This document shows, piece after piece, positions 1 through 64,000 of a stretch of DNA of 64,000 nt. Origin of the DNA: Spirochaetia bacterium (lineage in GTDB: Bacteria > Spirochaetota > Spirochaetia > SZUA-6 > Bin103). The position numbers were made by a program, and so were the translations under genes. Numbering within the stretch: the stretch's first letter is position 1; the number at the start of each line of letters is the position of its first letter. Location of the stretch: positions 2,784,001 to 2,848,000 of the forward strand of contig OZ241863.1 in NCBI GenBank assembly GCA_965203055.1, in the 5' to 3' direction. A model generated the notes under the pieces. That model saw nothing but the letters and a program-made list of their open reading frames with translations, ran no database searches and was not told the origin of the DNA.

Positions 1-888
1 GAACCGCCGTTCGGGCCGGTCCTCTACGCGCGCCGCATCTACCACAACACCGTGCTCGCGGTCACCGCGGTCGATCTGTCCCGGGTCGATGAGGCGACCG
101 CCGACCGCTATCGCCAGGCGTACCGCGCGACGGTGGCCGGGGAGCCGCTCTTCCGGTCGGAGTTCGACCTCTACCTCGACGGCCGCACGCTGACCTACGT
201 CAAGGAGACGTGCCGCCCGGGGGATACCGTGCATCCGTTCCGGCTGCTGGCCGCGCCCGTCGCGGTCGATGACCTTCCCCGCATCCGCCGGGAGGGCGGC
301 TGGGACCCGCTCACCTTCCGGTTCGGCCACTACGGGGTGCGCTTCGACGACCGGTGTATGATACGCCGCATCTTGCCGGACTACCCGATCCGGGCGCTCG
401 AAGTCGGCCGGCTGGTCCCCGGCGCAGGCGCCCTGATAGAAGCGACCATCGACCTTGCCGCCGCGGAACCGTCCGTGAGCCGGCATTGGCAGGCGCATGA
501 GGAGATCGTCGCCGGGGACCGGGGCGAGCCGGCCGCCCGCGCCGCCTTCGACCTCTATCTCGACGGCGGCGTGCTGACCTACCACAAGGAGCCGTGCGCA
601 GCGGCGGACGTGTGGGCGCGGTTCTTCCTGCACGTGTTTCCGTCGGACGCGGCGGAGATGTCCCCGCAGGGCAGCGCGCACGGCTTCGACAACCTGGACT
701 TCGCCTACGCCGAGCACGGCGTGCTGCTGGGGGGAGCATGCGTGGCGCAGGCGCCGTTGCCGGACTACGCGATCGCCCGCGTCCGCACCGGCCAGTTCAT
801 CAGCGGGCAGGGCCAGCTCTGGAGGGCGGAGTTCCCGGTGCCGGCGCCGGGGCCGGGGTCAGGGCCGGGAGCCGTGAGCCGGCGGTGA
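1..888 (+). CDS. 5'-truncated membrane glycosyltransferase-like protein (paralog of 18595..21252), two copies of the shared C-terminal domain
   Basis: Frame is open from base 1. EPPFGPVLYARRIYHNTVLAVTA matches PVSPALYARRVYHNTILTVTA in 18595..21252. Two FDLYLDG..LTY.KE.C repeats follow. Confidence 0.8.
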   Translation, partial: EPPFGPVLYARRIYHNTVLAVTAVDLSRVDEATADRYRQAYRATVAGEPLFRSEFDLYLDGRTLTYVKETCRPGDTVHPFRLLAAPVAVDDLPRIRREGGWDPLTFRFGHYGVRFDDRCMIRRILPDYPIRALEVGRLVPGAGALIEATIDLAAAEPSVSRHWQAHEEIVAGDRGEPAARAAFDLYLDGGVLTYHKEPCAAADVWARFFLHVFPSDAAEMSPQGSAHGFDNLDFAYAEHGVLLGGACVAQAPLPDYAIARVRTGQFISGQGQLWRAEFPVPAPGPGSGPGAVSRR

Positions 889-2435
889 AGCGACGGTCAT
901 CCCCCAAGCCGGCGCAGGTCCGCTATAACGACTGGCGGCAGGTGGCGCTGCCGCCGCCGGAAGAGTTCACCCCCGCGCTGCCGGTCAGCGTGATCATGCC
1001 CTGCTATCAGACGCCCCCGGCGGTGCTGGCGCGCACCCTGGCGGCGCTGGCGGGGCAGACCTGGCCGCGCGACCTGTTCGAGGTGGTGATCGTCGACGAC
1101 GGCTCCGAGCCGCCGCTGGCCCCGCCCCCGGGAGCGCCGCCGAACGTCCGGGTGGTGCGCCAGGAGCGCCGCGGGTTCGGAATCGCGCGCGCGCGCAACA
1201 CCGGCGTGCGGGCGGCCGCGCACAGCATCATCCTGTTCCTGGACGGCGATTCGCTGCCGGAAGCGGGTTGGCTGGCGGCGCACGCCCGCTGGCATCACGC
1301 CGTGTCCGACGTGGTGACCGTGGGCTTCCGCGCCAGCGTCGCGATGGAGGACCTGGAGGCGGCGGCGATCCGGCGCCGGCCCGGCACCCTGCGCGAGCTG
1401 TTCGCGGACCGCCCGGTCGACGCCCCCTGGATCGACGGCCACCTGCTGCGGATGGCCGACATGACGACGCGCGCGGCCGATCTGTTCCACGTGGTGGTCG
1501 GGGGGAACTTCGGGATCGGCCGGGAGTTCTACCGGGAGACAGGCGGCAGCGACGAGTCGTTCATGCGCTGGGGCATCGAGGATACCGAACTCGCCTACCG
1601 GGCCTACACCCGCGGCGGGCTGTTCGTGCCGGTCCGGTCCGCGCTGGTCTGGCATCAGGGGCGCGAGGCCGAAGGCAGGGAGGCGAAGGAGCGCAGCCTG
1701 CGACTGCAAATGGGCAAGGCGGCCAACCTGATCCCCCACCCCCGCTACCGCAGCGCGGCGCGCGGGCGCATCTACGCGGTGCCGCGCTACGTGGCGACCG
1801 TCGAGGCCGGCCACAGTACGGCCGAACAGGTGGCCGAGGCGGCCGTGAACCTGCTGACCGACCGAGCGCATGATCTGGTGGTGCGCATCGAAATCGACGG
1901 GAAGCGCGACGCCGCGGGACTGGCATGGCTCCGGGAAGTATTCGGCCCTGACCCGCGGGTGCATATCGCGCCGGCCCGCTCCGCCCTGGACCAATTCCCG
2001 GCGGCGCCGTTCCACGTCCGGCTGCCGGCCACGGCGGCGGCGAAGAACTTGGTGCACGCTCTGCATTACCACCTGCGGGGCGCGGTCCTCGCCATCTCAT
2101 TGCTGCCGGACGGAACGAGCGTGTCGATCGCCCGCACGTGGGCGCTGCAGCGGGCGCGGCGCGCGGGCGGGAACCTCGCGGACTTCGGCGACGTACGGGA
2201 GCTGGCGCCCGCGAAGCTGAAGCTGAAGACGGCGCCGGGACCGGGAACGGCGCGCGCGGCGGCGCGGAACGCCGCGGGACTGCTCGCCGGATGGCGTTCC
2301 CTGCGCGCCCGAGCGCGGGACGTCTACGATCTCCGGGAGGCGTGGTGGTTCGTCCGCTGGGTGGCGTGGTCGTGCCGGCGGCGGCTGCTGCGCAGAACCG
2401 GCTCCTCATCCACCTCCCGGACCGGCGACTCTTGA
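885..2435 (+). CDS. Glycosyltransferase family 2
   Basis: VSVIMPCY, EVVIVDDGS, ARARNTG, ILFLDGD and WGIEDTELAYR motifs. GTG start at 885 overlaps the upstream TGA (GTGA). Confidence 0.9.
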   Translation: MKRRSSPKPAQVRYNDWRQVALPPPEEFTPALPVSVIMPCYQTPPAVLARTLAALAGQTWPRDLFEVVIVDDGSEPPLAPPPGAPPNVRVVRQERRGFGIARARNTGVRAAAHSIILFLDGDSLPEAGWLAAHARWHHAVSDVVTVGFRASVAMEDLEAAAIRRRPGTLRELFADRPVDAPWIDGHLLRMADMTTRAADLFHVVVGGNFGIGREFYRETGGSDESFMRWGIEDTELAYRAYTRGGLFVPVRSALVWHQGREAEGREAKERSLRLQMGKAANLIPHPRYRSAARGRIYAVPRYVATVEAGHSTAEQVAEAAVNLLTDRAHDLVVRIEIDGKRDAAGLAWLREVFGPDPRVHIAPARSALDQFPAAPFHVRLPATAAAKNLVHALHYHLRGAVLAISLLPDGTSVSIARTWALQRARRAGGNLADFGDVRELAPAKLKLKTAPGPGTARAAARNAAGLLAGWRSLRARARDVYDLREAWWFVRWVAWSCRRRLLRRTGSSSTSRTGDS

Positions 2436-2460
2436 GCGGGCTCGCCGCCAAACACGACGC

Positions 2461-3297
2461 ATGACCGCGCCGCCGATACTGCGCCGCTGCCGGCAGGCGC
2501 TCACGATCGCCGCGAAGCCGGACCTGGTTCGGGAGCTGGCCGGCGCCGCGCTGCGCGGGCGGCTCGCTGCGGCGGCGCGCATGGCGGTTACCGCGGCCCG
2601 TTCTCCCGACCTGGGGGCCGAAAAGATCATCTCCCGAAAATATCGCTATATCTGGCTGTGCGTGCCCAAGGCCGCGTCGCGCAGCATCATGGCGGCGCTG
2701 CAAGGCATCACCCCGGACGACGAGATATTCACCGGAACGAGCGCGGCCGAGCTGTTCGCGCAACGGCCCGAAGCGCGCGACTATTACAGCTTCGCCTTCG
2801 TCAGAAATCCGTACACCCGGGCGCTCTCCTTCTACGCCGACCTGCACTTCGCGCACCTCCGCTATTCCGGCGCCGCGGCGCGCCGGCGCAAGAAGGAGCG
2901 CAGCGCCCGCTTCTTCAAGCGCTTCTACGGGCTGGCCGAGACCGGCGATTTCGACGACTTCTGCCGCTGGCTGAACACGCCCTGGGCTTCGGACGCGGTC
3001 GCCGACCGCCACTTTCTGTCGCAATACCTGCAGATTCGCCTCGACGGCGGGCGCCGGCCCGACTTCGTCGGCCGCTTCGAGAACCTCGACGCCGACTTCC
3101 GCCGCGTCGCCGAGCGGCTCGGCCTGCCGGCGCCGGCGCTGCCCCTGCTGCACACCATGGCCGGCTGGCGCACCACGCCGGCGGCCCTGCAGGCGGCCAG
3201 AGCCGCCATGAGCGCTCAGCTTACCGAGCGCAACAAGGCGTTGCTCCGCGCACGGTACGCGCGCGACTTCGAGCTCGAAGACCATGCTTCGGCATGA
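2461..3297 (+). CDS. Sulfotransferase family 2 (PAPS-dependent carbohydrate sulfotransferase-like)
   Basis: WLCVPKAASRS (5'-PSB), FAFVRNPYTRALSFY (3'-PB), HFLSQ and DFVGRFENL. Confidence 0.85.
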   Translation: MTAPPILRRCRQALTIAAKPDLVRELAGAALRGRLAAAARMAVTAARSPDLGAEKIISRKYRYIWLCVPKAASRSIMAALQGITPDDEIFTGTSAAELFAQRPEARDYYSFAFVRNPYTRALSFYADLHFAHLRYSGAAARRRKKERSARFFKRFYGLAETGDFDDFCRWLNTPWASDAVADRHFLSQYLQIRLDGGRRPDFVGRFENLDADFRRVAERLGLPAPALPLLHTMAGWRTTPAALQAARAAMSAQLTERNKALLRARYARDFELEDHASA

Positions 3298-3336
3298 CCG
3301 GCCGGCCGCCTGCCGGCCTGCCGGCCGGCTGTCCGG

Positions 3337-4263
3337 TCACAGCGCGGCGGCGAACGCGCCGGCGATCCCCGCCGCGGTGAGCCAGCTCGCGCGGTCGCGC
3401 AGCGCGAACACCACCGGATCGTCGTGCACGGCCCCGCGGTTGGCGAGCAGCGTCAGGCGTCCCAGCCAGTAGACCAACAGCAGGCAGATCAGCCACAGGA
3501 ACTCCGGCCGGCCGTACCGCATGCTCACCTCCGGACTCTGGATGTACAGGGCCAGGATGATCACCGCGGCGAAGCCGGCGGCGCCGGCGAGCGCCGCCAC
3601 CACCGGCGCGTCGCCGATCAACCAGGCGCGCCCGTCGGCCGCGAGCCGGCCCGACTCGCGCAGGGCATGCAGCTCGCTCACGCGCTTGACGGCGGCCAGA
3701 GCGATGAACGCGAACAGGAAGAAGGCCAGGAACCACGGGGTCAGCGGGACCGATGCCGCCACCCCGCCGGCGAGTACGCGCACCAGGTGAAGCAGCGACA
3801 GCGTCATGATGTCTACGAACAACCCGCGCTTCAACGCCAGCGAATAGGCTGCGGCCACCAACAGGTAGAGCAGCACCGTCCCGCCGGCGGCGGGCGATAG
3901 CCGGAAGGCGGCGGCGAGTCCGCCGGCCGCCAGCAGCGCGGCCAACCCGATCATCGGCGGCAACCGCACCCGGCCGGCCGCCAGCGGGCGGTGGCGCTTG
4001 CTCGGGTGACGGCGGTCGTGGGGAAGATCGAGCAGGTCGTTGAGGACGTAGGCTCCCGACGCGCACGCCGACAGCGCCGCGAACATCGCCGCCGCCCGCA
4101 GGTACAGCTCGACCTCGGTCGCGTGCGCGGTGATCAGCGGGAGGAACACCAGCGCGTTCTTGACCCATTGGTGCGGGCGCAGAGCGCGGAGATAATCGGC
4201 CGGACCGCCGCCGATTCCGGGCCGCGGGGCGGCGCTGCGGGTGGCTTCCGTTTCGCTCAGCAT
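3337..4263 (-). CDS. UbiA-family prenyltransferase, polyprenyl-phosphate phosphoribosyltransferase (DPPR synthase)-like
   Basis: ALRPHQWVKNALVF and YVLNDLLDLPHDRRHPSKRHRPLAAG, multiple TM helices, HDDPVVFALRD tail. Start placed at the ATG at 4263. Confidence 0.85.
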   Translation of the reverse strand: MLSETEATRSAAPRPGIGGGPADYLRALRPHQWVKNALVFLPLITAHATEVELYLRAAAMFAALSACASGAYVLNDLLDLPHDRRHPSKRHRPLAAGRVRLPPMIGLAALLAAGGLAAAFRLSPAAGGTVLLYLLVAAAYSLALKRGLFVDIMTLSLLHLVRVLAGGVAASVPLTPWFLAFFLFAFIALAAVKRVSELHALRESGRLAADGRAWLIGDAPVVAALAGAAGFAAVIILALYIQSPEVSMRYGRPEFLWLICLLLVYWLGRLTLLANRGAVHDDPVVFALRDRASWLTAAGIAGAFAAAL

Positions 4264-4357
4264 GCGCGGCGGCGCGGGCGGGTCCGATGGAAGACGCGCA
4301 TGACCGGATGATATACTACCCCGCCGGTCGGCGGCCGGATGGCATGGAAAGAACAGC

Positions 4358-6313
4358 GTGAGGATCAGCTCCCCCGGCGCACGTTCACGTTCCGGCTTCA
4401 CCCTGTTCCTGGCCGCGCTGGCGGTAGCGGGCGCCGGGCTGGTGCTGGCGCGGGAAGTCACCTACGGGCCGGGACTGAGGGGTGACGCCCTCGGCCTGAT
4501 AGCGATGGCCCGCAACCTGCTGGCCGGCGAGGGCCTTACCTATATCAGCGGCCGCGCCCAGACCAACTGGCCGCCGTTCTACCCGCTGCTGCTGGCCGCC
4601 GGCGGCCTGGTGGGGTTCGACCCGCTTCACGTCGCCGGTCCGCTCAACGCGGCCCTCTTCGGGCTGACCGTCTTCATCGCCGGGCGCCACCTGCGCCGGC
4701 GCCTCCGGTCGCGCTTCCTGGCGGTGTGGGCCGCGCTTGCGGTCGTCCTGTCGGTGCCGCTGGCGACGCGGGCGTGGACGGCGATGTCCGAACCGACCTT
4801 CATCCTGCTGGCGGCCGCAGCGCTGATGCAGACCGACCGGTTCCTCACCGAAGGGCGCACTCCGGCCCTGGCGTGGGCCGCGGTCTGCGGCTCGCTGGCG
4901 TTCCTGACCCGCTACGCGGGCGTGGCCGTGCCGTTGGCCGTGGGGCTGGCGCTGCTCTGCCAACCGCGCGCGTCGTTCCGGCAGCGGGCGGGGCGGATCG
5001 CCGCGGTGGCGCTGACCGCCGCCGTTCCCATGGCGCTGTGGCTGCTCCGCAACTACCTGGTCACCGGGCAGCTCATCAAGCAGGTGGCCGACCTGCGGCC
5101 TCCCATCCTGTCCGTGCCGGCGGCGCTCGACGGGGTGCGCGCCACGCTGTGGGAATGGTCGTACCTCGACTTCCTGCCGCCCGCGGTCACCTGGGCGCTG
5201 CTGGCGCTGGCCGCCGCGGCGCTGCTGCCGATCGGCCTGGCGGCGGTCGGAGGGCGGCGCGAGCGGCCGCCGTTCGCGTGGCACGCCGTGCTGGTGTTCG
5301 GCGGTTTCACGCTGCTCTATCTCGTCGTGCTCATCGCTTCGATCACCACCCTCCCGCATCCCTGGCAGTCCCGGTTCCTGGCTCCGGTCTACGTCCCGCT
5401 GCTGGCGATCGCGGCGTTCGCCCTCGATTGGTTGCTGGCCGCGCCGCGGCGGCGGAACGCGGCGGCGGCGCGTCTGCCCGGCGCGGTCCTGATGGTGGCG
5501 CTCTCCCTCTGGACGGCGGCGCAGGTGGTGCGCGGCGGCTTCGAGATCCGCCGCCTCAACTCCGACCAGCCGTACCTCAGCTTCCTGTCGCAACCGTGGG
5601 CCGATTCGGCGACCGTGCGGCATCTCCGGGAGAACCCCGGCGGCGGCACGGTCTACAGCAACGTGCGCAACGCGGCGTACCTGTACGGCGACGGAACCGG
5701 GACCTATCACCGGCTTCCGGTGCGCTGGACGGAGCTGCAGGAGCAGGTGGCGGCGGCGCCGGACGGCGCGCGCCTGATCTGGTTCGACGCCTACCGGGTC
5801 GACCTGGTGTGGGGCCTGGTCCCGTACGACTACGGCGTTGCGCAACTGCGCGCGACCCGGGGCCTGGAACCGGTGGCGGAGTTGGCCGACGGCGCCGTCT
5901 TCACGGTAAACGCGGACTACGCGCCGCCCGCCAACGCGCATCTGGCGGCGTATGCGGCGATCGATGCGGGCGCTCTGGGCGAGCCGGCCGCCCGCGCCGC
6001 CTTCGACCTCTATCTCGACGGTAGGGAGCTGGTCTACCTGAAGAAGCCGTGCAGCCCCGACGACGCCGGCGAGCGGTTCTTCCTGCATCTGTTCCCGGCC
6101 GATGCCGCGGACCTGTCCGACCGCGGCCGGCAGCACGGCTTCGACAACCTGGACTTCGACTTCGCGGACCGCGGCGTGTTCCCGGCCGCCGATACGTGCC
6201 TGGCGCTGGTGCCGCTGCCGGACTACGACCGGGGCATCGACCGCATCCGTACCGGCCAGTGGATTCGCGGCGCAGGCCAGCTCTGGAGCGTGGAGTTCCG
6301 GACCTCCGAGTAG
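4358..6313 (+). CDS. GT-C fold (ArnT/PMT-like) membrane glycosyltransferase with one shared C-terminal domain
   Basis: WPPFYPLLLA, MSEPTF and LAFLTRYAG motifs, many TM helices, C-terminal FDLYLDG...RFFLHLFP...GFDNLDF domain. Confidence 0.8.
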   Translation: MRISSPGARSRSGFTLFLAALAVAGAGLVLAREVTYGPGLRGDALGLIAMARNLLAGEGLTYISGRAQTNWPPFYPLLLAAGGLVGFDPLHVAGPLNAALFGLTVFIAGRHLRRRLRSRFLAVWAALAVVLSVPLATRAWTAMSEPTFILLAAAALMQTDRFLTEGRTPALAWAAVCGSLAFLTRYAGVAVPLAVGLALLCQPRASFRQRAGRIAAVALTAAVPMALWLLRNYLVTGQLIKQVADLRPPILSVPAALDGVRATLWEWSYLDFLPPAVTWALLALAAAALLPIGLAAVGGRRERPPFAWHAVLVFGGFTLLYLVVLIASITTLPHPWQSRFLAPVYVPLLAIAAFALDWLLAAPRRRNAAAARLPGAVLMVALSLWTAAQVVRGGFEIRRLNSDQPYLSFLSQPWADSATVRHLRENPGGGTVYSNVRNAAYLYGDGTGTYHRLPVRWTELQEQVAAAPDGARLIWFDAYRVDLVWGLVPYDYGVAQLRATRGLEPVAELADGAVFTVNADYAPPANAHLAAYAAIDAGALGEPAARAAFDLYLDGRELVYLKKPCSPDDAGERFFLHLFPADAADLSDRGRQHGFDNLDFDFADRGVFPAADTCLALVPLPDYDRGIDRIRTGQWIRGAGQLWSVEFRTSE

Positions 6314-6377
6314 CCCGCCGCGCGAGGCTGGATGGCTGGAAGGAGTTGCTCAACCAAGTGAGCGAGAAGCGAGGTGG

Positions 6378-6779
6378 TCATACGGACCGGATCAGTGAGA
6401 GGTTCGGGATAGCAACGAAATCACGGTCGTGAGTAGCCAGCGGGCACTGCAACAGGATAGCGGTCGCGGCGATCCACGCATCGGCCAACTTCAGCTCCCG
6501 ACCGGCCGATCTACGTTCGCTACGCAAGCGGGCGCAGATCCGGACCAATTCGTCACTTGCCCACACGATCTCGTATTGATCGAGGTGTTCAGCGAGCGTG
6601 GCTTGGCGCCGTCTCTCCCAATTGCTCTTGTATGCCCCGTACCACAGTTCCTCCAAGGTCTGAAACGAGATGAGACTGCGACAGCCCGCCAGTTTTCCCT
6701 CATAGTATGGTGCCCGGCCATCCTGATTGTAGATGATCGAAACGACACTGGTGTCAACGACTACCAGCGGAGCGCTCAT
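6378..6779 (-). CDS. PIN-domain (VapC-like) toxin
   Basis: VVDTSVVS, TLEEL, ADAWIAATA and LATHDRDF. ATG overlaps the upstream stop (TGATG). Confidence 0.9.
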   Translation of the reverse strand: MSAPLVVVDTSVVSIIYNQDGRAPYYEGKLAGCRSLISFQTLEELWYGAYKSNWERRRQATLAEHLDQYEIVWASDELVRICARLRSERRSAGRELKLADAWIAATAILLQCPLATHDRDFVAIPNLSLIRSV

Positions 6780-7627
6780 CAAGCGTCGCGACCTTCTCGG
6801 ATGATGCGCATGAACTCGTCGACATCGAACGGCTCGCTCGTCCTGACCACCTTCTCAGGGTCGAAGACCTTTGGGTCAGGGGCGTTCAACAGCTCGTCGA
6901 GATCATATGGCTGCAGCGACGATCTGGTCCCTTTGAGCTGCCCGACGTGAAAGTCTACCAAGCTGCCATCCGCGGCGAAGGTGCCGCGACCTCTAACCTC
7001 GACATACTGAGTCGCGTGACGCTGCATATCCTTATCCAGTGCGGCATCGAATCGGAGCCGAACCACGGGTTGGCCGTAGTTGTGCAGATGGGCAGTCCTT
7101 CGCTTCCAGTCGACCATCATCAGACGTCCCTGCAAGGTTGCATCGATTTCCTCGGCCGTACTCGGCTCATGGACTTGGCTCATTCTGGTCAGGGTCAACG
7201 AGCTTTCCGTGCCGGGGGAGCTGAGCCGTACTAAATATATTTCCTCCGACAATTCATTCCGCACGGCATTCAGCTCCTTGACGACTCCTTGAGGCAACGA
7301 CGGGTCTTGATCGCCTTTCCACCTCAGAAGGCGGTTCACGGCCCGAGGGCCGTAGTTCCATAGGTCGGGTTGCGCACCAACCGGAGGGGACAGTTCCAGC
7401 ACTGCGACAAGGGAACCCGGAGCCGTGCGCACCAGCCGCAGGGCGCTCTGGTCTCGCGCGAGCTTCGGCGGTCGGCCTCGGCGGGAAGGATCGGCGCCCA
7501 TCAGATGGACCACCATGAGTCGTACCGCCCGCTGCATATGCTCCAAGGTCTTAAGGAGATCCTTGACCGGCAGCCCGGCTTCGCTGACGCGTGGCCCCTT
7601 GAACGCGACATGTAGCTGGTTCTTCAG
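6779..7627 (-). CDS. Hypothetical protein, probable partner/antitoxin of the PIN toxin
   Basis: Frame stays open upstream of the ORF-track start (7546) to a CTG at 7627 preceded by GAGGAGG. Coupled to the PIN gene. Lower GC than its flanks. Confidence 0.6.
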   Translation of the reverse strand: MKNQLHVAFKGPRVSEAGLPVKDLLKTLEHMQRAVRLMVVHLMGADPSRRGRPPKLARDQSALRLVRTAPGSLVAVLELSPPVGAQPDLWNYGPRAVNRLLRWKGDQDPSLPQGVVKELNAVRNELSEEIYLVRLSSPGTESSLTLTRMSQVHEPSTAEEIDATLQGRLMMVDWKRRTAHLHNYGQPVVRLRFDAALDKDMQRHATQYVEVRGRGTFAADGSLVDFHVGQLKGTRSSLQPYDLDELLNAPDPKVFDPEKVVRTSEPFDVDEFMRIIREGRDA

Positions 7628-7778
7628 GGGAACCTCCTCGGTGGATAGGAGTGGACTTTGAGATTGGTCCCGATTCTATGGCCACCCAACGGTCAGCCTC
7701 CAGACGCTGGCCGCAGCATAGCACGCCGCGCACGGCTCGACAGACCACGCTCCGCGTGGGGCGCATCGGCGATCTTGA

Positions 7779-9122
7779 TCACCGGTCTACCGGAGCCTGA
7801 TCCTCGCCGGGGCGCCCGTATCCGGCACCGACGTGGCGGTAACGGTGATGGGCGGCGCACAGCAGGCGGAGATTGTTCGGCTCGGCGCCGCCGCCGCGGG
7901 CATACGGCACGACGTGATCGATCTGCAGCAGGTGCTGCGAGCCGCAGCGGCGCCCGCTGGTGCGGTCCACGTAGCGGCAGCGGCCCCGGTCGCGCCGCCA
8001 GACCTCGCGCTTGACCGCCGCCGGGATGGCGCGGCCGGTCACGCCCGGCTTCGCTGCCGAAGTCCGGGTCCGCGGCGGCGCAGCCGGCTGCGCGCACGCC
8101 GCAGCCTGCCGGTCGAGGCGCCGCGTCTTCGGCGCCGAAGTGGCGTCGCCCGCCGGCTTCGCTGCCGAAGTGTCCGGGCGGTCAGCGGCTTCGTCTCCCG
8201 GCTGCGCCGCCGCCTGAGTCGATACCTTCGCCGCCGAAGGATCGGCGCTGTCCGCGCTCGCCTCCTGCTTCGCTGCTGGGGCAGCGAAGCGAGCCGAGGC
8301 CGCCTGCGTCTTCGGCGCCGAAGTCTGCTCGGCTCCTTTGGCCGGCGCGGCGCGCCGCCCGCGCGGCGGCCGGGCCGGGTCGTGGCGGTCGAGCCCTTCC
8401 CGCACCAGCCCCAGGAGCTGCCCCATCGTCAGGTGCGGGTCGACGTGGGACAGGAGGCCCTGGAGCCGCTCCAAGCCCCGCCGGCACTCATCGTCGATCA
8501 CCGCCTTGAGCTCCCAGCGCCCGCTGCCCAGCGGCCGCACCCGATCCGCCGGCGCCGCCAGCTCCGGGTCCACCTCGGCCAGCAACTGCATCACCTCCCG
8601 GCTGCTCTTGCCGGACGCCTGCTCCACCAGCTCCCGCCGAGCCTCGGAGTCCAGCACCGGCGCCGGCTTCCGCTCCGCCGGCCGCGGCGGCGCCGAGCCC
8701 TCCTGCGATTGCGCGGCTGCCCCGAACCCGGTCCCGCCCGGCGCGCGCCGCGCCGCGCGTTCCTTCTTGCGCTCCTGCCGGTCGAAGGCATGCTGCAACT
8801 GCGCGGCCGCGTTCAGCGTCATCGAGCCATTCTGCAGGCGCTCCCGCACGCCCTCGACGTCCGCGCAGAGCCGCATCGCCTTGATACGCCGCCACGCTGC
8901 GGCGTCGCTGTAGCCCAGCTCGCGCACCGCGTAATCGAACAGGCTGGAGAACCCGCGGCGCAGGTACAGACGGCGCTTATGAATCTCGCGCAGGTGGTCG
9001 ATCACGACGACTTCGAGATGGTGTTCGATGCCGGAAAGTTCCTTGGTCCGCTCCAGCAAGCGGTCGTCTGAGAGGGCGGACACGGTAGTCGTGACGGCCC
9101 CGACGGAAGCATGTTTGCTCAT
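7779..9122 (-). CDS. HNH endonuclease with helical N-terminal domain (DUF222-like architecture)
   Basis: C-terminal RAIPAAVKREVWRRDRGRC...C...IDHVVP..GG...NLRLLCAAHH. N-terminal LYLRRGFSSLFDYAVRELGYS. Confidence 0.9.
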   Translation of the reverse strand: MSKHASVGAVTTTVSALSDDRLLERTKELSGIEHHLEVVVIDHLREIHKRRLYLRRGFSSLFDYAVRELGYSDAAAWRRIKAMRLCADVEGVRERLQNGSMTLNAAAQLQHAFDRQERKKERAARRAPGGTGFGAAAQSQEGSAPPRPAERKPAPVLDSEARRELVEQASGKSSREVMQLLAEVDPELAAPADRVRPLGSGRWELKAVIDDECRRGLERLQGLLSHVDPHLTMGQLLGLVREGLDRHDPARPPRGRRAAPAKGAEQTSAPKTQAASARFAAPAAKQEASADSADPSAAKVSTQAAAQPGDEAADRPDTSAAKPAGDATSAPKTRRLDRQAAACAQPAAPPRTRTSAAKPGVTGRAIPAAVKREVWRRDRGRCRYVDRTSGRRCGSQHLLQIDHVVPYARGGGAEPNNLRLLCAAHHRYRHVGAGYGRPGEDQAPVDR

Positions 9123-9128
9123 GGCATA

Positions 9129-9157
9129 AGTATAATCATGGAAACTACTTGAGTCAA
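9129..9157 (-). promoter_or_regulatory. Sigma70-type promoter of the HNH gene, probably leaderless
   Basis: TTGACT-17nt-TATACT, 6 nt before the ATG. Conserved in copy 2 at 52875-52903. Confidence 0.7.
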
Positions 9158-9543
9158 GTTATTCAGCCCGGAAGATGCCACCTGCGGGCGTGATTCGGCG
9201 GCGCATTTCCAAGCGGCTGGACGTTCCGTCATATGCTACTGCCGAGAACGTCGCCGGCGTCGAGCGGCAGGATTTCTTCTTACGGCCCCAGGCGGCCTCG
9301 TCGATCGGTACCAACAAATTGGAAGTGCGCCCTCCGCGTGACGTGGATTCGCGGCGTGGGCCAGCTCTGGAGCCGAGTTCCGGGCCGCCGAGTAGCCGGC
9401 GGCGACAGCCCCCGTTGCCCGGCGCGCAACCGCGCGCGTAGAATCCGGCAACGATGAAATCGATCTTGGCGGCGCTCGGCGTGACGCGCGTGACGCGACG
9501 GACGCGGACGTTGGTTGACACGCCAAGCAGTTCCGTGTACAAA

Positions 9544-9626
9544 CCGCCGACCGCCGACCGCCGACCGCCGACCGCCGACCGCCGACCGCCGACCGCCGAC
9601 CGCCGACCGCCGACCGCCGACCGCCG
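9544..9626 (+). repeat. Heptanucleotide SSR (CCGCCGA)x11 plus CCGCCG
   Basis: Direct count. Confidence 0.95.
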
Positions 9627-11717
9627 TATGGTCGGTCTGGCTCTAGCCTATCGATAGCGGCTGCGTTTATCGCGCTCGGCGCGGCGCTGGCGTCCGCGGA
9701 CGAGACCGCGGTCCTGCGTCACGGCGCGTCGGTCAGCGAGCGCAACGCGCTGATCGTCTACGTGCGGGTAACGCTGGCGCGCGCGGCGCGGGTGTACGTG
9801 GAGTACGACCACCCGCAGGCCGGGCGCTACCGCACGCCGCTGAGCGAGCCGGGCGCGGCGCATGCCATCCCCCTCGTCAGGCTGCGCCCGGAGACGACCT
9901 ACGACTACACCATCTTCGTGGTGAACGGCTCCGTGGCCGACGGCGCAACGCTGGAAGGCGCGGATGCGGATGCGGCCGCCGGGCCGGGCGGCCGGTTCAC
10001 CACCGGATCGCTGCCGGCGCCCCTCGCCGTCATACCGATGAAGGCGCGCGGCAGGAGCTCGCAGCCGCTCATCTTGTCCGATTACCCGCGCGGGTACTAC
10101 GTCTTCTGGGACGAAGTGGGCGGAATAGTCTGGTACCAGGAAGGGTCCGGCGGCCCCATCACGCAGCTGCCGGCCGGCAACCTGATCTTCTTAGATCGGG
10201 GTCTGGTCGAGATCACCCCCCTTGGAGCAGTGGTCAACCGGTTTGAGCGGCACGGCGCCGCGGGGAATCCCCACCATGAGGTCACCCTGCTCGCCGATGG
10301 CCGCGTGATCTACCCGAGCCGGGAGTTCGTCGTCATCGACGACTCGGCGAACGGCGGGCCGGCGGAGGTCACGTTCAAGACCGACCATCTGCGCGTCTGG
10401 GACCGGGAGAGCGGACGCATCGAGCAGGTCTGGGACTCGAAGGACGCCTGGGACCTGATGGACCCGGCACTGCGCGTGAGGAGACCCGGACCCGGGGAAA
10501 TCTTTGATTGGACGCACCTCAACTCGGTGAGCATCGGTCCGCACGGCAACGTCGTCCTGTCGTTCCGCTGGCGCGATCAGGTGGTCTCACTCAGCGCCGA
10601 CTTGCGGGCGATCGAATGGCAACTGAACGGGCCGGACAGCGATTACCGGTTCCCCAACCCGAACGACCGGTTCTACGGGCAGCACACCGCGGCGCAGCTC
10701 GGCAACGGCAACGTTCTGCTGTTCGACAACGGCTGGGGGCGGCCCGCGGCGGAGGGCGGCGCCTACTCGCGCGCGCTGGAGCTGCGGCTGGACAAGGCGG
10801 CCGGCACCGCGGTGAAAGTGTGGGAATATCGGCCGACGCCGGACATCTACACGAGGGGCAAGGGCAGCGCGTACCGGCTGCGCAGCGGCAATACCCTGAT
10901 CAGCTTCCATGACACGATCGTGGAGGTGGACGCTGCCGGCAACGAAGTGTTCCGGGTCGATAACCTGCCATTGCATGCGGATTGGCCCTTGCCGGCGCGC
11001 TATCGAGCCTACGCCGGCAGCGGGGCGATCATGGGCGAAACCATGCTGCGGCCGCCGGCGGCGGCGCCCGCGCACGCGCGCGCCGCGACGTTCGATAAGG
11101 ACTACTACCTGGCCAAGGAGCGGGCGCGGTTCGAGGAGCTGGCGGCGGCCCTGGACGGCCGGCAGCGCGCCGCCGGCGGGGCGTTCGACATGTATCTGGC
11201 AGGGGACCGGCTGGTATACGCGAAGGCGCCTTGCGCTCCGCAGGATGTCCGGGCGCGCTTCTTTCTGCACGTCTTTCCGGCCGCCGAAGACGATCTGGCC
11301 GCAGACAGCCGCGAGCAGGGTTTCGACAACCTCGACTTCGATTTCTGGACGCGCGGCGTGTTCTGGGACGGCGCCTGCCTGGTGGCCGCGACCCTCCCGG
11401 ACTATGAGATCGCCCGCGTCCGTACCGGTCAGTTCATCCGCAGCGTGCGGCAGCTCTGGAGCGTGGAGTCCGCGGTCGGACCGACCGCGCGGCGCTATCG
11501 GGAAGCGCGCGCCGCGATCGTCTCCGGCGCCTGGAGAGCGCCGGTCGCGCGCGCGGCCTTCGACCTCTACCTCGACGGCCGGGTGCTGGCGTACCACAAG
11601 GAGCCGTGCGCGGCGGAGGACCTGCGAGAGCGGTTCTTCCTGCATGTGGTGCCGGCGGCCGTGGAGGACCTTGCCGCGCACTGTCCAGCGACAATCAAGA
11701 TGAGAATGCGCGGGTAG
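9621..11717 (+). CDS. Secreted aryl-sulfate sulfotransferase (ASST-like), copy 1; 5' end out of frame at the SSR, C-terminus truncated
   Basis: PHHE, WTHLNSV, FYGQHTA and LLFDNG motifs with an N-terminal Ig/FN3-like part. Signal peptide (SIAAAFIALGAALASA) is in frame from 9621 but has no in-frame start. The second shared domain breaks off at ~11680. Confidence 0.75.
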   Translation, partial: PPYGRSGSSLSIAAAFIALGAALASADETAVLRHGASVSERNALIVYVRVTLARAARVYVEYDHPQAGRYRTPLSEPGAAHAIPLVRLRPETTYDYTIFVVNGSVADGATLEGADADAAAGPGGRFTTGSLPAPLAVIPMKARGRSSQPLILSDYPRGYYVFWDEVGGIVWYQEGSGGPITQLPAGNLIFLDRGLVEITPLGAVVNRFERHGAAGNPHHEVTLLADGRVIYPSREFVVIDDSANGGPAEVTFKTDHLRVWDRESGRIEQVWDSKDAWDLMDPALRVRRPGPGEIFDWTHLNSVSIGPHGNVVLSFRWRDQVVSLSADLRAIEWQLNGPDSDYRFPNPNDRFYGQHTAAQLGNGNVLLFDNGWGRPAAEGGAYSRALELRLDKAAGTAVKVWEYRPTPDIYTRGKGSAYRLRSGNTLISFHDTIVEVDAAGNEVFRVDNLPLHADWPLPARYRAYAGSGAIMGETMLRPPAAAPAHARAATFDKDYYLAKERARFEELAAALDGRQRAAGGAFDMYLAGDRLVYAKAPCAPQDVRARFFLHVFPAAEDDLAADSREQGFDNLDFDFWTRGVFWDGACLVAATLPDYEIARVRTGQFIRSVRQLWSVESAVGPTARRYREARAAIVSGAWRAPVARAAFDLYLDGRVLAYHKEPCAAEDLRERFFLHVVPAAVEDLAAHCPATIKMRMRG

Positions 11718-11842
11718 GGCGGCTGCCTCCGACAGAGGAGGATGGAGGGGCCGCCGGCGGCGGCTAGCCCGTGGCGATGATTCGGCGGCCGTCTACCGCC
11801 GTGCGTTGAAGCGCCGCAGACGGCCGGCCCGTAGTAGGGGAC

Positions 11843-12835
11843 ATGGCCATCCATCAGCCCCACGACCATCTGTTCAAGCGCGTGTTCGGCGTCCCGGCGG
11901 ACGCCGCCTCATTCCTGCAAGCCCGGCTGCCCGCGCGGCTCAGCCGCGCCCTGCACTGGCCCACGCTCAAGCGGCGCGCCGCCTCCTTCGTTGCCCCGGA
12001 CCTCCGCGGCACCGCTTCCGACCTGCTGTTCGAGATCGGTTACGCCGCACCCGGCGCCGCGCACGCCCCGCTCTGGCTCTACCTGCTGTTCGAGCACCAG
12101 TCCACCCCGGACTACTGGCTGCGCCTGCGCCTGCTGGCCTACTGCTGCCGCATCTGGGAGCACGACCGCCAAGTCCACAAGGATGCCGACTACCTGCGCC
12201 CGATCCTGCCGCTGGTGTTCTACCAGGGTCCCACCGGCTGGCAGCACTCCCCGCAGTTCGCCGACCTGTTCCCGGCCGCAACGCGGGACTGGCCGTGGCT
12301 GCCCCGGTTCGAGCACGTGCTGTTCGATCAGACTCAGATGTCGCCGGCGCAGGCGGCCGGCAGCGTCCGGGCGCGGTTGCTGCAACTGACGATGATGCAC
12401 GCCTTCAACCGCGCGGTGCGGGAGGCGCGGCAGCGGATGCGGCCGCTGCTGGACGACTTGGGGCGGGAAGGGAGCGGCGGTCAGGACGACATGGAGATGT
12501 TTATGGGGTATATCATGGAGACGGGACCTGAGGACACGCCCGAGGCGATGGGCGAGCTACTGAGCCGCACGGCGGCGGGAGGCGAGTTGATGACGAGCGG
12601 CGAGCGGCTGCGCCAGGAAGGGCGCGACGAGATGCGCGCGATTGCCGAACAGCGGCACCGCGAAGGCCGGCTCGAGGGCCAGCGCGAGGGCCGGTTGAAG
12701 ACGATCGACGGTCTCCTGCGGACCGGCGTCGACTGGTCGTTGATCGAGCGGGCGACCGGGATCGGCGAGCAGGAGTACCGCCAGCTCAGGAGCCAACCCG
12801 ACGGCGCGGCGGCGGCAGGCGGCGACCGGACCTGA
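11843..12835 (+). CDS. Rpn family recombination-promoting nuclease / putative transposase (YhgA-like PD-(D/E)XK)
   Basis: HQPHDHLFKRVF, SFVAPDLR..SDLLF, YLLFEHQS, PILPLVFYQG and a C-terminal EGRLEG repeat. Confidence 0.9.
   Translation: MAIHQPHDHLFKRVFGVPADAASFLQARLPARLSRALHWPTLKRRAASFVAPDLRGTASDLLFEIGYAAPGAAHAPLWLYLLFEHQSTPDYWLRLRLLAYCCRIWEHDRQVHKDADYLRPILPLVFYQGPTGWQHSPQFADLFPAATRDWPWLPRFEHVLFDQTQMSPAQAAGSVRARLLQLTMMHAFNRAVREARQRMRPLLDDLGREGSGGQDDMEMFMGYIMETGPEDTPEAMGELLSRTAAGGELMTSGERLRQEGRDEMRAIAEQRHREGRLEGQREGRLKTIDGLLRTGVDWSLIERATGIGEQEYRQLRSQPDGAAAAGGDRT
12590..12835 (+). CDS. Putative in-frame internal small protein (RpnS-like antitoxin)
   Basis: GGAGG at 12578-12582, in-frame ATG at 12590, sequence MTSGERLRQEG. 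Confidence 0.6.
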   Translation: MTSGERLRQEGRDEMRAIAEQRHREGRLEGQREGRLKTIDGLLRTGVDWSLIERATGIGEQEYRQLRSQPDGAAAAGGDRT

Positions 12836-13021
12836 CGACACCTTCGAGGAGCTCGGTCGCGCGGCACGGGTGTACAAGGAACCTTGCGCTCCGCAGGATG
12901 TCCGGGCGAGATTCTTCCTGGAGCGCGGAGATTGCGGCGCCCCGCCGCAGCGCGGGAGAGCCGTAAAGGCCGGCGATGAGCGGATGATAGCCGAGCGTCG
13001 TTCGGCTATCATGGCCGGACC

Positions 13022-14599
13022 GTGACCGCGCCGCACCGAGACGCGCCCGTGACGCGCAGGAAGCTGCCGATCGGCATCCAGACCTTCCGCGAGATCCGCG
13101 AGGACGACTGCTATTACGTCGACAAGACCGCCTTCATCCTCCGCTTGACGCGGGAGGGCAAGCACTACTTCCTGTCGCGCCCGCGGCGCTTCGGCAAGAG
13201 CCTGCTGCTGGACACCATCAAGGAACTGTTCGAGGGCAGCGAGGAACTGTTCCGCGGCCTGCACGTGCACGACCATTGGGAGTGGTCCAAGCGCCGCCCG
13301 GTGGTGCGCCTCGACTTCGGCGCCAGCGATTACCGCGAGCCGGCCCTGCTGGAAGCCAGCGTCATGGAGCAGCTCGCCGCCATCGAGCGGCGCGCGGGTA
13401 TCGCCGCCGAGTACCGCACCGCGCCAGGCCGGCTGGCCTACCTGCTGGAAGCGCTGCACGCCCAATCCGGGCAGCGGGCGGCGATGCTGGTCGACGAGTA
13501 CGACAAGCCGATCCTGGACGTGCTGGAACACAAGGAGGCGGCGCGCGCCAACCGCCGCTACCTGCGCGGGCTGTACGCGACCATCAAGACCTGCGACGCG
13601 CACGTCGAGTTCACGCTGCTGACCGGGGTGAGCAAGTTCTCCATGGCCAGCGCGTTATCCGGCGGCCTCAACAATCTGATCGACATCACCCTGGAACCGG
13701 TGTTCTCGGCGATCTGCGGCTACACCGAGGCCGACCTGGACACGGTGTTCGCGCCGGAGTTGCCGGGCCTGGACCGGGACGAGATCCGTGACTGGTACAA
13801 CGGCTATAGCTGGCTGGGCGAGGAGCGGGTCTACAACCCGTTCGACATTCTGCTGCTGTTCGACGAGCGGACGTTCGCGGCGCACTGGTTCGAGACCGGC
13901 ACGCCGGCGTTTCTTATCGACACGCTGATCGAACGCGGCGTCACCGCGCCGGAGCTGGACGGGATGCTGGCCGGCGGCGAGCTGCTGTCCGCGTTCGACG
14001 TGGACGAGATGGAGCCGGAGGCGCTGCTGTTCCAGACCGGCTACCTGACCATCCACAGCGCCGAGCACTCGGCGCGCGGACCGCGCTACCGGCTCGGCTA
14101 TCCCAACCGCGAAGTGCGGCTCGCTCTGAACGAACGCCTGCTGCGGGCGCTGGCGCCCGCCGCGGCCCGCCGGCTGACACAGGACACGGCATTGGAGCGG
14201 CTGCTGGCGGCGAACGACTTCGCCGGGTTGGAGCGGCTGTTCCGCGCGTTCTTCGCCGGCATCCCCTACGAGTGGCACACGCGCAACGACATCGCGCGCT
14301 ACGAGGGCTACTACGCAAGCGTCTGCTACTCCTGGTTCGCGGCGGTGGGACTGGACGTCACGGTGGAGGATTCGAGCAGCCGCGGGCGAGTCGACTTGGC
14401 GGTGCGGTACCGGGGCAACGTCTATCTGTTCGAGTTCAAGGTGGTCGAGTTGGAGCGCGAGGGCGCGGCGCTGGCGCAGTTGCAGGCGCGCGGCTACGCG
14501 GAGAAGTACCGCGCCCTGGGCGAACCGATCCACCTGCTCGGAGTGGAGTTCAGCCGCGCGACGCGCACCATCGCCGCCTTCGAGGTGGCCCGCGCCTGA
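13022..14599 (+). CDS. AAA-ATPase-like plus PD-(D/E)XK nuclease (PDDEXK_9) protein, copy 1
   Basis: KLPIGIQTF, YYVDKT, SRPRRFGKS, LVDEYDKP and GRVDL...FEFK. Confidence 0.9.
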   Translation: MTAPHRDAPVTRRKLPIGIQTFREIREDDCYYVDKTAFILRLTREGKHYFLSRPRRFGKSLLLDTIKELFEGSEELFRGLHVHDHWEWSKRRPVVRLDFGASDYREPALLEASVMEQLAAIERRAGIAAEYRTAPGRLAYLLEALHAQSGQRAAMLVDEYDKPILDVLEHKEAARANRRYLRGLYATIKTCDAHVEFTLLTGVSKFSMASALSGGLNNLIDITLEPVFSAICGYTEADLDTVFAPELPGLDRDEIRDWYNGYSWLGEERVYNPFDILLLFDERTFAAHWFETGTPAFLIDTLIERGVTAPELDGMLAGGELLSAFDVDEMEPEALLFQTGYLTIHSAEHSARGPRYRLGYPNREVRLALNERLLRALAPAAARRLTQDTALERLLAANDFAGLERLFRAFFAGIPYEWHTRNDIARYEGYYASVCYSWFAAVGLDVTVEDSSSRGRVDLAVRYRGNVYLFEFKVVELEREGAALAQLQARGYAEKYRALGEPIHLLGVEFSRATRTIAAFEVARA

Positions 14600-14771
14600 C
14601 GCCCCGCCCCAGCGTCGGCGTGCCGTTTCGACGGCGCCTGCGCGGCGGTCAGGAAACCATGAGGCTGGCGTGGCGGTTGTCCGGCGCGCAACCGCGCGCG
14701 TAGAATCCGGCAACGATGAAATCGATCTCGACGGCGCTCGGCGCGACGCGCGTGACGGACGCGGACGTTGG

Positions 14772-16718
14772 TTGACACGCCAAGCAGTTCCGTGTACAAA
14801 CCGCCGAACCGCCGAACCGCCGCCGTATGGTCGGTCTGGCTCTAGCCTATCGCTAGCGGCTGCGTTGATCGTGTTCGGCGCGGCGCTGGCGTACGCGGAC
14901 GTGCCCGCCGTCCTGCGCCACGACGCGTCGGTCAGCGAGCGCAACGCGCTGATCGTCTACGTGCGGGTAACCCTGGCGCGCGCGGCGCGGGTGTACGTGG
15001 AGTACGACCACCCGCAGGCCGGCCGCTACCGCACGCCGCTGAGCGAGCCGGGCGCGGCGCACGCCATCCCGCTCGTCCGGCTGCGCCCGGAAACGACCTA
15101 CGACTACACCATCTTCGTAGTGGATGGCGCCGCGGTGGACGGCGCGGATGCGACCGCCGGGCCGCGCGGCCGGTTCACCACCGGACCGCTGCCGTTGCGT
15201 CTCGCCGCCATTCCGATGAAGGTGCGCGGCAGAAGCTCGCAACCGCTCATCCTGTCCGATTACCGGCGCGGGTACTACGTCTTCTGGGACGAGGTGGGCG
15301 CAGTCGTCTGGTACTACGATGCGCCCGGCGCCTGGTCGTTTCAGCCCGGCCCCATCACTCAGTTGCCCTCCGGCACCTTCCTCTTCATGAACCGCGGCAG
15401 GGGTTTGATCGAGATCACCCCATTGGGAGAGGTGGTCAACCGGTTGGAGCCGGACGGCGCAACGGGGAATCCCCACCATGAGGTGACCCTGCTCGACGAT
15501 CGGCGCGTGATCTACCCGAGCCGGGAGATCGTCGTCTTCGACGACTCGGCGAACGGCGGTCCGGCGGAGGTTGAGATCAGGGCCGACAACCTGCGCGTCT
15601 GGGACCGCGCGAGCGGACAGGTCGAGCAGGTCTGGGACTCCAAGGCAGCATGGGACCTGCCGGACCCGGCCCAGCGCGTGACAGGCCCCCGAGGCCCCTT
15701 CGGCGGGACACACCTCAACTCGGTGAGCAGCGGTCCGCGCGGCAACGTCGTCCTGTCGTTCCGCCTGCGCAATCAGGTGGTCTCGCTCAGCGCCGACTTG
15801 CGGACGATCGAATGGCAACTGAACGGGCCGGACAGCGATTACGAGTTCCCGAACCCGAACGACCGGTTCTACGGGCAGCACACGGCGGCGCAGCTCGACA
15901 ACGGCAACGTTCTGCTGTTCGACAACGGCTGGGGCCGGCCCGCGGCGGAGGGCGGCCGCTACTCGCGCGTGCTGGAGCTGCGGCTGGACGAGGCGGCCGG
16001 CACCGCGGTGAAGGTGTGGGAATATCGGCCGACGCCGGACGTCTACACGATGGGCAGAGGCAGCGCGTACCGGCTGCGCAACGACAATACCTTGATCAAC
16101 TTCAACAACAACGGTATTCATTTCGTCGTTGAGGTGGACGCCGCCGGCAACGAAGTGTTCCGGAGCGATGACCTGCCATTGCATGCGGATTGGCGCTTGC
16201 CGGCGCGCTATCGAGCTTACGGCGGCATCGGGGCGATCATGGGCGAAACCATGCTGCGGCCGCCGGCGGCGGCGCCCGCATACGCGCGCGCCGCGACGTT
16301 CGAGAAGGATTACTACCTGGCCAAGGAGCGGGCGCGGTTCGAGGAGCTGGCGGCGGCCCTGGACGGGCGGCAGCGCGCCGCCGGCGGGGCGTTCGACGTG
16401 TATCCGGCAGGCGACCGGCTGCTATACGCGAAGCAGCCCTGCGCTCCGCAGGATGTCCGGCGGACGCGCTTCTTTCTGCACGTCTTTCCGGCCGCCGAAG
16501 ACGATCTGGCCTCCGGGAGCAGGGAGCAGGGATTCGACAACCTCGACTTCGATTTCTGGACGCGCGGCGTGTTCTGGGACGGCGCCTGCCTGGTGGCCGC
16601 GACGCTCCCGGAGTATGAGATCGCCGGCCTTCGGACCGGCCAGTTCGGCGGGGATTGGAGCGTGGAGTTCCCGGTCGGACCGACCGCGCAGCGCTATCGG
16701 CAAAGCGCGCGCCCATGA
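14772..16718 (+). CDS. Secreted aryl-sulfate sulfotransferase (ASST-like), copy 2
   Basis: Close paralog of copy 1. Signal peptide SLAAALIVFGAALAYA. Frame is open through (CCGCCGAA)x2 at 14801-14816. Start uncertain; TTG at 14772 used. One shared domain. Confidence 0.8.
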   Translation: MTRQAVPCTNRRTAEPPPYGRSGSSLSLAAALIVFGAALAYADVPAVLRHDASVSERNALIVYVRVTLARAARVYVEYDHPQAGRYRTPLSEPGAAHAIPLVRLRPETTYDYTIFVVDGAAVDGADATAGPRGRFTTGPLPLRLAAIPMKVRGRSSQPLILSDYRRGYYVFWDEVGAVVWYYDAPGAWSFQPGPITQLPSGTFLFMNRGRGLIEITPLGEVVNRLEPDGATGNPHHEVTLLDDRRVIYPSREIVVFDDSANGGPAEVEIRADNLRVWDRASGQVEQVWDSKAAWDLPDPAQRVTGPRGPFGGTHLNSVSSGPRGNVVLSFRLRNQVVSLSADLRTIEWQLNGPDSDYEFPNPNDRFYGQHTAAQLDNGNVLLFDNGWGRPAAEGGRYSRVLELRLDEAAGTAVKVWEYRPTPDVYTMGRGSAYRLRNDNTLINFNNNGIHFVVEVDAAGNEVFRSDDLPLHADWRLPARYRAYGGIGAIMGETMLRPPAAAPAYARAATFEKDYYLAKERARFEELAAALDGRQRAAGGAFDVYPAGDRLLYAKQPCAPQDVRRTRFFLHVFPAAEDDLASGSREQGFDNLDFDFWTRGVFWDGACLVAATLPEYEIAGLRTGQFGGDWSVEFPVGPTAQRYRQSARP

Positions 16719-18258
16719 CGCGCAGGAAGCTGCCGATCGGCATCCAGACCTTCCGCAAGCTCCGCGAGGACGACTGCTACTACGTCGACAAGACCGCCTT
16801 CATCCTCCGCTTGACGCGCGCCGGCACCCACTACTTCCTGTCGCGCCCGCGCCGCTTCGGCAAGAGCCTGCTGCTCGACACCATCAAGGAACTGTTCGAG
16901 GGCAGCGAGGAACTGTTCCGCGGCCTGTACGTGCACGACCACTGGGAGTGGTCCAAGCGCCGCCCGGTGGTGCGGCTCGACTTCGGCGCCGGCGACTACC
17001 GCGACCCGGCCCTGCTGGAAGCCAGCGTCATGGAGCAGCTCGCCGCCATCGAGCGGCGCGCCGGTATCACCCCCGAGTACCGCACGGCCCCGGGTCGGCT
17101 GGCCTACCTGCTGGAAGTGCTGCACGACCGATCCGGGCAACGGGTGGCGTTCCTGGTCGACGAGTACGACAAGCCGATCCTGGACGTGCTGGAGCACAAG
17201 GAGACGGCGCGCGCCAACCGCGGCTACCTGCGCGGGCTGTACGCGACCATCAAGACCTGCGACGCGCACGTCGAGTTTACGCTGCTGACCGGGGTGAGCA
17301 AGTTCTCCATGGCTAGCGTGTTATCCGGCGGCCTCAACAATCTGATCGACATCACGCTGGATCGGCGCTACTCGGCGATCTGCGGCTATACCGAAGCGGA
17401 TCTCGACACGGTGTTCGCGCCGGAGTTGGCCGGGCTGGACCGCAACCGGATCCGCGATTGGTACAACGGCTATAACTGGCTGGGCGAGGAGCGGGTCTAC
17501 AACCCGTTCGACATTCTGCTGCTGTTCGACGAGCGGACGTTCGCGGCGCACTGGTTCGAGACCGGCACGCCGGCGTTTCTTATCGACACGCTGATCGAAC
17601 GCGGGGTCGCGGCCCCGGCGCTGGACGGGATGCTGGCCGGAGCGGACCTGCTGTCCGCGTTCGACGTGGACGAGATGGAGCCGGCCGCGCTGCTGTTCCA
17701 GACCGGCTACCTGACCATCCGGGACGTCGAAGATGACGACGACGAGCCGCTCTACCGGCTCGGCTATCCCAACCGCGAGGTGCGGCAGAGCCTGAACCGC
17801 CACCTGCTGCGCGCGCTCGGCGCGGCGGATCAGGCCGCAGACCGGGCCGCCTGCGCCGGCTGCTGGCGACGCGCGACTTCGCGGGGTTGGAGGCGCTGTT
17901 CCGGGCGTTCTTCGCCGGCATCCCGTACGAGTGGCACACGCGCAACGACATCGCACGCTACGAGGGCTACTACGCGACCGTGTTCTACGCCTGGTTCGCG
18001 GCGGCGGGACTGGAGCCGGCAGCCGAAGAGTCGAGCAGCCGCGGGCGGGTCGACTTGGCGGTCCGGTACCGGGGCGCCGTCTATCTGTTCGAATTCAAGG
18101 TGGTGGAGCTGGAGCCCGAAGGCGCGGCGCTGGCGCAGTTGCGGGCGCGCGGCTACGCCGACAAGTACCGAGCTTCCGGGGAGCCGATCCACCTGATCGG
18201 GGTGGAGTTCAGCCGCGAGGCGCGCACCATCGCCGCCTTCGAGGTGGCCCGCGCCTGA
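16715..18258 (+). pseudogene. AAA-ATPase/PD-(D/E)XK copy 2, 1-nt frameshift near 17844
   Basis: Two overlapping ORFs. GACCGGGCCG here versus GACCGCGGCCG in copy 4. ATGA overlap with the ASST2 stop. May be a sequencing error. Confidence 0.8.
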
Positions 18259-18594
18259 CGCCCCGCCCGAGCACCGTGGTTCGACTTCGAGCCGCCGGCG
18301 CCGGCAGCCGCGAGTCTGCCACGGAGATACCGGATAAGCTGTTTTGTAGGACCTTTGCGTTGACGAGCCGCCTGCGACCCGGGAACGCTGTGGGAAGGCA
18401 CGTGTCTGGCGCCGTGACGCTGCCGGAACAGGAGATCGCCCGTCTCCGCACGGCCAGTTCATCGCGGAGATTGCGGTGCCGGCCCGCACGGAGCCGAACG
18501 GGCGGTCAGCCTCCACCGGGTGACGTGCCGGTGTTCAGGGGAGGTTTACGTGAAGCAATGCCGGCAGCAAAATACAGCAAAGCGATGAAAAGCG

Positions 18595-21252
18595 ATGCCG
18601 AGATGGTTGACACACATGGCAACACAAGGCATCCTGTCGCCGAACCGCCGAACCGCCGAACCGCCGAACCGCCCGCCGAACCGCCGAACCGCCGAACCGC
18701 CGAACCGCCGAACCGCCGAACCGCCGAACCGCCGAACCGCCGAACCGCCGAACCGCCGAACCGCCGAACCGCCGAACCGCCGAACCGCCGAACCGCCGAA
18801 CCGCCGAACCGCCGAACCGCCGAACCGCCGAACCGCCGAACCGCCGAACCGCCGAACCGCCGAACCGCCGAACCGCCGAACCGCCGAACCGCCGAACCGC
18901 CGACGGCGGTTGCCGTGGCGTGACGCGCTCGTCGCGCTGACGGCCTTCGCGGCGCTGGGCGCCGCCCTCCTCGACGACTACGGCGTGGCGTGGGACGAGG
19001 CCGTGCAGCGCAGCACCGGCTTGGCGGTAATCGCCTACGCGCTGGGTGACGGCGCCCTGCCGACAGACGACGACCGATACTACGGAGCCGCGTTCGAAGC
19101 GCCGCTGATCCTGGTCGAGCGGCTGCTCGGCCTCACCGACAGCCGCGCCGTCTACCTCAGCCGCCATCTGCTGACCCACCTGTTCTTCCTCACCGGCGGC
19201 TTCTTCTGCTGGCTGCTCGCCTTCCGCCTGTTCCGCGACCGCCGGCTGGCGCTGTTCGCCCTGCTGCTGTTCCTGCTGCAGCCCCGCCTGTACGCCCACT
19301 CCTTCTTCAACACCAAGGACATCCCCTTCCTGGTCATGTTCATGATCGCGCTCTATCTGACGCAGCGCGCCTTCCGCCGCGACACCGCCGCGGCGTTCGC
19401 GCTCTGCGGGCTGGGCGTGGGCGTGCTGGTCAACCTGCGCGTCATGGGCCTGCTGCTGTGCGCCGCGGTGCCGGCGCTGCGGGCGCTCGACCTGCTGCAG
19501 GCGCACGGGCCGGCGGAGCGGAGGCGCGCGCTGGCGACCGCCGGGGCGTTCCTGCTGGCCGCGGCGGCGGCCCTGTACGCGGTCTCGCCCCATCTCTGGC
19601 GCAACCCGCTTGAGCTGATCGACGCGGTCGTCACGCTTCCGCGCCATCGGGCCTACCTTCCGACGCTGTTTCAGGGCGAGCTGGTGCGCTGGCCTGAGAT
19701 TCCTCCGCACTACCTGCCGACCTGGATGGCGATCACCACGCCGCCGGCGGCGCTGCTGCTGAGCGTGGCCGGGATGGTCACCGTGCTCGCACGCGGCCTG
19801 ACCCGCCCGCGCGAGGTCCTCCGCAACACCCCGGTCACGCGCTTCGGGGCGCTGCTGGCCGCCTGTCCGGCGCTGTCGGTCGCGGCCGTCATCGCGGTAA
19901 ACGCCAACCTCTACGACGGCTGGCGGCACATGTATTTTCTGGCCGCCCCACTGTGCCTGCTGGCGGTCTACGGCCTGCGCCGGCTGCTGGCCGCCGCGCG
20001 CCGGCCGTGGCTGCGGCGCGGCGTCTACGCGCTGGCCGCGGCGGGCGTGGCCGCGGCCGCGGCCGAGATGGCGCTGATCCACCCGCATCAGATGGTGTAC
20101 TTCAACTTCCTGGTCGACCGCCGCACCCCCGAATACCTGCGCACCCGCTACGAGATGGAGTACTGGGGGCCGGCCTACCGCGAGGGGCTGGAGTATCTCC
20201 TCCGCCGCGCTCCGCAGGCCACCATCCACATTGTTGCGGCGAAGAACTGGAGGCGCGCTCTGCACGTTCTCGCCGCAGCCGAGCGCCGTCGAATTGTCAT
20301 CACCGACCGCGTGCACGACCCGCCGGACCATCACTACGTCATCACCAACCACAACACCGTCACCAATCATACTCGCGGCTATGAGCGCCGCAGCTTCCCG
20401 GTCTCGCCCGCGCTATATGCGCGCCGCGTCTACCACAACACCATCCTCACGGTGACCGCCCTCGACCCGGCGCAGCTCGACGCTGCGACCGTTGCGGACT
20501 TCCGGGAAGCGTACCGCGCCGCACGGTCGCGGGAGCCGGTCGCGGCGGAATCGGACTTCGACCTGTATCTCGACGGCACCACGCTGACCTACGTCAAGGA
20601 TGCCTGCCCGGTGGAAGACCTGGAGAGGAAGTTGTTCCTGCACGTCTTCCCGGCGGACGCCGCCGACCTGCCCGCCCACCAGCGGGAGTCGGGATTCGAC
20701 AATCTGGACTTCTACCTCTGGGAGGGCGGCATGCGGCTCGACGGCGCCTGCGTGGCGGTCGTGGCACTGCCCGACTACGAGTTCACCCGCATCCGTACCG
20801 GGCAACTCGCTGCGCGGGGCCGGCCCCAACTGTGGAGCGTGGAGTTCGCGGCCGGACCGACCGCGCAGCGCTATCGGGAGGCGCGCGCCGCTATCCGCTC
20901 CGGCGCCTGGGGAGCGCCGGCCGCCCGCGGAGCCTTCGACCTCTATCTCGACGAAACGGTGCTGGCGTATCACAAGGATCGGTGCGTGGCGGAGGACCTG
21001 CGGGCGCGGTTCTTCCTGCACGTGATTCCGGCGGACGCCGGCGACCTCTCCCCGCAAGACCGGCCGCACGGCTTCGAGAACCGGGACTTCGACTACCGGG
21101 AACACGGGGCGCGGCTCGGCGCGGCGTGCGTGGCGCTGGCGCCGTTGCCGGAGTATGGGATCGCCCGCCTCCGCACCGGCCAGTTCATCAGCGGCCAAGG
21201 CCAGCTCTGGAGCGCGGAGCTTGCGGCGCCGGCCGCGGCGCAGGGGCCATGA
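18595..21252 (+). CDS. GT-C fold membrane glycosyltransferase with N-terminal SSR and two shared C-terminal domains
   Basis: DYGVAWDE, YYGAAFE, HSFFNTKDIPF, YDGWRH and YEMEYWG. Alternative starts at 18616 (ATG) and 18910 (TTG, after the repeat). Confidence 0.85.
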   Translation: MPRWLTHMATQGILSPNRRTAEPPNRPPNRRTAEPPNRRTAEPPNRRTAEPPNRRTAEPPNRRTAEPPNRRTAEPPNRRTAEPPNRRTAEPPNRRTAEPPNRRRRLPWRDALVALTAFAALGAALLDDYGVAWDEAVQRSTGLAVIAYALGDGALPTDDDRYYGAAFEAPLILVERLLGLTDSRAVYLSRHLLTHLFFLTGGFFCWLLAFRLFRDRRLALFALLLFLLQPRLYAHSFFNTKDIPFLVMFMIALYLTQRAFRRDTAAAFALCGLGVGVLVNLRVMGLLLCAAVPALRALDLLQAHGPAERRRALATAGAFLLAAAAALYAVSPHLWRNPLELIDAVVTLPRHRAYLPTLFQGELVRWPEIPPHYLPTWMAITTPPAALLLSVAGMVTVLARGLTRPREVLRNTPVTRFGALLAACPALSVAAVIAVNANLYDGWRHMYFLAAPLCLLAVYGLRRLLAAARRPWLRRGVYALAAAGVAAAAAEMALIHPHQMVYFNFLVDRRTPEYLRTRYEMEYWGPAYREGLEYLLRRAPQATIHIVAAKNWRRALHVLAAAERRRIVITDRVHDPPDHHYVITNHNTVTNHTRGYERRSFPVSPALYARRVYHNTILTVTALDPAQLDAATVADFREAYRAARSREPVAAESDFDLYLDGTTLTYVKDACPVEDLERKLFLHVFPADAADLPAHQRESGFDNLDFYLWEGGMRLDGACVAVVALPDYEFTRIRTGQLAARGRPQLWSVEFAAGPTAQRYREARAAIRSGAWGAPAARGAFDLYLDETVLAYHKDRCVAEDLRARFFLHVIPADAGDLSPQDRPHGFENRDFDYREHGARLGAACVALAPLPEYGIARLRTGQFISGQGQLWSAELAAPAAAQGP
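18637..18903 (+). repeat. Octanucleotide SSR (CCGCCGAA), 31 perfect units plus partial units, one 4-nt interruption at 18669-18672
   Basis: Direct count. Confidence 0.95.
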
Positions 21253-21310
21253 AAGCCGGGCGGATGAGCGGATGATAGCCGCGCGGCGTTCAGTCTATCA
21301 TGGCCGGGCC

Positions 21311-22885
21311 GTGACCGCGCCGCACCAAGACGCGCCCATGATGAGGAGGAAGCTGCCGACCGGCATCCAGACCTTCCGCAAGCTCCGCAAGGATGACTGC
21401 TACTACGTCGACAAGACCGCCTTCATCCTCAGCCTGGTACGGGGAGGCACGCACTACTTCCTGTCGCGCCCGCGCCGCTTCGGCAAGAGCCTGCTGGTCG
21501 ACACCATCAAGGAACTGTTCGAGGGCAGCGAGGAGCTGTTCCGCGGCCTGCACGTGCACGACCACTGGGAGTGGTCGAAACGCCGCCCGGTGGTGCGCCT
21601 CGACTTCGGCGGCGGCGACTACGCGGCGCCGGACGGCCTGCAAGAAGACCTGGCCGACCGGTTGACGGCGCTCGAAACGGCCGCCGGCGCGAGTGCGCGC
21701 AACGACTCCGCGCCGATTCGCTTCCGGCGCCTGCTGGAGGAGTTGCACCGGAGCGCCGGCAGGCGGGTAGCGGTGCTGATCGACGAGTACGACAAGCCGA
21801 TCCTGGACGCGCTGGGGACGCCGGCGATCGCGGCCGCCAACCGCCGCCTGCTGCGCAGCCTGTACTCGAACGTGAAGTTCGCCGACGCGCACATCCACTT
21901 CACGCTGCTCACCGGAGTGAGCAAGTTCTCCAAGGTCAGCGTCTTCTCCGGCCTCAACAACCTGATCGACCTCACCCTGGAACCGAAATTCTCGGCGATC
22001 TGCGGCTATACCGAGGCCGACCTCGACACGGTGTTCGCGGCGGAGTTGCCGGGCCTGGACCGGGAGGAGATCCGCGATTGGTACAACGGCTACAACTGGC
22101 GCGGTGACGATCGGGTCTACAACCCGTTCGACATTCTGCTGCTGTTCGACCGCCGGGAATTCGCCGCCCATTGGTTCGAGACCGGTACGCCGTCGTTTCT
22201 GATCGACATCCTGATCAAGCGCGGCGTCGCATCGCCCGAGCTGGACGGCATGTTGGCCGGCGGCGAGCTGCTGTCCGCGTTCGACGTGGAGGAGATGGAG
22301 CCTGAGGCGCTGCTGTTCCAGACCGGCTATCTGACCATCCGCAGCGTCGAGCACTCGGCGCGCGGACCGCGCTACCGGCTCGGCTACCCCAACCGCGAAG
22401 TGCGGCTCGCTCTGAACGAACGCCTGCTGCGGGCGCTGGCGCCCGCAGCAGCGCGCCGGCTGGCGCAGGACACGGCGTTGGAGCGGCTGCTGGCGGCGAA
22501 CGACTTCGCCGGGTTGGAGCGGCTGTTCCGGGCGTTCTTCGCCGGCATCCCGTACGAGTGGCACACGCGCAACGACATCGCGCGCTACGAGGGCTACTAC
22601 GCGAGTGTCTGCTACTCCTGGTTCGCGGCCGTGGGGCTGGACGTCACGGTGGAAGATTCGAGCAGCCGCGGGCGGGTCGATCTGGCGATGCGGTACCGAG
22701 GCAACGTCTATCTGTTCGAGTTCAAGGTGGTGGAGCTGGAGCCCGACGGGGCGGCGCTGGCGCAGTTGCGGGCGCGCGGCTACGCGGAGAAGTACCGCGG
22801 CCTGGGCGAACCGATCCACCTGATCGGCGTGGAGTTCAGCCGCACGACGCGCACCCTCGCCGCCTTTGAGGTGGCCCGCGCCTGA
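21311..22885 (+). CDS. AAA-ATPase/PD-(D/E)XK copy 3
   Basis: Same motifs as copy 1. Intact. GTG start MTAPH as in copy 1. Confidence 0.9.
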   Translation: MTAPHQDAPMMRRKLPTGIQTFRKLRKDDCYYVDKTAFILSLVRGGTHYFLSRPRRFGKSLLVDTIKELFEGSEELFRGLHVHDHWEWSKRRPVVRLDFGGGDYAAPDGLQEDLADRLTALETAAGASARNDSAPIRFRRLLEELHRSAGRRVAVLIDEYDKPILDALGTPAIAAANRRLLRSLYSNVKFADAHIHFTLLTGVSKFSKVSVFSGLNNLIDLTLEPKFSAICGYTEADLDTVFAAELPGLDREEIRDWYNGYNWRGDDRVYNPFDILLLFDRREFAAHWFETGTPSFLIDILIKRGVASPELDGMLAGGELLSAFDVEEMEPEALLFQTGYLTIRSVEHSARGPRYRLGYPNREVRLALNERLLRALAPAAARRLAQDTALERLLAANDFAGLERLFRAFFAGIPYEWHTRNDIARYEGYYASVCYSWFAAVGLDVTVEDSSSRGRVDLAMRYRGNVYLFEFKVVELEPDGAALAQLRARGYAEKYRGLGEPIHLIGVEFSRTTRTLAAFEVARA

Positions 22886-23100
22886 CGCCCCGCCCCCGCG
22901 CCGACATGCCGATCGCCGGCCTCCGTACCGGCCAGTTCGTCAGCGGGCAGGGCCAGATCTGGAGCGCGGAGATTGCGGCGCCGGCCGCGGCGCAGGGGCC
23001 GTGAGGCCGGCGGATGATAGCGGCGCGCCGTTCGGCTATGATGGCCGGACCGTGACCGCGCCGCACCCAGACGCGCCATGACGCGCAGGAAGCCAGGAAG

Positions 23101-24623
23101 GGGCGCACTTCCAAAACGTAGGTAGCGTCAGGCGGCCTGTGGCTGGGCCTCCTGCGGCACCGAGGCGGACAGCAGGCTCGCGTAGTCCCTTTTGAACCGC
23201 CCGCTCTTCACCGAGGTGCAGAGCTGCAGCATCCCCTGCGCCCCTCCCAACGACCAGATCATCCCGCTCCCCTTCAGCCGCGCCCCCACCATGTTCTTGC
23301 ACGTACTCTCCACCGCCCCACTGCCGATCGGCAGCCCCTCCCGCCGGTACCGCCGGTAGTCCATCCGTCCCTGGTTGCTCTTCAAGTAGTTGATCTCCCC
23401 CTGCACCTCGTGCCGCTGCCGGGCACTCAACCCCCCGCCGTCGCGCAACTCCTCCAGCTCCTCTATCACTTCCCCCGCCCGACTGCCGCGCAGCATCGTC
23501 CGCCACCTCCGAAAGCATTCCTCTGCCTGCTTGCTCCTCTCCCCGTAGACGCTCCGACTCGCCTCCGCGAGATGCTCGCAGGCGTGCCAGAAATCCAGGA
23601 TGTACCACACCCGCAGCCCCCCTGCCGCCCAGGTCTCCGCCCGATCCCAAATCCATCCCGCCCCGTCGGCCAGCACTACCAGTTGCCGCGCCGCCCCCTC
23701 GCCGCAGCGCCGTTTCAGCTCCACTTCGATGCGCGGGAAGAACTGGTCGGCATGCTCGCTCGCCGCCACGTAGCTCGGCTTGCTGCTGCACTGCGCCTCC
23801 TGCTCCTCAGCGTCCCACTCCACCGCCGCCACCACCGCCACCTTGGCGTCCCGGTACTCCCGCTCGTAGCGCTTCTTCCCGGCATCATCTACCCGCTCCT
23901 TGCCGCGCACCGGCACCTTCCCCGCGTCGATGCATACCGCCACCGTCCCGCCAATCGGCTCGTGCAGCTCCGGCCCCGCCGCAGTCTGCTGGTAGTTGTC
24001 CACCTCCTGCTGGCGCTGCCGTTCCAACCCCTCCGTTACCTCCTGCACCATCGTGAACGCCTTCTTCTCCGACACCAGCTCCCCGCCGTCGGCGCGGAAC
24101 ACCTCGTGAAACTGCCGCAGACTCTCTGCGTGCGCCTGGCGCGCTACGAACTGACTCAGAAAGTACTGGCAGCCCGGCGTATGGCCGCGCTTGATGCCGA
24201 GCCGCTCATCCAACGGCGCCCAGCCCTGGCCGCTACCGCTGGCGTAGTAGGCCCGTTCGTAGGGTACCGTCCCGAACAGTCCGTGCAGGGTCTTGGAGCG
24301 GTGGCCGACAAACCGATACGACACCCCGTTGCGCTGGACCGTGGCGCCGCGGTAATCGCGGCCCAGTTCCTTGAACCACTCCACCATGGCGGCGCGGCAC
24401 AGGCGCACCAAGCACTTGAGGAGACTCAGTTCTGCCCGCAACAGGTCGTGGGGACCGCTAGCGCGGCCCAGTTCGAGACCACAGGTGGCCTTGCAGTAGT
24501 TGAGAATCTCGGTTACCAATGAATCACACATATGTTGCCCTCCCAGTGACGGCCTGATGTTACATCACCTGTCGCTGGGAGGGCTTCTCTATTTGGGCCT
24601 ACCTACAAATTGGAAGTGCGCCC
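23101..24623. mobile_element. ISKra4-family insertion sequence
   Basis: Terminal inverted repeats GGGCGCACTTCCAA / TTGGAAGTGCGCCC. Flanking (g/c)CAGGAAG duplication of the target gene sequence. Confidence 0.9.
23128..24531 (-). CDS. ISKra4-family DDE transposase
   Basis: CIDAG, VLADGAGWIW, ILDFWHACEHL and RMDY..YR..GLPIGSGAVESTCK. Confidence 0.9.
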   Translation of the reverse strand: MCDSLVTEILNYCKATCGLELGRASGPHDLLRAELSLLKCLVRLCRAAMVEWFKELGRDYRGATVQRNGVSYRFVGHRSKTLHGLFGTVPYERAYYASGSGQGWAPLDERLGIKRGHTPGCQYFLSQFVARQAHAESLRQFHEVFRADGGELVSEKKAFTMVQEVTEGLERQRQQEVDNYQQTAAGPELHEPIGGTVAVCIDAGKVPVRGKERVDDAGKKRYEREYRDAKVAVVAAVEWDAEEQEAQCSSKPSYVAASEHADQFFPRIEVELKRRCGEGAARQLVVLADGAGWIWDRAETWAAGGLRVWYILDFWHACEHLAEASRSVYGERSKQAEECFRRWRTMLRGSRAGEVIEELEELRDGGGLSARQRHEVQGEINYLKSNQGRMDYRRYRREGLPIGSGAVESTCKNMVGARLKGSGMIWSLGGAQGMLQLCTSVKSGRFKRDYASLLSASVPQEAQPQAA

Positions 24624-26729
24624 GGCAGGAAGCTGCCGATCGGCATCCAGACCTTCCGCAGGCTTCGCGAGGACGACTGCTACTACGTCGACAAGACCGC
24701 CTTCATCCTCCGCTTGACGCGCGCCGGCACCCACTACTTCCTGTCGCGCCCGCGCCGCTTCGGCAAGAGCCTGCTGCTCGACACCATCAAGGAACTGTTC
24801 GAGGGCAGCGAGGAACTGTTCCGCGGCCTGTACGTGCACGACCACTGGGAGTGGTCCAAGCGCCGCCCGGTGGTGCGCCTCGACTTCGGCGCCGGCGACT
24901 ACCGCGACCCGGCCCTGCTGGAAGCCAGCGTCATGGAGCAGCTCGCTGCCATCGAGCGGCGCGCCGGTATCACCCCCGAGTACCGCACGGCCCCGGGTCG
25001 GCTGGCCTACCTGCTGGAAGCGCTGCACGCGCAGTCCGGGCAGCGGGCGGCGGTGCTGGTCGACGAGTACGACAAGCCGATCCTGGACGTGCTGGAACAC
25101 AAGGAGACGGCGCGCGCCAACCGCCACTACCTGCGCGGGCTGTACGCGACCATCAAGACCTGCGACGCGTACATCGAGTTCACGCTGCTGACCGGGGTGA
25201 GCAAGTTCTCCAAGGTCAGCGTCTTCTCCGGCCTCAACAATCTCAAGGACATCACCCTGTCGCCGCGCTACTCGGCGATCTGCGGCTACACCGAGGCCGA
25301 CCTGGACACGGTGTTCGCGCCGGAGTTGGCCGGGCTGGACCGCAACCGGATCCGCGATTGGTACAACGGCTATAACTGGCTGGGCGAGGAGCGGGTCTAC
25401 AACCCGTTCGACATTCTGCTGCTGTTCGACGAGCGGACGTTCGCGGCGCACTGGTTCGAGACCGGCACGCCGGCGTTTCTTATCGACACGCTGATCGAAC
25501 GCGGGGTCGCGGCCCCGGCGCTGGACGGGATGCTGGCCGGCGGCGATCTGCTGTCCGCGTTCGACGTGGAAGAGATGGAGCCGGCGGCGCTGCTGTTCCA
25601 GACCGGCTACCTGACGATCCGGGACGTCGAAGATGACGACGGCGAGCCTCTACCGGCTCGGCTATCCCAACCGCGAGGTGCGGCAGAGCCTGAACCGTCA
25701 CCTGCTGCGCGCGCTCGGCGCGGCGGGTCAGGCCGCAGACCGCGGCCGCCTGCGCCGGCTGCTGGCGGCGCGCGACTTCGCGGGGTTGGAGGCGCTGTTC
25801 CGGGCGTTCTTCGCCGGCATCCCGTACGAGTGGCACACGCGCAACGACATCGCGCGCTACGAGGGCTACTACGCGACCGTGTTCTACGCCTGGTTCGCGG
25901 CGGCGGGACTGGAGCCGGCGGCCGAAGAGTCGAGCAGCCGCGGGCGGGTCGATCTGGCGGTGCGGTACCGGGGCAACGTCTATCTGTTCGAGTTCAAGGT
26001 GGTGGAGCTGGAGCCGGAGGGCGCCGCGCTGGCGCAGTTGCGGGCGCGCGGCTACGCCGACAAGTACCGAGCTTCCGGGGAGCCGATCCACCTGATCGGC
26101 GTGGAGTTCAGCCGCGAGGCGCGCACCATCGCCGCCTTCGAGGTGGCCCGCGCCTGACGCCCCGCCCCGGCGCCGGCGTGCCGTTCGACAGGCCCTGCGG
26201 GCGGTCGCGCAGGGCCAGATCCGAAGCGGGGAGCCGGCGGTGCCGGCCGCGGCGCCGCGGCCGGCGAATCCTTCCTCGTCTCCGGTCCCGAGCACCGGCG
26301 TGGTTCGACTTGAGCCGCCACGCCGGCAGCCGCGAGTCTGCCACGGAGATACCGGATAAGCCTATTTTGTAGGACCGTGCGTTGACGAGCCGCCTGCGAC
26401 CGGGGAACGCTGTGGGAAGGCACGTGTCTGGCGGCCGTGACGCGACCGCGGAGATTGCGGTGCCGGCCCGCGCGGAGCCGAACGGGTGTTGGATCCCACA
26501 TTAAGTCGTTGGAAAGGCAAGCTATCTGCTCAGATTGATCCGTTGACGGATCGCCTGGGATAGGGGACGAATGCGGTCAGGATTAGCTGGCCGCAGGGCC
26601 GAGAGTCGGAGGGGCGGTGGGGGCGCCACGCCGGGTGCCTTGAGGTCCGTGGGTCGGGTATCCTTGGCCGAGACCCACCCGTAAAGAGAAAGAGGCCCGC
26701 GCGGGAAGCACCCCGCCGGGCCGTGACCG

Positions 26730-27356
26730 GTGCAACTTCGCTACCAAACGGGCCTCACCGGTGAGCAATACGTTAGCACCGCAGCGTGGCGCGACGCAAG
26801 GCTCGACCGGTGCCCCCTTCATCCCCGCCGCGGCAGCTGCTCGCTGGCGCGCCACGGCACCTACCGGCGCAAGAAGCCGGCCGGCGCGCTGATCGCCCGC
26901 TGGTACTGTCCGCAGAGTCACACCACCTTCAGCCTGCTGCCCGACTGCCTGGCGGCGCGGCTGCCCGGAACGCTCCAGGAGCTGGAAGCGGTGGTCGCGC
27001 ACGCCGAGCAGGCGGCGAGTCTGATGCAGGCCGCCGACCAGGTGCGCGGCGACGGCATCGAACTGCCCGGCGCCATGCGCTGGCTGCGCCGCCGCGTGCG
27101 CCTGGTCCGGCAGGTGCTGCGGGTGGTGATCGGCTTGCTGCCGCAGCATCTCGCCGGCTGCCGCCCCGAACTGACCGCCTGCCGCCCGCGGCTCGCCAGC
27201 AACGCGGCGCTGGTAGCGCTGCGCTCGCTGGCCGCCCCGTGGCTGCCGGCGCTGCCGGCGCCGCTCGGATTCCGCCCCCAGCGCAGCGCTGCCGACCATC
27301 CCAATTGCGCCGCCCAACACCATCCGGGGCCTGTTCCTCGGGCTCCGCCGCCGTAG
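26730..27356 (+). CDS. Transposon accessory protein with Cys/His zinc-finger-like N-terminus
   Basis: CPLH...C..ARHGTY.R...RWYC....TFSLLPDCL. First gene of the element. Confidence 0.7.
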   Translation: MQLRYQTGLTGEQYVSTAAWRDARLDRCPLHPRRGSCSLARHGTYRRKKPAGALIARWYCPQSHTTFSLLPDCLAARLPGTLQELEAVVAHAEQAASLMQAADQVRGDGIELPGAMRWLRRRVRLVRQVLRVVIGLLPQHLAGCRPELTACRPRLASNAALVALRSLAAPWLPALPAPLGFRPQRSAADHPNCAAQHHPGPVPRAPPP

Positions 27357-27407
27357 CTTGTGCCCCATCACCGGGTCACCTGACCCGTACCTCAAGGAGA
27401 CCGACCC

Positions 27408-28751
27408 ATGCCTGATGCCGATCCCGACCTGCGCCACGAGATAGCGCTGTTCCGCTACGGCCTGATCTTCGAAGTGGCCCAACTGCCGCTCGGCTCTCCC
27501 GGCATCGGCGCGCAGTTGCGCGCCAAGGCCGAGCAGAACCACTCCATCCCCGGCTCGCACCGTACCCGCGTGGCCGCAGAGACCCTGCGCGATTGGCTGC
27601 ACCGCTATCGCCTTGGCGGCTTCGATGCCCTGTACCCCAAGCCGCGCGCCGACCGCGGCCTGCCGCGGCGGCTGCCGCCCGAAGCCGCCGAGTTGCTGCT
27701 GGCGATCAAGACCGAGCATCCCGCCTGGTCAGTGCGCCAGGTCATCAAGCACGCCACCGCCAGCGGCCAGCTCCCCGCCGGCGTGCGGCTCGCGCGCTCC
27801 ACCGTGCACCGCCTGCTGCACGCCGAGGGGCTGATGCACCCGCCCGGCGCCGCCGCAGACGCCGCCGACCGCCGCCGCTTCAGCTTCCGCTACGCCGGCC
27901 AGTTGTGGATGAGCGACGTCATGCACGGCCCCTCCGTCGCCGACGGACGCCGCCGCCGCAAGAGCTACCTCATCGCCTTTCTCGACGACGCCACCCGCCT
28001 GTGTCCCTTCGCCGCCTTCGCCCATGGCGAGAACACCGCCTCCTTCCTGCCGGTGTTCAAGCAGGCGCTGATCCGCCGCGGCCTGCCGCAACGCCTGTAC
28101 GTCGACAACGGCGCCAACTATCGCTCCCAACAACTGGCCCTGGTCTGCGCCAAGCTCGGCATCGCCCTGCTCCACGCACGCCCCTATCAGCCGCAGGGCA
28201 AAGGCAAGATCGAACGCTTCTTCCGCACCCTGCGCGCCCAGTTGCTTGCCTCCCTCGCTCCGCCCGACACCGCCACTCTCGAGACTCTCAACCGCCGCCT
28301 GTGGGCCTACCTTGAAGGCGAATACCACCACTCCCCCCATCGCGGCCTGGACGGCAACACCCCCCTCGAACAGTGGGCGCTGAGCGCCGCTGAGGTCCGC
28401 TACCCCGAAACCGCCCTCGACCTGGATGATCTGTTCCTGTTCGAGGCCAAGCGCCGCGTCATGAACGACCGCACCGTCAGCCTCCATGGCCGCGTCTACG
28501 AAGTCGATCCGCTGCTGGTCGGCCGCACCGTCACCTTGCGCTACGATCCCGCCGCGCCGCCCAGCCGACCGCTGCAGGTGCTCCACGCCGGCGCCGCCGC
28601 CGGGCACGCCACCATCCTCAACGCCTACGCCAACGCCTTCGTCAAGCGCGCCCGCCCCTCCCGCCACCTCGAACCCGACGCTCCCGCGCCCCGGCCGCCG
28701 CCCTCGCCGCTGGCCCTGCGCCACCTCCACCGCAACCAGGAGAACGACTGA
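27408..28751 (+). CDS. DDE integrase/transposase with HTH and Mu-transposase-like C-terminus
   Basis: LWMSDVMHG, AFLDDATR, LYVDNG, GKGKIERFFRT and YHHSPH. Confidence 0.9.
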   Translation: MPDADPDLRHEIALFRYGLIFEVAQLPLGSPGIGAQLRAKAEQNHSIPGSHRTRVAAETLRDWLHRYRLGGFDALYPKPRADRGLPRRLPPEAAELLLAIKTEHPAWSVRQVIKHATASGQLPAGVRLARSTVHRLLHAEGLMHPPGAAADAADRRRFSFRYAGQLWMSDVMHGPSVADGRRRRKSYLIAFLDDATRLCPFAAFAHGENTASFLPVFKQALIRRGLPQRLYVDNGANYRSQQLALVCAKLGIALLHARPYQPQGKGKIERFFRTLRAQLLASLAPPDTATLETLNRRLWAYLEGEYHHSPHRGLDGNTPLEQWALSAAEVRYPETALDLDDLFLFEAKRRVMNDRTVSLHGRVYEVDPLLVGRTVTLRYDPAAPPSRPLQVLHAGAAAGHATILNAYANAFVKRARPSRHLEPDAPAPRPPPSPLALRHLHRNQEND

Positions 28752-29551
28752 TGTATCTGCGCCATTTCGCCTTCACCCGCTGGCCCTTCGCCGCCAACCT
28801 TGAATCCGACCAACTGTTCGCTTCCGCCTCCCGCCAGGAAGCCGAGGCCCGCCTGCAGCATCTGCTCCACCTCCGCGGCATCGGCCTGCTCACCGGCGAG
28901 GTCGGCTGCGGCAAGACCACCGTCTGCCGCGCCGTGACCGCCTCCCTCCATCCCGGCCTGTTCCGCGTCCTCTACGTCTCGCTCACCACCGGCAACGTCA
29001 TGGACATGTACAAGTCGATCGCCTGGGAACTCGGCTTGCCGGCCGAACGCTCCCGCGCCACTGCCTACCGCGCCATCCGCTCCGAGATCACCCGCCAAGT
29101 CCAGGAAGCCCGGCTCCTGCCGGTGCTCGTCGTCGACGAGGCGCAGTTCCTGCGCACCGAGGTGCTCACCGATCTGCGCCTGTTGACCAACTACACCATG
29201 GACTCCGAACACCGCCTGTGCCTGCTGCTGGTCGGCCTCACCGAGTTGCGCCGCCGACTCTCGATGGCGGTCCACGAATCGCTCAGCCAGCGCCTGGTCG
29301 TGCGCCATCATCTCGGCGGCCTGCAACGCCCCGAACTCGATGCCTACCTCGCCCACCGCCTGCGCTTGGCCGGCTGCGAACTGCCGCTGTTCGAGGCGCC
29401 CGCCGCAGAGGCCTTGTTCCACGCCTCCCGCGGGCTGCCGCGGCAGATCAACCGCATCGCCCATTACGCCCTGTCGGCCACCGCCCTCGCCAACTCCCAC
29501 CGCGTCACCGCCGAGCACCTGCAGCACGCCCTCGACGAACTGCGCCCCTGA
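28751..29551 (+). CDS. ExeA/TnsC-like AAA ATPase (transposition helper)
   Basis: Walker A GEVGCGKT, Walker B VVDEAQ, SRGLPRQIN. Coupled to the transposase (TGATG). Confidence 0.9.
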   Translation: MYLRHFAFTRWPFAANLESDQLFASASRQEAEARLQHLLHLRGIGLLTGEVGCGKTTVCRAVTASLHPGLFRVLYVSLTTGNVMDMYKSIAWELGLPAERSRATAYRAIRSEITRQVQEARLLPVLVVDEAQFLRTEVLTDLRLLTNYTMDSEHRLCLLLVGLTELRRRLSMAVHESLSQRLVVRHHLGGLQRPELDAYLAHRLRLAGCELPLFEAPAAEALFHASRGLPRQINRIAHYALSATALANSHRVTAEHLQHALDELRP

Positions 29552-29930
29552 CCGCTGCAACCGGGGACTGCCGCCACCATTACCCAGACCTGGTCGCAGT
29601 CCCCGGCGCCGGCGCCCGGACACTGCGCACCGGCGCCAACTCCGCACCGTTCGCTACGCCAGCGCCGGCCAGCTCAAACCTGCGTTACCATGCTGCGCGT
29701 CTTGATCCTGGCTGGCCCGTCGGCCCGCCGGTGACAGCACGTCACTTCGGTGACCGCGATCACCGCCGGGCTGACCCTCACTGTCCCCATTATTTCACCT
29801 GACCGAATTATCCGGGAAATCCCGAGTCTCTCGGCGCGATTTATTCTGGGATTCCAGCGGCGAGATTATGTGAGATACAACAACGGGCGGTCAGCCTCCA
29901 CCGGGTGACGTGCCGGTGTTCAGGGGGAGG

Positions 29931-31105
29931 TACTACGGAGCGGCGTTCGAAGCGCCGCTGATCCTGGTCGAACGGCTGCTCGGCCTCACCGACCGCCGCG
30001 CCGTCTATCTCAGCCGCCATCTGCTGACTCACCTGTTCTTCCTCACCGGCGGCTTCTTCTGCTGGCTGCTCGCCTTCCGCCTGTTCCGCGACCGCCGGCT
30101 GGCGCTGTTCGCCCTGCTGCTGTTCCTGCTGCAGCCCCGCCTGTACGCCCACTCCTTCTTCAACACCAAGGACATCCCCTTCCTGGTCATGTTCACGATC
30201 GCGCTCTATCTGACGCAGCGCGCCTTCCGCCGCGACACCGCCGGGGCGTTCGCGCTCTGCGGGCTGGGCGTGGGCGTGCTGGTCAACCTGCGCGTCATGG
30301 GCCTGCTGCTGTGCGCCGCGGTGCCGGCGCTGCGGGCGCTCGACCTGCTGCAGGCGCACGGGCCGGCGGAGCGGAGGCGCGCGCTGGCGACCGCCGGGGC
30401 GTTCCTGCTGGCCGCGGCGGCGGCCCTGTACGCGGTCTCGCCCCATCTCTGGCGCAACCCGCTTGAGCTGATCGACGCGGTCGTCACGCTTCCGCGCCAT
30501 CGGGCCTACCTTCCGACGCTGTTTCAGGGCGAGCTGGTGCGCTGGCCGGCGATCCCGCCGCACTACCTGCCGACCTGGATGGCGATCACCACGCCGCCGG
30601 CGGCGCTGCTGTTGAGCGTGGCCGGGGTGATTTCCGTGCTGGGACGCGGCCTGACCCGCCCGCGCGCCGCTCTACGCAACACCCCCGTCACCCGCTTCGG
30701 GGCGCTGCTGGTCGCCTGTCCGGCGCTGTCGGTCGCGGTCGTCATCGCGGTCAACGCCAACCACTACGACGGCTGGCGGCACATGTATTTCTGGCCGCCC
30801 CCCTGTGCCTGCTGGCGGCCTACGGCCTGCGCCGGCTGCTGGCCGCCGCGCGCCGGCCGCGGCTGCGGCGCGGCGTCTACGCGCTGGCCGCGGCGGGCGT
30901 GGCCGCGGCCGCGGTCGAGATGGCGCTGATCCACCCGCATCAGATGGTGTACTTCAACTTCCTGGTGGACCGCCGCACCCCCGAATACCTGTCCACGCGG
31001 TACGAGATGGAATACTGGGGACCGGCCTACCGCGAGGGGCTGGAGTATCTGCTCCGGCGCGATCCGCAGGCAACCATCCACCTCGTCGCGGCGCAGAACT
31101 GGGGA
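29931..31105 (+). pseudogene. Truncated copy of the GT-C gene 18595..21252
   Basis: Near-identical to ~19078-20255. 5' part including the SSR is deleted, frameshift near 30790, 3' end replaced. Confidence 0.85.
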
Positions 31106-31109
31106 GCGC

Positions 31110-32084
31110 GAGCGCCAAGCCGGTCTTCGCGTCCGATATCTCCGGCGCGGAGTGGACGGTCGACGCCGAGGTCCGGGCGGGCGCAGTGGTGCTGGTGCTC
31201 ACCGCCCCCGATCAGTCGGGCGCCGGCGACACGGTTGAGTCGGTGACGATCACGAATCAGGGGAGCGGCTACACCGCGGACCCAACCGTGACCTTTTCCG
31301 CGCCGCCGTCCGGCGGCGCCACCGCGACACGTCTGCCCCAACCGTCACCTTTGGCGCTCCGCCGGCCGGTGGCACTCGGGCAACCGGAACAGCGACGCGA
31401 TATGGCGATGGAGTGACAGGTGTAACCATCACGAACGGGGGGAGCGGTTACACCGCTGCCCCTGCCGTGACGTTTTCGGGCGGAGGGGGCAGCGGCGCGG
31501 TCGCCACCGCAAGGCTTGGAAACAATAGACTACAGGCAGTGACGATCACTAACTCTGGGAGCGGCTACACCGCTGGCCCTGCCGTGACGTTTTCGGGCGG
31601 AGGGGGCAGCGGTGCGGTCGCCACCGCGGTGCTGCAAAGCGGCGTCGCGTCGGTGACGGTCACCAACGGGGGGAGCAGCTACACATCGGCCCCTTCCGTG
31701 ACCTTTGGTGCAGCGCCGAGTGGCGGCGTCACGGCCGCGGGCACCGCGGTGCTACGCTACAGCGTAGCGTCAGTGACGGTCACGGACGGGGGGAGCGGCT
31801 ACACCTCCGCCCCAACCGTGATCTTTGCGGCGGCGCCGAGCGGCGGCACCACGGCCGCCGGCACCGCGGCTCTAAGCCTCAGCAACGTAGCGTCGGTGAC
31901 GGTCACCAACGGAGGGAGCGGTTACCCCGCTGCCCCGACCGTGACGTTTTCGGCGCCGGCCAGCGGTACCCGCGCGACCGGCACGGCCACGCTGGCAGAG
32001 ACCGGCTACGATCAGTACCAGAACCTGTATTGGGCGCGCCAGACGCTGGCGGGCAGGCAGCTTCTGGTGCAGCTGGCGGATTAG
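31110..32084 (+). pseudogene. Fragment of a Gly/Thr-rich repeat protein (VTVTNGGSGYT.AP.VTF repeats), phage-structural or adhesin-like
   Basis: Six clear ~35-40 aa repeats plus a partial one over two frames. No convincing start. Confidence 0.55.
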
Positions 32085-32097
32085 GGCTCCGGCGGCG

Positions 32098-32706
32098 TCA
32101 GGCTTCGATGCGGGTGAACGCTTCCAGAATCGGCGGCGTTCGCCTTGGGTCGAGCCATTCGCGCATGACGAAGAATCCCGGCACCGCGCGCGAATCGATC
32201 TCCTCCTCTCCGGCGGCGTACTCGATCAGCAGCTCGCCGGCGCGACGGTAGAAGCGATGGGCGAGCGTCTCCGGATCCAGAATCCAGTATTCGATCACAC
32301 CGTGCCGCTCGTACGCGGCGAACTTCGGGCCGGTGTCACGGTCGGCGGTGCGCGGGCTCAGCACCTCCACCACCAGATCGGGCGCGCCCTCGACGTGGTT
32401 GCGGCGGATGGCGCTCCGGCGCTCGGCGCGATAGAACGCCAAGTCGGGCTGAAAGGTATTCCTGGCGCTCAGGCGTACGGCGACCACTTCCCGGTACAGG
32501 AACCCGAGCCGGCGGCGATCCACGTACAGCCGCAGAATGCCGTCCAGGAAGTTCAGCAGGTCGGCATGCCGAACCGAAACCGGCGAATGCATGGCTACCT
32601 CTCCGCCGATCAGATCGGCGCAGCGGCCCGGCTCCAACCACTCCAGGAAGTCCTCGGCGGTGAGCAGTTCGCGTTCAACAGCGGCGGGGCGCAGCTTCGT
32701 CGGCAC
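32098..32706 (-). CDS. Uma2-family endonuclease
   Basis: FQPDLAF, GAPDLVVEVLSP and YERHGVIEYWILDP. Start at GTG 32706 or ATG 32718. Confidence 0.9.
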   Translation of the reverse strand: MPTKLRPAAVERELLTAEDFLEWLEPGRCADLIGGEVAMHSPVSVRHADLLNFLDGILRLYVDRRRLGFLYREVVAVRLSARNTFQPDLAFYRAERRSAIRRNHVEGAPDLVVEVLSPRTADRDTGPKFAAYERHGVIEYWILDPETLAHRFYRRAGELLIEYAAGEEEIDSRAVPGFFVMREWLDPRRTPPILEAFTRIEA

Positions 32707-32838
32707 AGTGGCAAGCATACCACGGCGCCGCAGAGCGGCCAACCACCACCAACTGCGGCGACGTCGGCGAGTTGGCGTTTCGGAACTGGCAAATGATCAT
32801 ACGTGTGCGCGCTACGATTTGACCGCCCGCGCGCCGGG

Positions 32839-33459
32839 TTACTCTTGGACGCGCTCGATCACTGCCAGCGATTCGGTGAGCGGCGGAAGACGCCCCGGGT
32901 CGAGCCACTCGCGCATGATGAAGAATCCCGGCACCGCGCGCGACTCGATCTTCGCCGCTCCGGCGGCGTACTCGACCAGCAGCTCGCCGTCTCGGCGATA
33001 GAAGCGGTGGGCCAGGGTCTCCGGATCCAGAATCCAGTACTCGATGGCGCCATGCTGCTCGTATTCGGCGAACTTCGGGCCGATGTCGCGGTCGGCGGTG
33101 CGTGGGCTCAGCACTTCGACCACCAGATCGGGCGCGCCTTCGACGTGGTTATCGCGGATCAGGCCCGAGTGCGCCGCCCGATAGAACGCCAAGTCAGGCT
33201 GAAAGACATTCCTGGCGCTCAGCCGCACGGCCACCTCTTCCCGGAACAACTCGCCAAGCCGATGCCGGTCCACGTAGGTGCCGAGAAGGCGGTCGAGGAA
33301 GTTGAGCAGTCGGGCATGGCGGATCGACACCGGTGAATGCATGAATATCTCTCCGTCGATCAGGTCGGCGCCGCGGCCCGGCTCCAGCCACTCCAGGAAA
33401 TCCTCCGCGGTGAGCAGCTCGCGTTCCAGATCGAAGGCAGCGGAAACCCGGGTCGGCAT
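32839..33459 (-). CDS. Uma2-family endonuclease (tandem paralog)
   Basis: Same motifs, highly similar to 32098..32706. Confidence 0.9.
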   Translation of the reverse strand: MPTRVSAAFDLERELLTAEDFLEWLEPGRGADLIDGEIFMHSPVSIRHARLLNFLDRLLGTYVDRHRLGELFREEVAVRLSARNVFQPDLAFYRAAHSGLIRDNHVEGAPDLVVEVLSPRTADRDIGPKFAEYEQHGAIEYWILDPETLAHRFYRRDGELLVEYAAGAAKIESRAVPGFFIMREWLDPGRLPPLTESLAVIERVQE

Positions 33460-33582
33460 TACACAAGTATATCACGGCGTTCGGGCGCGTACCGGCGGTC
33501 GACGCCACCGGGAACAACCCGGAGAGCGACGGCGCCGCAGAAGGTGGCGCGGGCGGGCGGGCGCGTGCAATGATGGGCGGCG

Positions 33583-34749
33583 ATGAGCAGGCAGCTTGGC
33601 ATCGGGGTGATCGGCATGGGCTGGATGGGCGCCGCCCACAGCCGCGCCTACCTGCAGGTGCGCCATCGCTTCGCCGACCGCGGGCTGGAGCCGCGGCTGG
33701 TGGTGTGCGCCGACGAGGTGGAGGCGCGCCGCGCCGCGGCGCAACGCGAGTACGGCTTTGCCCGCGCCGCCGCCGACTGGCGCGAGGTGGTGGTGGCGGC
33801 GGACGTGGAGGTGGTGGACGTCACCGCGCCCAACTTCCTGCACCGGAGCATGGTGGAAGCCGCCATCGAGGCCGGCAAGCACGTGTTCTGCGAGAAGCCG
33901 GTGGGACGCAGCCCGGAGGACACCCTGGCGCTGGCCGCGGCCGCCGCGCGGGCGGGCATCGTGAGCGGAGCAGGCTACAACTACGCCTGGGCGCCAATGG
34001 TGCAGCACGCGCGGCGGTTGATCGACGCCGGGGAGCTCGGCGAGCTGACCCATTACCGCGGGCGCTTCTTCAGCGGTTACGGGCGCGACCCCGGCGGCGT
34101 GCTCTCCTGGCGCTTCCAGCGCCACCTTGCCGGCCGCGGGACCCTGGCCGACCTGATCTCGCACGTGCTGGACACCGCCCACTTCATCGCCGGCCCGATC
34201 CGGCGCGTGGTGAGCCAACAGCACACCTTCATCACCGAGCGCCCGCTGGCGACGCCGGGCGAAGGCACCCACTTCAGCGCCCGGAGCGGCGGCCCCGCCG
34301 GGCCGGTCACCAACGAAGACTACGTCGGCATCCTGGCCGAGTTCGCGGGCGGCGCGCGCGGCACGCTGGAGGCCTGCCGGGTGATCTTCGGACCGGAGTG
34401 CCAGATGGCGTTCGAGGTGAACGGCCGCCGCGGCGCCCTGGCCTGGGACTTCGAGCGCCTCAACGAGCTGCAGGTGCGCCTGGCCGGCGACCGCGGCGCC
34501 TCCGGCGACGGCTTTACCCGCGCCATCGGCGGGCCGCAGCATCCCTATCAGGGCCGCTTCAACCCCGGCGCCGGCATCGCCATCGGCTACGACGACACCC
34601 TCACCATCGAGCTGGCCGAGTTCCTGACCGCGGTGGCGCGGGGCGCGCCGGGGCGCGCCAGCCTGGCGGCGGCTGCGGCAGTAGCGCGGGTGCAGCAGGC
34701 GGTGGAGCGCTCCTGGGAACGCGGTACCTGGGAAGCGGTCGTCTCCTAG
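33583..34749 (+). CDS. Gfo/Idh/MocA oxidoreductase
   Basis: GVIGMGWMG, KHVFCEKP and GTLADLISH. Confidence 0.9.
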   Translation: MSRQLGIGVIGMGWMGAAHSRAYLQVRHRFADRGLEPRLVVCADEVEARRAAAQREYGFARAAADWREVVVAADVEVVDVTAPNFLHRSMVEAAIEAGKHVFCEKPVGRSPEDTLALAAAAARAGIVSGAGYNYAWAPMVQHARRLIDAGELGELTHYRGRFFSGYGRDPGGVLSWRFQRHLAGRGTLADLISHVLDTAHFIAGPIRRVVSQQHTFITERPLATPGEGTHFSARSGGPAGPVTNEDYVGILAEFAGGARGTLEACRVIFGPECQMAFEVNGRRGALAWDFERLNELQVRLAGDRGASGDGFTRAIGGPQHPYQGRFNPGAGIAIGYDDTLTIELAEFLTAVARGAPGRASLAAAAAVARVQQAVERSWERGTWEAVVS

Positions 34750-34756
34750 CCCGCCG

Positions 34757-36034
34757 GTGAACGCCTCCGGGCCGCGCGACGACGCCTATCGAGCGGCCAT
34801 TCGCCGCAACGCGGGCTGGAACTTCTGGGTCAACGTCGGCGACCTGGCGTTCGTCAACCTGGCCGGCAGCTTCGTATTCATCTCCACGATCCTGCCGCTC
34901 TACGTCAGCTATCTGACCGAGTCGCGGGTCCTGATCGGGCTCATTCCGGCCATCTACGTCGTGGCCTCCCACGTGCCGCAACTGCTGCTGGCGGCGCGCG
35001 CCGAGTCGCTGGCCCGGAAGAAGCCGTGGATCGTGCGGGTCAGCGTGTTCGAGCGCGTCCCGTGGCTGATCCTCGGGCTCGGAATCCTGCTGTGGCCGGC
35101 GGCGCCGGGGTGGTTCTCCTACGCCTTTCTGGTCGCCATGCTGCTGTTTTCGCAGGCCGCGGTCGGCGTTGCCAGTCCGGCCTGGCGCGCCATGCTGGCC
35201 AACATCATCCACCCCGACCGCAAGGGGCTGATGTTCGGGCTGGGCAGCGCCTTCGGCGGGCTGATGGGCGCCGGCGGCGCCCTGTTGGCGCGCCACCTCC
35301 TGGAGCAGGTGGCGTTTCCCCTCTCGTTCGGGTTCTGCTTCCTGCTGGCCTTCGCCGGGCAGGCGATCTCCTGGACCTTCCTGACGTTGAATCGCGAGCC
35401 GCCGCGCCGCCCCGACCGCCCGCGGGTGCGGCTCGGCGCCTACCTGCGCGAGCTGCCCGCGGTACTGCGCCGCGACGCCAACTTCGCGCGCTTCCTGCTC
35501 AGCCAGCTCCTGGTGATCTTCGGCTCCCTGGGGGTCACCTTCTACATTGTGTACGGGCGCGCGGCGTTCGCCATCACCGACGCCTTCGCCGGCTCGCTCA
35601 CCGTGGCGGCATTGATCAGCCAGGCGCTCGGCACCCCGCTGCTGGGCTGGTGGGGCGACCGCTTCGGCCATCGCTCGGCCACCGAGGTGAGCGCGCTGCT
35701 GTGCGCCGCCGCCGGCCTGGTGATGGTGCTGGCTCCCGGCGCCGGCTGGATGTACGCCGCGTTCGCCCTGGTCACCGTAGCCGACTCCGGCACCAAGGTG
35801 GCGCGGCCGAGCCTGGCGATGGACCTGGGCGCCGGCGGCCGGGTCCCGACCTACGTGGCGCTGACCACCACGCTGCTCGCCGCCCCCGCCCTGGCCGCCC
35901 CCATCGCCGGCGGCTGGTTGATCGAGCTGGTGGACTTTCGCCCGGTGTTCGCGGCCGGCGTGGTGCTGGCGCTGCTCGGCTGGCTGCTGCTGCGCTTCGG
36001 CGTGGCCGACCCGCGCGTGGCCGGCCGGCGCTGA
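34757..36034 (+). CDS. MFS transporter
   Basis: About 12 hydrophobic segments, GWWGDRFGHR motif. Confidence 0.85.
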   Translation: MNASGPRDDAYRAAIRRNAGWNFWVNVGDLAFVNLAGSFVFISTILPLYVSYLTESRVLIGLIPAIYVVASHVPQLLLAARAESLARKKPWIVRVSVFERVPWLILGLGILLWPAAPGWFSYAFLVAMLLFSQAAVGVASPAWRAMLANIIHPDRKGLMFGLGSAFGGLMGAGGALLARHLLEQVAFPLSFGFCFLLAFAGQAISWTFLTLNREPPRRPDRPRVRLGAYLRELPAVLRRDANFARFLLSQLLVIFGSLGVTFYIVYGRAAFAITDAFAGSLTVAALISQALGTPLLGWWGDRFGHRSATEVSALLCAAAGLVMVLAPGAGWMYAAFALVTVADSGTKVARPSLAMDLGAGGRVPTYVALTTTLLAAPALAAPIAGGWLIELVDFRPVFAAGVVLALLGWLLLRFGVADPRVAGRR

Positions 36035-36225
36035 CCCGGCGGCAGCGGCGCCCGAGCGCGCGCGGTGGCGCCGGCGGGCGTCATGGGCGTTGCGGGCCGG
36101 TCTTCCCGCCGGCATACTGCGTTCCATACGGTCACGGTCTGCGGCGGCTGCCGCGCCGGGCAGACGCGCCGCCCCCGCCCCGCGCACGGCGCTGCCGGCG
36201 GGCGGCAGCGAAAGGAGAAGACGTC

Positions 36226-37818
36226 GTGCACCACTCTGTCGAGCTCGCGGCAGCCGGAGTCGCCGGCGCCGCAGCGCAGACCGGCGCCGCAACGGCCGCC
36301 TCAGCCCCGGTGCTGCTGCTGGACGAGGCGCTGATCGGGGAGCAGCGCGGCATCCGCCGCGAGGTGCAGGTGGGGCGCAAGAGCCCGGTGCTGGTGGCGC
36401 CGGAGCGCGACAAGCCGTGGGAGTACTGCGGCGCCGGCATGAGCAAGCGCATCCACCTGTACGGGACCGTGCTGTACGACGATCTGATCGGCAAGTACCG
36501 CATGTGGTACATGGGCCGCATGGGCCCCCACTGGCGCTTCCCGGCCGGCAACTACCAGATTCCGGGCCTGTACGTCCCGCGCACCGACGACCGCCCCTTC
36601 CATTGCAACGGCGTCACCCACGACCGGCACGGCCGCGCCTTGCAAAACAACGACCGCGGCGACCTGACCCTCTATGCCGAGAGCGACGACGGCCTGACCT
36701 GGGTCAAGCCCAACCTCGGCATCTTCACCTTCAACGGCAGCCCCGACAACAACATCGTGTGGGACCTGCACGGCGCCTCGGTGTTCATCGACCGCACCGA
36801 GCCGGACGCGGCGCGGCGCTACCAGGCGATCGGCTACTGCCGCCGCTACCGCGGCATCTTCCTGCTCACCTCGCCTGACGGCCTGCGCTGGGACGACAGC
36901 CGGCACCTGGAGCCGGTGGCGAAGCGCGCCAACGAGGGCGCCTTCAACGTCACCTGGGACCCCCGCGCTCAGGTGTACCGCGCCTACTCCATCGAGCGCT
37001 CCGGCGACCGCGAGGACCGCCGCGTCATCTGCTACACCGAGAGTCCGGCGTTGGCGGGGCCGTGGCAGGACTCGCGGCCGGTACTGGAACCGACGAGCTG
37101 GGACGATGCGGTTGCCTGGCGCCGCTACGGCGCGCTGCGCGCCGAATACTACGATCTGTCCGCGTTCCGCTACCACAACGTCCATCTCGGCCTGGTGGGG
37201 GCGCTGTACGTGCGCGCGGAGAAGATCCCCAACGAGCGGAATCAGATGCCGTGCGACGGGCCGATCGACGCGCAGTTGGTGTACAGCCGCGACGGGCTGA
37301 ACTGGACCCACGCCGACCGCGCGCGCACGCCGGTGATCCCGCGCGGCACCGGCGCTGCCTTCGACCGCGGCATGATCATCGGCACTGCCAGGGAGCCGCT
37401 GGTGGAGGGTGACGCGATTCACTGGTACTACACCGGCTGCGAACACGGCCACGGCGAAACCAACCTCGAAAAGCGCGTCAAGTATCTGGCGCGGGCCACG
37501 TGGCAGCGCGACCGCTTCATTGCGCTGCATGCCCCCGACACCGGACTGGTCACCACCAAGGCGGTGCCGCTGCCGCCGGGCGCGCGGGCGCTGACGGTAA
37601 ACGCCGACGCCGCCGGCGGACAGGTGATGGTGGAGCTGTGCAAGCCCGACGGCGCCCCGCTGCCGGGGTTCACGCGCGCGCAATGCGTGCCGTTGCGCGG
37701 CGACAAGCTGGATTGGCGGGTGGCCTGGAACGGGGCCGACCGCGCGGCGTTGCCCGGCGCCGTGCGGCTGCGCTTCCTCCTGACCCGCGCCCGGCTCTAC
37801 AGCTACCGCTGGAGCTGA
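36226..37818 (+). CDS. Glycoside-hydrolase-like five-bladed beta-propeller protein
   Basis: YAESDDGLTWVKPNLG, TSPDGLRW and SRDGLNW Asp-box-like motifs, LTVNADA tail. AAGGAG before GTG at 36226. Confidence 0.65.
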   Translation: MHHSVELAAAGVAGAAAQTGAATAASAPVLLLDEALIGEQRGIRREVQVGRKSPVLVAPERDKPWEYCGAGMSKRIHLYGTVLYDDLIGKYRMWYMGRMGPHWRFPAGNYQIPGLYVPRTDDRPFHCNGVTHDRHGRALQNNDRGDLTLYAESDDGLTWVKPNLGIFTFNGSPDNNIVWDLHGASVFIDRTEPDAARRYQAIGYCRRYRGIFLLTSPDGLRWDDSRHLEPVAKRANEGAFNVTWDPRAQVYRAYSIERSGDREDRRVICYTESPALAGPWQDSRPVLEPTSWDDAVAWRRYGALRAEYYDLSAFRYHNVHLGLVGALYVRAEKIPNERNQMPCDGPIDAQLVYSRDGLNWTHADRARTPVIPRGTGAAFDRGMIIGTAREPLVEGDAIHWYYTGCEHGHGETNLEKRVKYLARATWQRDRFIALHAPDTGLVTTKAVPLPPGARALTVNADAAGGQVMVELCKPDGAPLPGFTRAQCVPLRGDKLDWRVAWNGADRAALPGAVRLRFLLTRARLYSYRWS

Positions 37819-37824
37819 CCGGCG

Positions 37825-40800
37825 TTAGCCGGACTGCCGCGCCAGCTTCTTGCGCACCCGTTCGATGTCGCGCCGGCGCCCGCGCCGCTGCCAGATGGCC
37901 AGCGCCTCTTCGAGGCGCCCCTGGCGTTCGTAGACGCGCGCCACGCCCACCTCGTCGCCGAGCTTCCGGTAGCAGCGCAACGCGTCGGCATAGTGCTTGC
38001 TGTCGCGGTACTGCCGCGCCGCCAACTCCAGGTCGCCCTTCTGCTCACGGATCCTGCCGGCCCACTTGTGGTCGCGATGCCCCATGCACGTCACGATTGC
38101 GCGATCCTCATCGCCACGCGCGAGGAACATCTTCACCGCTTCGGGATAGCGCCGCGCGCTTCTGCCGAACAGGGTTGCGTTGCGCTCGTCCGGCTCCATG
38201 TCCGCCAGCGCCGCCTCGTACGCCGGCTCGTCCTCCAGCAACGTGCAGAGCATCAATTCCGGGTCTTGTTCCTCGGCTGCGATCCGCTGCAACCGGATCT
38301 CGAAGTACTCGTAGGCCTGGTCGGGCTGCGGCCCGACCCGGTCGAGGTAGCCGAGAATCAACTCGTAGCAGCGCAGATCGACGATCAGGTCGCTCAACTC
38401 GACGAACAGCGGACAGCCGTAGACGAAGGCCGACGGCAGCGAGTCGAGCATCGCGGCGACCCGCTCGCGGCGGTCCGGCGCCGCGCCGCGGTACACGCAG
38501 TCATGCATCAGCCGCAACACCGCGCCCTTGACGCTGCTGTTGACCTGGAAGTCCGCCAGCCGCGGGCGGCGGCCGCGGCCGCGCGCCATCCGCTCCACCT
38601 CGGGCACCGAGAGGACCAGTTCGGGGCGCTTGTCCAGATAGGCCGCCGCCTCGGCGCCGCGCCCGTGATCCAGGCAGTACTCCAGGGCGTCGGCGTGGCG
38701 CTCCAGCATGGAGTAGGCCGCGGTGGCGCCCTCCATGTACATACCGGCCTCCGAACCGACGGCCAGATAGTGGGCCAGCGCCAGCGTCGGTTCGCCGGCG
38801 CGCAGCAGGCGGCCGGCCGCGCGGGTCACTTCATGGCCTCGGTCGTACAGTCCGTAATGGCCCTCCTTCAGGTAGCAGCCGACGTATTCGACCGCCTCCC
38901 GGTGGCTCTCGTCGCGGCCGTCGCGCAGCACCTCGCGGGCCGCTTCCTGGTAGCGCCCGCACTTCGCCAGGCACTCCGCCGCGGAGTGGTGATCGCCGGC
39001 GGCGCTGAACAGCTCGGCGGCGCGCTCCGGTTGCCCGTTGCGAAGGTAGATCGGGGCGGCCCGCGCCGGCTGGCCCAGGGCCGCCATGCGGACCGCGGCG
39101 CGCATGCCGGGACGCTTGGGGGTAATCTTCGCCAGTCTCTGCTCCAGGTCCCGGCGCGCCTGCGGCGAGCTCTCCGCGTAGCGGCGGAAGCAGTCGCCGG
39201 CCCGCTCCAGGTCGCCGCGTTTCTCATATACCAGCCCCGCATCGTGATGGGCGCCGGACTCGAGCAGACAGCGCAGCAGCGCGTCGCTGTCGCCGATGCG
39301 CCGGTAGAGCGCCGCCGCCCGGACGTGGTCGCCGGCCTGCTCAAACTCCTCGGCCGCGAACGACAGCAGCCCGGCGCGGCGGAACTGCGCCGCGGCCTGG
39401 GCGTGATCGCCGGCCAGCTTGAGGAAGCGCGCCGCCTCGCCGGCCGCCTTCCGTTCCAGGTGGAACTGCGCCAGCTTGCGGTACTCGCGGCCCTGTTCCC
39501 AGTTGCGCAGCACGCCCTCCTCCACCCCCAGTTGCTGCCAGCGGAGCGCCGCCTGAACGTGGTTGCCGGTCGCTTCGTAGTGCCGGGCCTCGCAGGAGAC
39601 CGCTCGCATCTCGCTCTTGGCGCGCCGCCAGGCGCGCGCCGCCTGGCGAAACGCGCCGGCCTGCTCCAGGTTGTCCGCAGCCTCGGTGGCGCGCCCGTGG
39701 CGGGAAAACAACCCGGCGGCGGCGTGATGCTCCCCCTCCCGCTCCAGGCGGCGGGCGCGCGCCAGATCCTCCTTGACCACCGCCTGGGCGTGGCGGTAGC
39801 ACTCTTCGGCCGCCGCGTAGTGCTCCCGCTCGGCGAAGTAATCGCCCTGCGCCTCCCACTCCGCCGGCGTGGACACGCGCTGCCACAGCGTGTCGAAGGC
39901 CGCCGCGTCGGTGGATCGGTACACCTGCTCGGCCAGCGCGTCGATGGTCCAGATCGGGCTCACCCGCTCCCCGTCCCAGATCACCAGCGTGTTGCGCGCC
40001 CGCGTCACCGCCACGTACAGCAGGTTCAACTCATGGCGGACGTGCGGCCCGTCGGCGTCCTCCTGCGCCCGCTCCTCGGCGATGCGCCTCCAGATCGCCG
40101 GCGAACCCTCCGCCGCCGAGAAGCGCCACAGCAGCACCGCGTCGAACTCCAGCCCCTTGGCCTCGTTGATGGTGAACACCAACTCGGTTTGCAGCGCCTT
40201 GCGCACCCGGTCGCGCTCCTGCGCGGTGCGCACCAGCACCACCTGACCAGCCCCGCCGCCCGCGATCGTGCCCAGCAGGTCGCCCTCCGCCAGCCCGTCC
40301 AGCAGCAGCGGCGGGCGCCCGCGGAAGGTCCAGCGCTCGGTGATTTCCCCGCCGGCCAGCCCCACCAGTCTCCGCTTCAGCAGCAGCAGCCCGTTGGCCA
40401 GGCTGACGATGTTGCCGACGCTGCGGAAGTTGATGCTCAGGTTGATCACCTCCGGCACCGGCAGGCCGCGCTCGTAGTAGCGCGCGCGCACCTCCTCCCA
40501 GCGGAAGCCGCTCGGATTGATGATCTGCTTGGGATCGCCGGTCAGTACGGTGCGGCGCGGGTCGGCGGCGAGCCGGAACAGCAGGGCGAGCTGCACGTCG
40601 GTGAGGTCCTGCACCTCGTCGCACACCACCAGGTCGTAGCGGAACTGGTCGCCGTGCTGTTCCAGGTAGTGCAGGGCGGCGCGGGTCAGGTCGATCTCGT
40701 CGTAGCGCCCGGCCGCGGTGAGGCGCGTCTGGTAGTACTCGGCGAGGCGGTGGATGTCGCCCCGGTCGAACGGGAAGTTGGGCGCCCGCTTGCGCCCCAG

Positions 40801-42153
40801 CCCCTCATACTCGCGCAGCGTGAGCAGCGGCTGGTCGAGGCGCCCGGCCTGCTTCTCCAGCAGGCGCAGCGCGGCCCCGAGCAGGAACCGGTGATCGTCA
40901 CCGCGCGCGGCCTCGCCGTCGCGCAGGCTGGCGGCGAACTCCTGCAGCGAGGCGAAGGAACTCTTGCGCTCGCGCGCCGCGTCGAGCTTGGCGCCCAACT
41001 CCAGGTTGCCGAGCCGCACCACGTACTCGGCCAGCTCGGCGCGTTCGCGCTGCGCCGCCTGCGCGGAGGTGAAGGAGGCGGCCAGCTCCTTGAACCGGCG
41101 CCCGCTCACCGGCGGCTTGGCGCCCTTGATGATGGAGCGGATCTCTTCCCACACCAGCTCGGCGTCGTAGCGGGCGGCGCCGGGATGACTCCGGAAGATG
41201 GCATGAAACTCGGCCAGCCCGGCCGGCGGCGCCTCCCAGCGCGGCTTCCCGGCGCAGGACATGATCTCGCGCAGCAGCTCCCCGAAGGTCGCGAAGCGCA
41301 CCGCCTGCGGCGCGCGCTCCAGCTCGGTGGCCTTCACCAGCCCGCGGTAGATGCGTTCGGAAAAGCGCTTCAGATGGGGACTGCAGGTGAGGAACAGCGC
41401 CCGTTCGGAGCCGGCCGCGGCGTTGTCCGGCAGCGCGGCCGCGGCGGCGCCGTCCGGCCGCGCGGCGAGCTGGCGCGCCCGGCGGCGCAGCAGAAAGTAG
41501 ACCGCGATGGTGGTCTTGCCGCTGCCGGCGGTGCCGGACAGCAGCAGCGGCGGCTCGCTGTGCAGCAACCGCGCCTGCTCGCGGGTCAGGTACAGGTACA
41601 GCTCCAGGTGGTCGCCCTGGTCGGTCGCCTGCAGGCGGCGCCACTCGCCCTCGTCCACCACCAGCCAGCGCTGCGGGCCGGCGTCGGCGGCGGCGCCGTC
41701 GCCGGCCGCGGCGGGCGCCGCGCGCAGGGGCTGGTCCAGCGCCGGCGACAAGTAGTCGTCGCTCAGGTCGTCGAGGTCCAGCTCCTCGTCCCGTTGCTCC
41801 ACGGCGTCCGGCGCGAATTCGAGGAACGGGGCGTTGCCGGGCACGATCCCCTGCGCGGTATCGGTCACCGCGTCGTGCTTGACCACCCCCCACACGTAGA
41901 TGCGGGTGGCCCCCGCGCCCTCCTCCCGGAGCGGACGCCCCAACGTGAACAGGATGCGGTCGCCGCGGCTGAGCCGCGCCTCGAATACCGCGCGCGCGGC
42001 GCCCTTGAGCTTCTTGACCCGCACGCCGCCGTCCCACAGGCCGTGCTGCAGGTACTCCAGCTTCTCACGCAGGCGTTGCCTGCCCTGCCGCCCCAGCGAC
42101 ACGAGGTGCGCCCGCACCTTGTCGTGCAGGAGGAGTGTATAGCTGCGCGCCAT
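37825..42153 (-). CDS. RelE-like domain + UvrD-like SF1 helicase + TPR-like repeats (TRANK1-like)
   Basis: GTAGSGKTT, DEVQD, TGDPKQ, NFRS, EAKGLEFD and LYVAVTRAR. About 650 aa of helical A..Y/F..AG repeats at the C-terminus. Confidence 0.85.
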   Translation of the reverse strand: MARSYTLLLHDKVRAHLVSLGRQGRQRLREKLEYLQHGLWDGGVRVKKLKGAARAVFEARLSRGDRILFTLGRPLREEGAGATRIYVWGVVKHDAVTDTAQGIVPGNAPFLEFAPDAVEQRDEELDLDDLSDDYLSPALDQPLRAAPAAAGDGAAADAGPQRWLVVDEGEWRRLQATDQGDHLELYLYLTREQARLLHSEPPLLLSGTAGSGKTTIAVYFLLRRRARQLAARPDGAAAAALPDNAAAGSERALFLTCSPHLKRFSERIYRGLVKATELERAPQAVRFATFGELLREIMSCAGKPRWEAPPAGLAEFHAIFRSHPGAARYDAELVWEEIRSIIKGAKPPVSGRRFKELAASFTSAQAAQRERAELAEYVVRLGNLELGAKLDAARERKSSFASLQEFAASLRDGEAARGDDHRFLLGAALRLLEKQAGRLDQPLLTLREYEGLGRKRAPNFPFDRGDIHRLAEYYQTRLTAAGRYDEIDLTRAALHYLEQHGDQFRYDLVVCDEVQDLTDVQLALLFRLAADPRRTVLTGDPKQIINPSGFRWEEVRARYYERGLPVPEVINLSINFRSVGNIVSLANGLLLLKRRLVGLAGGEITERWTFRGRPPLLLDGLAEGDLLGTIAGGGAGQVVLVRTAQERDRVRKALQTELVFTINEAKGLEFDAVLLWRFSAAEGSPAIWRRIAEERAQEDADGPHVRHELNLLYVAVTRARNTLVIWDGERVSPIWTIDALAEQVYRSTDAAAFDTLWQRVSTPAEWEAQGDYFAEREHYAAAEECYRHAQAVVKEDLARARRLEREGEHHAAAGLFSRHGRATEAADNLEQAGAFRQAARAWRRAKSEMRAVSCEARHYEATGNHVQAALRWQQLGVEEGVLRNWEQGREYRKLAQFHLERKAAGEAARFLKLAGDHAQAAAQFRRAGLLSFAAEEFEQAGDHVRAAALYRRIGDSDALLRCLLESGAHHDAGLVYEKRGDLERAGDCFRRYAESSPQARRDLEQRLAKITPKRPGMRAAVRMAALGQPARAAPIYLRNGQPERAAELFSAAGDHHSAAECLAKCGRYQEAAREVLRDGRDESHREAVEYVGCYLKEGHYGLYDRGHEVTRAAGRLLRAGEPTLALAHYLAVGSEAGMYMEGATAAYSMLERHADALEYCLDHGRGAEAAAYLDKRPELVLSVPEVERMARGRGRRPRLADFQVNSSVKGAVLRLMHDCVYRGAAPDRRERVAAMLDSLPSAFVYGCPLFVELSDLIVDLRCYELILGYLDRVGPQPDQAYEYFEIRLQRIAAEEQDPELMLCTLLEDEPAYEAALADMEPDERNATLFGRSARRYPEAVKMFLARGDEDRAIVTCMGHRDHKWAGRIREQKGDLELAARQYRDSKHYADALRCYRKLGDEVGVARVYERQGRLEEALAIWQRRGRRRDIERVRKKLARQSG

Positions 42154-42225
42154 TGGTCGGCGTAGTCTACCGCCGCCGCCGGCCCGGCCACAACCGCCCG
42201 GCGGGAGGAGGGATCGGCGCCGCGG

Positions 42226-43647
42226 TCAGCGTTCGCGGCCTGAGAGGAACAGGCCGTAGGAGTTGCTCTGCCAGGAGTTTTCCTCCGCCAGCCCGTCCCT
42301 GGTGGCGCGCATGCGCGCCACCAGGCGCTCCTGCAGGCGGCGCAGGACGTGCTCGAAGGCGACCATCCCGGCGAGGTTGTGCAGCTCGCCGGGGTCCGAC
42401 CGCAGATCGTACAGCTCGTCGCGGGTGGCCGGATTGTAGACGTACTTCCAATCCGCGGTGCGGATCATCCGGGCGCTGTACAGCGTGGTTTCGTAGCCGT
42501 GGAACTCCGCGAACACGTCGTCCGGCCAGCCCTCCGGCGCCGCGCCCTCCAGCAGCGGCGTCAGCGAACGCCCGTCGGCGCTCTCCGGCGGCGCCGCCGC
42601 GGCCAGCTCGGCCAGCGTCGGGGCCAGGTCGACCAGGTTGGCGAACGCCGCCGCGGTTGCGCCCCGGCGGACGCCGGGGCCGGCGATCAGCAGCGGTACG
42701 CGGTGCGTCTCCTCGTACATGTGAAAGCCCTTGTTGAACAGCCGGTGGTTGCCGAGCATGTCGCCGTGATCGGCGGTGACCACCACCACGGTGTCACGCG
42801 CGCGTCCGCACCGGCGCAGCGCGGCGAGCACCCGGCCCATCTGGTGATCGACGAAGCTGCAGTATCCCCAGTAGGCGGCGATCACCCGCTGCCAGTCCGG
42901 CCAGGTCAGATGGGCGGCGTTCCAGCGCCGCAGCTCCTTCTGCTGGATGAGCGGCTTGGCGGTGAATCGTTCGGCGTAGTTCGCCGGGCAGGGCACCTGA
43001 CCGGGGTCGTACATCGTGTCGTACGGCTCCGGCACGGCGTAGGGAAAGTGGGGTCCGAAGAAGGACGCGGCCACCAGGAAGGGGGAGTCGCCGGCGCTGA
43101 AGGCGTCGATCATCTCGATTGCGCGGTCCGCGGTCCACGCTTCCTGCATCTTGTCCGCGGGGAGGGTGGCGCGTCCGGCAAACGGCGCCGCCGCCCCCCA
43201 CTCGAGGCGCTGCACCTCGGCGCGCGCGAAGTCGTAGCCCGGCACCGTGCGCAGCCACTCGGCGCGGGGATGCCAGCGGTCGACGTGCCAGAGGGCGGCG
43301 TCGCCCTCCCGCGGCAGGTGCCACTTGCCGGTGTAGCCGATCCGGTAGCCGGCCGCGCTGAGGCCGGAGAACAGCGTCGGCTGACCGATCAGTTGGCGGT
43401 CGAACACCCCGTTGAAGTTCCCCATGTTGGAGAGCTGCAGGTGATTGTGAGGATAGCGGCCGGTGAACAGGGAGGCGCGCGCGGGAGTGCACAGGGCAAT
43501 CGGCGTGTAGGCGTTGGCGAAGCGCACGCCGGCGGCGGCGACTGCGTCCATCGCCGGCGTGCGGCAGAACTGCGCCCCGTTGCAGCCGAGCGCGTCGTAG
43601 CGGAGCTGGTCGGCCAGCAGGAGCAGCAGGTTCGGCGGGCGCGTCAT
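42226..43647 (-). CDS. Sulfatase
   Basis: PNLLLLLADQ, CTPARASLFTGRY, GKWH and TADHG. Confidence 0.9.
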   Translation of the reverse strand: MTRPPNLLLLLADQLRYDALGCNGAQFCRTPAMDAVAAAGVRFANAYTPIALCTPARASLFTGRYPHNHLQLSNMGNFNGVFDRQLIGQPTLFSGLSAAGYRIGYTGKWHLPREGDAALWHVDRWHPRAEWLRTVPGYDFARAEVQRLEWGAAAPFAGRATLPADKMQEAWTADRAIEMIDAFSAGDSPFLVAASFFGPHFPYAVPEPYDTMYDPGQVPCPANYAERFTAKPLIQQKELRRWNAAHLTWPDWQRVIAAYWGYCSFVDHQMGRVLAALRRCGRARDTVVVVTADHGDMLGNHRLFNKGFHMYEETHRVPLLIAGPGVRRGATAAAFANLVDLAPTLAELAAAAPPESADGRSLTPLLEGAAPEGWPDDVFAEFHGYETTLYSARMIRTADWKYVYNPATRDELYDLRSDPGELHNLAGMVAFEHVLRRLQERLVARMRATRDGLAEENSWQSNSYGLFLSGRER

Positions 43648-43717
43648 ATTCTCGTTCTTCTTCGATGAAGAGTGCCGCGCCGCGCGGCGCGGCACTCCCC
43701 GCTCCGACACGCGGCGT

Positions 43718-45679
43718 CTAGCTGCGGAAGAAGAACTGCTCCGGGTGGTTCGGCTGAAACCGGATGGCGTCGTAGCCGTGCGCGCCCTCGGTGGGCACGT
43801 TGACCAACTCGGTGTTCACCAGCACCGGCTTCATCACGTCGCCGATCAGGCCGATCACGAAGGCGTTCTCGGCGTGCGTGCGCAGCACGTTGTCGATCAG
43901 CCGGTCGCGCTCGGCCAGGTCCACGGTGGTCGTGTACTGCTCCCACCACTCTCTGATCCGCTTCACCTCGGCGATCGGCTCCTCACCGCGCTCGCCGCCG
44001 GAGAGGTACCAGTACAGCCACTGCGTATACCACACCGCCTCGTCCATGTCCCGCCAGGGTACCCAGACGCGCGGGTCGATCAGCATGGTGGTGGTGAAGC
44101 CGACCACGTTCCACTCGTTCATCTCCACCAGGTTCTGGCGCACGCGCTGGCCGTACAGCGCCCGGTCGTCCGCCTTGACCAGCACCTCCAGCCCGACGTC
44201 CTTGGCGTAGTCGACCACCAGTTCCACCACCGGCGGCGCCCAGGTATGGGTGTCGGGCGGATATTCCCAGGTGACCGACAGGCGCCGGCCATCCTTCATC
44301 AGGCGGTAGCCCTGCGCGTCACGCTGGTTCAGGCCCATCTCATCGAGCAGCCGGTTGGCCATCTCCGGGTCGTACTCGACGTGGGCATTGGCGTACTCCT
44401 CCTTGAACCACGGCGTCATGCGGTGGACCGTGGCCTGCATCGGCGTCGCCAGCCCGAACTGGGTGGTCTCGTTGACCTCCTCCCGGTCGATGGCGTGCGA
44501 GAAGGCGATGCGGAACCGCCTGTCGCGGAACACCTCGCGCTTCACCGGATCCTCGATCGTCAGGTTGAACTGAATGCCCATCTGGTTGGCGTCGGTCACG
44601 ATCCAGTTGTACACCTCGTAACCGCCCTTCTCCTTGTTCTCCTGGTAGACCGGGAAGTCGGCCAGCGCGCTGTTCTGCCCGAACAGGTCGAACTCGCCCT
44701 GAATCGCCTTCAGCACCAGCACCTCGCGATCCTGCACCACGTGGATGGTGACGCCGTCGACGTAGGGGAGCTGGTTGCCGGCGGGGTCCACCTTCCAGTA
44801 ATAGGGATTGCGCTCCAGGGTATGACTCTGCGGGTTGGAGGCGACGCGCCGGTAGGGCTGCATGGTGGGCTGCTCGCCGCAGGCAATGACGCTGCAGACG
44901 CGGTTCTTGTTGTTGAACAACTGGTGCCACTCGTCGAAGCCCGCCTCCTTGGTCATGTCCGCCAGCGTGGCGGCGTCCTGGAACTCGGCGTGGAACTGCT
45001 GCAGGTAGTGGCCCGGCGAGTAGGAATTGGGGCCGCCGGCGTAGTGGGCGTACTGCATCTCGATCAGCGGGTAGGGCGCCGCGAACTCGTAGCGGATGGT
45101 GTATTCGTCCACCTGGGTGAGCTTCATCAGCTCCCCGCCCGGCGTCCAGCGCGAATGCGCCTGCGGCGTCAGCGTCTCGTTGCCGATGATGTGGTCGTAC
45201 CAGAACATCACGGCATCGGCGCTGAACGGCGCGCCGTCCGACCACTTGGCATCCTCCACGAAGCGCATCACCACCGTCTTGCCGTCCGGCTCCCACTCCC
45301 ACGAGCGGACGATGTTGGGCACTACCCCGGAGTAGTCGGTCTTGATGCGCATCAGCGTTTCCGGACCGACCGCCGACTGCGGGTCGCCGAACCACGCCCA
45401 GGCGCTCGGGATGCCGACGCTCAGATTGCCTCCGTAGCGGCCCACCTCGTCGAGGGGCGTGATCACCACCGGCTCGGCCGGCAGCCGCTCCTCCACCGGG
45501 GGCAGCTCCCCGGCGGCCACCATGGCCGCCAGCATCGGCGCCTCCCGGTAGGCGCCGCTCATCATCGCGGCCTCACCTGCGGCCGCGCCGGCGGAGGAGG
45601 ATTCCTCGGTGGCGCCCGCCCAGGCGGTGCCCAGCGCCAGGGCGCCGAGCGCGGCGCTTGTCATCAGCTTCTTCAGCAT
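43718..45679 (-). CDS. ABC transporter substrate-binding protein, family 5 (peptide/oligosaccharide)
   Basis: Signal peptide MLKKLMTS, GELPPVEERLP, KWSDGAPF and RNPYYWKVD..GNQLPY. Confidence 0.9.
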   Translation of the reverse strand: MLKKLMTSAALGALALGTAWAGATEESSSAGAAAGEAAMMSGAYREAPMLAAMVAAGELPPVEERLPAEPVVITPLDEVGRYGGNLSVGIPSAWAWFGDPQSAVGPETLMRIKTDYSGVVPNIVRSWEWEPDGKTVVMRFVEDAKWSDGAPFSADAVMFWYDHIIGNETLTPQAHSRWTPGGELMKLTQVDEYTIRYEFAAPYPLIEMQYAHYAGGPNSYSPGHYLQQFHAEFQDAATLADMTKEAGFDEWHQLFNNKNRVCSVIACGEQPTMQPYRRVASNPQSHTLERNPYYWKVDPAGNQLPYVDGVTIHVVQDREVLVLKAIQGEFDLFGQNSALADFPVYQENKEKGGYEVYNWIVTDANQMGIQFNLTIEDPVKREVFRDRRFRIAFSHAIDREEVNETTQFGLATPMQATVHRMTPWFKEEYANAHVEYDPEMANRLLDEMGLNQRDAQGYRLMKDGRRLSVTWEYPPDTHTWAPPVVELVVDYAKDVGLEVLVKADDRALYGQRVRQNLVEMNEWNVVGFTTTMLIDPRVWVPWRDMDEAVWYTQWLYWYLSGGERGEEPIAEVKRIREWWEQYTTTVDLAERDRLIDNVLRTHAENAFVIGLIGDVMKPVLVNTELVNVPTEGAHGYDAIRFQPNHPEQFFFRS

Positions 45680-45768
45680 GTGACGCTCCTTTCGAGGTTC
45701 CGGCTCACGCGCCTCATACGAGGCGCGCTGCCGCCGCGGCGGCGGCAAGCGCCGGTACCTCTCGCGCG

Positions 45769-46959
45769 TTACCTCTTGTAGGGGTCGGCGGCATCGCGCA
45801 GGCCGTCGCCCACGAAGTTGAACAACAACACGGCGGCGATCACGAACAGCACCGGCGTCATCAGCCACGGGTGCACCGCCATGGTACGCACGTTCTGGGC
45901 GTTTTGCAGCAGCACGCCCCAGCTCAGCACCGGGCGCTGCAGGCCCAGGCCCAGGAAGCTCAGGCTGGTCTCGCCCAGGATCATGTTGGGAACCGCCAGG
46001 GTGGCGTTGACGATCAGGTAGCTCATGAACCCCGGCAGCATGTGAGTCAGGATGATCTTGGCGTCGGTGGCGCCGGCCAGCCGCCCGGCGGCCACGAAGT
46101 CGGCCTCGCGCAGCTCCAGGAACTTGCCGCGCACCACCCGCGCCAGGCTGGTCCACGCCACCAGCGAAATGATCACGGTAATGCCGAAGTAGCGCTTCTG
46201 CATCGACCACGCCGGCGGAATCGCCGCCGCCAGCCCCATCCACAGCGGGATGGTGGGCACCGAGCGCAGCAACTCGATGACGCGCTGGACCGCGGTATCG
46301 ACCGCGCCGCCGAAGTAGCCGGAGATGGCGCCGAGCGAGGCCCCGAGCAGGAAGCTCAGCGCGACCCCCACCAGGCCGATGGAGAGCGAAATGCGGCTCG
46401 CCTGGGTAATGCGCGAGAACATGTCGCGTCCCAGGTCGTCGGTGCCGAGCAGAAACACCATCCCCGGCGCCTCGGCCCCGAACAGGTGCAGGTCGCCGTC
46501 GATCAGGCCCCACATCCGGTAGGGCGAGCCGCGCTGCAGCAGGCGGATCGGGTAGGGCCGGCTGCGGTCCTCGGTGTAGTGGCGGCGCAGCGTCTGCCGG
46601 TCCAGCGTCTGCTCGTAGCGGTAGACGAACGGCCCGACGAAGCGGCCCTCGTGGAACAGCCGAATGCGGGTGGGCGGATGGTGGAGCGCGGCGCGGTTGC
46701 GCTCGAACGGTTCGTAGGGGCCCAGGAACTCCGCGAACGCCATCGTCAGGTAGAGGGCGAGCAGCGCCAGCGCGCTGAGCAGGGCGAGGCGGTGGCGGCG
46801 AAACGCGCGCCACACCAGTTGCCGCTGAGTGGCGAGGTAGTATCGCTCGTTGTCGTCGGGCGGCGGCGCCGGCGGGCCGGAACGGGGCGCAGCCGCGCCC
46901 GCGCCGCCCGCGTCGCCTATCTGGGCCACGGCGCGGACCCGGGTGCGGCCGGCGGTCAC
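45769..46959 (-). CDS. ABC permease (DppC/OppC-like)
   Basis: LLGTDDLGRD and ETSLSFLGLG. GTG overlaps the upstream TGA. Confidence 0.9.
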   Translation of the reverse strand: MTAGRTRVRAVAQIGDAGGAGAAAPRSGPPAPPPDDNERYYLATQRQLVWRAFRRHRLALLSALALLALYLTMAFAEFLGPYEPFERNRAALHHPPTRIRLFHEGRFVGPFVYRYEQTLDRQTLRRHYTEDRSRPYPIRLLQRGSPYRMWGLIDGDLHLFGAEAPGMVFLLGTDDLGRDMFSRITQASRISLSIGLVGVALSFLLGASLGAISGYFGGAVDTAVQRVIELLRSVPTIPLWMGLAAAIPPAWSMQKRYFGITVIISLVAWTSLARVVRGKFLELREADFVAAGRLAGATDAKIILTHMLPGFMSYLIVNATLAVPNMILGETSLSFLGLGLQRPVLSWGVLLQNAQNVRTMAVHPWLMTPVLFVIAAVLLFNFVGDGLRDAADPYKR

Positions 46960-47942
46960 GACTCCATCCTGATGCGCGGGTCGATCAGCGCCAGCAGCAG
47001 GTCGGAAATCAGGGTGCCGATTACGGTGAGGAAGCTGAGCAGCAGAATCAGGCTGCCGGCCAGATACATGTCCTGGGTGCGCAGCGCGCGCAGCAGGAGC
47101 TGGCCGGTAGTGGGCAGCGACAGCACCACCGACACGATGGCGGCGCCGGAGATGATCTCCGGCAGCAGCCAGCCGACCGTGCTGACGATCGGGTTCAGCG
47201 CCACCCGCGCCGGGTACTTGAGGATCAGATCGATCTCGCGCGCGCCCTTGGCGCGCGCGGTGATCACGTACTGCTTGCGCAGCTCGTCGAGCAGGGTGGC
47301 GCGCATCACCCGGATGATGCCGGCGGTGCCGGCGGTGCCCAGCACCACCACCGGCACCCACAGATGCTGCAGCAGGTCCAGCAGCTTGGCCAACGACCAC
47401 GGGGCGTTGAGGTACTCGTTGGAGAACAGGCCGCCCACGTCGGCGCCGAAGAGCTGGAACCCGAAGTACATCAGCAGCAGGGCGAGCAGGAAGTTGGGAG
47501 TCGCCAGGCCGACGAAGCCGAACAGGGTCACGGTGTAGTCGGTCAACGAATACTGCCTGACGGCGCTGACGATGCCGATCGGCACCGCCGCGGCGTAGAC
47601 GAAGATCAGGGTGCTCAGGGAGATCGCCAGGGTGAGCGCGATGCGCTCGCTGACCAGCGTGCTGACCGGAATCTGGTGATCGAACGACCAGCCGAAGTCG
47701 CCGCGCAGCACGCCGGAGAACCAGATCAGGTACTGCACGTAGAGCGGCTTGTCGAGGCCGTAGTTGCGGCGCAGGTTGTCGGCTATCTCCCGGTCCACCT
47801 CGGTGCCCGACGATTGCATGCGCGCCAGGTAGGCATCCATGAAGTCGCCCGGCGGCAGGTTGATCACCACGAACCCGATGATCGAGACCATCACCAGCAT
47901 GAGGATCACGTATAGGCCGCGGCGAATCAGAAACTGCTGCAT
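46956..47942 (-). CDS. ABC permease (DppB/OppB-like)
   Basis: LPPGD, YGLDKP..VQY, YVITARAKG and IDPRIR. Confidence 0.9.
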   Translation of the reverse strand: MQQFLIRRGLYVILMLVMVSIIGFVVINLPPGDFMDAYLARMQSSGTEVDREIADNLRRNYGLDKPLYVQYLIWFSGVLRGDFGWSFDHQIPVSTLVSERIALTLAISLSTLIFVYAAAVPIGIVSAVRQYSLTDYTVTLFGFVGLATPNFLLALLLMYFGFQLFGADVGGLFSNEYLNAPWSLAKLLDLLQHLWVPVVVLGTAGTAGIIRVMRATLLDELRKQYVITARAKGAREIDLILKYPARVALNPIVSTVGWLLPEIISGAAIVSVVLSLPTTGQLLLRALRTQDMYLAGSLILLLSFLTVIGTLISDLLLALIDPRIRMES

Positions 47943-47989
47943 CGAGCTACCGGATCGTCGCTGCCGGACTGCGCGGCAGGGACCGGCAG

Positions 47990-48029
47990 AGTGTAGGAGC
48001 CCCTCCCCGCCCTGTCAAAGCTGTCAAAG
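47990..48029 (-). promoter_or_regulatory. Sigma70 promoter of the ABC/sulfatase operon with a 9-nt direct repeat over the -35
   Basis: TTGACA-17nt-TACACT on the minus strand. CTGTCAAAG x2 at 48012-48029. Confidence 0.6.
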
Positions 48030-48190
48030 CCGCGCCGCCGGGCGGTCCGCCGGCGGCGTGCCGAGCGGCAGCCCGGCGGCCGCCGGCAGCTTGCCACCCC
48101 CCGCCGCGACCGCGTATCCTGCGCCCGGCGGCGGCGCTCCGCGCCGCCGCCGAATCTTCCGTACCCGGAAGTAAGGGGAGGATCATCAAG

Positions 48191-49549
48191 ATGACGAATC
48201 GCACGCTACCGGCGCTGGCAGGGCTGGTCTCGCTGTTGATGCTCGCGAGCGCCGGCGCCTTCGCCGCCGGCGACGCGGACGCCGGGGGCGAGGCCGCCGA
48301 AGGTCCCGCGCCGCTCATTCTTTCGGCCTGGGGCGGGCAGGAGGTGGCCGACTTCTACGCCGCCAACGCCGCCGAGTTCTCGCGCCTGAGCCAGGGCCGG
48401 GTGGACGCCAGCTTCCGCCACATCACCGCCGACTACAATCAGAAGGTGCAGGCGATGATCGCCGCCGGCGACGCGCCCGACGTTTTCCTGCTCGGCTCCA
48501 CCAACGCCCCCATCTGGTGGCGCAAGGGCCTGCTGCTGGAGCTCACCGACACCGTGCACGCGCACGGCCTGCTGGACGACAGCAAGTGGTATTCGTCGCT
48601 GTTCTCCTCCTCGCGCGACGGCGACACCTTCTTCGGCCTGCCGGACGCGATGAACGTGTTCCTGCTGATCTACAACAAGTCGGAGTTCGACAAGCACGGC
48701 GTGGCCCATCCCACGGCCGACTGGACCTGGGACGACGTCAAGGAAGCGGCCATGAAGCTGACCGTCGACGAGAACGGCGACGGCGTGAACGAGCTGTGGG
48801 GCTTCAACGTCTGGAACACGTGGTGGGCGTGGTATCAGGTGTTCCTGTGGTCGTGGGGCGCCGAGTGGGCGATCGACGATCACGAGGCCAACACCATTCC
48901 ATGGCTCGCCGGCAAGGACTGGCGCGACGGCCAGATGGTCGACTCCGGCGCGGCCGCGGCGCTGCGCTGGCTGCAGGACGGCATCCACAAGGACCAGTTC
49001 ATCAGGCCGCGCGTCGGCGCCACGGTCGGCGGCGAAGCGTTTCAGCAGGGTCTCACGGCGATGGACATCATCGGCACGTGGTACCTGGAGACCACGATCC
49101 TGGTGGAAGACTTCGACTGGGACATCGCGCCGATCCCGCGCGTCGGCAAGGGCGACCCGCACGTCACCCACATGACCGTATCGCCGTGGGTGGTCAACGC
49201 GCGCACCGAGCACCCCGAGGCGGCGAGCGAATTCGCGGCCTTCATGTGCTGCAACAACTTCGTGATGGAGACGATGCGCCGGGACACGCCGCTCTCCAAG
49301 GAGGTGGCCTTCTCGGACGCCTACCTGAAGATCCCCGGCGCTCCCGACAACTATCGGCTGCGCGTCGACATCATCGACATGATCGAATACCCGCGCTACT
49401 GGAACCGCCAGCTTCCGAACATCGGCGAGGTGACCCAGGCGTTCCAGACCGAGATGGAGAAGCTGCTCATCAACACCCAGACGCCCGAGGACACGGCGGC
49501 CAACGTCGACCGCGAGGTGGCGCGCCTGATCGCCAAGGGCTGGGACTGA
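48191..49549 (+). CDS. Carbohydrate ABC substrate-binding protein (family 1)
   Basis: Signal peptide, AAGDAPDVF, IYNKSEFDKHGV and WTWDD. Confidence 0.9.
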   Translation: MTNRTLPALAGLVSLLMLASAGAFAAGDADAGGEAAEGPAPLILSAWGGQEVADFYAANAAEFSRLSQGRVDASFRHITADYNQKVQAMIAAGDAPDVFLLGSTNAPIWWRKGLLLELTDTVHAHGLLDDSKWYSSLFSSSRDGDTFFGLPDAMNVFLLIYNKSEFDKHGVAHPTADWTWDDVKEAAMKLTVDENGDGVNELWGFNVWNTWWAWYQVFLWSWGAEWAIDDHEANTIPWLAGKDWRDGQMVDSGAAAALRWLQDGIHKDQFIRPRVGATVGGEAFQQGLTAMDIIGTWYLETTILVEDFDWDIAPIPRVGKGDPHVTHMTVSPWVVNARTEHPEAASEFAAFMCCNNFVMETMRRDTPLSKEVAFSDAYLKIPGAPDNYRLRVDIIDMIEYPRYWNRQLPNIGEVTQAFQTEMEKLLINTQTPEDTAANVDREVARLIAKGWD

Positions 49550-49627
49550 CGTTTGCGAACGTGAGCCGCGCAGCGGCGCGGTAGCGGACCGGTGCCCGGA
49601 GGTAACTCCGGGCACCCCTTCAGGTTT

Positions 49628-50512
49628 ATGAAAGGCTCGACCAAGAAGAAGATCGAAGGCTACCTCTTCATCTTCCCGTGGATCATCGGGTTGTCGGCGT
49701 TCGTGATCTACCCGGCCGGGTACGGTCTGGTCCTGGGCTTCTTCAAGTTCGACATCTTCAATCCGCCGACGTGGGTCGGGCTGCGGCACTTCCGGGAGCT
49801 GTTCACCGAAGACCCCAACTTCCTGACGTCGCTGTCGGTAACCCTGCGTTACATCGTCTTCTCGGTGACCCTGCGGGTCGGCGCGGCGTTCTTCCTGGCC
49901 CTGCTCCTGAACCAGAAGGTGAAGGGGCTGGGACTCTGGCGCACCCTGTTCTACACGCCGTCGATCGTCGCCGGCTACGCGCTGGCGCTGCTGTGGAACC
50001 GGATGATGGATCCGCAGTACGGGCTGGTGAACGTGGTGCTGCGCTTCTTCGGCGGGCCGACGCCCAACTGGTTCGGCTCCGAAACGCTGGCGTTCGCCAC
50101 CATCACCGTGATGTCGGTCTGGTCGGTGGGTCCGCTGGTGGTGATCTTCCTGGCCGGCCTGCAGGGCATTCCGCAGGAGCTCTACGAGCAGGCGGAGATC
50201 GACGGCGCCAAGATGCGCCACCGGCTGATCGCGGTGACCGTGCCGATGATCTCGCCGGTGCTGCTGTTCAACCTGGTGATCGGCTGCATCGGCGCCACGC
50301 AGCTCTTCGTGGAGCCGCTGGTGATGACCGGGGGCGGCCCCAACAACGCGACGCTTACGCTGCTCCTCTACCTGTACCGCAATGCGTTCGCCTATCTGAA
50401 GATGGGCTACGCCGCGGCAATCGCGCTGATCATGTTCCTGCTGACCCTGGGCCTGACCGTCTTCCTGTTCCGCTGGTCGCGGCGCTGGGTGTACTACGCG
50501 GGGTCCGGCTGA
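49628..50512 (+). CDS. Carbohydrate ABC permease
   Basis: GYLFIFPWIIG and LAGLQGIPQELYEQAEIDGA (EAA loop). Confidence 0.9.
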   Translation: MKGSTKKKIEGYLFIFPWIIGLSAFVIYPAGYGLVLGFFKFDIFNPPTWVGLRHFRELFTEDPNFLTSLSVTLRYIVFSVTLRVGAAFFLALLLNQKVKGLGLWRTLFYTPSIVAGYALALLWNRMMDPQYGLVNVVLRFFGGPTPNWFGSETLAFATITVMSVWSVGPLVVIFLAGLQGIPQELYEQAEIDGAKMRHRLIAVTVPMISPVLLFNLVIGCIGATQLFVEPLVMTGGGPNNATLTLLLYLYRNAFAYLKMGYAAAIALIMFLLTLGLTVFLFRWSRRWVYYAGSG

Positions 50513-51402
50513 TGAGTTCCGGCGTCCTGGCCGCGGCCGTGCGCGGCAAGCCGGTGGGGCTGCGGGTCCGCCGCGGGGTATGGCGGGTGGTCGTCTACCT
50601 GTTGCTGCTGGTGCTGGTGGCGGTCGCGCTGCTGCCCTTGCTGTGGATGGTCTCGACGTCGCTCAAGCCGGGCTTCATCGAAGCCTACAGCCTGTCGCTG
50701 CTGCCCTCCAGGGTGACCTGGTCCAACTACCCCGACACCTGGAACCGCGTGCCCTTCCCGGGGCCGCTCGCCAACACCATCTTCATTACCGCGTTGGCGC
50801 TGTTCGGGTCGCTGCTGTCGGCCTCGATCACCGGGTTCGCGTTCGCCCGGCTGCGCTTTCCCGGGCGCAACGTCTGGTTCGCCATCCTGATCATGACCAT
50901 GCTGATCCCGCCGGCGATCATGATCATCCCGCAGTATCTGCTGTTCAGTTGGCTGCGCTGGATCGATTCCTACAAGCCGCTGATCATCCCCTGGTTCTTC
51001 GGCGGCGGAGCGTTCCGCATCTTTCTGTTCCGCCAGTTCATCAAGTCGATCCCCGAGGAACTCGATCAGGCCGCGGAGATCGACGGCTGCTCCACCCTGC
51101 GCATCTTCGGCCAGATCATCGTGCCGCTGATGATGCCGGCGGTGGCCACCGTCGCGGTGCTCGGGTTCATGGACTACTGGAACGACTTCTTCGCGCCGTT
51201 CATCTACCTGAACAACGTCGACAAGGACACCATCGTGCTGCGCCTGTTCCGCATCTGGTCGGACGTCGAAGGTTACATGCGCGAGGAGCTGCACACGGTG
51301 ATGGCCGGCAACGTGATGGTCACCCTGCCGGGGTTCATCATCTTCTTCATCGCCCAGAAGCGGTTCATCCAGGGCATCGTCACCACCGGCATCAAAGGCT
51401 GA
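50512..51402 (+). CDS. Carbohydrate ABC permease
   Basis: IPEELDQAAEIDG, WNDFF and QKRFIQGIVTTGIKG. TGATG coupling. Confidence 0.9.
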   Translation: MSSGVLAAAVRGKPVGLRVRRGVWRVVVYLLLLVLVAVALLPLLWMVSTSLKPGFIEAYSLSLLPSRVTWSNYPDTWNRVPFPGPLANTIFITALALFGSLLSASITGFAFARLRFPGRNVWFAILIMTMLIPPAIMIIPQYLLFSWLRWIDSYKPLIIPWFFGGGAFRIFLFRQFIKSIPEELDQAAEIDGCSTLRIFGQIIVPLMMPAVATVAVLGFMDYWNDFFAPFIYLNNVDKDTIVLRLFRIWSDVEGYMREELHTVMAGNVMVTLPGFIIFFIAQKRFIQGIVTTGIKG

Positions 51403-51542
51403 CACCCGCCGCCGTAAGCGGGGCGCCCGGCGAGTTGCCGGCGCGCGCGGGGGCGCATTTCCAAAAAATGCAGGTAAGCGTCGGGCCGCTTGGCGGCCAA
51501 GCCCAGTCCCCAGTGTTAGATGAGGGTTCTCGGCGATCTTGA

Positions 51543-52868
51543 TCACCGGTCTACCGGCGCCTGACGATCTTCGCCGGGGCGCCCGAATTCGGCGCCGGCG
51601 TGGCGGTAGCGGTGATGGGCGGCGCACAGCAGGCGGAGATTGTTCGGCTCGGCGGCGCCGCCGTAGGCATACGGCACGACGTGATCGATCTGCAGCAGGT
51701 GTTGCGAGCCGCAACGGCGCCCGCTGGTGCGGTCCACGTAGCGGCAGCGGCCGCGGCGCGGTCGCGCCGCCACACCTCGCGCTTGACCGCCGCCGGATGG
51801 CGCGGCCGGGCACGCCCGTCTTCGCTGCCGAAGTCCGGGGCCGCGGCGCGGCAGCCGGCTTCCGCACGCCGTCGCAGCCTGCCGGCCCAGGCGCCGCGTC
51901 TTCGGCGCCGAAGTGGTGTCGGTCGCCGGCTTCGCTGCCGAAGTGTCCGAGCGGTCAGCGGCTTCGTCTCCCGGCTCCGCCGGCGCCTGAGCCGATACCT
52001 TCGCCGCCGAAGGAGCGGCGCTGTCTGCGCCGCGAGCCGAAGCCGCCTGCGTCTTCGCCGCCGAAGTTTGCTCGGCGCCTTTGGCCGAAGCGGGGCGCCG
52101 CCCACGCGGCGGCCGGGCCGGGTCGTGGCGGTCGAGCCCTTCCCGCACCAGCCGTCCCATGAGCTGCCCCATCGTCATTTGCGGATCGACGTGGGACAGG
52201 AGGCCCTTGAGCCGCTCCAAGCCCCGCCGGCACTCATCGTCGATCACCGCCTTGAGTTCCCAGCGCCCGCCGCCGAGGGGCCGCACCCGATCCGCCGCCG
52301 CCGCCAGCTCCGGGTCCACCTCGGCCAGCAACTGCATCACCTCCCGGCTGCTCTTGCCGGCCGCCTGCTCCACCAGCTCCCGCCGCGCCTCCGGGTCCAG
52401 CACCGGCGCCGGCTTCCGCTCCGCCGGCCGCGGCGGCGCCGAGCCGTTCTGCGACTGAGCGGCAGCCCCGAACCCGGTCCCGCCCGGCGCGCTACGCGCC
52501 GAGCGTTCCTTCTTGCGCTCGTGCCGGTCGAAGGCGTTCTGCAACTGCGCGGCTGCGTTCAGCGTCATCGTGCCATTCCGCAGGCGCTCGCGCACGCCAT
52601 CGACGTCCGCGCAGAGCCGCATCGCCTTGATGCGCCGCCACGCCGCGGCGTCGCTGTAACCCAGTTCGCGCACCGCATAATCGAACAGGCTCGAGAACCC
52701 GCGGCGCAGATACAGGCGGCGCTTCTGAATCTCCCGCAGGTGGTCGATGACGACCACTTCGAGATGGTGTTCGATGCGGGAAAGTTCCTTGGTCCGCTCC
52801 AGCAAACGGTCGTCTGAGAGGGCGGAAACGGTAGTCGTGACGGCCCCGTCGGAAGCATGATTGTTCAT
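51543..52868 (-). CDS. HNH endonuclease, copy 2 (compensating frameshifts at ~51760-51865)
   Basis: Highly similar to 7779..9122. AAVKREVWRRD is read in another frame. Confidence 0.8.
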   Translation of the reverse strand: MNNHASDGAVTTTVSALSDDRLLERTKELSRIEHHLEVVVIDHLREIQKRRLYLRRGFSSLFDYAVRELGYSDAAAWRRIKAMRLCADVDGVRERLRNGTMTLNAAAQLQNAFDRHERKKERSARSAPGGTGFGAAAQSQNGSAPPRPAERKPAPVLDPEARRELVEQAAGKSSREVMQLLAEVDPELAAAADRVRPLGGGRWELKAVIDDECRRGLERLKGLLSHVDPQMTMGQLMGRLVREGLDRHDPARPPRGRRPASAKGAEQTSAAKTQAASARGADSAAPSAAKVSAQAPAEPGDEAADRSDTSAAKPATDTTSAPKTRRLGRQAATACGSRLPRRGPGLRQRRRACPAAPSGGGQARGVAARPRRGRCRYVDRTSGRRCGSQHLLQIDHVVPYAYGGAAEPNNLRLLCAAHHRYRHAGAEFGRPGEDRQAPVDR

Positions 52869-52974
52869 GACATAAGTATAATCATGGAAACCATTTGAGT
52901 CAAGCTCTTCGGCCCGGAAGATGCCACCTGAGGGCGTGACGCGGCGGCGCATTTCCAAGCGGCTGGACGTTCCG

Positions 52975-54810
52975 TCAGATGCTACTGCCGAGAATGTCGC
53001 CGGCGTCGACAGGGCGCGATCTGCCGGGTACCGGAGGGCCGGCGCCGGTGCCGGCGCGGGCTTCGGCGGCGGCGCGGTCGGCGTTGAGGGCGAGGAGGCG
53101 GGCGAGCACTTCGTCGCGGACTTCGTCGGGCCAGCGCCAGCGGTAGGGCTTCTTCTTGCGGCCCCAGGCGGCCTCGTCGATTGCGTAGTCGAGGAGCAGG
53201 TCGCAGTCGGTGGGAATGTCGCTCCAGCCGTAGGCGTCGAGCACGGCGCGGTCCATGGCGGCGTGCAGCTCGCGCAGTTCGGCGATGCGCGGGTCGGTCT
53301 CGTAGAGATCGTGGAAGCGGTTGTAGGTTTGGGTCATGCCCTCGTCGTTGTCCACCATGAGCGCCGCGCGGTGCTCGTAGTACGCCTTGCCGGCGGCTTC
53401 GAGGGCGGGATGAGTGTCCCAGCCTTCCGGGAACGGGAAAGTCTCGAAGCAGTCGGAGGGGGTGTAGCGGAGCCGTTCTTCCAGTGACGATCCGAAGAAC
53501 GGACCCAAACTTCGTGAGGGCGGGATTGTAATGCGCAGATTGCGGCGTACTAAGTCAACGGAAAGACGATCATGGATTCCGCGTACACCATGTCTCTTGG
53601 GAGGAAGGTAAATGCCGCGTGTTGGCCGACACGGGAGACTACCAGCACTCGGTCCAGGCCAGCGATGGCGGCGTAGAGGCCCGGTCGCTTTTCGGCGTAA
53701 TGCCACCAACGCTCTCGAAGCGCTTTGCGGTTCTGGACGTCGCGCTCTGGCTTGGTCTTCGTCTCGACGATCCTCAGCAAGTCCGGCCAATCGGCCGCTA
53801 CCGGTTCGGGGTAGTCGTGCGGCGCAAGCGGACGGCGCCGCAACGCTCGCCTTCTCTCCGCGCCAGCCGCGGCCCACGACTCTCCGATCTTCGCCCGGTG
53901 CAAGGGCCAGTCGTGAAAGTTGATGACGTAGCGATGGTGGGCGTGAGTCGGACTGGTGTTCACCTCCTCGCCGCCGACGTAGGGGAAGATCACTTCCCGG
54001 TTGCGCGGGTCCTGATCGATCAGCCGCCGCATCTCGGCGAGCGGTGATGCGACGCCTTTCTTGTCGGTGTCGTCGAAGGTAAAGCCCATGCCGAGCACGA
54101 TGCTGCCCTGAAAGCTCTTGCCGGCGTTGGCCGCAAGCCGCACCGGGTCGGCGTGGCCGCCGCGATGGAACAGAAACGCCGTGATATGGTCCACCGGTGC
54201 GCGGTCGAGCATCCTCTTGCCGGCAAGCTCGCCCTTGGCGAGGTGCACGACGCTGACCACGACCGCCGCATCGCCCGGCCCCGGTGGCGCGCAGCAGGCG
54301 CTCGGCGCGCCCCTGGGCGGATGCGTCCAGCCCGCCGGCGCCGGGCGCCGGGCGGTCGAACTCCTGGCCGGCGGCCAGCACCTGCACCAGCAGTTGCCAC
54401 GGGGAGTCGCCGCTGCCGGGATCGCGCTCGCGCACCGCGAAGTCGGGACGCAGGGTCTCGCCGTAATCGGGCAGCGGCAACGTGAGCTCTTCAGGGATCG
54501 GAGTTTCTTCGGTGAAGCCGGCGTAGCCCCGGGGCGAGAAGCCCCAACCGAGCACCGCGGCGGCGAACTCGCGGAAGTCGCGGATGCATGCGATAGGCTG
54601 CTGGTCGGGAGCGAGCGGAGCGAGCTCGCGTTCCTCGGTGCAGCCGGCGAGCAGCGCCTGCCGGTGGGAATCCTGGCGGTTGACGAACGCGCCCGCCTTG
54701 AGCAGCGCCGGCGGCGACACCACCAGACCGTGCGGCTGGATGAACCCCAGCCATTCCAGGTGCGCGCGCGTGTTCGGATCGGCAGCAGGCATCGTTTCAG
54801 CAGCCCTCAT
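52975..54810 (-). pseudogene. Internally deleted type IIG / Eco57I-MmeI-like DNA methyltransferase (DISARM/BREX-type large methylase)
   Basis: N-terminal HLEWLGFIQPHGLVVSPPAL is joined at ~54280 to PGDAAVVVSVVHL, then SFQGSIVLGMGF and LRYTPSDCFETFPFP. Catalytic core is missing and frameshifts are present. Confidence 0.75.
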
Positions 54811-54971
54811 AATAGACTACCCGACGACCAAGGGGACGCAGGTAGCGCCGGGCGGCATAGCGGACAGGAGGCTTCTTGCCAGGGTCTACCAACAATTGGA
54901 AGTGCGCCCTGCGCTGCCCGCGCGGGCGCGGCGTTGCGGCGGCGCGCGGCATCGGCTATGGTATCGTTGCT

Positions 54972-55982
54972 ATGGCATCTGCAGACCTTGGCAGGCGCAG
55001 CGCGCGCGGCGAGTGGAAGCCCGCCGAGCGGATCGAGCTGCCGGCGCCGTTCCAGTGGCCGCTCAAGCCGCTGGAGATTCTCAAGTGGATCTTCGCGTTC
55101 CCCGGCTACCTGTGGCCGATGAACGCGCTCTGGTTCGGAATCACTGCGCTCACCTGGTTCGCACTCACGCCGCCGCTGGAGTCGATGGCGACCTTCCGGC
55201 CCGGCTGGATGGCGTGGATCTTCGCCCGCAATGCCGCGCTGCTGTTCGTGTGGTTCGGCCTGTGGCACACGCGGCTGTACATCCAGCGCGCGCAGGGGCT
55301 GCGCTACAAGTACAGCAACCGCTGGCTGAGCACCGGGAACCGCGGCTTCACGTTCAATCACCAGACCCGCGACAACGTGTTCTGGAGCGTCGTGTCGGGC
55401 GGCGGGATATGGTCGATCTACGAGATCGCCACGCTGTGGGCGTACGCCAACGACTATCTGCCGTTCGTCGAGCTGCGCACCAACCCGGTCTACTTCGTCG
55501 CGCTGGCGCTCTTGATCCCGCTCATCCGCGACGTCCACTTCTACTGGGTCCATCGGCTCCTGCACTGGAAGCCGCTGTACAAGGCCGCGCACTACCTCCA
55601 TCACCGCAACGTCAACGTCGGGCCGTGGTCCGGGCTGTCGATGCATCCGCTCGAGCACCTGCTCTACTTCAGCGGGGTGCTGCTGCACTGGATCCTGCCG
55701 TCGCACCCGCTGCACGCCATCTTTCATCTGCAGCATGCCGCCCTCTCGCCCGCGATCGGCCACACCGGGTACGAGAAGGCCGAGCTCGCCACCGAGTCGC
55801 TGGCGCTCAAGCACGGCAGCTACTTTCACTACCTCCATCACCGCTACTTCGAATGCAACTACGCCGGCGACAACGGAATGGTGTTCGACCGCATGTTCGG
55901 AAGCTTCCACGACGGCACCGAGGAAGCGCACACCAGGATGCGCGCCCGGACCCACGCCCGCATGCGGAACCGCCGCGCGTAG
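54972..55982 (+). CDS. Sterol desaturase / fatty acid hydroxylase family protein
   Basis: His boxes HFYWVHRLLH, HYLHH, SMHPLE and FHYLHH. Confidence 0.9.
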   Translation: MASADLGRRSARGEWKPAERIELPAPFQWPLKPLEILKWIFAFPGYLWPMNALWFGITALTWFALTPPLESMATFRPGWMAWIFARNAALLFVWFGLWHTRLYIQRAQGLRYKYSNRWLSTGNRGFTFNHQTRDNVFWSVVSGGGIWSIYEIATLWAYANDYLPFVELRTNPVYFVALALLIPLIRDVHFYWVHRLLHWKPLYKAAHYLHHRNVNVGPWSGLSMHPLEHLLYFSGVLLHWILPSHPLHAIFHLQHAALSPAIGHTGYEKAELATESLALKHGSYFHYLHHRYFECNYAGDNGMVFDRMFGSFHDGTEEAHTRMRARTHARMRNRRA

Positions 55983-55997
55983 CCGTCAGACCATGAG

Positions 55998-56737
55998 ATG
56001 AAATCCAAATCCAATCTTCAAGATCGCGCCGAGCGGGCCGCAAGGCTATTCCGGGATGAAGCTCGAATTGACGAAGAGATCCTGTCATATCCCAAGGACT
56101 TGGTGACCAAGACGTTTGCCGACAATAACTTCATTTCCTACGACCGATCGGATCGGTTTTTCCGTCAGATCGACAAGCCGGAGTTTCGAGGTCGAGATCA
56201 AGTAGAGAACGACAAATCGAGAGTGCAGGCGCTTCCCATCGTTGTCGTACGGAACGCTGATGGGGATGTGCTGCGTCTTCGACGGCGCGAAAAGACGAGC
56301 GGTAATCCGCTTCACAACAAGATCGTACTGTGGGCCGGCGGTCACGTTCGGCGTGAGGACGACTACAACGGCGATCCCCTTGTTCACTGCGCCGTCCGGG
56401 AACTCGAAGAGGAGCTGCGACTGCAGATAGCGAGTTCCGATCTCGTTCCGATCGGAGCTCTGTACTTTGACAACGGGGGAAGTACTTCGAGGCACGTTGC
56501 AATTGCATACGAGTGGCAGGCTGCAACGAATGACGTCTCGATCGTCCTTAGCAGATCGGAGTTCTTCGAAAGAAGGGGGACGTCTTTGAGTGGAAGTTCG
56601 CCGGTGTGGACAAATTGGTAGACGACGTCCGCAAGAAGGAGCTGAAGGAACCCTGGTCCGTGGAGCTGGTTCGCAAGTACTTGGCGAAGGCGGCATTTGA
56701 TGAAGAAGGGAGCCTGTTCGATGCGGTCCATGGGTAG
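55998..56737 (+). pseudogene. Low-GC NUDIX-domain protein (fragment or frameshifted near 56600)
   Basis: AGGHVR....CAVRELEEEL Nudix box. Second frame continues to TAG at 56737. Confidence 0.6.
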
Positions 56738-56764
56738 CCATGGCCGCGTCCCGGAGGAGGAGCC

Positions 56765-57523
56765 ATGGCTGTAACGACGGACCGCGCCCTGCAATATAAG
56801 CAGGACGGCATTCTGTTTCCGATCGATCTGTTCAGCGGCGAGGAGATCGCTGCCTGCCGGCGCGAGTTCGACCGGCTGGACGAGACCGAGGGCGTCGACC
56901 GCGCGCAGGGGCGCAACCGCCAGCGGCACTTCGATCTGGAGTTCGTGTGGCGGCTGGCGGCGCATCCCACCTTGATCGGCGTGATGCGGGAGCTGCTGGG
57001 GCCGGACCTGCTGCTGCTGGCGACCGACTTCTTCGTCAAGTACGGCAGCCCGGAAGCCAACGCGTTCGTCGCCTGGCACCAGGACGTCACCTACTGGGGC
57101 CTGGAGCCGCCCGAGGCGCACACCGCGTGGATCGCCATCGACGACAGCGACGTCGAGAACGGCTGCATGCGCGTCATCCCCGGTTCGCACCGACACGGCA
57201 TCGCCACCCACGGCACCTCCCGCCGAGCCGGCAACCAGCTCAGCATCAACCAGGAGATCCCGGACGAGCTGGTGGATACCTCGTCGGCGGTCGACGTGGA
57301 GCTCCGCGCCGGCCAGATCTCGGTCCACGACGGGCACCTGTTCCATGCCAGCCAGCCGAACCGCTCCCACCGGCGCCGGTGCGGCATGACGGCGCGCTTC
57401 ATCCGGCCCAACGTGCGCCAGGCCGCGGCCAACTCGCTCGGCAGCGACTGGCGGCCGGTCCTGGTGGCCGGAGAAGACCGCTTCGGCAACTTCAACCTGG
57501 CCGAGCGACCGTTCGCCGACTGA
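56765..57523 (+). CDS. Phytanoyl-CoA dioxygenase (PhyH) family
   Basis: WHQD..YW, ENGCMRVIPGSH and HASQPN.S..RR. Confidence 0.9.
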   Translation: MAVTTDRALQYKQDGILFPIDLFSGEEIAACRREFDRLDETEGVDRAQGRNRQRHFDLEFVWRLAAHPTLIGVMRELLGPDLLLLATDFFVKYGSPEANAFVAWHQDVTYWGLEPPEAHTAWIAIDDSDVENGCMRVIPGSHRHGIATHGTSRRAGNQLSINQEIPDELVDTSSAVDVELRAGQISVHDGHLFHASQPNRSHRRRCGMTARFIRPNVRQAAANSLGSDWRPVLVAGEDRFGNFNLAERPFAD

Positions 57524-57544
57524 CCCTGCGAACGCGCCGGCGGG

Positions 57545-59041
57545 TCAGCGCGGCGGCGCGCTCCGGCCTGAGGCGACGTACCGGTCCAGCGCGCTCTTCA
57601 ACTCCTCGACCACCTGCGGCTGCTCGAAGTAGAGATTGGTCGTCTCGCCCGGGTCGGCCTGCAGATCGTAGAGCTGGCCGGGGGCAGCCGGCGCCTTCTC
57701 CGGCAGGGCATAGGGCTTCAGTTCTTCCCTCTCGTAGTCGTTGCCGCCGGAGCCGCGGTGGTCCAGGTACTTCCACTTGCCGCGCCGGATCGACAGGTTC
57801 AGGGCGGGCTCGCCGCCGGCGCCGGTGTTGCTCAGGAAACTCTGATGCAGGGTATGCGCGCGGACGGCTTCACCGGCCGGGGTCTGGCCGAGCATCGCCG
57901 GCAGGATGTCGTAGCTGTCCTCGGCTGCGTCGTTGGGCAAGTCGACGCCCGTCAGCGCCGCGCAGGTCGCCATCAGGTCGCACAGGCAGACCGTCTGAGC
58001 GCTGCTGCTCCCGGCGGCGATACGCCGCGGCCAGCGCGCGATGAAGGGCACGCGGTGTCCGCCTTCCCATTGATCGCGCTTCATCCCGCGCCACGGGCGC
58101 GCGCCGTCGTGCGCGTAGTCCCGGCGCATGTTCACGACGCTGGTAACTTCCGGTCCGTTGTCGCTGGTCACCATGACCAGCGTATCCTCGGCCAATCCCA
58201 GCCGCTCCAGGGTGTCGAGCAGCTCGCCGACGACGTAATCGAACTCGAAGATGAAGTCGCCGTGCGGTCCGGCGCCGGTCCTGCCCCGAAACTCCTTGCC
58301 GGGGAACGACGGCAGGTGCACGCCCTGGGTGGAGTGAAACAGAAAGAAGGGGCGTTCCGGCGAGGCCGCGGCATGCTGCTCCAGAAACCGCACGCTGCGC
58401 TGCAGAAACACCATGTCGATCTCTTCGAAGTCGAAGCCGGGAGCCAGCCAGCCGATGCGATTGTCCCTGGCGTAGGGATGGTCGGGCAGCCCCGCCCGAT
58501 CATGGAGCCGGGTTGGCGGCACCGGGATGCGGTCGCCGTCGATGAACGCATAGAGGAAGTCGGTGGTCGGGCAACACGCGGTGCCGTAGAAGTGATCGAA
58601 CCCGCGGTGGATGGGCGCGTCGGGAATCGCCCGCGTGTAGTCGATGCGCGCCACCGGCTCGAAGCCGTTCTCGTTGATCGGGCGGCCCTCCCGGTCCGGG
58701 AAGCTCAAGCCCACGTGCCACTTGCCGTACAGCGCGGTGCGATACCCCTGCGCGCGCAGCATGCCGGGCAGCGTGAGGCGGGACTCTTCGATCAGACCGG
58801 GGCCGCCGGCGCCGGTGAACACGCCGGGGACGCCGGTCCTGAACTCCATTCTGCCGGTCAGGATGCTGTAGCGGCTGGGCGTGCACACGGTCGCCGGACT
58901 GTGGGCGTCGGTGAAGCTCATGCCCTCGGACGCCAGCCGATCGAGGTTCGGCGTAGGTACTCGCGACTCGGCGTTGTAGCAGGCCACGTCGCCGTAGCCC
59001 AGATCGTCGGCGAGAATCAACAGAACGTTAGGTCGATCCAC
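57545..59041 (-). CDS. Arylsulfatase
   Basis: PNVLLILADDLGYGD, CTPSRYSILTGR, GKWH, TSDNG and EGGHRVP. Confidence 0.92.
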   Translation of the reverse strand: MDRPNVLLILADDLGYGDVACYNAESRVPTPNLDRLASEGMSFTDAHSPATVCTPSRYSILTGRMEFRTGVPGVFTGAGGPGLIEESRLTLPGMLRAQGYRTALYGKWHVGLSFPDREGRPINENGFEPVARIDYTRAIPDAPIHRGFDHFYGTACCPTTDFLYAFIDGDRIPVPPTRLHDRAGLPDHPYARDNRIGWLAPGFDFEEIDMVFLQRSVRFLEQHAAASPERPFFLFHSTQGVHLPSFPGKEFRGRTGAGPHGDFIFEFDYVVGELLDTLERLGLAEDTLVMVTSDNGPEVTSVVNMRRDYAHDGARPWRGMKRDQWEGGHRVPFIARWPRRIAAGSSSAQTVCLCDLMATCAALTGVDLPNDAAEDSYDILPAMLGQTPAGEAVRAHTLHQSFLSNTGAGGEPALNLSIRRGKWKYLDHRGSGGNDYEREELKPYALPEKAPAAPGQLYDLQADPGETTNLYFEQPQVVEELKSALDRYVASGRSAPPR

Positions 59042-59235
59042 AGGTCACTTCCTTCAAGCGGCGCGGCCTTCCCGCACGACGGCGGGACGCGGGGCCGCGT
59101 ATTCGGGTACAGTCTCGCCGGCAGCCCGAGGCATCGCGGCTGCAAGACGCGGCGGCGCCGGGTGGCGCGGGACCGACTCTACCACGCGGAGCCCGCCCGC
59201 AAGTACGCAAGGCGGCGCCGGACGGGAGGGAGAGG

Positions 59236-60042
59236 ATGAACACCGAGCTGACCGAGGAGCAGATTGCCGCCTACCGGCGCGACGGGTTCCTGGTGGTGCG
59301 CGAGTTTCTGAGCCCGGCGGAGCGGGCCGAGCTGCTGGCCGGCATCGAACAGGCGGTGCGGCAGTTGGGCAGCTACAAGCTGGGCGGCGAGCGGCAGGAG
59401 AAGTGGTTGGACCGAGACAGCTTCTACGACCGGGTGTTCCTGCAGCGCATCAACCTGTGGAAGATCAACGCCGCCGTCAAGAAGTACATGCTGGCCCCGG
59501 AGCTTGGCCGGATGCTGTGCCGGCTGGAGGGGATCGCCGGCATCCGCATCTGGCACGATCAGACCTTGCAGAAGCAGCCGTGGGCCAACCCCACGGCGTG
59601 GCACGCGGACAACACCAAGTGGTCGTATCACTCGCGCCACGCCATTTCCATCTGGATCGCCCTCGACGCGGCAACGCCGCAGAACGGCTGCATGTACTAT
59701 CTGCCCGGCAGTCACCGCAACGAGACCTGCGACGACGTCCCGATCTCCCAGGAGATGGGCCTCTACTTCGAGCAGTTCCCCCAATTCCGCGACGTGATGC
59801 CGGTCGCCGGCGAGATGGAGATCGGCGACGCCGGCTTCCACAACGGCCTGCTGGCGCACGGCGCCGGTCCCAACATGACGCCCCACTGGCGGCGCGCGAT
59901 GACCGCCGGCTACATGCCCGACGGCTCGACCTTCAACGGCACGCAGAACGTACTCTCGGATGAACAGGTCGCCGCCCTCAAGGTGGGCGACCCGCTCGAC
60001 GACGAAGCGCAGAACCCGCTGTTGTGGCCGCAGCCGGCGTGA
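59236..60042 (+). CDS. PhyH-family dioxygenase
   Basis: WHAD, NGCMYYLPGSH and HGAGPN....RRA. Confidence 0.9.
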   Translation: MNTELTEEQIAAYRRDGFLVVREFLSPAERAELLAGIEQAVRQLGSYKLGGERQEKWLDRDSFYDRVFLQRINLWKINAAVKKYMLAPELGRMLCRLEGIAGIRIWHDQTLQKQPWANPTAWHADNTKWSYHSRHAISIWIALDAATPQNGCMYYLPGSHRNETCDDVPISQEMGLYFEQFPQFRDVMPVAGEMEIGDAGFHNGLLAHGAGPNMTPHWRRAMTAGYMPDGSTFNGTQNVLSDEQVAALKVGDPLDDEAQNPLLWPQPA

Positions 60043-60067
60043 CCCGTTCCGGCGTGCGGAGCCGCTG

Positions 60068-61384
60068 ATGGGCCGGCGGCGGCGCGCCGCGCCTGCGGCC
60101 GCCGCGGCGCCGGCGTCAGGGCCGTTCTACGGCTGGTACGTGGCGGGGGCGCTGTTCTTCGCCATGTTCCTGAGCATCGGCCTGCGGCAGGGGTTCGGCA
60201 TCTTCGTCGAGCCTTGGCAGCGCGAGTTCGGCGTCGGCGTCGCCACCATCTCGCTGGCCGCGTCCATCGGCTGGTTCGTCAATGGCGCCGGCCAGGTGCT
60301 GATGGGCTGGCTGATCGACCGCGTGGGCGGGCGGCTGGTGGTTTCCGGCGCCGCGCTCCTGCTCGGCGCCGCGGTGGCGCTGATGGCCGCGGTCAACAGC
60401 GTCTTCGCGTTGATCGTGGTCTACGGACTGCTGATGTCGCTGGCCTCCGCGGGGCTCGCGGGCGGGCCGCCGGGCGCGGTGGTGGTGCGCTGGTTCCGCC
60501 GCAAGCGCGGCGCCGCCATGAGTCTGCTCACCTCGGGAGGCTCCCTTGGCGGCCTGCTGCTGGTGCCGTTTCTGACCTACCTGTTCCTGTGGACCGATTG
60601 GCGCAGCGCGTGGCTGATCGGCGGCGCGCTGGTGCTGCTGCTGGGGGTGCCGCTGCTGTACCTGGTGCTGCGCGACGACCCGGCCGAGATGGGTCTGCAG
60701 CCGGACGGGGGGGCGGCCGCCGGCGCGGCCACCGGCGCCGCGGCAGGGGCCGCGGCGAGCGCCGGACCGCTGCTGGCGCGGCGCTGGCCGGATGCCTTTC
60801 GCTCGGCGCCGATGTGGCAGCTCTCCGCAGCCTACTGGGTATGCGGCGTGACCACCGCCTCCATCTCCGTGCACTACGTGCGCTGGGCGGTCGCGGAGGG
60901 GATTACGCCGGCCACCGCGGCGCTCGCCTTCGGCCTGCTCAGCGGCATCAACGCCGTCGGCGTGCTGCTGGTCGGACCGCTCTCCGACCGCGTGCCGCGC
61001 AAGACCCTGCTCGGCGTAGTGTACCTGATCCGCGGCGTAGCGTTTCTGTTGCTGGTGATTCTGCCGGGGCCCGCGGCGTTGTGGGGGTTTGCCATCGTCG
61101 GCGGCGTTTCGTGGCTGGCCACGGTACCTCTGACCACCTCGCTGGCGGCCGACGTCTACGGCGTCCGGCACCTCGGCACGCTGGCCGGACTGATCAACTT
61201 CGCCCACCAGATCGGCGGCGCGCTGGCGGTGTATCTGTTCGGTCTGGTGTTCGACCTCCGGGGCAGCTACGACTGGGCGTTTCTCGCCGGGGCGGCGACG
61301 CTGGCGGGAGCCGGCATCGTGAGCCTGAGCATCCGCGAACGGCGCTATTCCAGCCGCTACGTGAGCGCCCCGCAGCCCGCTTGA
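60068..61384 (+). CDS. MFS transporter
   Basis: FYGWYV, GWLIDRVGGR and GPLSDRVPRK. Confidence 0.9.
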   Translation: MGRRRRAAPAAAAAPASGPFYGWYVAGALFFAMFLSIGLRQGFGIFVEPWQREFGVGVATISLAASIGWFVNGAGQVLMGWLIDRVGGRLVVSGAALLLGAAVALMAAVNSVFALIVVYGLLMSLASAGLAGGPPGAVVVRWFRRKRGAAMSLLTSGGSLGGLLLVPFLTYLFLWTDWRSAWLIGGALVLLLGVPLLYLVLRDDPAEMGLQPDGGAAAGAATGAAAGAAASAGPLLARRWPDAFRSAPMWQLSAAYWVCGVTTASISVHYVRWAVAEGITPATAALAFGLLSGINAVGVLLVGPLSDRVPRKTLLGVVYLIRGVAFLLLVILPGPAALWGFAIVGGVSWLATVPLTTSLAADVYGVRHLGTLAGLINFAHQIGGALAVYLFGLVFDLRGSYDWAFLAGAATLAGAGIVSLSIRERRYSSRYVSAPQPA

Positions 61385-61393
61385 GCGCGCGCC

Positions 61394-61588
61394 ATGCGGT
61401 TGTTGCCGATCCTGCTGCACCATTCGGAGCCGGCGGATCCGACGCTGCTGCAGTGGATTCGCGAACGTATCGACGCCCTGCTCGGCTTGGGGCCGGCGCC
61501 GATCGTGCTGGTCCTGGGCGCCCTGATCGCCGCCTTTCCCATCGCGCTCGGCGTCTGGGCGACGATTCAGCGCCGCCGCGGCCAATGA
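61394..61588 (+). CDS. Small membrane protein
   Basis: 64 aa, one TM helix with a basic tail. ATGA overlap with nudC. Confidence 0.55.
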   Translation: MRLLPILLHHSEPADPTLLQWIRERIDALLGLGPAPIVLVLGALIAAFPIALGVWATIQRRRGQ

Positions 61589-62517
61589 GAGACCCTCATC
61601 CATTCGCCGGCAACCCGCTCGACCGGGGGGAGCGGGAACGCCGGGGCGAAGCCTGGATCGCGACCGCCGGACGAGCCGCAGGCAGCCGGTTCCTGCCCTT
61701 CAGCGACCTGGAGGTGCTGATCGACGATGCTGGCCCGCAACCGCGGCTCGGCTGGCTGGACGGGGACCGCATCCGTTCCCTGGCGCCGGGAGCCGAGCCG
61801 TTGTTCCTGGGCCTCCTGGAGGGCGCGGCGCACTTTGCCGTGGACCTGTCCCGCTGGCCGGCCGCCGTTGCCCGGATCGCGGCTGAACCGGGCCGGCGCT
61901 TCACCGACTGCCGTACCGCCGGCGGCGAATTGGCCGGCCCCGAGACCGGCATCACCGCCCAGGCCAGGTCACATCTGGACTGGCACCGCCGGCACGGCTT
62001 CTGCTCGGTGTGCGGGGAGCCCACCGTGGTGCGGCGCGGCGGCCAGGTACGCACCTGTCCCGCCTGCCGCGCCCAGCACTTCCCGCGAACCGATCCGGTG
62101 GTGATCACCGTGGTCGGCGACCCCGCCACCGACCGCTGCCTGCTAGGTCAGTCGCGCGGGCGCCTGTCGCGCCTGCGGATGTACTCCGCCCTCGCCGGGT
62201 TCGTAGACCAGGGGGAGGCGGTGGAGGAGGCGGTGGCGCGGGAGGTAATGGAGGAAGCGGGCATCCGGGTGACCAACGTCCGCTACCACTCCTCGCAGCC
62301 GTGGCCGTTTCCCTGTTCGCTCATGATCGGTTGCCTGGCGGAGGCCGCCACCACCGCCATCCGCATGGACGATGAGGAAATGTCCGCCGTGCACTGGTTC
62401 GAACGCCGTGAAGTGCTGCTGGCCCTCGCCGGCAAGAGCGAGGCGCTCTCGGTGCCCGGCCCCATCGCCATCGCCCACCACCTGATCAAGGCCTGGGCCA
62501 CCCGCGAGCCGTTCTAG
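61585..62517 (+). CDS. nudC: NAD(+) diphosphatase
   Basis: FCSVCG..CPAC zinc ribbon, FPRTDPVVI, Nudix box and SQPWPFPCS. Confidence 0.92.
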   Translation: MRDPHPFAGNPLDRGERERRGEAWIATAGRAAGSRFLPFSDLEVLIDDAGPQPRLGWLDGDRIRSLAPGAEPLFLGLLEGAAHFAVDLSRWPAAVARIAAEPGRRFTDCRTAGGELAGPETGITAQARSHLDWHRRHGFCSVCGEPTVVRRGGQVRTCPACRAQHFPRTDPVVITVVGDPATDRCLLGQSRGRLSRLRMYSALAGFVDQGEAVEEAVAREVMEEAGIRVTNVRYHSSQPWPFPCSLMIGCLAEAATTAIRMDDEEMSAVHWFERREVLLALAGKSEALSVPGPIAIAHHLIKAWATREPF

Positions 62518-62648
62518 CGGCGGGGCGGGCCGGCGGCGGCGCGCGATTGTGACCGGTGTGATTCGGTTCCCGGCGACCGGCATGCCGAAAAACACCTTTT
62601 TTCCGCAATTGAGTTGCCGAAATGATGATTCGCGGATAGGATGGCCGG

Positions 62649-63806
62649 ATGCCTCTGGCCCGCCGCCGCCTCGACCTGCGCCGCGATCTGCGCACGCGCT
62701 CCGTGTTCCTGTTCGGACCGCGGCAGACCGGCAAGTCGACCTGTCTGCGCCAGACGTTCCCCGACTCCCCGCGGTTCGACCTGCTGCGCGGCGAGGTGTT
62801 TCTGCGCCTCTCGCGCGAGCCTGGCCGGCTGCGGGGTGAGCTGGCGACCGTCGATCCCTCCTCCGGGCCGGTCATCATCGATGAAATCCAGAAGCTCCCG
62901 AGCCTGCTCGACGACGTGCACGACCTGATCGAAAGCCGCGGGTTCCGGTTCGCGCTGGCGGCCAGCAGCCCGGCCAAGCTCCGCCGCGGGGGCGTCAATC
63001 TGCTCGGCGGCCGGGCGCGTATCCGCCACCTGTTCCCGTTCGTGTCCGCCGAGGTCCCGGACTGGGATCTGCTGCGGGCGGTCAACGTCGGCGGCATCCC
63101 CTCGATCTACTACTCGGACGATCCGGTCGAGGACCTGCGCGCCTATTGCGGGGCCTATCTGCGGCTGGAGGTGCAGGCCGAAGGGCTGGTGCGCGGCGTG
63201 GAGCCGTTTTCGCGGTTCCTTACCGCGGCCGCCCTGTGCTGCGGGGAGCAGGTGGTATTCGATCGGCTGGCCGCGGACGCCGCGGTCCCGCCGCGCACCG
63301 TGCGCGAGTACTTCCAGGTGCTGGAAGACACGCTCACCGGCTTCCTGCTGCGGCCGTTCCGGGCCCGCCGCCCGCGGCGCAAGCCGGTAGCACGCGCCAA
63401 GTTCTACCTGTTCGACCCCGGCGTCGCCAACGCGCTGGCCGGCGTGACGCACGTCCGGCCCGGCAGCCCGGCGTTCGGGCGCGCCCTCGAGCATCTGATC
63501 TTCTGCGAGCTGCGCGCCTGGCAGGCGTATCACCGCGACCACCGCGGCCTGACCTACTGGCGGACCGCGGACGGATCGGAGGTCGACTTCGTGGCCGGCG
63601 ACGCGGCGGCGATCGAGGTCAAGGCGACCGGCGCCGTGACCGGCCGCGACCTGACCGGCCTGCGGCGCATCGCCGAGGAGGCTACCTGGCAGCGGCGCAT
63701 CGTGGTATGCACCGAATCGGCCGCGCGCGTCGTGGCCGGCATCGAGATCGTGCCGGTGCGCGAGTTCCTGCACCGGCTCTGGAACGGCGACGTCATCACT
63801 CCATGA
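62649..63806 (+). CDS. AAA_14 ATPase with DUF4143 domain
   Basis: GPRQTGKS, IIDEIQK, KFYLFDPG and YWRT..G.EVDF....IEVK. Confidence 0.9.
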   Translation: MPLARRRLDLRRDLRTRSVFLFGPRQTGKSTCLRQTFPDSPRFDLLRGEVFLRLSREPGRLRGELATVDPSSGPVIIDEIQKLPSLLDDVHDLIESRGFRFALAASSPAKLRRGGVNLLGGRARIRHLFPFVSAEVPDWDLLRAVNVGGIPSIYYSDDPVEDLRAYCGAYLRLEVQAEGLVRGVEPFSRFLTAAALCCGEQVVFDRLAADAAVPPRTVREYFQVLEDTLTGFLLRPFRARRPRRKPVARAKFYLFDPGVANALAGVTHVRPGSPAFGRALEHLIFCELRAWQAYHRDHRGLTYWRTADGSEVDFVAGDAAAIEVKATGAVTGRDLTGLRRIAEEATWQRRIVVCTESAARVVAGIEIVPVREFLHRLWNGDVITP

Positions 63807-63830
63807 AACGGCCGGCGGCGCGCGATCCCG

Positions 63831-64000
63831 CTAGCTGTGGGCCGCGCGGTCGCCGGCGTAGCTGCGGAAGCCGGCCACCATCAGGCCAAGCTGGTTGTCC
63901 TTCCGCGCCTCGGCGACCTCGGCCGCGCGCGCGGCGCGGTCCGCCGCGGTGGAGGCGCCGATCACCACGTAGTCGTCCGCTCTGCGGTAGCGGTGGATGA
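63831..64000 (-). CDS. Possible 3' end of an unknown gene running off the window
   Basis: Protein-like DDYVVIGASTA..AEVAEARKDNQLGLMVAGFRSY, which needs a frameshift. Weak. Confidence 0.25.
   Translation of the reverse strand, partial: IHRYRRADDYVVIGASTAADRAARAAEVAEARKDNQLGLMVAGFRSYAGDRAAHS

Follow-up and report, generated by a model that had tools for sequence, protein, structure and literature searches.

The closest described counterpart of the domain analysed here belongs to the GT136 enzyme ORF12 of Citrobacter youngae O1, in which an Ig-like C-terminal domain past the last helix bound unmodified O-polysaccharide in vitro (PMC11127046). In the same paper this CBM is inessential for activity, and the CBMs of EmbC and AftD are cited as binding their acceptor (PMC11127046). 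Compared by description, the domain repeated in our window (the whole 64-kb stretch of Spirochaetia DNA analysed) resembles the ORF12 CBM in being β-rich, Ig-like, predicted to be periplasmic and placed past the last TM helix of a GT-C enzyme. Both loci also contain a gene for a UbiA-family polyprenyl-phosphoribose synthase or its like; in the window it lies divergently beside the second-type GT-C gene, an arrangement that may follow a donor logic matching that in the same paper. Whereas ORF12 is described there with a single domain of ~150 residues, the present domain has ~100 residues plus a helix and two invariant cysteines, occurs in 1–10 tandem copies and sits on ASST-like and other enzymes as well. 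EmbC and AftD, mycobacterial arabinosyltransferases, are alike in bearing extracytoplasmic accessory modules on GT-Cs, acceptor binding being a property of theirs in that source and a prediction here. No MATE flippase gene was seen adjoining the GT-C of the window.

Eight stretches of this domain, all on the forward strand, had been listed in a preliminary description of the window. An HMM trained on the seven full window copies and searched against the six-frame translated genome recovers every one, seven in full and one in part (Table 1), and each full copy has an E between 1e-35 and 1e-50 against the genome, far beyond chance. The consensus put forward earlier is also that of our alignment. 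One further small fragment, at around 22870–23001, had not been listed. The first copy of the window (154..456) keeps both cysteines, G61, P75 and Y77 and is without the FFLH, GFDNLDF, RTGQ and LW motifs, while the copy at 16383..16676 is slightly eroded, reading FDVYPAG and having a short deletion ahead of WSVEF. Positions 11451–11680, which overlap the partial copy, are 84% identical to 20827–21056, the linker and start of d2 in a GT-C gene. The two ASST-like genes share about 94% DNA identity over the stretches compared.

Table 1. Domain copies, the genes that carry them, and neighbouring features in the window.
Feature	Position	Strand	Evidence or remark
PMT_2-type GT-C gene, 3' part, ending in two domain copies	1..888	+	PMT_2 37.9 bits (cut-off 26.1)
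Domain copy d1 of first PMT_2-type GT-C	154..456	+	profile i-E 3.9e-40; divergent subtype
Domain copy d2 of first PMT_2-type GT-C	538..840	+	profile E 9.5e-48
GT2 glycosyltransferase gene (context)	594..2435	+	Glycos_transf_2 6.1e-21
Sulfotransfer_2 family gene (context)	2461..3297	+	9.8e-18
UbiA-family gene, polyprenyl-phosphate phosphoribosyltransferase-like	3340..4461	-	NF006088 5.5e-104; decaprenyl-phosphate phosphoribosyltransferase 7.5e-42
Second-type GT-C gene, 651 aa, one C-terminal domain copy	4358..6313	+	PMT_2 22.7 bits, below cut-off (26.1)
Domain copy on second-type GT-C	5993..6304	+	profile E 6.9e-45
(ACCGCCG)x12 perfect repeat, ASST signal-peptide coding part	9543..9626	+	
ASST-like gene, listed from GTG 9762, one full and one partial domain copy	9762..11717	+	Arylsulfotrans 1.4e-24
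Domain copy, ASST subtype	11175..11477	+	profile E 7.8e-50
Partial domain copy, profile positions 1-44	11550..11681	+	profile E 4.5e-16
Second ASST-like gene	14670..16718	+	Pfam ASST above cut-off
Domain copy, ASST subtype	16383..16676	+	profile E 5.4e-42
PMT_2-type GT-C gene, two domain copies	18595..21252	+	PMT_2 profile; predicted structure
(CGCCGAAC)x33.8 repeat directly past start codon of GT-C 18595..21252	18638..18903	+	
Linker helix ahead of d1, model residues 526-540	20482..20526	+	predicted structure
Domain copy d1 of GT-C 18595..21252	20548..20853	+	profile E 3.2e-45
Linker helix between d1 and d2, model residues 650-665	20854..20901	+	predicted structure
Domain copy d2 of GT-C 18595..21252	20926..21228	+	profile E 5.4e-46
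Orphan domain fragment, profile positions 73-101, in 44-aa frame	22870..23001 (about)	+	E 7.6e-6

Pfam matches and a comparison of the window ORFs agree with the earlier assignment of the carriers to two GT-C types and to ASSTs. The first GT-C gene, cut by the window edge, is a frame of 831 aa in full (genome 2782393–2784885). The second type is classed as GT-C from its topology, with about nine hydrophobic segments, and from weak matches, since its PMT_2 score lies below the cut-off; the only part it has in common with the first type is the two-cysteine domain. A DDYG..DE stretch located after TM1 of the GT-C carriers is presumably the GT-C acidic motif. Across the genome PMT_2 exceeds its cut-off in nine frames, marking GT-C carriers, and the Pfam ASST family (PF05935, arylsulfate sulfotransferase) matches eight at 76–116 bits (cut-off 24.2). 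The true start of the GT2 gene is probably later than listed, because the listed ORF overlaps the preceding gene.

The family is unannotated in the domain libraries searched, as had been proposed. Over the domain in five window proteins, Pfam and NCBIfam give no hit at E ≤ 0.01, and 33 copies submitted singly at E ≤ 10 return sub-threshold chance rows only (Subtilosin_A for eight of the 33, AfAlkA-like for three and GH114 for one). Among PDB sequences the profile's sole row at E ≤ 10 is a chance one, and Foldseek with the isolated domain yields no match at E ≤ 0.001, so that a confident match to a characterised family, which would have spoken against the earlier claim, is absent from all four resources. 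Peculiar to the family are its invariant cysteine pair (positions 20 and 68) together with the motifs FDLYL, FFLHxxP, GFxNLDF, LPDY and RTGQ. Subtypes follow carrier and position, with support of 98/95 for a d2 clade and 100/99 for an ASST clade.

The domain had also been suggested to be a disulfide-bonded β-sandwich. The sandwich is well supported: the AlphaFold2 model of copy 538..840, folded as an isolated domain, has a pLDDT of 91.8 and is all-β, with seven strands, three short helices and an Ig/FN3-like topology. Its neighbours in VIA-align include IL-21R (Z 8.0, rmsd 3.4, 90 residues aligned), a GH2 Ig domain (7.6) and an NCAM FN3 domain (7.0), and a second structural comparison gave the LacZ Ig domain (Z 7.8). 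Generic FN3/Ig sandwiches of this kind (cytokine-receptor FN3, GH2 Ig-like, DUF3244) align over 76–94 residues at Z 7–8 and rmsd 2.5–3.4 Å with 4–13% sequence identity, and the invariant cysteine pair and the motifs set the present domain apart from them. Since these Z values fall in a range that the tool calls common, the matches indicate fold class only. CBM-like entries score no better than cytokine receptors or monobodies (1izj Z 6.9, 2djm Z 6.4); the structural matches listed for the isolated domain include neither EmbC nor AftD, the latter being matched by the full-length model only. As for the bond itself, 730 of the 731 distinct copies have both cysteines, others being almost absent, and alignment columns beside them are coupled (18–67 ranks 6th, 18–66 ranks 34th). 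The genome codes for a VKOR-DsbA-like fusion, DsbB not being found in it. Together with the predicted outer location these sequence features make a disulfide likely.

The carriers had been called exported enzymes. This holds for the ASSTs, which have a signal-peptide-like hydrophobic segment, but the GT-Cs are polytopic membrane enzymes with a tail at the C-terminus that is predicted to be extracytoplasmic. Short K/R-rich loops alternate along them in a positive-inside pattern that places the tail past the last hydrophobic segment outside. The full-length model of the GT-C at 18595..21252, folded from 18907 onward (pLDDT 83.6, pTM 0.79), has a TM core at 1–401 and a periplasmic domain at 422–518, followed by helix, d1, helix and d2. 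It matches AglB (Foldseek 3.2e-5), ArnT (2.3e-4), AftD (6w98, E 4.2e-3), STT3, AftA and PglB, families whose C-terminal domains are extracytoplasmic. From charge bias and fold alike, the domain arrays are thus predicted to be extracytoplasmic, and in the model a β-rich domain stands past the last TM helix on that side, where GT-C accessory CBMs are placed.

With the profile from the window copies, 37 copies are found in 26 open frames of the 4.56-Mb genome and, in public data, 2309 protein clusters (at 50% identity) are matched. The distribution is patchy: some Spirochaetia, some Dehalococcoidia and one acidobacterium, from apparently sponge-associated lineages, have 10–120 copies per genome, the maximum being in a Dehalococcoidia genome of 3.2 Mb. 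Among 45 scanned hits, eight have PMT_2/PMT and one each Wzy_C, Glucos_trans_II and Polysacc_deac_1. A sample of 263 fetched proteins, being the best-scoring hits and so biased towards multi-copy forms, contains 1 to 10 copies per array (2–10 in 257); the array ends no more than 30 residues from the C-terminus in 262, and at least five hydrophobic segments precede it in 192. Arrays behind a signal or anchor segment alone also exist (P0139, P0182, P0268 and P0128).

The type IX secretion CTD (mirolase CTD 8qb1, Z 6.5) is likewise Ig-like, of ~80–100 residues and situated at the extreme C-terminus. It forms, however, a single, cleavable signal in proteins secreted by Bacteroidota, and was rejected as a counterpart given the tandem arrays, the polytopic membrane carriers and the lineages labelled Spirochaetia, Dehalococcoidia and Acidobacteria found here.

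Terminal multi-copy arrays also look like wall-binding repeats, of which LysM, SLH and SH3b are familiar types, and this raises the question of whether the domain might bind a fixed layer (peptidoglycan, the inner face of the outer membrane or an S-layer) and so position the enzymes rather than hold their substrate. The stand-alone anchored arrays would suit such a role, as would the soluble domain of archaeal FlaF (4zbh) among the weak Foldseek rows, although that match is non-significant (E 0.02, TM 0.53). An extra anchor would nevertheless add little to carriers most of which are held in the membrane by five or more segments of their own, and the three lineages that share the domain differ in their envelopes. 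We consider envelope anchoring distinctly improbable.

Many bacterial Ig-like domains are spacers, and the structural matches are to generic Ig-like folds only, as would be expected of an inert domain without ligand serving as spacer, folding aid or protease shield. With the arrays at the C-terminus there is nothing distal for them to position, which argues for a terminal module rather than a spacer. D5, Y7, Y15, D24, Y77, T84, Q86 and W95 are retained in 76–97% of the 731 copies, and polar Q86 (94%), T84 (86%) and D24 (88%) persist among copies of about 50% identity. The divergent d1 subtype (two of 33 copies) keeps the cysteine pair, G61, P75 and Y77 and has lost H32, N52, D54, T84, Q86 and W95; the fold therefore does not need these residues, as expected of a functional site. 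In view of this conservation, and of the copy number reached per genome, an inert role seems very unlikely.

We tentatively favour, as a reading that falls a little short of probable, an extracytoplasmic, CBM-like acceptor-binding module on envelope glycan enzymes; architecture and the precedent in PMC11127046 both point to glycan or acceptor binding, and the generic Ig/FN3 character of the structural neighbours counts against it. Each of the carriers identified works on envelope glycans from the outer face. The conserved polar and aromatic residues, the arrays that stand alone behind a signal or anchor segment, and the way subtypes persist by carrier and position speak for this reading too. 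On this reading the Ig-like sandwich, probably stapled by a disulfide, would stand in C-terminal arrays on enzymes at the outer face of the cytoplasmic membrane, the repeating unit being about 125 residues because a short helix precedes each domain. The ligand of the module would be the surface glycan or glycoconjugate on which its own enzyme works; binding would keep the enzyme on that polymer, and several copies would add avidity. A common module could in this way steer different enzymes (both GT-C types, the ASST-like propellers and the Wzy_C-, GtrII- and deacetylase-bearing carriers of other organisms) to one substrate. That the domain binds a ligand, and what that ligand is, we infer, as we do the bond.

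The ligand could also be a protein, since PMT-family enzymes can have protein acceptors. Named PMT/PMT_2 family members mannosylate proteins, and C-terminal TPR arrays for protein recognition occur in eukaryotic TMTC as well as in many PMT_2 proteins of bacteria. The domain might then recognise a protein acceptor (S-layer protein or lipoprotein) for O-glycosylation and sulfation, or join GT-C and ASST into a complex; GT-C and ASST genes adjoin each other several times in the genome, and Ig/FN3 neighbours are mostly protein binders. Against this, the Wzy_C, GtrII and deacetylase carriers and the PPPRS-like neighbour indicate glycan substrates, and a copy number varying from one to ten fits avidity for a repetitive polymer better. 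Protein binding is in our judgement rather unlikely.

Whatever its role, a large unnamed family with up to ten copies per protein is a blind spot in the annotation of envelope glycan enzymes. At two to three copies per carrier of ~850 residues, 10–120 copies correspond by our estimate to a few per cent of a genome of 3 Mb spent on carriers, so the function should matter to these organisms. Were acceptor binding true, the domain would found a new CBM-like family and offer a handle on the surface polymer of these uncultured bacteria. Its presence on both GT-C and ASST-like enzymes suggests that glycosylation may be coupled to PAPS-independent periplasmic sulfation.

Several carrier genes have 7- or 8-bp repeats in their 5' coding ends. 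They comprise one 7-mer array of 12 units and 8-mer arrays of 34, 22 and 20 units, matching at 96–100%, and have the form of contingency loci: short repeats, with a unit that is not a multiple of three, within the 5' coding region. Phase variation of the carriers is suggested by this sequence pattern. In Neisseria opa, a system of translational phase variation by short repeat, a non-triplet array likewise lies in the leader or N-terminal coding region and a changed unit number shifts the frame; its units are of 5 bp, against 7 and 8 bp here, where arrays of up to 34 units are known from genome sequence. No Logan contigs spanning a repeat array were found. Such repeats may point to stochastic variation of surface chemistry. 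A wider proposal, which we regard as quite unlikely as a whole, is that sponge-associated bacteria share, by horizontal transfer, a ‘surface-glycan editing kit’, in which dozens of paralogous GT-C and periplasmic sulfotransferase-like enzymes per genome would be directed by one module to the same envelope polymer and some switched by the repeats, giving cell lines with differing, partly sulfated coats that govern host or phage recognition. In a related genome, GT-C frames have 20 and 11 units at their 5' ends, against 34, 22 and 20 here. The longest array in the window reads in frame as PNRRTAEP repeats, while at the first ASST-like gene reading from a conserved ATG at 9454 passes through the twelve 7-bp units to a stop at 9655, in a frame other than that of the ASST.

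The consensus of the two-cysteine domain was recovered, by translation of five plus-strand frames and a motif scan, at every place named in the preliminary description, amid a window G+C content of about 70%. The seven full window copies served to build an HMM, with which every stop-to-stop frame of the genome (G000; a single contig of 4,557,819 bases) was searched. This gave 37 domain matches in 26 frames, 33 near-full and four partial, with domain E-values from 7.8e-50 to 7.6e-6, and an independent genome profile search likewise returned 37. One of these matches, within the window, is an orphan fragment absent from the earlier list. Most carriers are concentrated at 2.78-2.81 Mb, which is the window, and at 2.95-3.00 Mb. 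The coordinates of these and other features are collected in the table.

Features of the window and, where marked, of the rest of the genome
Feature	Position	Strand	Basis or remark
Full domain copy	154-456	+	translation, motif scan
Full domain copy	538-840	+	translation, motif scan
Full domain copy	5993-6304	+	translation, motif scan
Full domain copy	11175-11477	+	translation, motif scan
Full domain copy	16383-16676	+	translation, motif scan
Full domain copy	20548-20853	+	translation, motif scan
Full domain copy	20926-21228	+	translation, motif scan
Partial domain copy, cut after profile position 44	11550-11681	+	translation, motif scan
Orphan domain fragment	22870-23001		HMM match
(ACCGCCG)x12	9543-9626		TRF
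(CGCCGAAC)x33.8	18638-18903		TRF
Tandem repeat at carrier gene	14800-14822		
Tandem repeats at carrier genes	genome 2988110-2988287, 2992975-2993139		
Rpn/YhgA-like recombination-promoting nuclease gene	11843-12835		
AAA-ATPase_like + PDDEXK_9 (PD-(D/E)XK) gene, four copies	13042-14596, 16708-18193, 21331-22882, 24611-26154		
HNH endonuclease gene	7782-9158	-	
Mu-like transposase gene	27384-28748		rve, Mu-transpos_C
PMT_2 frame, 351 residues	29874-30926		
120-bp tandem repeat	31643-31966		TRF; 2.7 copies, 80% match
Carrier with non-terminal array, 1654 residues	genome 191357-196318 (L005:8357-13318)	-	domain copies at residues 1096-1291
VKOR/DsbA-like (Thioredoxin_4) frame, 465 residues	genome 2123538-2124650	-	outside the window

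Nine of the 26 frames are PMT_2-type GT-C enzymes (PMT_2 29.7-38.8 bits, cut-off 26.1), with two domain copies in eight and one in the ninth. Eight are ASST-like (Arylsulfotrans 76-116 bits, cut-off 24.2), each with one copy, to which ORF 9762-11717 adds the partial one. Six belong to a second GT-C type, exemplified by window 4358-6313, and carry one or two copies; the other three are fragments found by the HMM search, with partial or orphan copies. Members of the second type have about nine hydrophobic segments, are 35-47% identical to one another, and match PMT_2 only below threshold. Since the domain is the sole part that they have in common with the PMT_2 type, comparison of carrier frames and Pfam scores bears out the initial proposal that the domain sits on two different GT-C types as well as on ASSTs. 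A single carrier in the genome has a non-terminal array: the 1654-residue frame of region L005, in which hydrophobic segments are about twice as many as usual and the two copies are followed by some 360 residues where Pfam finds no match.

The domain had also been called unannotated, and so it proved in the libraries searched: Pfam-A and NCBIfam are empty over it in the five window proteins, and the 33 near-full copies, submitted singly to Pfam at E<=10, gave sub-threshold chance rows alone. A profile search of PDB sequences returned one chance row (E 0.59), the ESM Atlas contained no usable match to the domain, and full-text literature searching, with subscription journals outside its reach, found nothing on the domain or on a GT-C/ASST pairing. 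For the libraries searched (Pfam-A, NCBIfam, PDB sequences and the ESM Atlas) the domain thus represents a new sequence family. The family is large. A profile of the 33 copies had 2309 matches at E<=1e-3 among 1.84 billion representative proteins; of these, 1851 reached E<=1e-10 and 658 reached E<=1e-30. The best match is a 1851-residue protein with ten copies. With one copy as query, a word-indexed search retrieved 176 proteins, nearly all metagenomic; exact-sequence look-up of eight clusters gave a source name for none.

The best-scoring matches of the profile search and the single-copy word-indexed search yielded 263 distinct public proteins, a sample biased towards multi-copy forms because it was so drawn. 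One domain copy is present in six of these, two in 58, three in 121, four in 56, five in 14, six in two, seven in four, eight in one and ten in one. In 262 of the 263, no more than 30 residues separate the end of the array from the C-terminus. N-terminal to it lie at least five hydrophobic segments in 192 proteins, three or four in nine, one or two in 33 and none in 29, and several of the short proteins clearly stem from truncated gene calls. The partner domains in 45 of the 263, scanned with Pfam, were PMT_2 or PMT in eight and Wzy_C, Glucos_trans_II and Polysacc_deac_1 in one each, the last lying behind the array in the sole long-tailed protein of the sample; five had weak rows taken for chance and 29 no match. 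Four proteins (P0139, P0182, P0268 and P0128) are stand-alone arrays with just a signal or anchor segment in front. A secretion-signal reading was rejected in view of the tandem arrays on polytopic membrane proteins.

The beta-sandwich suspected at the outset was obtained in an AlphaFold2 model of window 538-840, made with the alignment of the 33 copies (mean pLDDT 91.8, pTM 0.83), which has seven strands and three short helices. Foldseek matched the isolated domain to nothing in the PDB at E<=0.001. Comparison with 48,161 chains by VIA-align gave as best match the FN3 domain of the IL-21 receptor (Z 8.0, rmsd 3.4 Å, 90 aligned), below which come, at Z 6-7.6, numerous FN3, GH2 Ig-like, DUF3244, superoxide reductase and monobody chains; in a second comparison, over the 1000 top Foldseek rows, the highest Z was 7.8, for the Ig-like domain of LacZ. 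Since Z scores of 7-8 are, according to the structure-comparison tool, typical of models lacking a clear relative, the modelled domain is classed as an Ig/FN3-like sandwich with no specific relative. A two-copy complex prediction (score 0.00, mark 0.42, run without controls) speaks neither for nor against self-association.

A full-length model of a PMT_2-type carrier (window 18907-21249; alignment of 47 sequences; pLDDT 83.6, pTM 0.79) consists of a helical membrane core (residues 1-401), a mixed alpha/beta domain (422-518), a linker helix (526-540), the first domain copy, d1 (552-648), a second linker helix (650-665) and the second copy, d2 (678-773). Given this order, the repeating unit in the model is a helix plus sandwich of about 125 residues. 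At the level of the model the GT-C fold of this carrier is confirmed by Foldseek matches of the core to AglB (E 3.2e-5) and ArnT (2.3e-4), and also to STT3 subunits, ALG12, ALG9, AftA, PglB and AftD. In the matched GT-C structures the C-terminal soluble domains are extracytoplasmic. The tail after the last segment is likewise predicted to lie outside the cytoplasm in both window GT-Cs, as short K/R-rich loops alternate with long ones in their sequences. One hydrophobic segment, which ends in AYA, stands at the N-terminus of the window ASST.

The 742 near-full copies comprise 731 distinct sequences, of which 731 have C68 and 730 have C20; at no other position does a cysteine turn up more than once. 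In a mean-field coupling analysis of the 731 sequences (effective number 530), with pairs at least six apart ranked, columns 18-67 came 6th and 18-66 34th, which supports contact between the two cysteine-bearing segments; the pair 20-68 itself came 5th, with a value that is unreliable because both columns are invariant. G000 encodes a frame with VKOR and DsbA-like parts, likely the disulfide-forming system of the organism; DsbB was not found in this genome. From the invariant pair, the segment coupling and this frame together, a C20-C68 disulfide appears likely.

The other best-kept positions in the 731 copies are F4, D5, Y7, L13, Y15, D24, F29, L31, P35, L41 and G49, alongside C20, in the first half, and F55, F57, G61, A70, L74, P75, Y77, T84, G85, Q86 and W95, alongside C68, in the second. 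Two of the 33 genomic copies, d1 of window ORF 1-888 and d1 of one paralog, are divergent and form a long branch in the tree: they keep the cysteine pair, G61, P75 and Y77 and have lost H32, N52, D54, T84, Q86 and W95. Judging from this loss, the fold can evidently do without these six residues, as would be expected of a functional site.

There are precedents for GT-C enzymes that carry an Ig-like accessory domain on their periplasmic tail. In the three-part systems described by Kelly et al. 2024 (PMC11127046), a polyprenyl-phosphoribose synthase and a flippase are combined with a GT-C enzyme, GT136, which bears an Ig-like C-terminal domain behind its last helix; the purified domain bound unmodified O-polysaccharide in vitro and was dispensable for activity, and EmbC and AftD are cited there as having acceptor-binding CBMs. 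The window domain resembles that of GT136, as described there, in two respects, position and fold class; EmbC, AftD and GT136-type CBMs are absent among the structural matches listed for the isolated domain. Pfam/NCBIfam scanning places GT2 and Sulfotransfer_2 genes upstream in the window, and GT-C 4358-6313 has as its divergent neighbour a UbiA-family gene with matches to decaprenyl-phosphate phosphoribosyltransferase models (7.5e-42) and to NF006088 (5.5e-104). Of the readings considered, that of a putative CBM-like module tethering the acceptor accounts best for the evidence and is quite possible. It is unlikely that the domain binds proteins, whether an acceptor protein or the members of a complex, improbable that it serves as an envelope anchor, and very improbable that it is inert and structural.

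Genome profile searches for the taxa bearing the domain show it to be all-or-nothing: a few lineages, from three phyla, have expanded it greatly. It is present in five of the 40 nearest relatives of G000, all of the same family (48, 40, 50, 10 and 22 matches), and in none of 300 further genomes drawn across the phylum. Three Dehalococcoidia MAGs and one 'Ca. Marinacidobacterium' MAG, picked beforehand through a related-locus search with a single copy, all have it (120, 79, 56 and 67 matches in genomes of 2.5-4.5 Mb, spread along the chromosome), an expansion exceeding that of G000. Six carrier frames scanned from these four had PMT_2 in four (one sub-cut-off), weak GT87 in one and nothing in one. 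Among 60 relatives of the first Dehalococcoidia genome three have the domain, two being MAGs already counted and the third having two matches. The pattern is compatible with horizontal spread and subsequent paralog growth. Window DNA or close paralogs occur in runs of seven studies labelled as sponge metagenome, marine metagenome or coded organisms, with no RNA run among those listed; in a sponge-labelled run, 160 of 691 Logan contigs are at least 99% identical to window stretch 9200-13200.

In a maximum-likelihood tree of the 33 copies in G000, copies group by carrier and position. All nine d2-type copies, including that of a 207-residue fragment, form one clade (support 98/95), as do all eight ASST copies (100/99), whose sister is the main d1 clade (97/80). 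This grouping indicates that passage of the domain between GT-C and ASST genes has been rare and followed by divergence along with the carrier. Recombination nevertheless continues: the partial second copy of ASST 9762-11717 (11451-11680) has 84% DNA identity to the linker and d2 start of GT-C 18595-21252. Over most of their length, identity between the two window ASSTs is about 94%. Between that ASST's domain and the following AAA-ATPase-like gene lies a stretch of about 1.5 kb (11451-12918) comprising a GT-C-type linker, the half domain copy and the nuclease gene. Logan contigs of four runs (X1, X2, X3 and X9) join 11436 to 12918/12919, and these joints probably come from paralogs without the stretch.

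Perfect 7- and 8-bp arrays are confined to the N-terminal coding ends of carrier genes. The 8-mer arrays occur at four sites genome-wide, in three GT-Cs (about 34, 22 and 20 units) and one ASST (2 units), and the 12-unit 7-mer array occurs once. GT-C repeats come after a conserved start, MA[TI][QR]GILS, and are translated in frame as PNRRTAEP repeats ahead of the first membrane helix. A conserved TTGACA box before the repeats was considered as a -35 element and rejected: the GT-C start codon lies just a few bases behind it, so that conservation of 5' coding or leader sequence is the likelier explanation. A paralog with an intact frame shows that the native ASST start is a conserved ATG (MKSI...). 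In ASST 9762, translation from the ATG at 9454 passes through the repeat and meets a stop at 9655; it is one base off the enzyme frame, which one unit more or two fewer would restore. In ASST 14670 the ATG frame ends ahead of the repeat and there is an in-frame GTG upstream. Two GT-C frames of a related genome have arrays of 20 and 11 units at their 5' ends. The repeats thus have the anatomy expected of repeat-mediated phase variation, making the genes that bear them candidate phase-variable (contingency) genes. The contigs from X1, X2, X3 and X9 are short pieces of a paralog-rich region, none of which spans the 84-bp repeat, and so are uninformative on variation in unit number.

Some further features of the window may be noted. 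The four AAA-ATPase_like/PDDEXK_9 copies are 85-99% identical over the stretches compared, and three lie directly 3' of a domain-bearing gene; the gene could be a mobile or recombination-related passenger. The HNH endonuclease gene falls in a stretch of lower G+C (63% in 6001-8000). The Mu-like transposase gene is followed by the 351-residue PMT_2 frame, which has no C-terminal domain and is probably a truncated paralog, and the 120-bp tandem repeat would encode a 40-residue protein repeat.

Follow-up and report, generated by a model that had tools for sequence, protein, structure and literature searches.

The window, by which is meant the whole stretch of 64,000 nucleotides that was analysed, contains a unit of 1,574 bp (7759-9332) lying between the two copies of an 8-bp target-site duplication, the outermost bases of the unit being GGGCGCAT from 7759 and ...ACAAATTGGAAGTGCGCCC up to 9332 (Table 1). 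The preliminary description of this DNA had reported a perfect 8-bp duplication flanking the unit and a 447-aa HNH nuclease with its own consensus promoter as the sole gene, and both were recovered, the duplication as TCCGCGTG at 7751-7758 and 9333-9340 and the gene as the reverse-strand ORF at 7779-9122 with TTGACT-17-TATACT in front of it. The promoter-like site has 10 of 12 matches, with two such sites present in the region compared with a mean of 0.1 in shuffles, and its -35 box sits within the palindrome ACTTGACTCAAGT. Since the promoter ends 6 nt before the ATG, the HNH transcript would be leaderless in the window copy. A family match was obtained for the HNH ORF only, the unit having no transposase gene.

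Table 1. Features of the HNH unit and of related elements in the window, with positions counted from its first letter.
Feature	Position	Strand	Basis or remark
Target-site duplication TCCGCGTG, 8 bp, left copy	7751..7758	.	sequence read
Left inverted repeat remnant, tip GGGCGCA	7759..7765	+	alignment with 12 full copies
HNH core module, 3′ tail (gene strand: TCAAGATCGCCGA)	7766..7778	-	boundary as in end-less G011 copies
HNH nuclease gene, 447 aa	7779..9122	-	sole long ORF with a family match
HNH protein layout: N-terminal helical DNA-binding-like domain, middle domain, low-complexity linkers, C-terminal HNH			
Promoter TTGACT-17-TATACT	9129..9157	-	6 nt before ATG
MITE-like right arm; spans the second, internal left-end motif (CGGCGCATTTCCAAGCGG from 9199) and ends with the right inverted repeat	9199..9332	+	
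Right inverted repeat GGGCGCACTTCCAATTTGTTGGTAC	9308..9332	-	first 19 nt equal the IS right end
Target-site duplication TCCGCGTG, right copy	9333..9340	.	sequence read
Resident ISKra4-family IS, 1,523 bp	23101..24623	-	transposase 23128-24531, 467 aa; candidate helper
Second family member in the window	51451..54909	-	HNH ORF ends 51543; longest reading from a TTG start to 52958

The transposase of the resident insertion sequence (IS) passes the NCBIfam model NF033572 (ISKra4) with 216.8 bits against a cut-off of 205. The right end of this IS at 24605-24623 is identical to the right end of the window unit over 19 nt, so that the 16 nt AATTGGAAGTGCGCCC at 24608-24623, earlier given as identical, are indeed identical. 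The left end had likewise been described as borrowed from the IS and this held only in part, as the tip is present but the match of the window copy to the IS is confined to the 7-8 nt tip of the inverted repeat, with ~72 bp behind the tip absent compared with 12 full-length copies and GGGCGCA joined straight to TCGGCGATCTTGA. Two further copies have their own, different deletions directly behind the same left tip. As both copies of the duplication are intact, the gutted left end is most simply read as the result of an internal deletion that followed insertion, and because most of the left inverted repeat is gone the window copy is probably a decayed fossil, no longer mobile, rather than a working element. 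A related genome, G011, holds the window copy with the identical deletion (95% identity over 4.3 kb) and a nearly identical left flank.

In the host genome, a single contig of 4.56 Mb with 68.8% G+C, the 14-nt end motif GGGCGCACTTCCAA occurs 20 times per strand as an exact match and 64 and 78 times with up to 2 mismatches, and the HNH protein is encoded at ~45 places with 60-93% identity (tblastn). With a full copy as the blastn query 63 homologous loci were found, 35 of which keep the full left end. The order in a full copy is left end (GGGCGCATTTCCAAAATGTAGGTAAGCGTCAGGCCGC..., ~80 bp), reverse-strand HNH gene, promoter, internal left-end copy and, after 60-270 bp, right end, the length of the non-coding right arm ranging over ~60-270 bp among copies. 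The ends of the HNH units align with the IS over ~48 nt on the left, beyond the transposase stop codon, and over ~24 nt on the right, with ~20-25 nt of the transposase 3′ end remaining in the left arm of full units. The family includes internally deleted members of 531 bp and 630 bp, while the second member in the window has a right arm that is ~1.9 kb larger with a 611-aa ORF at 52975-54810, for which Pfam gave no match, and has no flanking duplication.

Duplications were scored in 20 complete units, in which both tips were located, with left and right flanks from different units serving as the control. A perfect 8-bp duplication was found in 5 of these 20 units compared with 1/380 mismatched flank pairs, and a near-perfect one (at least 7/8 or 8/9) in 10/20 compared with 4/380, a clear duplication being missing in 10 of the 20. 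These figures bear on whether the border repeats are due to chance, with an ordinary chromosomal HNH gene standing beside a solo IS end. The left-end match to the IS of just 7-8 nt would be in keeping with such an origin, but the exact 8-bp repeat abuts both tips, the full left end stands in register at 35 other loci and the duplication control gave 1/380, such that the family census contradicts a chance origin and makes it extremely improbable.

ISKra4-group elements insert 13-17 bp from sigma-A promoters, according to Guerillot et al. (2014; PMC3942029). Nine of the 35 HNH units have a reverse -35-like hexamer (at least 5/6 to TGTCAA) that ends 13-16 nt from their left tip, compared with 11 hits at the 66 other offsets, giving a rate at 13-16 nt that is ~13x the per-offset background. 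The hexamer was not found at the expected distance in 26/35 HNH units and there is none at that distance beside the window copy, while among the IS copies it lies exactly 16 nt from the left tip in four of nine. The family has the ISKra4-type terminal inverted repeats, the 8-9 bp duplication and the promoter-proximal insertion of this group, with the DDE transposase of an autonomous ISKra4 element being present in the resident IS and absent from the HNH unit. There are ~9 transposase copies in the genome (tblastn), with seven of the nine IS copies encoding identical transposases and all nine flanked by 8-9 bp duplications. One IS copy, at 623721-625243 of the window genome (G000), lies inside an HNH unit 16 bp upstream of the HNH promoter with the duplication GCCCGGAA.

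In our judgement, the window feature is probably one decayed copy within a family of non-autonomous transposons, each ~1.7 kb long, whose ends come from an IS of the ISKra4 family (Mutator-like DDE). A full member opens with a left IS end (~80 bp) that retains the last bases of a transposase gene, continues with the self-contained HNH nuclease gene and its leaderless, consensus-type promoter, and closes with the internal left-end copy and the right IS end. An ISKra4-group DDE transposase acting in trans would have cleaved at the outer ends and inserted the unit upstream of promoters, at a distance of ~16 bp, generating 8-9 bp duplications, with the resident IS or its ancestor as the putative helper. 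The HNH gene is not a product of the transposon, and our best guess is that it was captured when promoter-seeking IS derivatives landed beside the strong HNH promoter. The view that the units were mobilised in trans is based on end homology, duplication size, landing preference, the lack of a transposase gene and a parallel unit in a second genome, G003.

Two HNH loci in G003 share 96.9% identity across 2.2 kb, with the ends GGGTGCATTCCGTCACTGTGG... and GGGTGCATTCTTTCTCTGTGGCACCTGCGGC, the HNH units of this genome measuring 2.2-2.5 kb and such ends being present at six of the nine loci examined. An ISKra4-like IS in the same genome encodes a transposase that is 54% identical to the resident transposase of the window genome, and the right end of this IS equals that of the G003 HNH units over 31 nt with the left ends near-identical. 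As such the ends of the HNH units change together with those of the resident IS, and no other observation argues more strongly for mobilisation in trans. The G003 unit is composed of an IS-left fragment, the HNH module and an internally deleted IS in which the left end is fused to the right end, a layout like that of the MITE-like right arm of the window unit, with the HNH gene in the opposite orientation to that in the window genome. This different arrangement suggests a second, separate capture in G003, such that the HNH gene has apparently been captured twice by ISKra4-type ends. Two G003 units have perfect 9-bp duplications and all four complete units there (4/4) have the -35-like hexamer at 16 nt.

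The preliminary description had taken the unit for a non-autonomous transposon mobilised in trans, which is borne out by the missing transposase, the ISKra4-like ends, the duplications, the landing habit and the G003 pair, but is to be qualified in that the window copy is a fossil and no recent mobilisation by the present IS is visible. The HNH units are mutually 74-95% identical, with a maximum of 94.8% for any pair and a median of 90.7%, while the IS copies are near-identical, so that movement of the units by the present IS is not apparent. An empty site with a single copy of the duplication, also anticipated, was not found for 18 units in this genome or in the attempts on G011. No paralogous empty site was detected for the 18 units when their 200-bp flanks were searched against the genome, there being no adjacent pair, and no orthologous one in G011 for the left flanks of two perfectly duplicated units and one IS, the contexts being rearranged, with one flank matching at 87% to within 15 nt of the element, at a locus that lacks the right flank, and the others hitting paralogues. 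Contigs of the public runs X1, X13 and X14 span the occupied left junction, and among the 15 joints listed none skips 7759-9332, the contigs being short and fragmented and as such uninformative on absence.

The HNH protein contains a Pfam HNH domain at residues 392-429 (E 1.1e-6). Its AlphaFold model has a mean pLDDT of 76, rising above 90 in three domains, and structure comparison matched residues 32-187 with KorB/ParB DNA-binding domains (Z 5.1-6.5), residues 200-255 with ribbon-helix-helix proteins (Z 4.3-4.7) and the HNH domain with McrA, a phage HNH and IscB (Z 6.7-7.1), all of these values being below 8, where a match may reflect a common arrangement only. Foldseek against the PDB returned nothing at E <= 0.001 for the protein, a PDB sequence profile search matched the HNH domain alone, and all that PADLOC gave was a weak match to REase_II in the HNH stretch. 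From the model the likeliest reading is that the protein acts as a sequence-specific DNA-binding endonuclease. The nuclease gene is under purifying selection, with a dN/dS of 0.43 overall, 0.16 over residues 1-125, 0.34 over residues 166-250 and 0.37 in the HNH domain, compared with 0.82-1.0 in the two low-complexity linkers. These values come from 120 pairs among 16 intact full-length copies, which were left from 25 ORFs of at least 425 aa after nine with altered ends or starts were dropped; choosing intact ORFs strips nonsense changes, and the contrast between the domains is not produced by that choice.

Relatives of the protein fall into 17,359 representative clusters at E <= 0.001 and 813 at E <= 1e-30. 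Pfam DUF222 (PF02720) gave no match to the window protein or to its first 251 residues up to E 5; of 18 distant relatives only three gave matches (E 2e-4 to 5e-3, 16.7-21.2 bits), all below the cut-off of 24.4. In the Atlas the first 260 residues adjoin a DUF222 cluster (0.94), such that on sequence the window protein would be at most a distant DUF222/REP13E12-like relative.

Of 23 other genomes in the bacterial family, 21 contain the HNH gene in multiple copies, mostly with 20-78 matches per genome, while one of 17 genomes from the other seven families of the order matched, and that weakly. Matches numbered 36 in G011, 30 in G012, 54 in G017 and 42 in G007, and in these four genomes and in G015 the transposase was not found at E <= 1e-10. 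The ISKra4 family model (NF033572) likewise found nothing in G011, G007 and G015, a fragment in G012 and matches of 28-30 bits in G017. Exact copies of the end motif, when counted across genomes, numbered 56 here, seven in G011, four in G010, one each in G015 and G022 and none in the 36 other genomes. End-less HNH loci made up 7/10 of those examined in G011, 4/4 in G012, 7/7 in G017, 7/7 in G019, 4/4 in G021, 3/3 in G020, 2/2 in G022 and 2/2 in G023. G011 also has units with ISKra4-type ends, yet no transposase.

Homology among seven end-less G011 copies is limited to a stretch that begins 2 nt before the -35 box and ends soon after the stop codon, the HNH promoter being kept in all seven, and these core boundaries are the same as those found inside the ends in the window genome. 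Local alignment of the sequences on either side of the ORF in these G011 copies revealed no terminal repeats, and neither duplications nor a target motif were found, a partial check in that the ORF was mislocated in three of the seven, where the presumed downstream sequence lay within the coding region. The flanks of end-less copies showed no common target or repeat, and screening other genomes for inverted repeats with exact 10-mers returned GC-rich noise only. The possibility that the end-less copies are the remains of decayed former shells was considered and rejected, because homology stops sharply at the core boundaries and synonymous divergence is only ~0.1. HNH gene and promoter together form a discrete, selfish module, distantly related to the DUF222/REP13E12 genes, and its presence in many copies without ISKra4 ends in relatives indicates spread by a route that does not need such ends. 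As the module is multi-copy without ends, also in genomes with no credible ISKra4 transposase, the nuclease is a selfish gene and not a cargo that was 'selectively retained', as had been proposed for it.

These observations raise the question of whether the HNH protein acts as the mobility enzyme for its own gene, in an autonomous, transposase-less element of a REP13E12-like class made up of promoter, ORF and short tail, with the ISKra4-like ends being by-standers that landed at a strong promoter. The core boundaries are sharp and equal with and without ends, the gene is multi-copy (20-78 matches) in 21/23 genomes, including G011, G012 and G017 where there is no credible ISKra4 transposase, purifying selection acts on the DNA-binding-like and HNH domains of its product and one IS copy was caught 16 bp from an HNH promoter, all of which speaks for such an element. 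In the window genome and in G003, however, the duplications border the whole unit bounded by terminal inverted repeats and not the core, the landing preference is that of the IS, and the end-less copies showed no terminal repeats, duplications or target motif. We know of no HNH protein that makes 8-9 bp duplications, which also counts against this explanation. An autonomous HNH element accounts for the end-less copies and for those with ends is compatible with the trans-mobilised transposon that we prefer; as the explanation of the window feature we regard it as possible but rather unlikely. By extension, and only tentatively, the DUF222-like HNH gene and its promoter may represent a new kind of transposase-free self-propagating mobile gene, present in tens of copies per genome across the family and repeatedly picked up by promoter-seeking ISKra4 derivatives, in effect a two-layer parasite in which the nuclease may aid the persistence of the transposon.

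A more intimate role for the nuclease would be to help the DDE transposon by cutting emptied donor sites or unoccupied homologous sites, such that repair restores or copies the element in a TnpB/IscB-like fashion without a guide RNA. The capture of the HNH gene by ISKra4-derived ends in two genomes and in opposite orientations suggests that the pairing is advantageous. The gene is also conserved in copies with ends, and the closest structural matches to its HNH domain are the HNH domains of McrA, phage proteins and IscB (Z 6-7). The analogy with TnpB/IscB drawn at the outset did not survive, however, as there is no RuvC domain, the IscB model NF040563 scored 23.6 bits against a cut-off of 175 and did so over the HNH stretch only, and in Rfam no family cut-off was reached, with three chance-level rows at E 0.1-0.92. 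The fold of the non-coding right arm, which varies in length over ~60-270 bp, is ordinary and no better than that of shuffles (z -0.52). Furthermore, many differing empty sites would not be recognisable by a protein-only nuclease and the gene thrives without any such transposon, leaving this role improbable.

Non-autonomous IS derivatives are usually empty, as in the case of MITEs, or carry cargo useful to the host, while here the cargo is a selfish, conserved nuclease gene that is paired with ISKra4-type ends in two genomes in different arrangements. This makes the system tractable for asking how multi-copy DUF222-like HNH genes spread, REP13E12 in M. tuberculosis being the best-known example, and whether nucleases other than the RNA-guided TnpB/IscB help transposons to persist. 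In addition, ~35 independent insertions confirm the promoter-proximal targeting of the ISKra4 group in a new lineage. A self-propagating HNH gene, if true, would also account for the REP13E12-type repeats of actinobacteria.

MITEs and mobile insertion cassettes, or 'transporter IS', have IS ends and duplications without a transposase, some of them with passenger genes. The HNH units resemble these in outnumbering their autonomous partner and in having internally deleted derivatives (531 bp and 630 bp), and differ in their passenger, as the HNH gene is selfish and multi-copy on its own account, brings its own promoter, is conserved across copies and was apparently captured twice by different members of one IS group. 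Units without a transposase of their own whose ends match an autonomous IS of the same genome were found in the window genome and in G003 but not in G011. To our knowledge REP13E12/DUF222-HNH genes have not been described inside IS ends; the REP13E12 repeats of Mycobacterium tuberculosis are reportedly treated in a 1999 study by Gordon and colleagues. Like the end-less module, the REP13E12/DUF222-HNH genes of M. tuberculosis and other actinobacteria are repeated genes of ~1.4 kb with an N-terminal helical domain and a C-terminal HNH domain; the window protein shares the C-terminal HNH and the multi-copy state, but without reaching Pfam DUF222. REP13E12 and DUF222-HNH are named together in one source (PMC10589994) and listed in another (bioRxiv 10.1101/2024.10.15.618387). 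In the open-access papers and preprints searched, neither an ISKra4-derived unit with an HNH gene nor a mechanism for the spread of DUF222-HNH genes was found.

The ISKra4-group IS (p-MULT 4, Mutator-like DDE) are like the HNH unit in their inverted repeats, their 8-9 bp duplications and their insertion ~16 bp upstream of sigma-A -35 boxes, and additional genes without a known function are noted for four ISKra4 elements (Guerillot et al., 2014; PMC3942029). The HNH unit is unlike them in lacking a transposase gene and in having an HNH nuclease as its sole gene, with copies that are several times more numerous and much older than those of the IS. The tnpB-only and iscB-only IS200/IS605 elements, which are reportedly moved by TnpA in trans (Meers et al., bioRxiv 10.1101/2023.03.14.532601), are alike in being transposase-less, in keeping a nuclease and in having their helper elsewhere. 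In contrast to these elements, the HNH unit has neither a RuvC domain nor a sign of a guide RNA, its helper would be a DDE rather than an HUH transposase, and it is bounded by inverted repeats and duplications.

The segment of the window spanning 6282-10644, which holds the first HNH unit, is 95% identical across 4.3 kb to its counterpart in a related genome (G011:C1:4023264-4027610; L002), with the 1,459-bp left flank almost difference-free. The remaining stretches compared between this genome and the source genome of the window (G000) share 77-87% identity, such that the higher identity of the 4.3-kb segment, despite the different genus placement of the two genomes, suggests from sequence comparison that the segment was exchanged recently. 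Immediately left of the insertion, a stretch of about 50 nt (7696-7746) has further copies with 82-92% identity at several places in both genomes and may be a small dispersed repeat. To the right of the unit, the heptamer CCGACCG occurs in a run of about nine copies (9540-9600) that is also present in the G011 orthologue.

A 255-aa ORF for which no family match was found is overlapped at its end by the PIN-domain gene (Table), and together the two genes adjoining the insertion look like a toxin-antitoxin system. The two 651-aa ORFs have similar C-terminal words, with paralogues at several places in the genome from which many contig joints in the public-run contigs arise; the 12-18 kb part of the window was grouped with these ORFs.

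Features of the HNH units and their surroundings in the window
Feature	Position	Strand	E value	Location
651-aa ORF	4358-6313			one side of the first HNH unit
PIN-domain gene	6378-6782	-	6.8e-16	
651-aa ORF	9762-11717			other side of the first HNH unit
611-aa ORF	52975-54810	-		right arm of the second HNH unit

Several studies have runs, labelled as sponge and marine metagenomes, that contain DNA near-identical to window 6300-10800. The HNH unit was covered 50-100 times as deeply as its left flank, matching the expectation for a multi-copy repeat.

Outside the window, a copy of the resident ISKra4-family IS (G000:C1:623721-625243) interrupts an HNH unit. This nested copy lies 16 bp upstream of the -35 box of the HNH promoter and has GCCCGGAA as its target duplication; uninterrupted HNH units are its empty sites.

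The right arm of the second HNH unit is enlarged by about 1.9 kb, and a Pfam search of the 611-aa ORF that it contains gave no match. Short remnants of the C-terminal words of this ORF (AAWGRKKK...) also occur in other units, within their right arms; the first window copy (9260-9300) is one of these. Given this recurrence, the right arm of HNH units seems, as judged from sequence, to descend from an IS derivative that once carried the gene for the 611-aa ORF.

Follow-up and report, generated by a model that had tools for sequence, protein, structure and literature searches.

Proteins combining a RelE-like domain with a helicase—ArmD and CnuH—have already been published. A further related case is Cami1, whose sensor is a CARF domain binding cyclic tetra-adenylate, the protein possessing neither a helicase nor a repeat tail. 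This CARF-RelE ribosome-dependent RNase of the type III CRISPR systems (PDB 8phb, 8phj) has its RelE-fold effector fused to the gating sensor in one chain. In ArmD of ARMADA type II, according to the preprint (bioRxiv 10.1101/2025.09.15.676423), a RelE-like domain precedes a UvrD-family helicase, the Walker A residue is required for phage defence, and the protein acts as a member of a cluster of four genes, the others coding for two further helicases and a methyltransferase. In CnuH of the type II/III-A CoCoNuT systems (eLife 2024, PMC11090510), an SF1 helicase is fused to a RelE/colicin D-like "RNase toxin-like" domain, which was recognized from its structure instead of its sequence and may, in the view of the authors, be an active nuclease; they bring also the Upf1-like family into the comparison. 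The free-standing RelE/ParE-superfamily toxins are ~85–115 residues long and paired with an antitoxin gene.

On the eukaryotic side, TRANK1-like proteins occur in animals and other eukaryotes. Vertebrate TRANK1 is a poorly understood virus- and interferon-induced gene and a psychiatric risk locus. It belongs to the three genes induced in chicken ileum 12 h after influenza infection (PMC8517014). A literature search revealed no paper tying TRANK1 to RelE-helicase fusions or to bacteria.

The window analysed, i.e. the whole stretch of 64,000 nucleotides from a Spirochaetia bacterium, contains a gene for a protein designated here P0001 (Table 1), which, with a probability of about 0.9, is a stand-alone single-chain three-module enzyme—consisting of a RelE/ParE-fold domain, an SF1 UvrD-type ATPase/helicase and a helical repeat tail of ~680 residues—related to the core of TRANK1. 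The gene, starting with ATG in the ORF list of the window, is present in one copy in the 4.56-Mb genome. Since four UvrD-family Pfam models exceed their curated cut-offs and 385 homologues were found at E ≤ 1e-3, of which many extend over the full length with 38–98% identity, the ORF can be regarded as a genuine gene, an artefact of high GC content being excluded; the ORF of 1390 residues on the opposite strand (37993..42165, +) is its shadow frame. All the motifs quoted in the preliminary description were located within this one ORF, i.e. VKKLKG (residues 46–51), VFEARLSRGDRILF (56–69), IYVWGVVKHD (85–94), GTAGSGKTT (207–215), LVWEEIRSIIKG (333–344), CDEVQD (511–516), TINEAKGLEFDAVLL (661–675), ELNLLYVAVTRAR (708–720) and STPAEWEAQGDYF (761–773).

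Table 1 Features of the P0001 gene, with positions counted in the window
Feature	Position	Strand	Basis
Whole gene, protein P0001, ORF of 1442 residues with stop codon	37825..42153	-	ORF list, translation, homologues
RelE/ParE-fold domain, residues 1–113	41815..42153	-	AF2 model, Foldseek, wide fold search, conserved columns
Linker varying in length, acidic and rich in Ala/Pro, residues 114–160	41674..41814	-	Weakly conserved gapped columns; pLDDT < 50 from residue 114
SF1 UvrD-type helicase core, residues 161–760	39874..41673	-	Pfam, family alignment
Helical repeat array, residues 761–1442	37828..39873	-	Profile self-comparison, self-similarity lags

The N-terminal domain, equal in fold and size to the RelE/ParE-superfamily toxins, is predicted by the AF2 model of residues 1–130 (pLDDT 74.9, pTM 0.70) to be built of a strand (6–9), two helices (11–19 and 22–36), four strands (46–48, 56–60, 65–72 and 84–92) and one more helix (93–106), which agrees with the arrangement of this superfamily (BECR fold), where an N-terminal strand and two helices precede an antiparallel sheet with three to four strands. 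It had previously been described as RelE-like, with a structural comparison against RelE being proposed, and the fold predicted agrees with that assignment: Foldseek run with the model gave the archaeal RelE 1wmi_A as the top match (E 1.9e-4), and the best 25 matches in a wide search of 48161 solved chains were RelE/ParE-superfamily toxins only (Z 10.6–5.9). The nearest chains come from the mRNA-cutting toxins HigB, YoeB, RelE and YafQ, but also from the RelE domain of Cami1 (8phb_A, Z 8.0 over 96 residues). Chains of the gyrase poison ParE, however, reach Z 9.0–6.8 and are statistically tied with the RNase toxins; the fold alone, therefore, does not indicate an RNase.

With regard to sequence profiles, none from Pfam or PDB connects the domain to the characterised RelE families. 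No Pfam toxin family matches P0001 at E ≤ 1, Gp49 matches just four of 45 N domains without significance (best E 0.018), and the PDB profile search with the N domain yielded no toxin at E ≤ 10, the best match (E 0.053) being an unrelated protein. As far as individual residues are concerned, E58, R66, W88, H93 and D94 are among those invariant across 45 N domains from many phyla, and in the AF2 model they sit on or beside the strands of the sheet; R60, which varies among 72 N domains, is not invariant. Such a set—Glu, Arg, His-Asp and Trp on the last strands of the sheet—is of the type present in the RelE/YoeB-type RNases, and E58, R66 and H93 may correspond to the catalytic residues of RelE or YoeB. 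Thirty-five shorter proteins containing the domain (45–100% identity to it) do not define a separate free-toxin family, many of them resembling fragments of the full-length genes.

The helicase core shares with UvrD, PcrA, Rep and GajB the SF1 motif set and the Pfam UvrD domains, all the four models scoring over their cut-offs (UvrD-helicase 3.5e-11, UvrD_C 5.8e-9, UvrD_C_2 2.9e-8 and AAA_19 5.2e-7). The full set of the UvrD motifs I–VI, already recognized previously, is intact, these being, under the names we take to apply from the SF1 consensus, Walker A and motif II (the GTAGSGKTT and CDEVQD given above), III GDPKQ (539–543), IV NFRS (575–578), V TINEAKGLEFD (661–671) and VI LLYVAVTRAR (711–720). 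These motifs, together with two family-specific blocks, LVWEEIRSIIKG and KRAPNF (455–460), are invariant in the alignment of 23 family members. P0001 differs from the named helicases in its flanking domains and in scoring far under the NCBIfam equivalogs (UvrD, PcrA, Rep, RecB, HelD), which holds for 11 of 11 matches, the highest one, pcrA, having 43.7 bits against the cut-off of 911.2. The Gabija identity was rejected, since the GajB profile matches P0001 only in part, e.g. residues 468–589 (E 2.3e-11), and no GajA-type partner was found among the 120 + 23 flanking ORFs scanned.

The tail, beginning with STPAEWEAQGDYF, consists of units of ~13 residues that follow the consensus G-x4-A-A-x2-[FYLW]. 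When the family profile was compared with itself, off-diagonal matches in the tail went down to E 1.7e-28, and the top self-similarity lags were 13, 26, 39 and 52, which are absent from the top lags of the helicase used as control; lag 13 leads over residues 781–1442 as a whole and multiples of 13 do so in the sub-regions. The tail had been taken for a TPR array, from which its helical and repetitive nature can be retained, but not the canonical TPR, because the period is 13/26 instead of 34 residues and all Pfam TPR models stay under their cut-offs on P0001 (TPR_2 with 17.4 bits vs 27), the TPR-, SNAP- and clathrin-like hints being sub-threshold only; "TPR-like helical repeat array" is, therefore, the better name.

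The resemblance to TRANK1, noticed previously along with a possible prokaryotic relationship, is real and specific, and goes beyond the generic UvrD motifs. All 14 matches obtained in the long-protein search with P0001 were TRANK1-like (E 8e-31 to 5.5e-19), and the similarity is collinear across the N domain, helicase and repeats. A TRANK1-like query returned from this genome the P0001 gene at E 4.7e-30, with the next helicase at 1.7e-3, so that the two are reciprocal-best matches. The N-domain HMM matched TRANK1 regions upstream of Walker A in 10 of the 14 (E 4.2e-7 to 4.4e-4), and hhalign of the bacterial and TRANK1 N domains gave a probability of 97.7% (E 1.5e-12). The corresponding region of a hemichordate TRANK1, modelled with animal sequences only, is likewise predicted to adopt the RelE fold (pLDDT 86.5), its best 23 matches being RelE/ParE toxins. 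In an alignment of 37 TRANK1-like sequences from animals, the corresponding positions are occupied by E, R, W and H with a conservation of at least 90%. In the post-helicase repeats, lag 13 was the top one in all four TRANK1-like proteins tested.

Both groups thus have in common the same order of modules: the RelE-fold domain, Walker A, the LVWEEI-type block, the KRAPNF block, motifs II–VI, the "STPAEW..QGDY" junction and the repeats with the 13-residue period. In the phylogeny, which had been suggested as a check, the prokaryotic family and the conserved eukaryotic TRANK1 core are sister clades. It should be pointed out that the identity in the helicase is just 28–33%, that the final two strands of the TRANK1 RelE-like domain are separated by an insert of ~27 residues not seen in the bacterial family, and that TRANK1 has Lys at the place of the bacterial R60. 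TRANK1 is also much longer—about 2700–3200 residues (2675–3201 in the search matches) vs 1442—its core being preceded by ankyrin repeats and, in part of the members, also by TPRs at the N terminus, and followed by ~1000 further residues. Because of the difference in length and since no ankyrin repeats were found in P0001 by Pfam, P0001 is related to the TRANK1 core but does not represent a TRANK1 orthologue.

Concerning the function, the reading favoured, at slightly short of even odds, is that of a RelE-like effector gated in cis by the helicase and the tail and shutting down translation, probably in defence against phages or mobile elements. The RelE-like domain would attach to the ribosomal A site and either cleave the mRNA under translation or at least keep the site blocked, via the invariant E58, R66, H93/D94 and W88. 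Its restraint in cis by the helicase and the repeat tail is proposed since no antitoxin gene is conserved along with the family. The release might be cued by a trigger bound by the tail, or by the motor engaging foreign or aberrant nucleic acid, whereupon ATP binding or hydrolysis would free the toxin domain; translation would then be shut off, most likely in the setting of defence against phages or other mobile elements. In favour of this mechanism are the toxin fold, the invariant polar and aromatic residues, the intact motor motifs, the lack of a partner gene, the accessory and mobile distribution and the induction of TRANK1 by influenza; the missing RelE profile link, the ParE tie in the fold search and the weak defence context count against it. 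An immune role is plausible. A rather doubtful extension would derive the P0001 family and TRANK1 from one ancient effector—a ribosome-dependent RelE-type RNase under the control of a UvrD-type motor and of a sensor made of helical repeats—with vertebrate TRANK1 cutting or blocking mRNA on ribosomes; if true, TRANK1 would be a further case of an immune module common to prokaryotes and animals.

The family is a rare, patchy and horizontally spread prokaryotic accessory gene. Within the bacterium's own taxonomic family, 21 of 23 genomes were found to contain it, compared with only nine of 37 belonging to other parts of the order and three of 250 other genomes of the phylum, these 250 being at least 90% complete; the genomes of the own genus contain from one to six matches, some being fragments with stop codons. 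The identity between phyla amounts to 38–44% over 99–100% of the length. Such high conservation, tail included, across distant phyla is more in line with a conserved partner in the cell than with a rapidly evolving sensor of phages, and it speaks, together with the near-constant presence in the own family, the metabolic and transport genes as direct neighbours in the window and the lack of a consistent defence island at 20 loci, for a cellular RNA/ribosome quality-control factor, in which the RelE fold would recognize or cleave the mRNA of stalled ribosomes, removal of the message would fall to the helicase, and a conserved partner of the host would provide the docking point for the tail. That alternative is unlikely, however, the scarcity in the phylum and the patchy occurrence in the order not being the pattern expected for a core factor of this kind; the paralogues and broken copies, the shorter members carried by two cyanobacterial plasmids and the phyla intermixed in the family tree also argue against it.

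A DNA-directed helicase, acting like UvrD and GajB-type helicases on plasmid, phage or damaged chromosomal DNA, is fairly improbable. Here the N domain would be no RNase but a ParE-like domain acting on DNA gyrase, or a non-catalytic nucleic-acid-binding or regulatory module, in agreement with the Z-scores of ParE, with the lack of a sequence-level tie to the RelE RNases and with the fact that the only named families matched (UvrD, PcrA, Rep, RecB, GajB) all act on DNA. On the other hand, the invariant residue set is of the RelE/YoeB type and, to our knowledge, absent from ParE, and an RNase toxin of the HigB type is the top single structural match for the bacterial and TRANK1 models alike.

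As for the gene neighbourhood, the P0001 gene has a sulfatase gene 72 bp upstream and, downstream, a convergent ORF that is unrelated, with genes for ABC and MFS transporters also being direct neighbours. The 2628 ORFs flanking the gene at 79 loci include no neighbour family recurring beyond close kin (maximum 12 of 79 loci), and no antitoxin gene is conserved in these loci or adjoins the P0001 gene in the window. PADLOC matches, mostly to generic domains, occurred within 4 kb at 10 of the 20 diverse loci, which were scored without a control set. From the earlier proposal of a single-gene RNase immunity protein, the single-gene part is supported by the lack of conserved neighbours, but neither immunity, the defence neighbours being inconsistent, nor an active RNase, with no RelE-family profile link, could be substantiated. 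It is very unlikely that P0001 belongs to a multi-gene system comparable in kind to ARMADA type II or Tiamat type I-K, the partners of which (SNF2 and YprA helicases, methyltransferase) would be located elsewhere or have been lost. ArmD, as described in the preprint text available, does have both N-terminal modules in common with P0001 and depends on three partner genes, the window contains a DrmMI-like methyltransferase as well as an HNH gene 9–13 kb from the P0001 gene, and an SNF2 helicase adjoins one of the 20 loci; but two transporter operons separate this methyltransferase from the gene, and ArmA (SNF2), ArmB (PglX-like methylase) and ArmC (YprA) neither adjoin it in the window nor are conserved in the 79 loci. 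The long repeat tail, too, sets the P0001 family apart from ArmD, for which that text mentions none, and CnuH (PMC11090510) differs by an SmpB-like domain and McrBC-type operons.

Finally, that P0001 would be an ordinary UvrD/Rep paralogue resembling TRANK1 by common helicase motifs only, as might be suggested by the exclusively generic UvrD-type matches in Pfam, NCBIfam and PADLOC, is extremely improbable and contradicted by the reciprocal-best match, the N-domain alignment and the common repeat period, those generic matches staying at ~43 bits (E 1e-11) and other UvrD-like helicases of this genome matching at E 7e-4 only, whereas with the family profile the TRANK1-like proteins are matched, in collinear segments that lie beyond the helicase motifs, at E 1e-71 to 9e-41.

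The product of the gene under study, P0001, consists of three modules, namely an N-terminal domain (residues 1–113), a helicase core and a repetitive tail, the first two being separated by a variable acidic linker (table below), and every motif quoted in the preliminary description of this DNA has been located in its translation. The G+C content of the DNA is approximately 72% at the gene, a composition at which long spurious frames are frequent, and the antisense frame listed in the table is a shadow of the kind typical of high-GC DNA, having no evidence of its own. Despite that shadow, the minus-strand frame can be taken, from its sequence, as the genuine gene, because four UvrD-family Pfam models exceed their curated cut-offs in P0001 and 385 of the 8000 candidates scored in a word-indexed search of 5.8 billion proteins proved to be homologues at E ≤ 1e-3. 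Among the 120 that were listed, many cover 99–100% of P0001, with identities of 38–98%. The 4.56-Mb, one-contig genome carries a single copy of the gene, the other UvrD-like helicases of the same genome matching P0001 only at E 7e-4.

Concerning the N-terminal domain, residues 1–130 were modelled with AlphaFold2 from 35 family sequences, the model (mean pLDDT 74.9, pTM 0.70) exhibiting the order strand, two helices, four strands, helix. The best Foldseek match in the PDB was an archaeal RelE (1wmi_A, E 1.9e-4), behind which ranked YoeB, RelE, YafQ, HigB2, ParE2 and Cami1—the CRISPR-linked CARF-RelE RNase. In an independent all-against-all structural comparison with 48161 representative chains, each of the 25 best rows was a RelE/ParE-superfamily toxin, led by the pneumococcal toxin 6af3_A (Z 10.6, rmsd 2.2 Å, 93 residues), with YoeB, archaeal RelE, YafQ and ParE at Z 9.6, 9.4, 9.1 and 9.0, respectively, and the first unrelated folds at Z 5.7. 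The RelE-like N-terminus proposed earlier is thus borne out as a predicted RelE/ParE fold. Eleven positions—L35, G38, W40, E58, R66, T70, W88, H93, D94, F110 and F113—show no variation across 45 N domains, which come from many phyla; judging by the strand periodicity of the model, E58, R66, W88 and K92/H93 would be found on the sheet's open face, and R66 and H93 presumably correspond to Arg65 and His83 of YoeB, or to Arg61 and Arg81 of RelE. Sequence profiles did not link the N domain to known toxin families: a profile of the 45 domains found nothing relevant among all PDB sequences (best E 0.053), and Pfam gave only faint Gp49 matches, in 4 of the 45. A distinct family of free toxins was not found either, the 35 shorter matches being 45–100% identical to the N domain and many of them resembling fragments.

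The helicase core (residues ~161–760) bears Walker A (GTAGSGKTT), DEVQD, GDPKQ, NFRS, AKGLEFD and VAVTRAR; neither these motifs nor the family-specific blocks ELVWEEIRSIIKGAKP and KRAPNF vary among the 23 members aligned. Since the NCBIfam equivalogs for PcrA, UvrD, Rep and RecB score at most ~43 bits against cut-offs of several hundred, P0001 is classified on its motifs as a UvrD-type helicase outside these named groups. Scans of the whole protein with Pfam, NCBIfam and PADLOC returned generic UvrD/GajB matches only, and in the ESM Atlas the whole protein matched UvrD-type clusters, the top score for the repeat tail being 0.82; both results are no more than leads. The tail (residues 761–1442) is internally repetitive, the family profile compared with itself giving off-diagonal matches down to E 1.7e-28. 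Its best self-similarity lags are 13, 26, 39 and 52 residues, all of them absent from the top lags of the P0001 helicase region, and its repeat unit reads G-x4-A-A-x2-aromatic. The TPR array of the preliminary description therefore stands as a predicted array of helical repeats but not as canonical TPR, given the 13-residue lags and the Pfam TPR, SNAP and clathrin matches, all of which remained below threshold.

Both this anatomy and the kinship with the core of TRANK1—a large animal protein with ankyrin repeats, whose resemblance to P0001 had been suggested from the motifs—are supported. With P0001 residues 150–800 as the query, and targets restricted to 2525–5000 aa in a database of 5.8 billion sequences, 14 matches were obtained (E 8e-31 to 5.5e-19, calculated for 5.8 billion sequences), 12 of them named TRANK1 and originating from a bird, mammals, frogs, a hemichordate and a scallop; the remaining two are one EukProt protein and one unnamed metagenome protein with ankyrin repeats. 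BLASTP gave one long alignment between P0001 444–950 and TRANK1 1368–1918 (E 5e-40), which spans the helicase and continues through 'STPAEW.AQGDY' into the repeats, the N domain, Walker A and LVWEEI block appearing as weaker pieces collinear with TRANK1. The family HMM matches all 14 TRANK1-like proteins in collinear pieces (E 1e-71 to 9e-41), its N-domain piece being seen at E 4.2e-7 to 4.4e-4 in ten, weaker than 0.01 in two and unreported in two. In the reciprocal direction, with the EukProt protein as the query against the whole genome, the P0001 gene came first (E 4.7e-30), ahead of the next helicase (E 1.7e-3). The unnamed metagenome protein (P0135, 3201 aa) has its helicase at the far C-terminal end (2650–3090), together with a weak PDZ match, and forms the deepest branch of the eukaryote-type clade.

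The kinship extends to the N-terminal domain. A 151-residue query from the N-like region of hemichordate TRANK1 found 282 representative clusters at E ≤ 1e-3 among 1.84 billion proteins; of ten looked up, five were named, all animal (four TRANK1-like and one unnamed mussel product), and five nameless. No Pfam model matches this region. Modelled from 37 of these TRANK1-like sequences, the bacterial family being left out (pLDDT 86.5, pTM 0.80), it has RelE/ParE toxins as all of its 23 best structural matches, headed by the same chain as for the bacterial domain, 6af3_A (Z 10.7), Foldseek being weaker (best E 7.7e-3). Aligned profile to profile, the TRANK1 and bacterial N domains match with 97.7% probability (E 1.5e-12, 96 columns). 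TRANK1 retains the Gly-x-Trp, the Glu of FEA(K/R)L, the Arg of RIL, the Trp and the His of the bacterial domain, from which it differs by an insert of ~27 residues ahead of the last strand. As regards the tail, a lag of 13 gives the highest self-similarity over the 250–350 residues immediately following the helicase in all four TRANK1-like proteins tested, and not in their helicase regions or farther downstream.

The evolutionary tree (55 rows, 661 columns, IQ-TREE quick search) comprised nine eukaryotic rows and 44 prokaryotic ones, the latter taken from the 79 proteins of the family, with the two other UvrD-like helicases of the P0001 genome as the outgroup; five near-identical mammalian rows and one truncated locus were excluded. 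The eukaryotic rows form one clade (SH-aLRT 98–99), sister to all the prokaryotic rows (90), although the root and the direction of transfer are not fixed because the outgroup branches are very long. The phyla are intermixed within the tree. The sole archaeal member, from Heimdallarchaeota (L075), was considered as a bridge to the eukaryotes and rejected, since it matches TRANK1 at E 1.6e-28 compared with ~1e-40 to 1e-45 for bacterial members and falls, on a long branch, among the prokaryotic rows. Its match (5281–8955) lies in an open frame of 1575 aa; the N domain is intact (E 3.7e-23) and the repeat tail expanded, with five matches each for several of the profile repeats.

The gene has an accessory distribution, being present in 21 of 23 genomes of its own family (genome G000 excluded), 9 of 37 from the rest of the order and 3 of 250 other genomes of the phylum that are at least 90% complete. 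The closest relatives come from high-GC Spirochaetia and the remoter full-length members from genomes labelled Marinimicrobia, Acidobacteriota, Ignavibacteriota, Calditrichota, Desulfobacterota and others; in the Verrucomicrobiota and Lentisphaerota forms the match covers only ~930–1080 query residues. Cultured carriers of homologues include Rectinema subterraneum and Acanthopleuribacter pedis. Phage genomes gave no family matches. Own-genus genomes have one to six matches each, including fragments with stop codons. At least two copies within ~10–30 kb are found at L001/L047, L005/L034 and G003:C5:2822681-2854422, those of G003 including pieces with in-frame stop codons, and such clusters in related genomes suggest that the gene has undergone duplication and decay locally. 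Shorter members are encoded on two cyanobacterial plasmids (1095 and 962 aa; N domain at E 1e-18 and 1e-16), with no annotation beyond 'UvrD-helicase domain-containing protein'. In the Euhalothece plasmid, the short family member is followed after 59 bp by a gene with the annotation 3'-5' exonuclease (L087:7970-9862, plus strand) and, ~5 kb downstream, by a second UvrD-type helicase gene.

There is no partner gene. Among 79 loci, no neighbour family is conserved beyond close kin, the maximum being 12 of 79 with variable position and strand. Upstream of the gene, and on its strand, lie a peptide ABC transporter and, 72 bp away, a sulfatase gene. The convergent ORF facing it, which is unannotated, has look-alikes of its C-terminal ~460 aa at the same place in four loci of close relatives (L001, L003, L010 and L011); Pfam found no matches at E ≤ 0.1 in the ORFs between 36034 and 37825. 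PADLOC matches at E ≤ 1e-10 occur in 14 of 120 flanking ORFs (within 4 kb, 20 diverse loci of the 79), control loci being unscored; most are generic domains, such as Ser/Thr kinase, cysteine desulfurase, sigma-54 activator, subtilase or transporter, the more specific ones being BrxC-like (L056), ZorD/DpdE-like SNF2 helicase (L058) and mad3/AriA-like ATPases (L013, L076).

In the mechanism proposed here, the RelE-fold domain would be the effector, acting on the ribosomal A site; there being no antitoxin, it would have to be restrained in cis, with the helicase and tail holding it in check and releasing it upon a signal. Precedents are Cami1, in which a sensor fused to the RelE domain gates it (structure titles; Tiamat preprint), and CnuH, the RelE-helicase of CoCoNuT systems (PMC11090510). 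Against it speak the missing sequence link to active RelE RNases and the structural tie of ParE with RNase toxins as matches to the N domain; the defence context is, moreover, weak, and the high conservation suggests a conserved cellular partner. The RNase activity and the immune role envisaged in the preliminary description stay hypothetical.

RelE-helicases as a kind are known, since such fusions are in print—ArmD of ARMADA type II (bioRxiv 10.1101/2025.09.15.676423) and CnuH—and the P0001 family adds a single-gene, repeat-tailed form to these recently described representatives of multi-gene defence systems. In the open-licence PubMed Central or bioRxiv literature, no single-gene RelE-helicase family with a 13-residue repeat tail, no bacterial TRANK1 relative and no RelE-fold domain in TRANK1 was found described; helicase, UvrD, TPR and TRANK are all absent from the main text of a survey on multidomain RelE/ParE toxins published in 2025. 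TRANK1 itself, a large and conserved protein, is a robust bipolar disorder risk gene according to abstracts and recurs in virus-induced gene lists (PMC8517014 among them); one paper could give for its function no more than two GO terms, protein binding and ATP binding. What makes the finding of high interest is mainly that TRANK1 gains a testable mechanism and a compact bacterial model: a core of RelE fold, UvrD-type helicase and helical repeat leads to the hypothesis of action on ribosomes or mRNA, and the 1442-aa bacterial form is a tractable model of that core.

Features of the P0001 gene, its product and the surrounding window
Feature	Position	Strand	Remark
P0001 gene	37825..42153	-	single ORF, 1442 aa, ATG start
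Antisense ORF	37993..42165	+	1390 aa
Acidic linker of P0001	residues 114-160		variable
Convergent ORF	36034-37818	+	ends 7 bp from P0001 stop codon; MFS gene beyond
Uma2-family putative endonuclease gene	32098-32742	-	tandem pair with next; Pfam E 8e-30
Uma2-family putative endonuclease gene	32839-33459	-	Pfam E 7e-32
Mu-type DDE transposase (rve, Mu-transpos_C), then AAA_22 ATPase	27408-29551	+	~8-10 kb from P0001 gene
HNH-motif ORF adjoining 611-aa ORF	51543-54810	-	9-13 kb upstream of P0001 gene
Sulfatase gene	42226-43710	-	
Sulfatase gene	57545-59041	-	

As for the rest of the window, PDC-S03, a candidate system in PADLOC, is matched by both Uma2 genes as well (E 1e-23 and 9e-26), and the transposase and AAA_22 ATPase look like a putative transposon or IS module. 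The 611-aa ORF matches the DISARM methylase model DrmMI (E 1.2e-86) and no Pfam family at E ≤ 1e-5, and may form a restriction-modification-like pair with the HNH-motif ORF. The window also contains PhyH dioxygenases and MFS and ABC transporters. Sulfatases recur near the P0001-type gene in related genomes, which seem to be sulfatase-rich, at varying positions.
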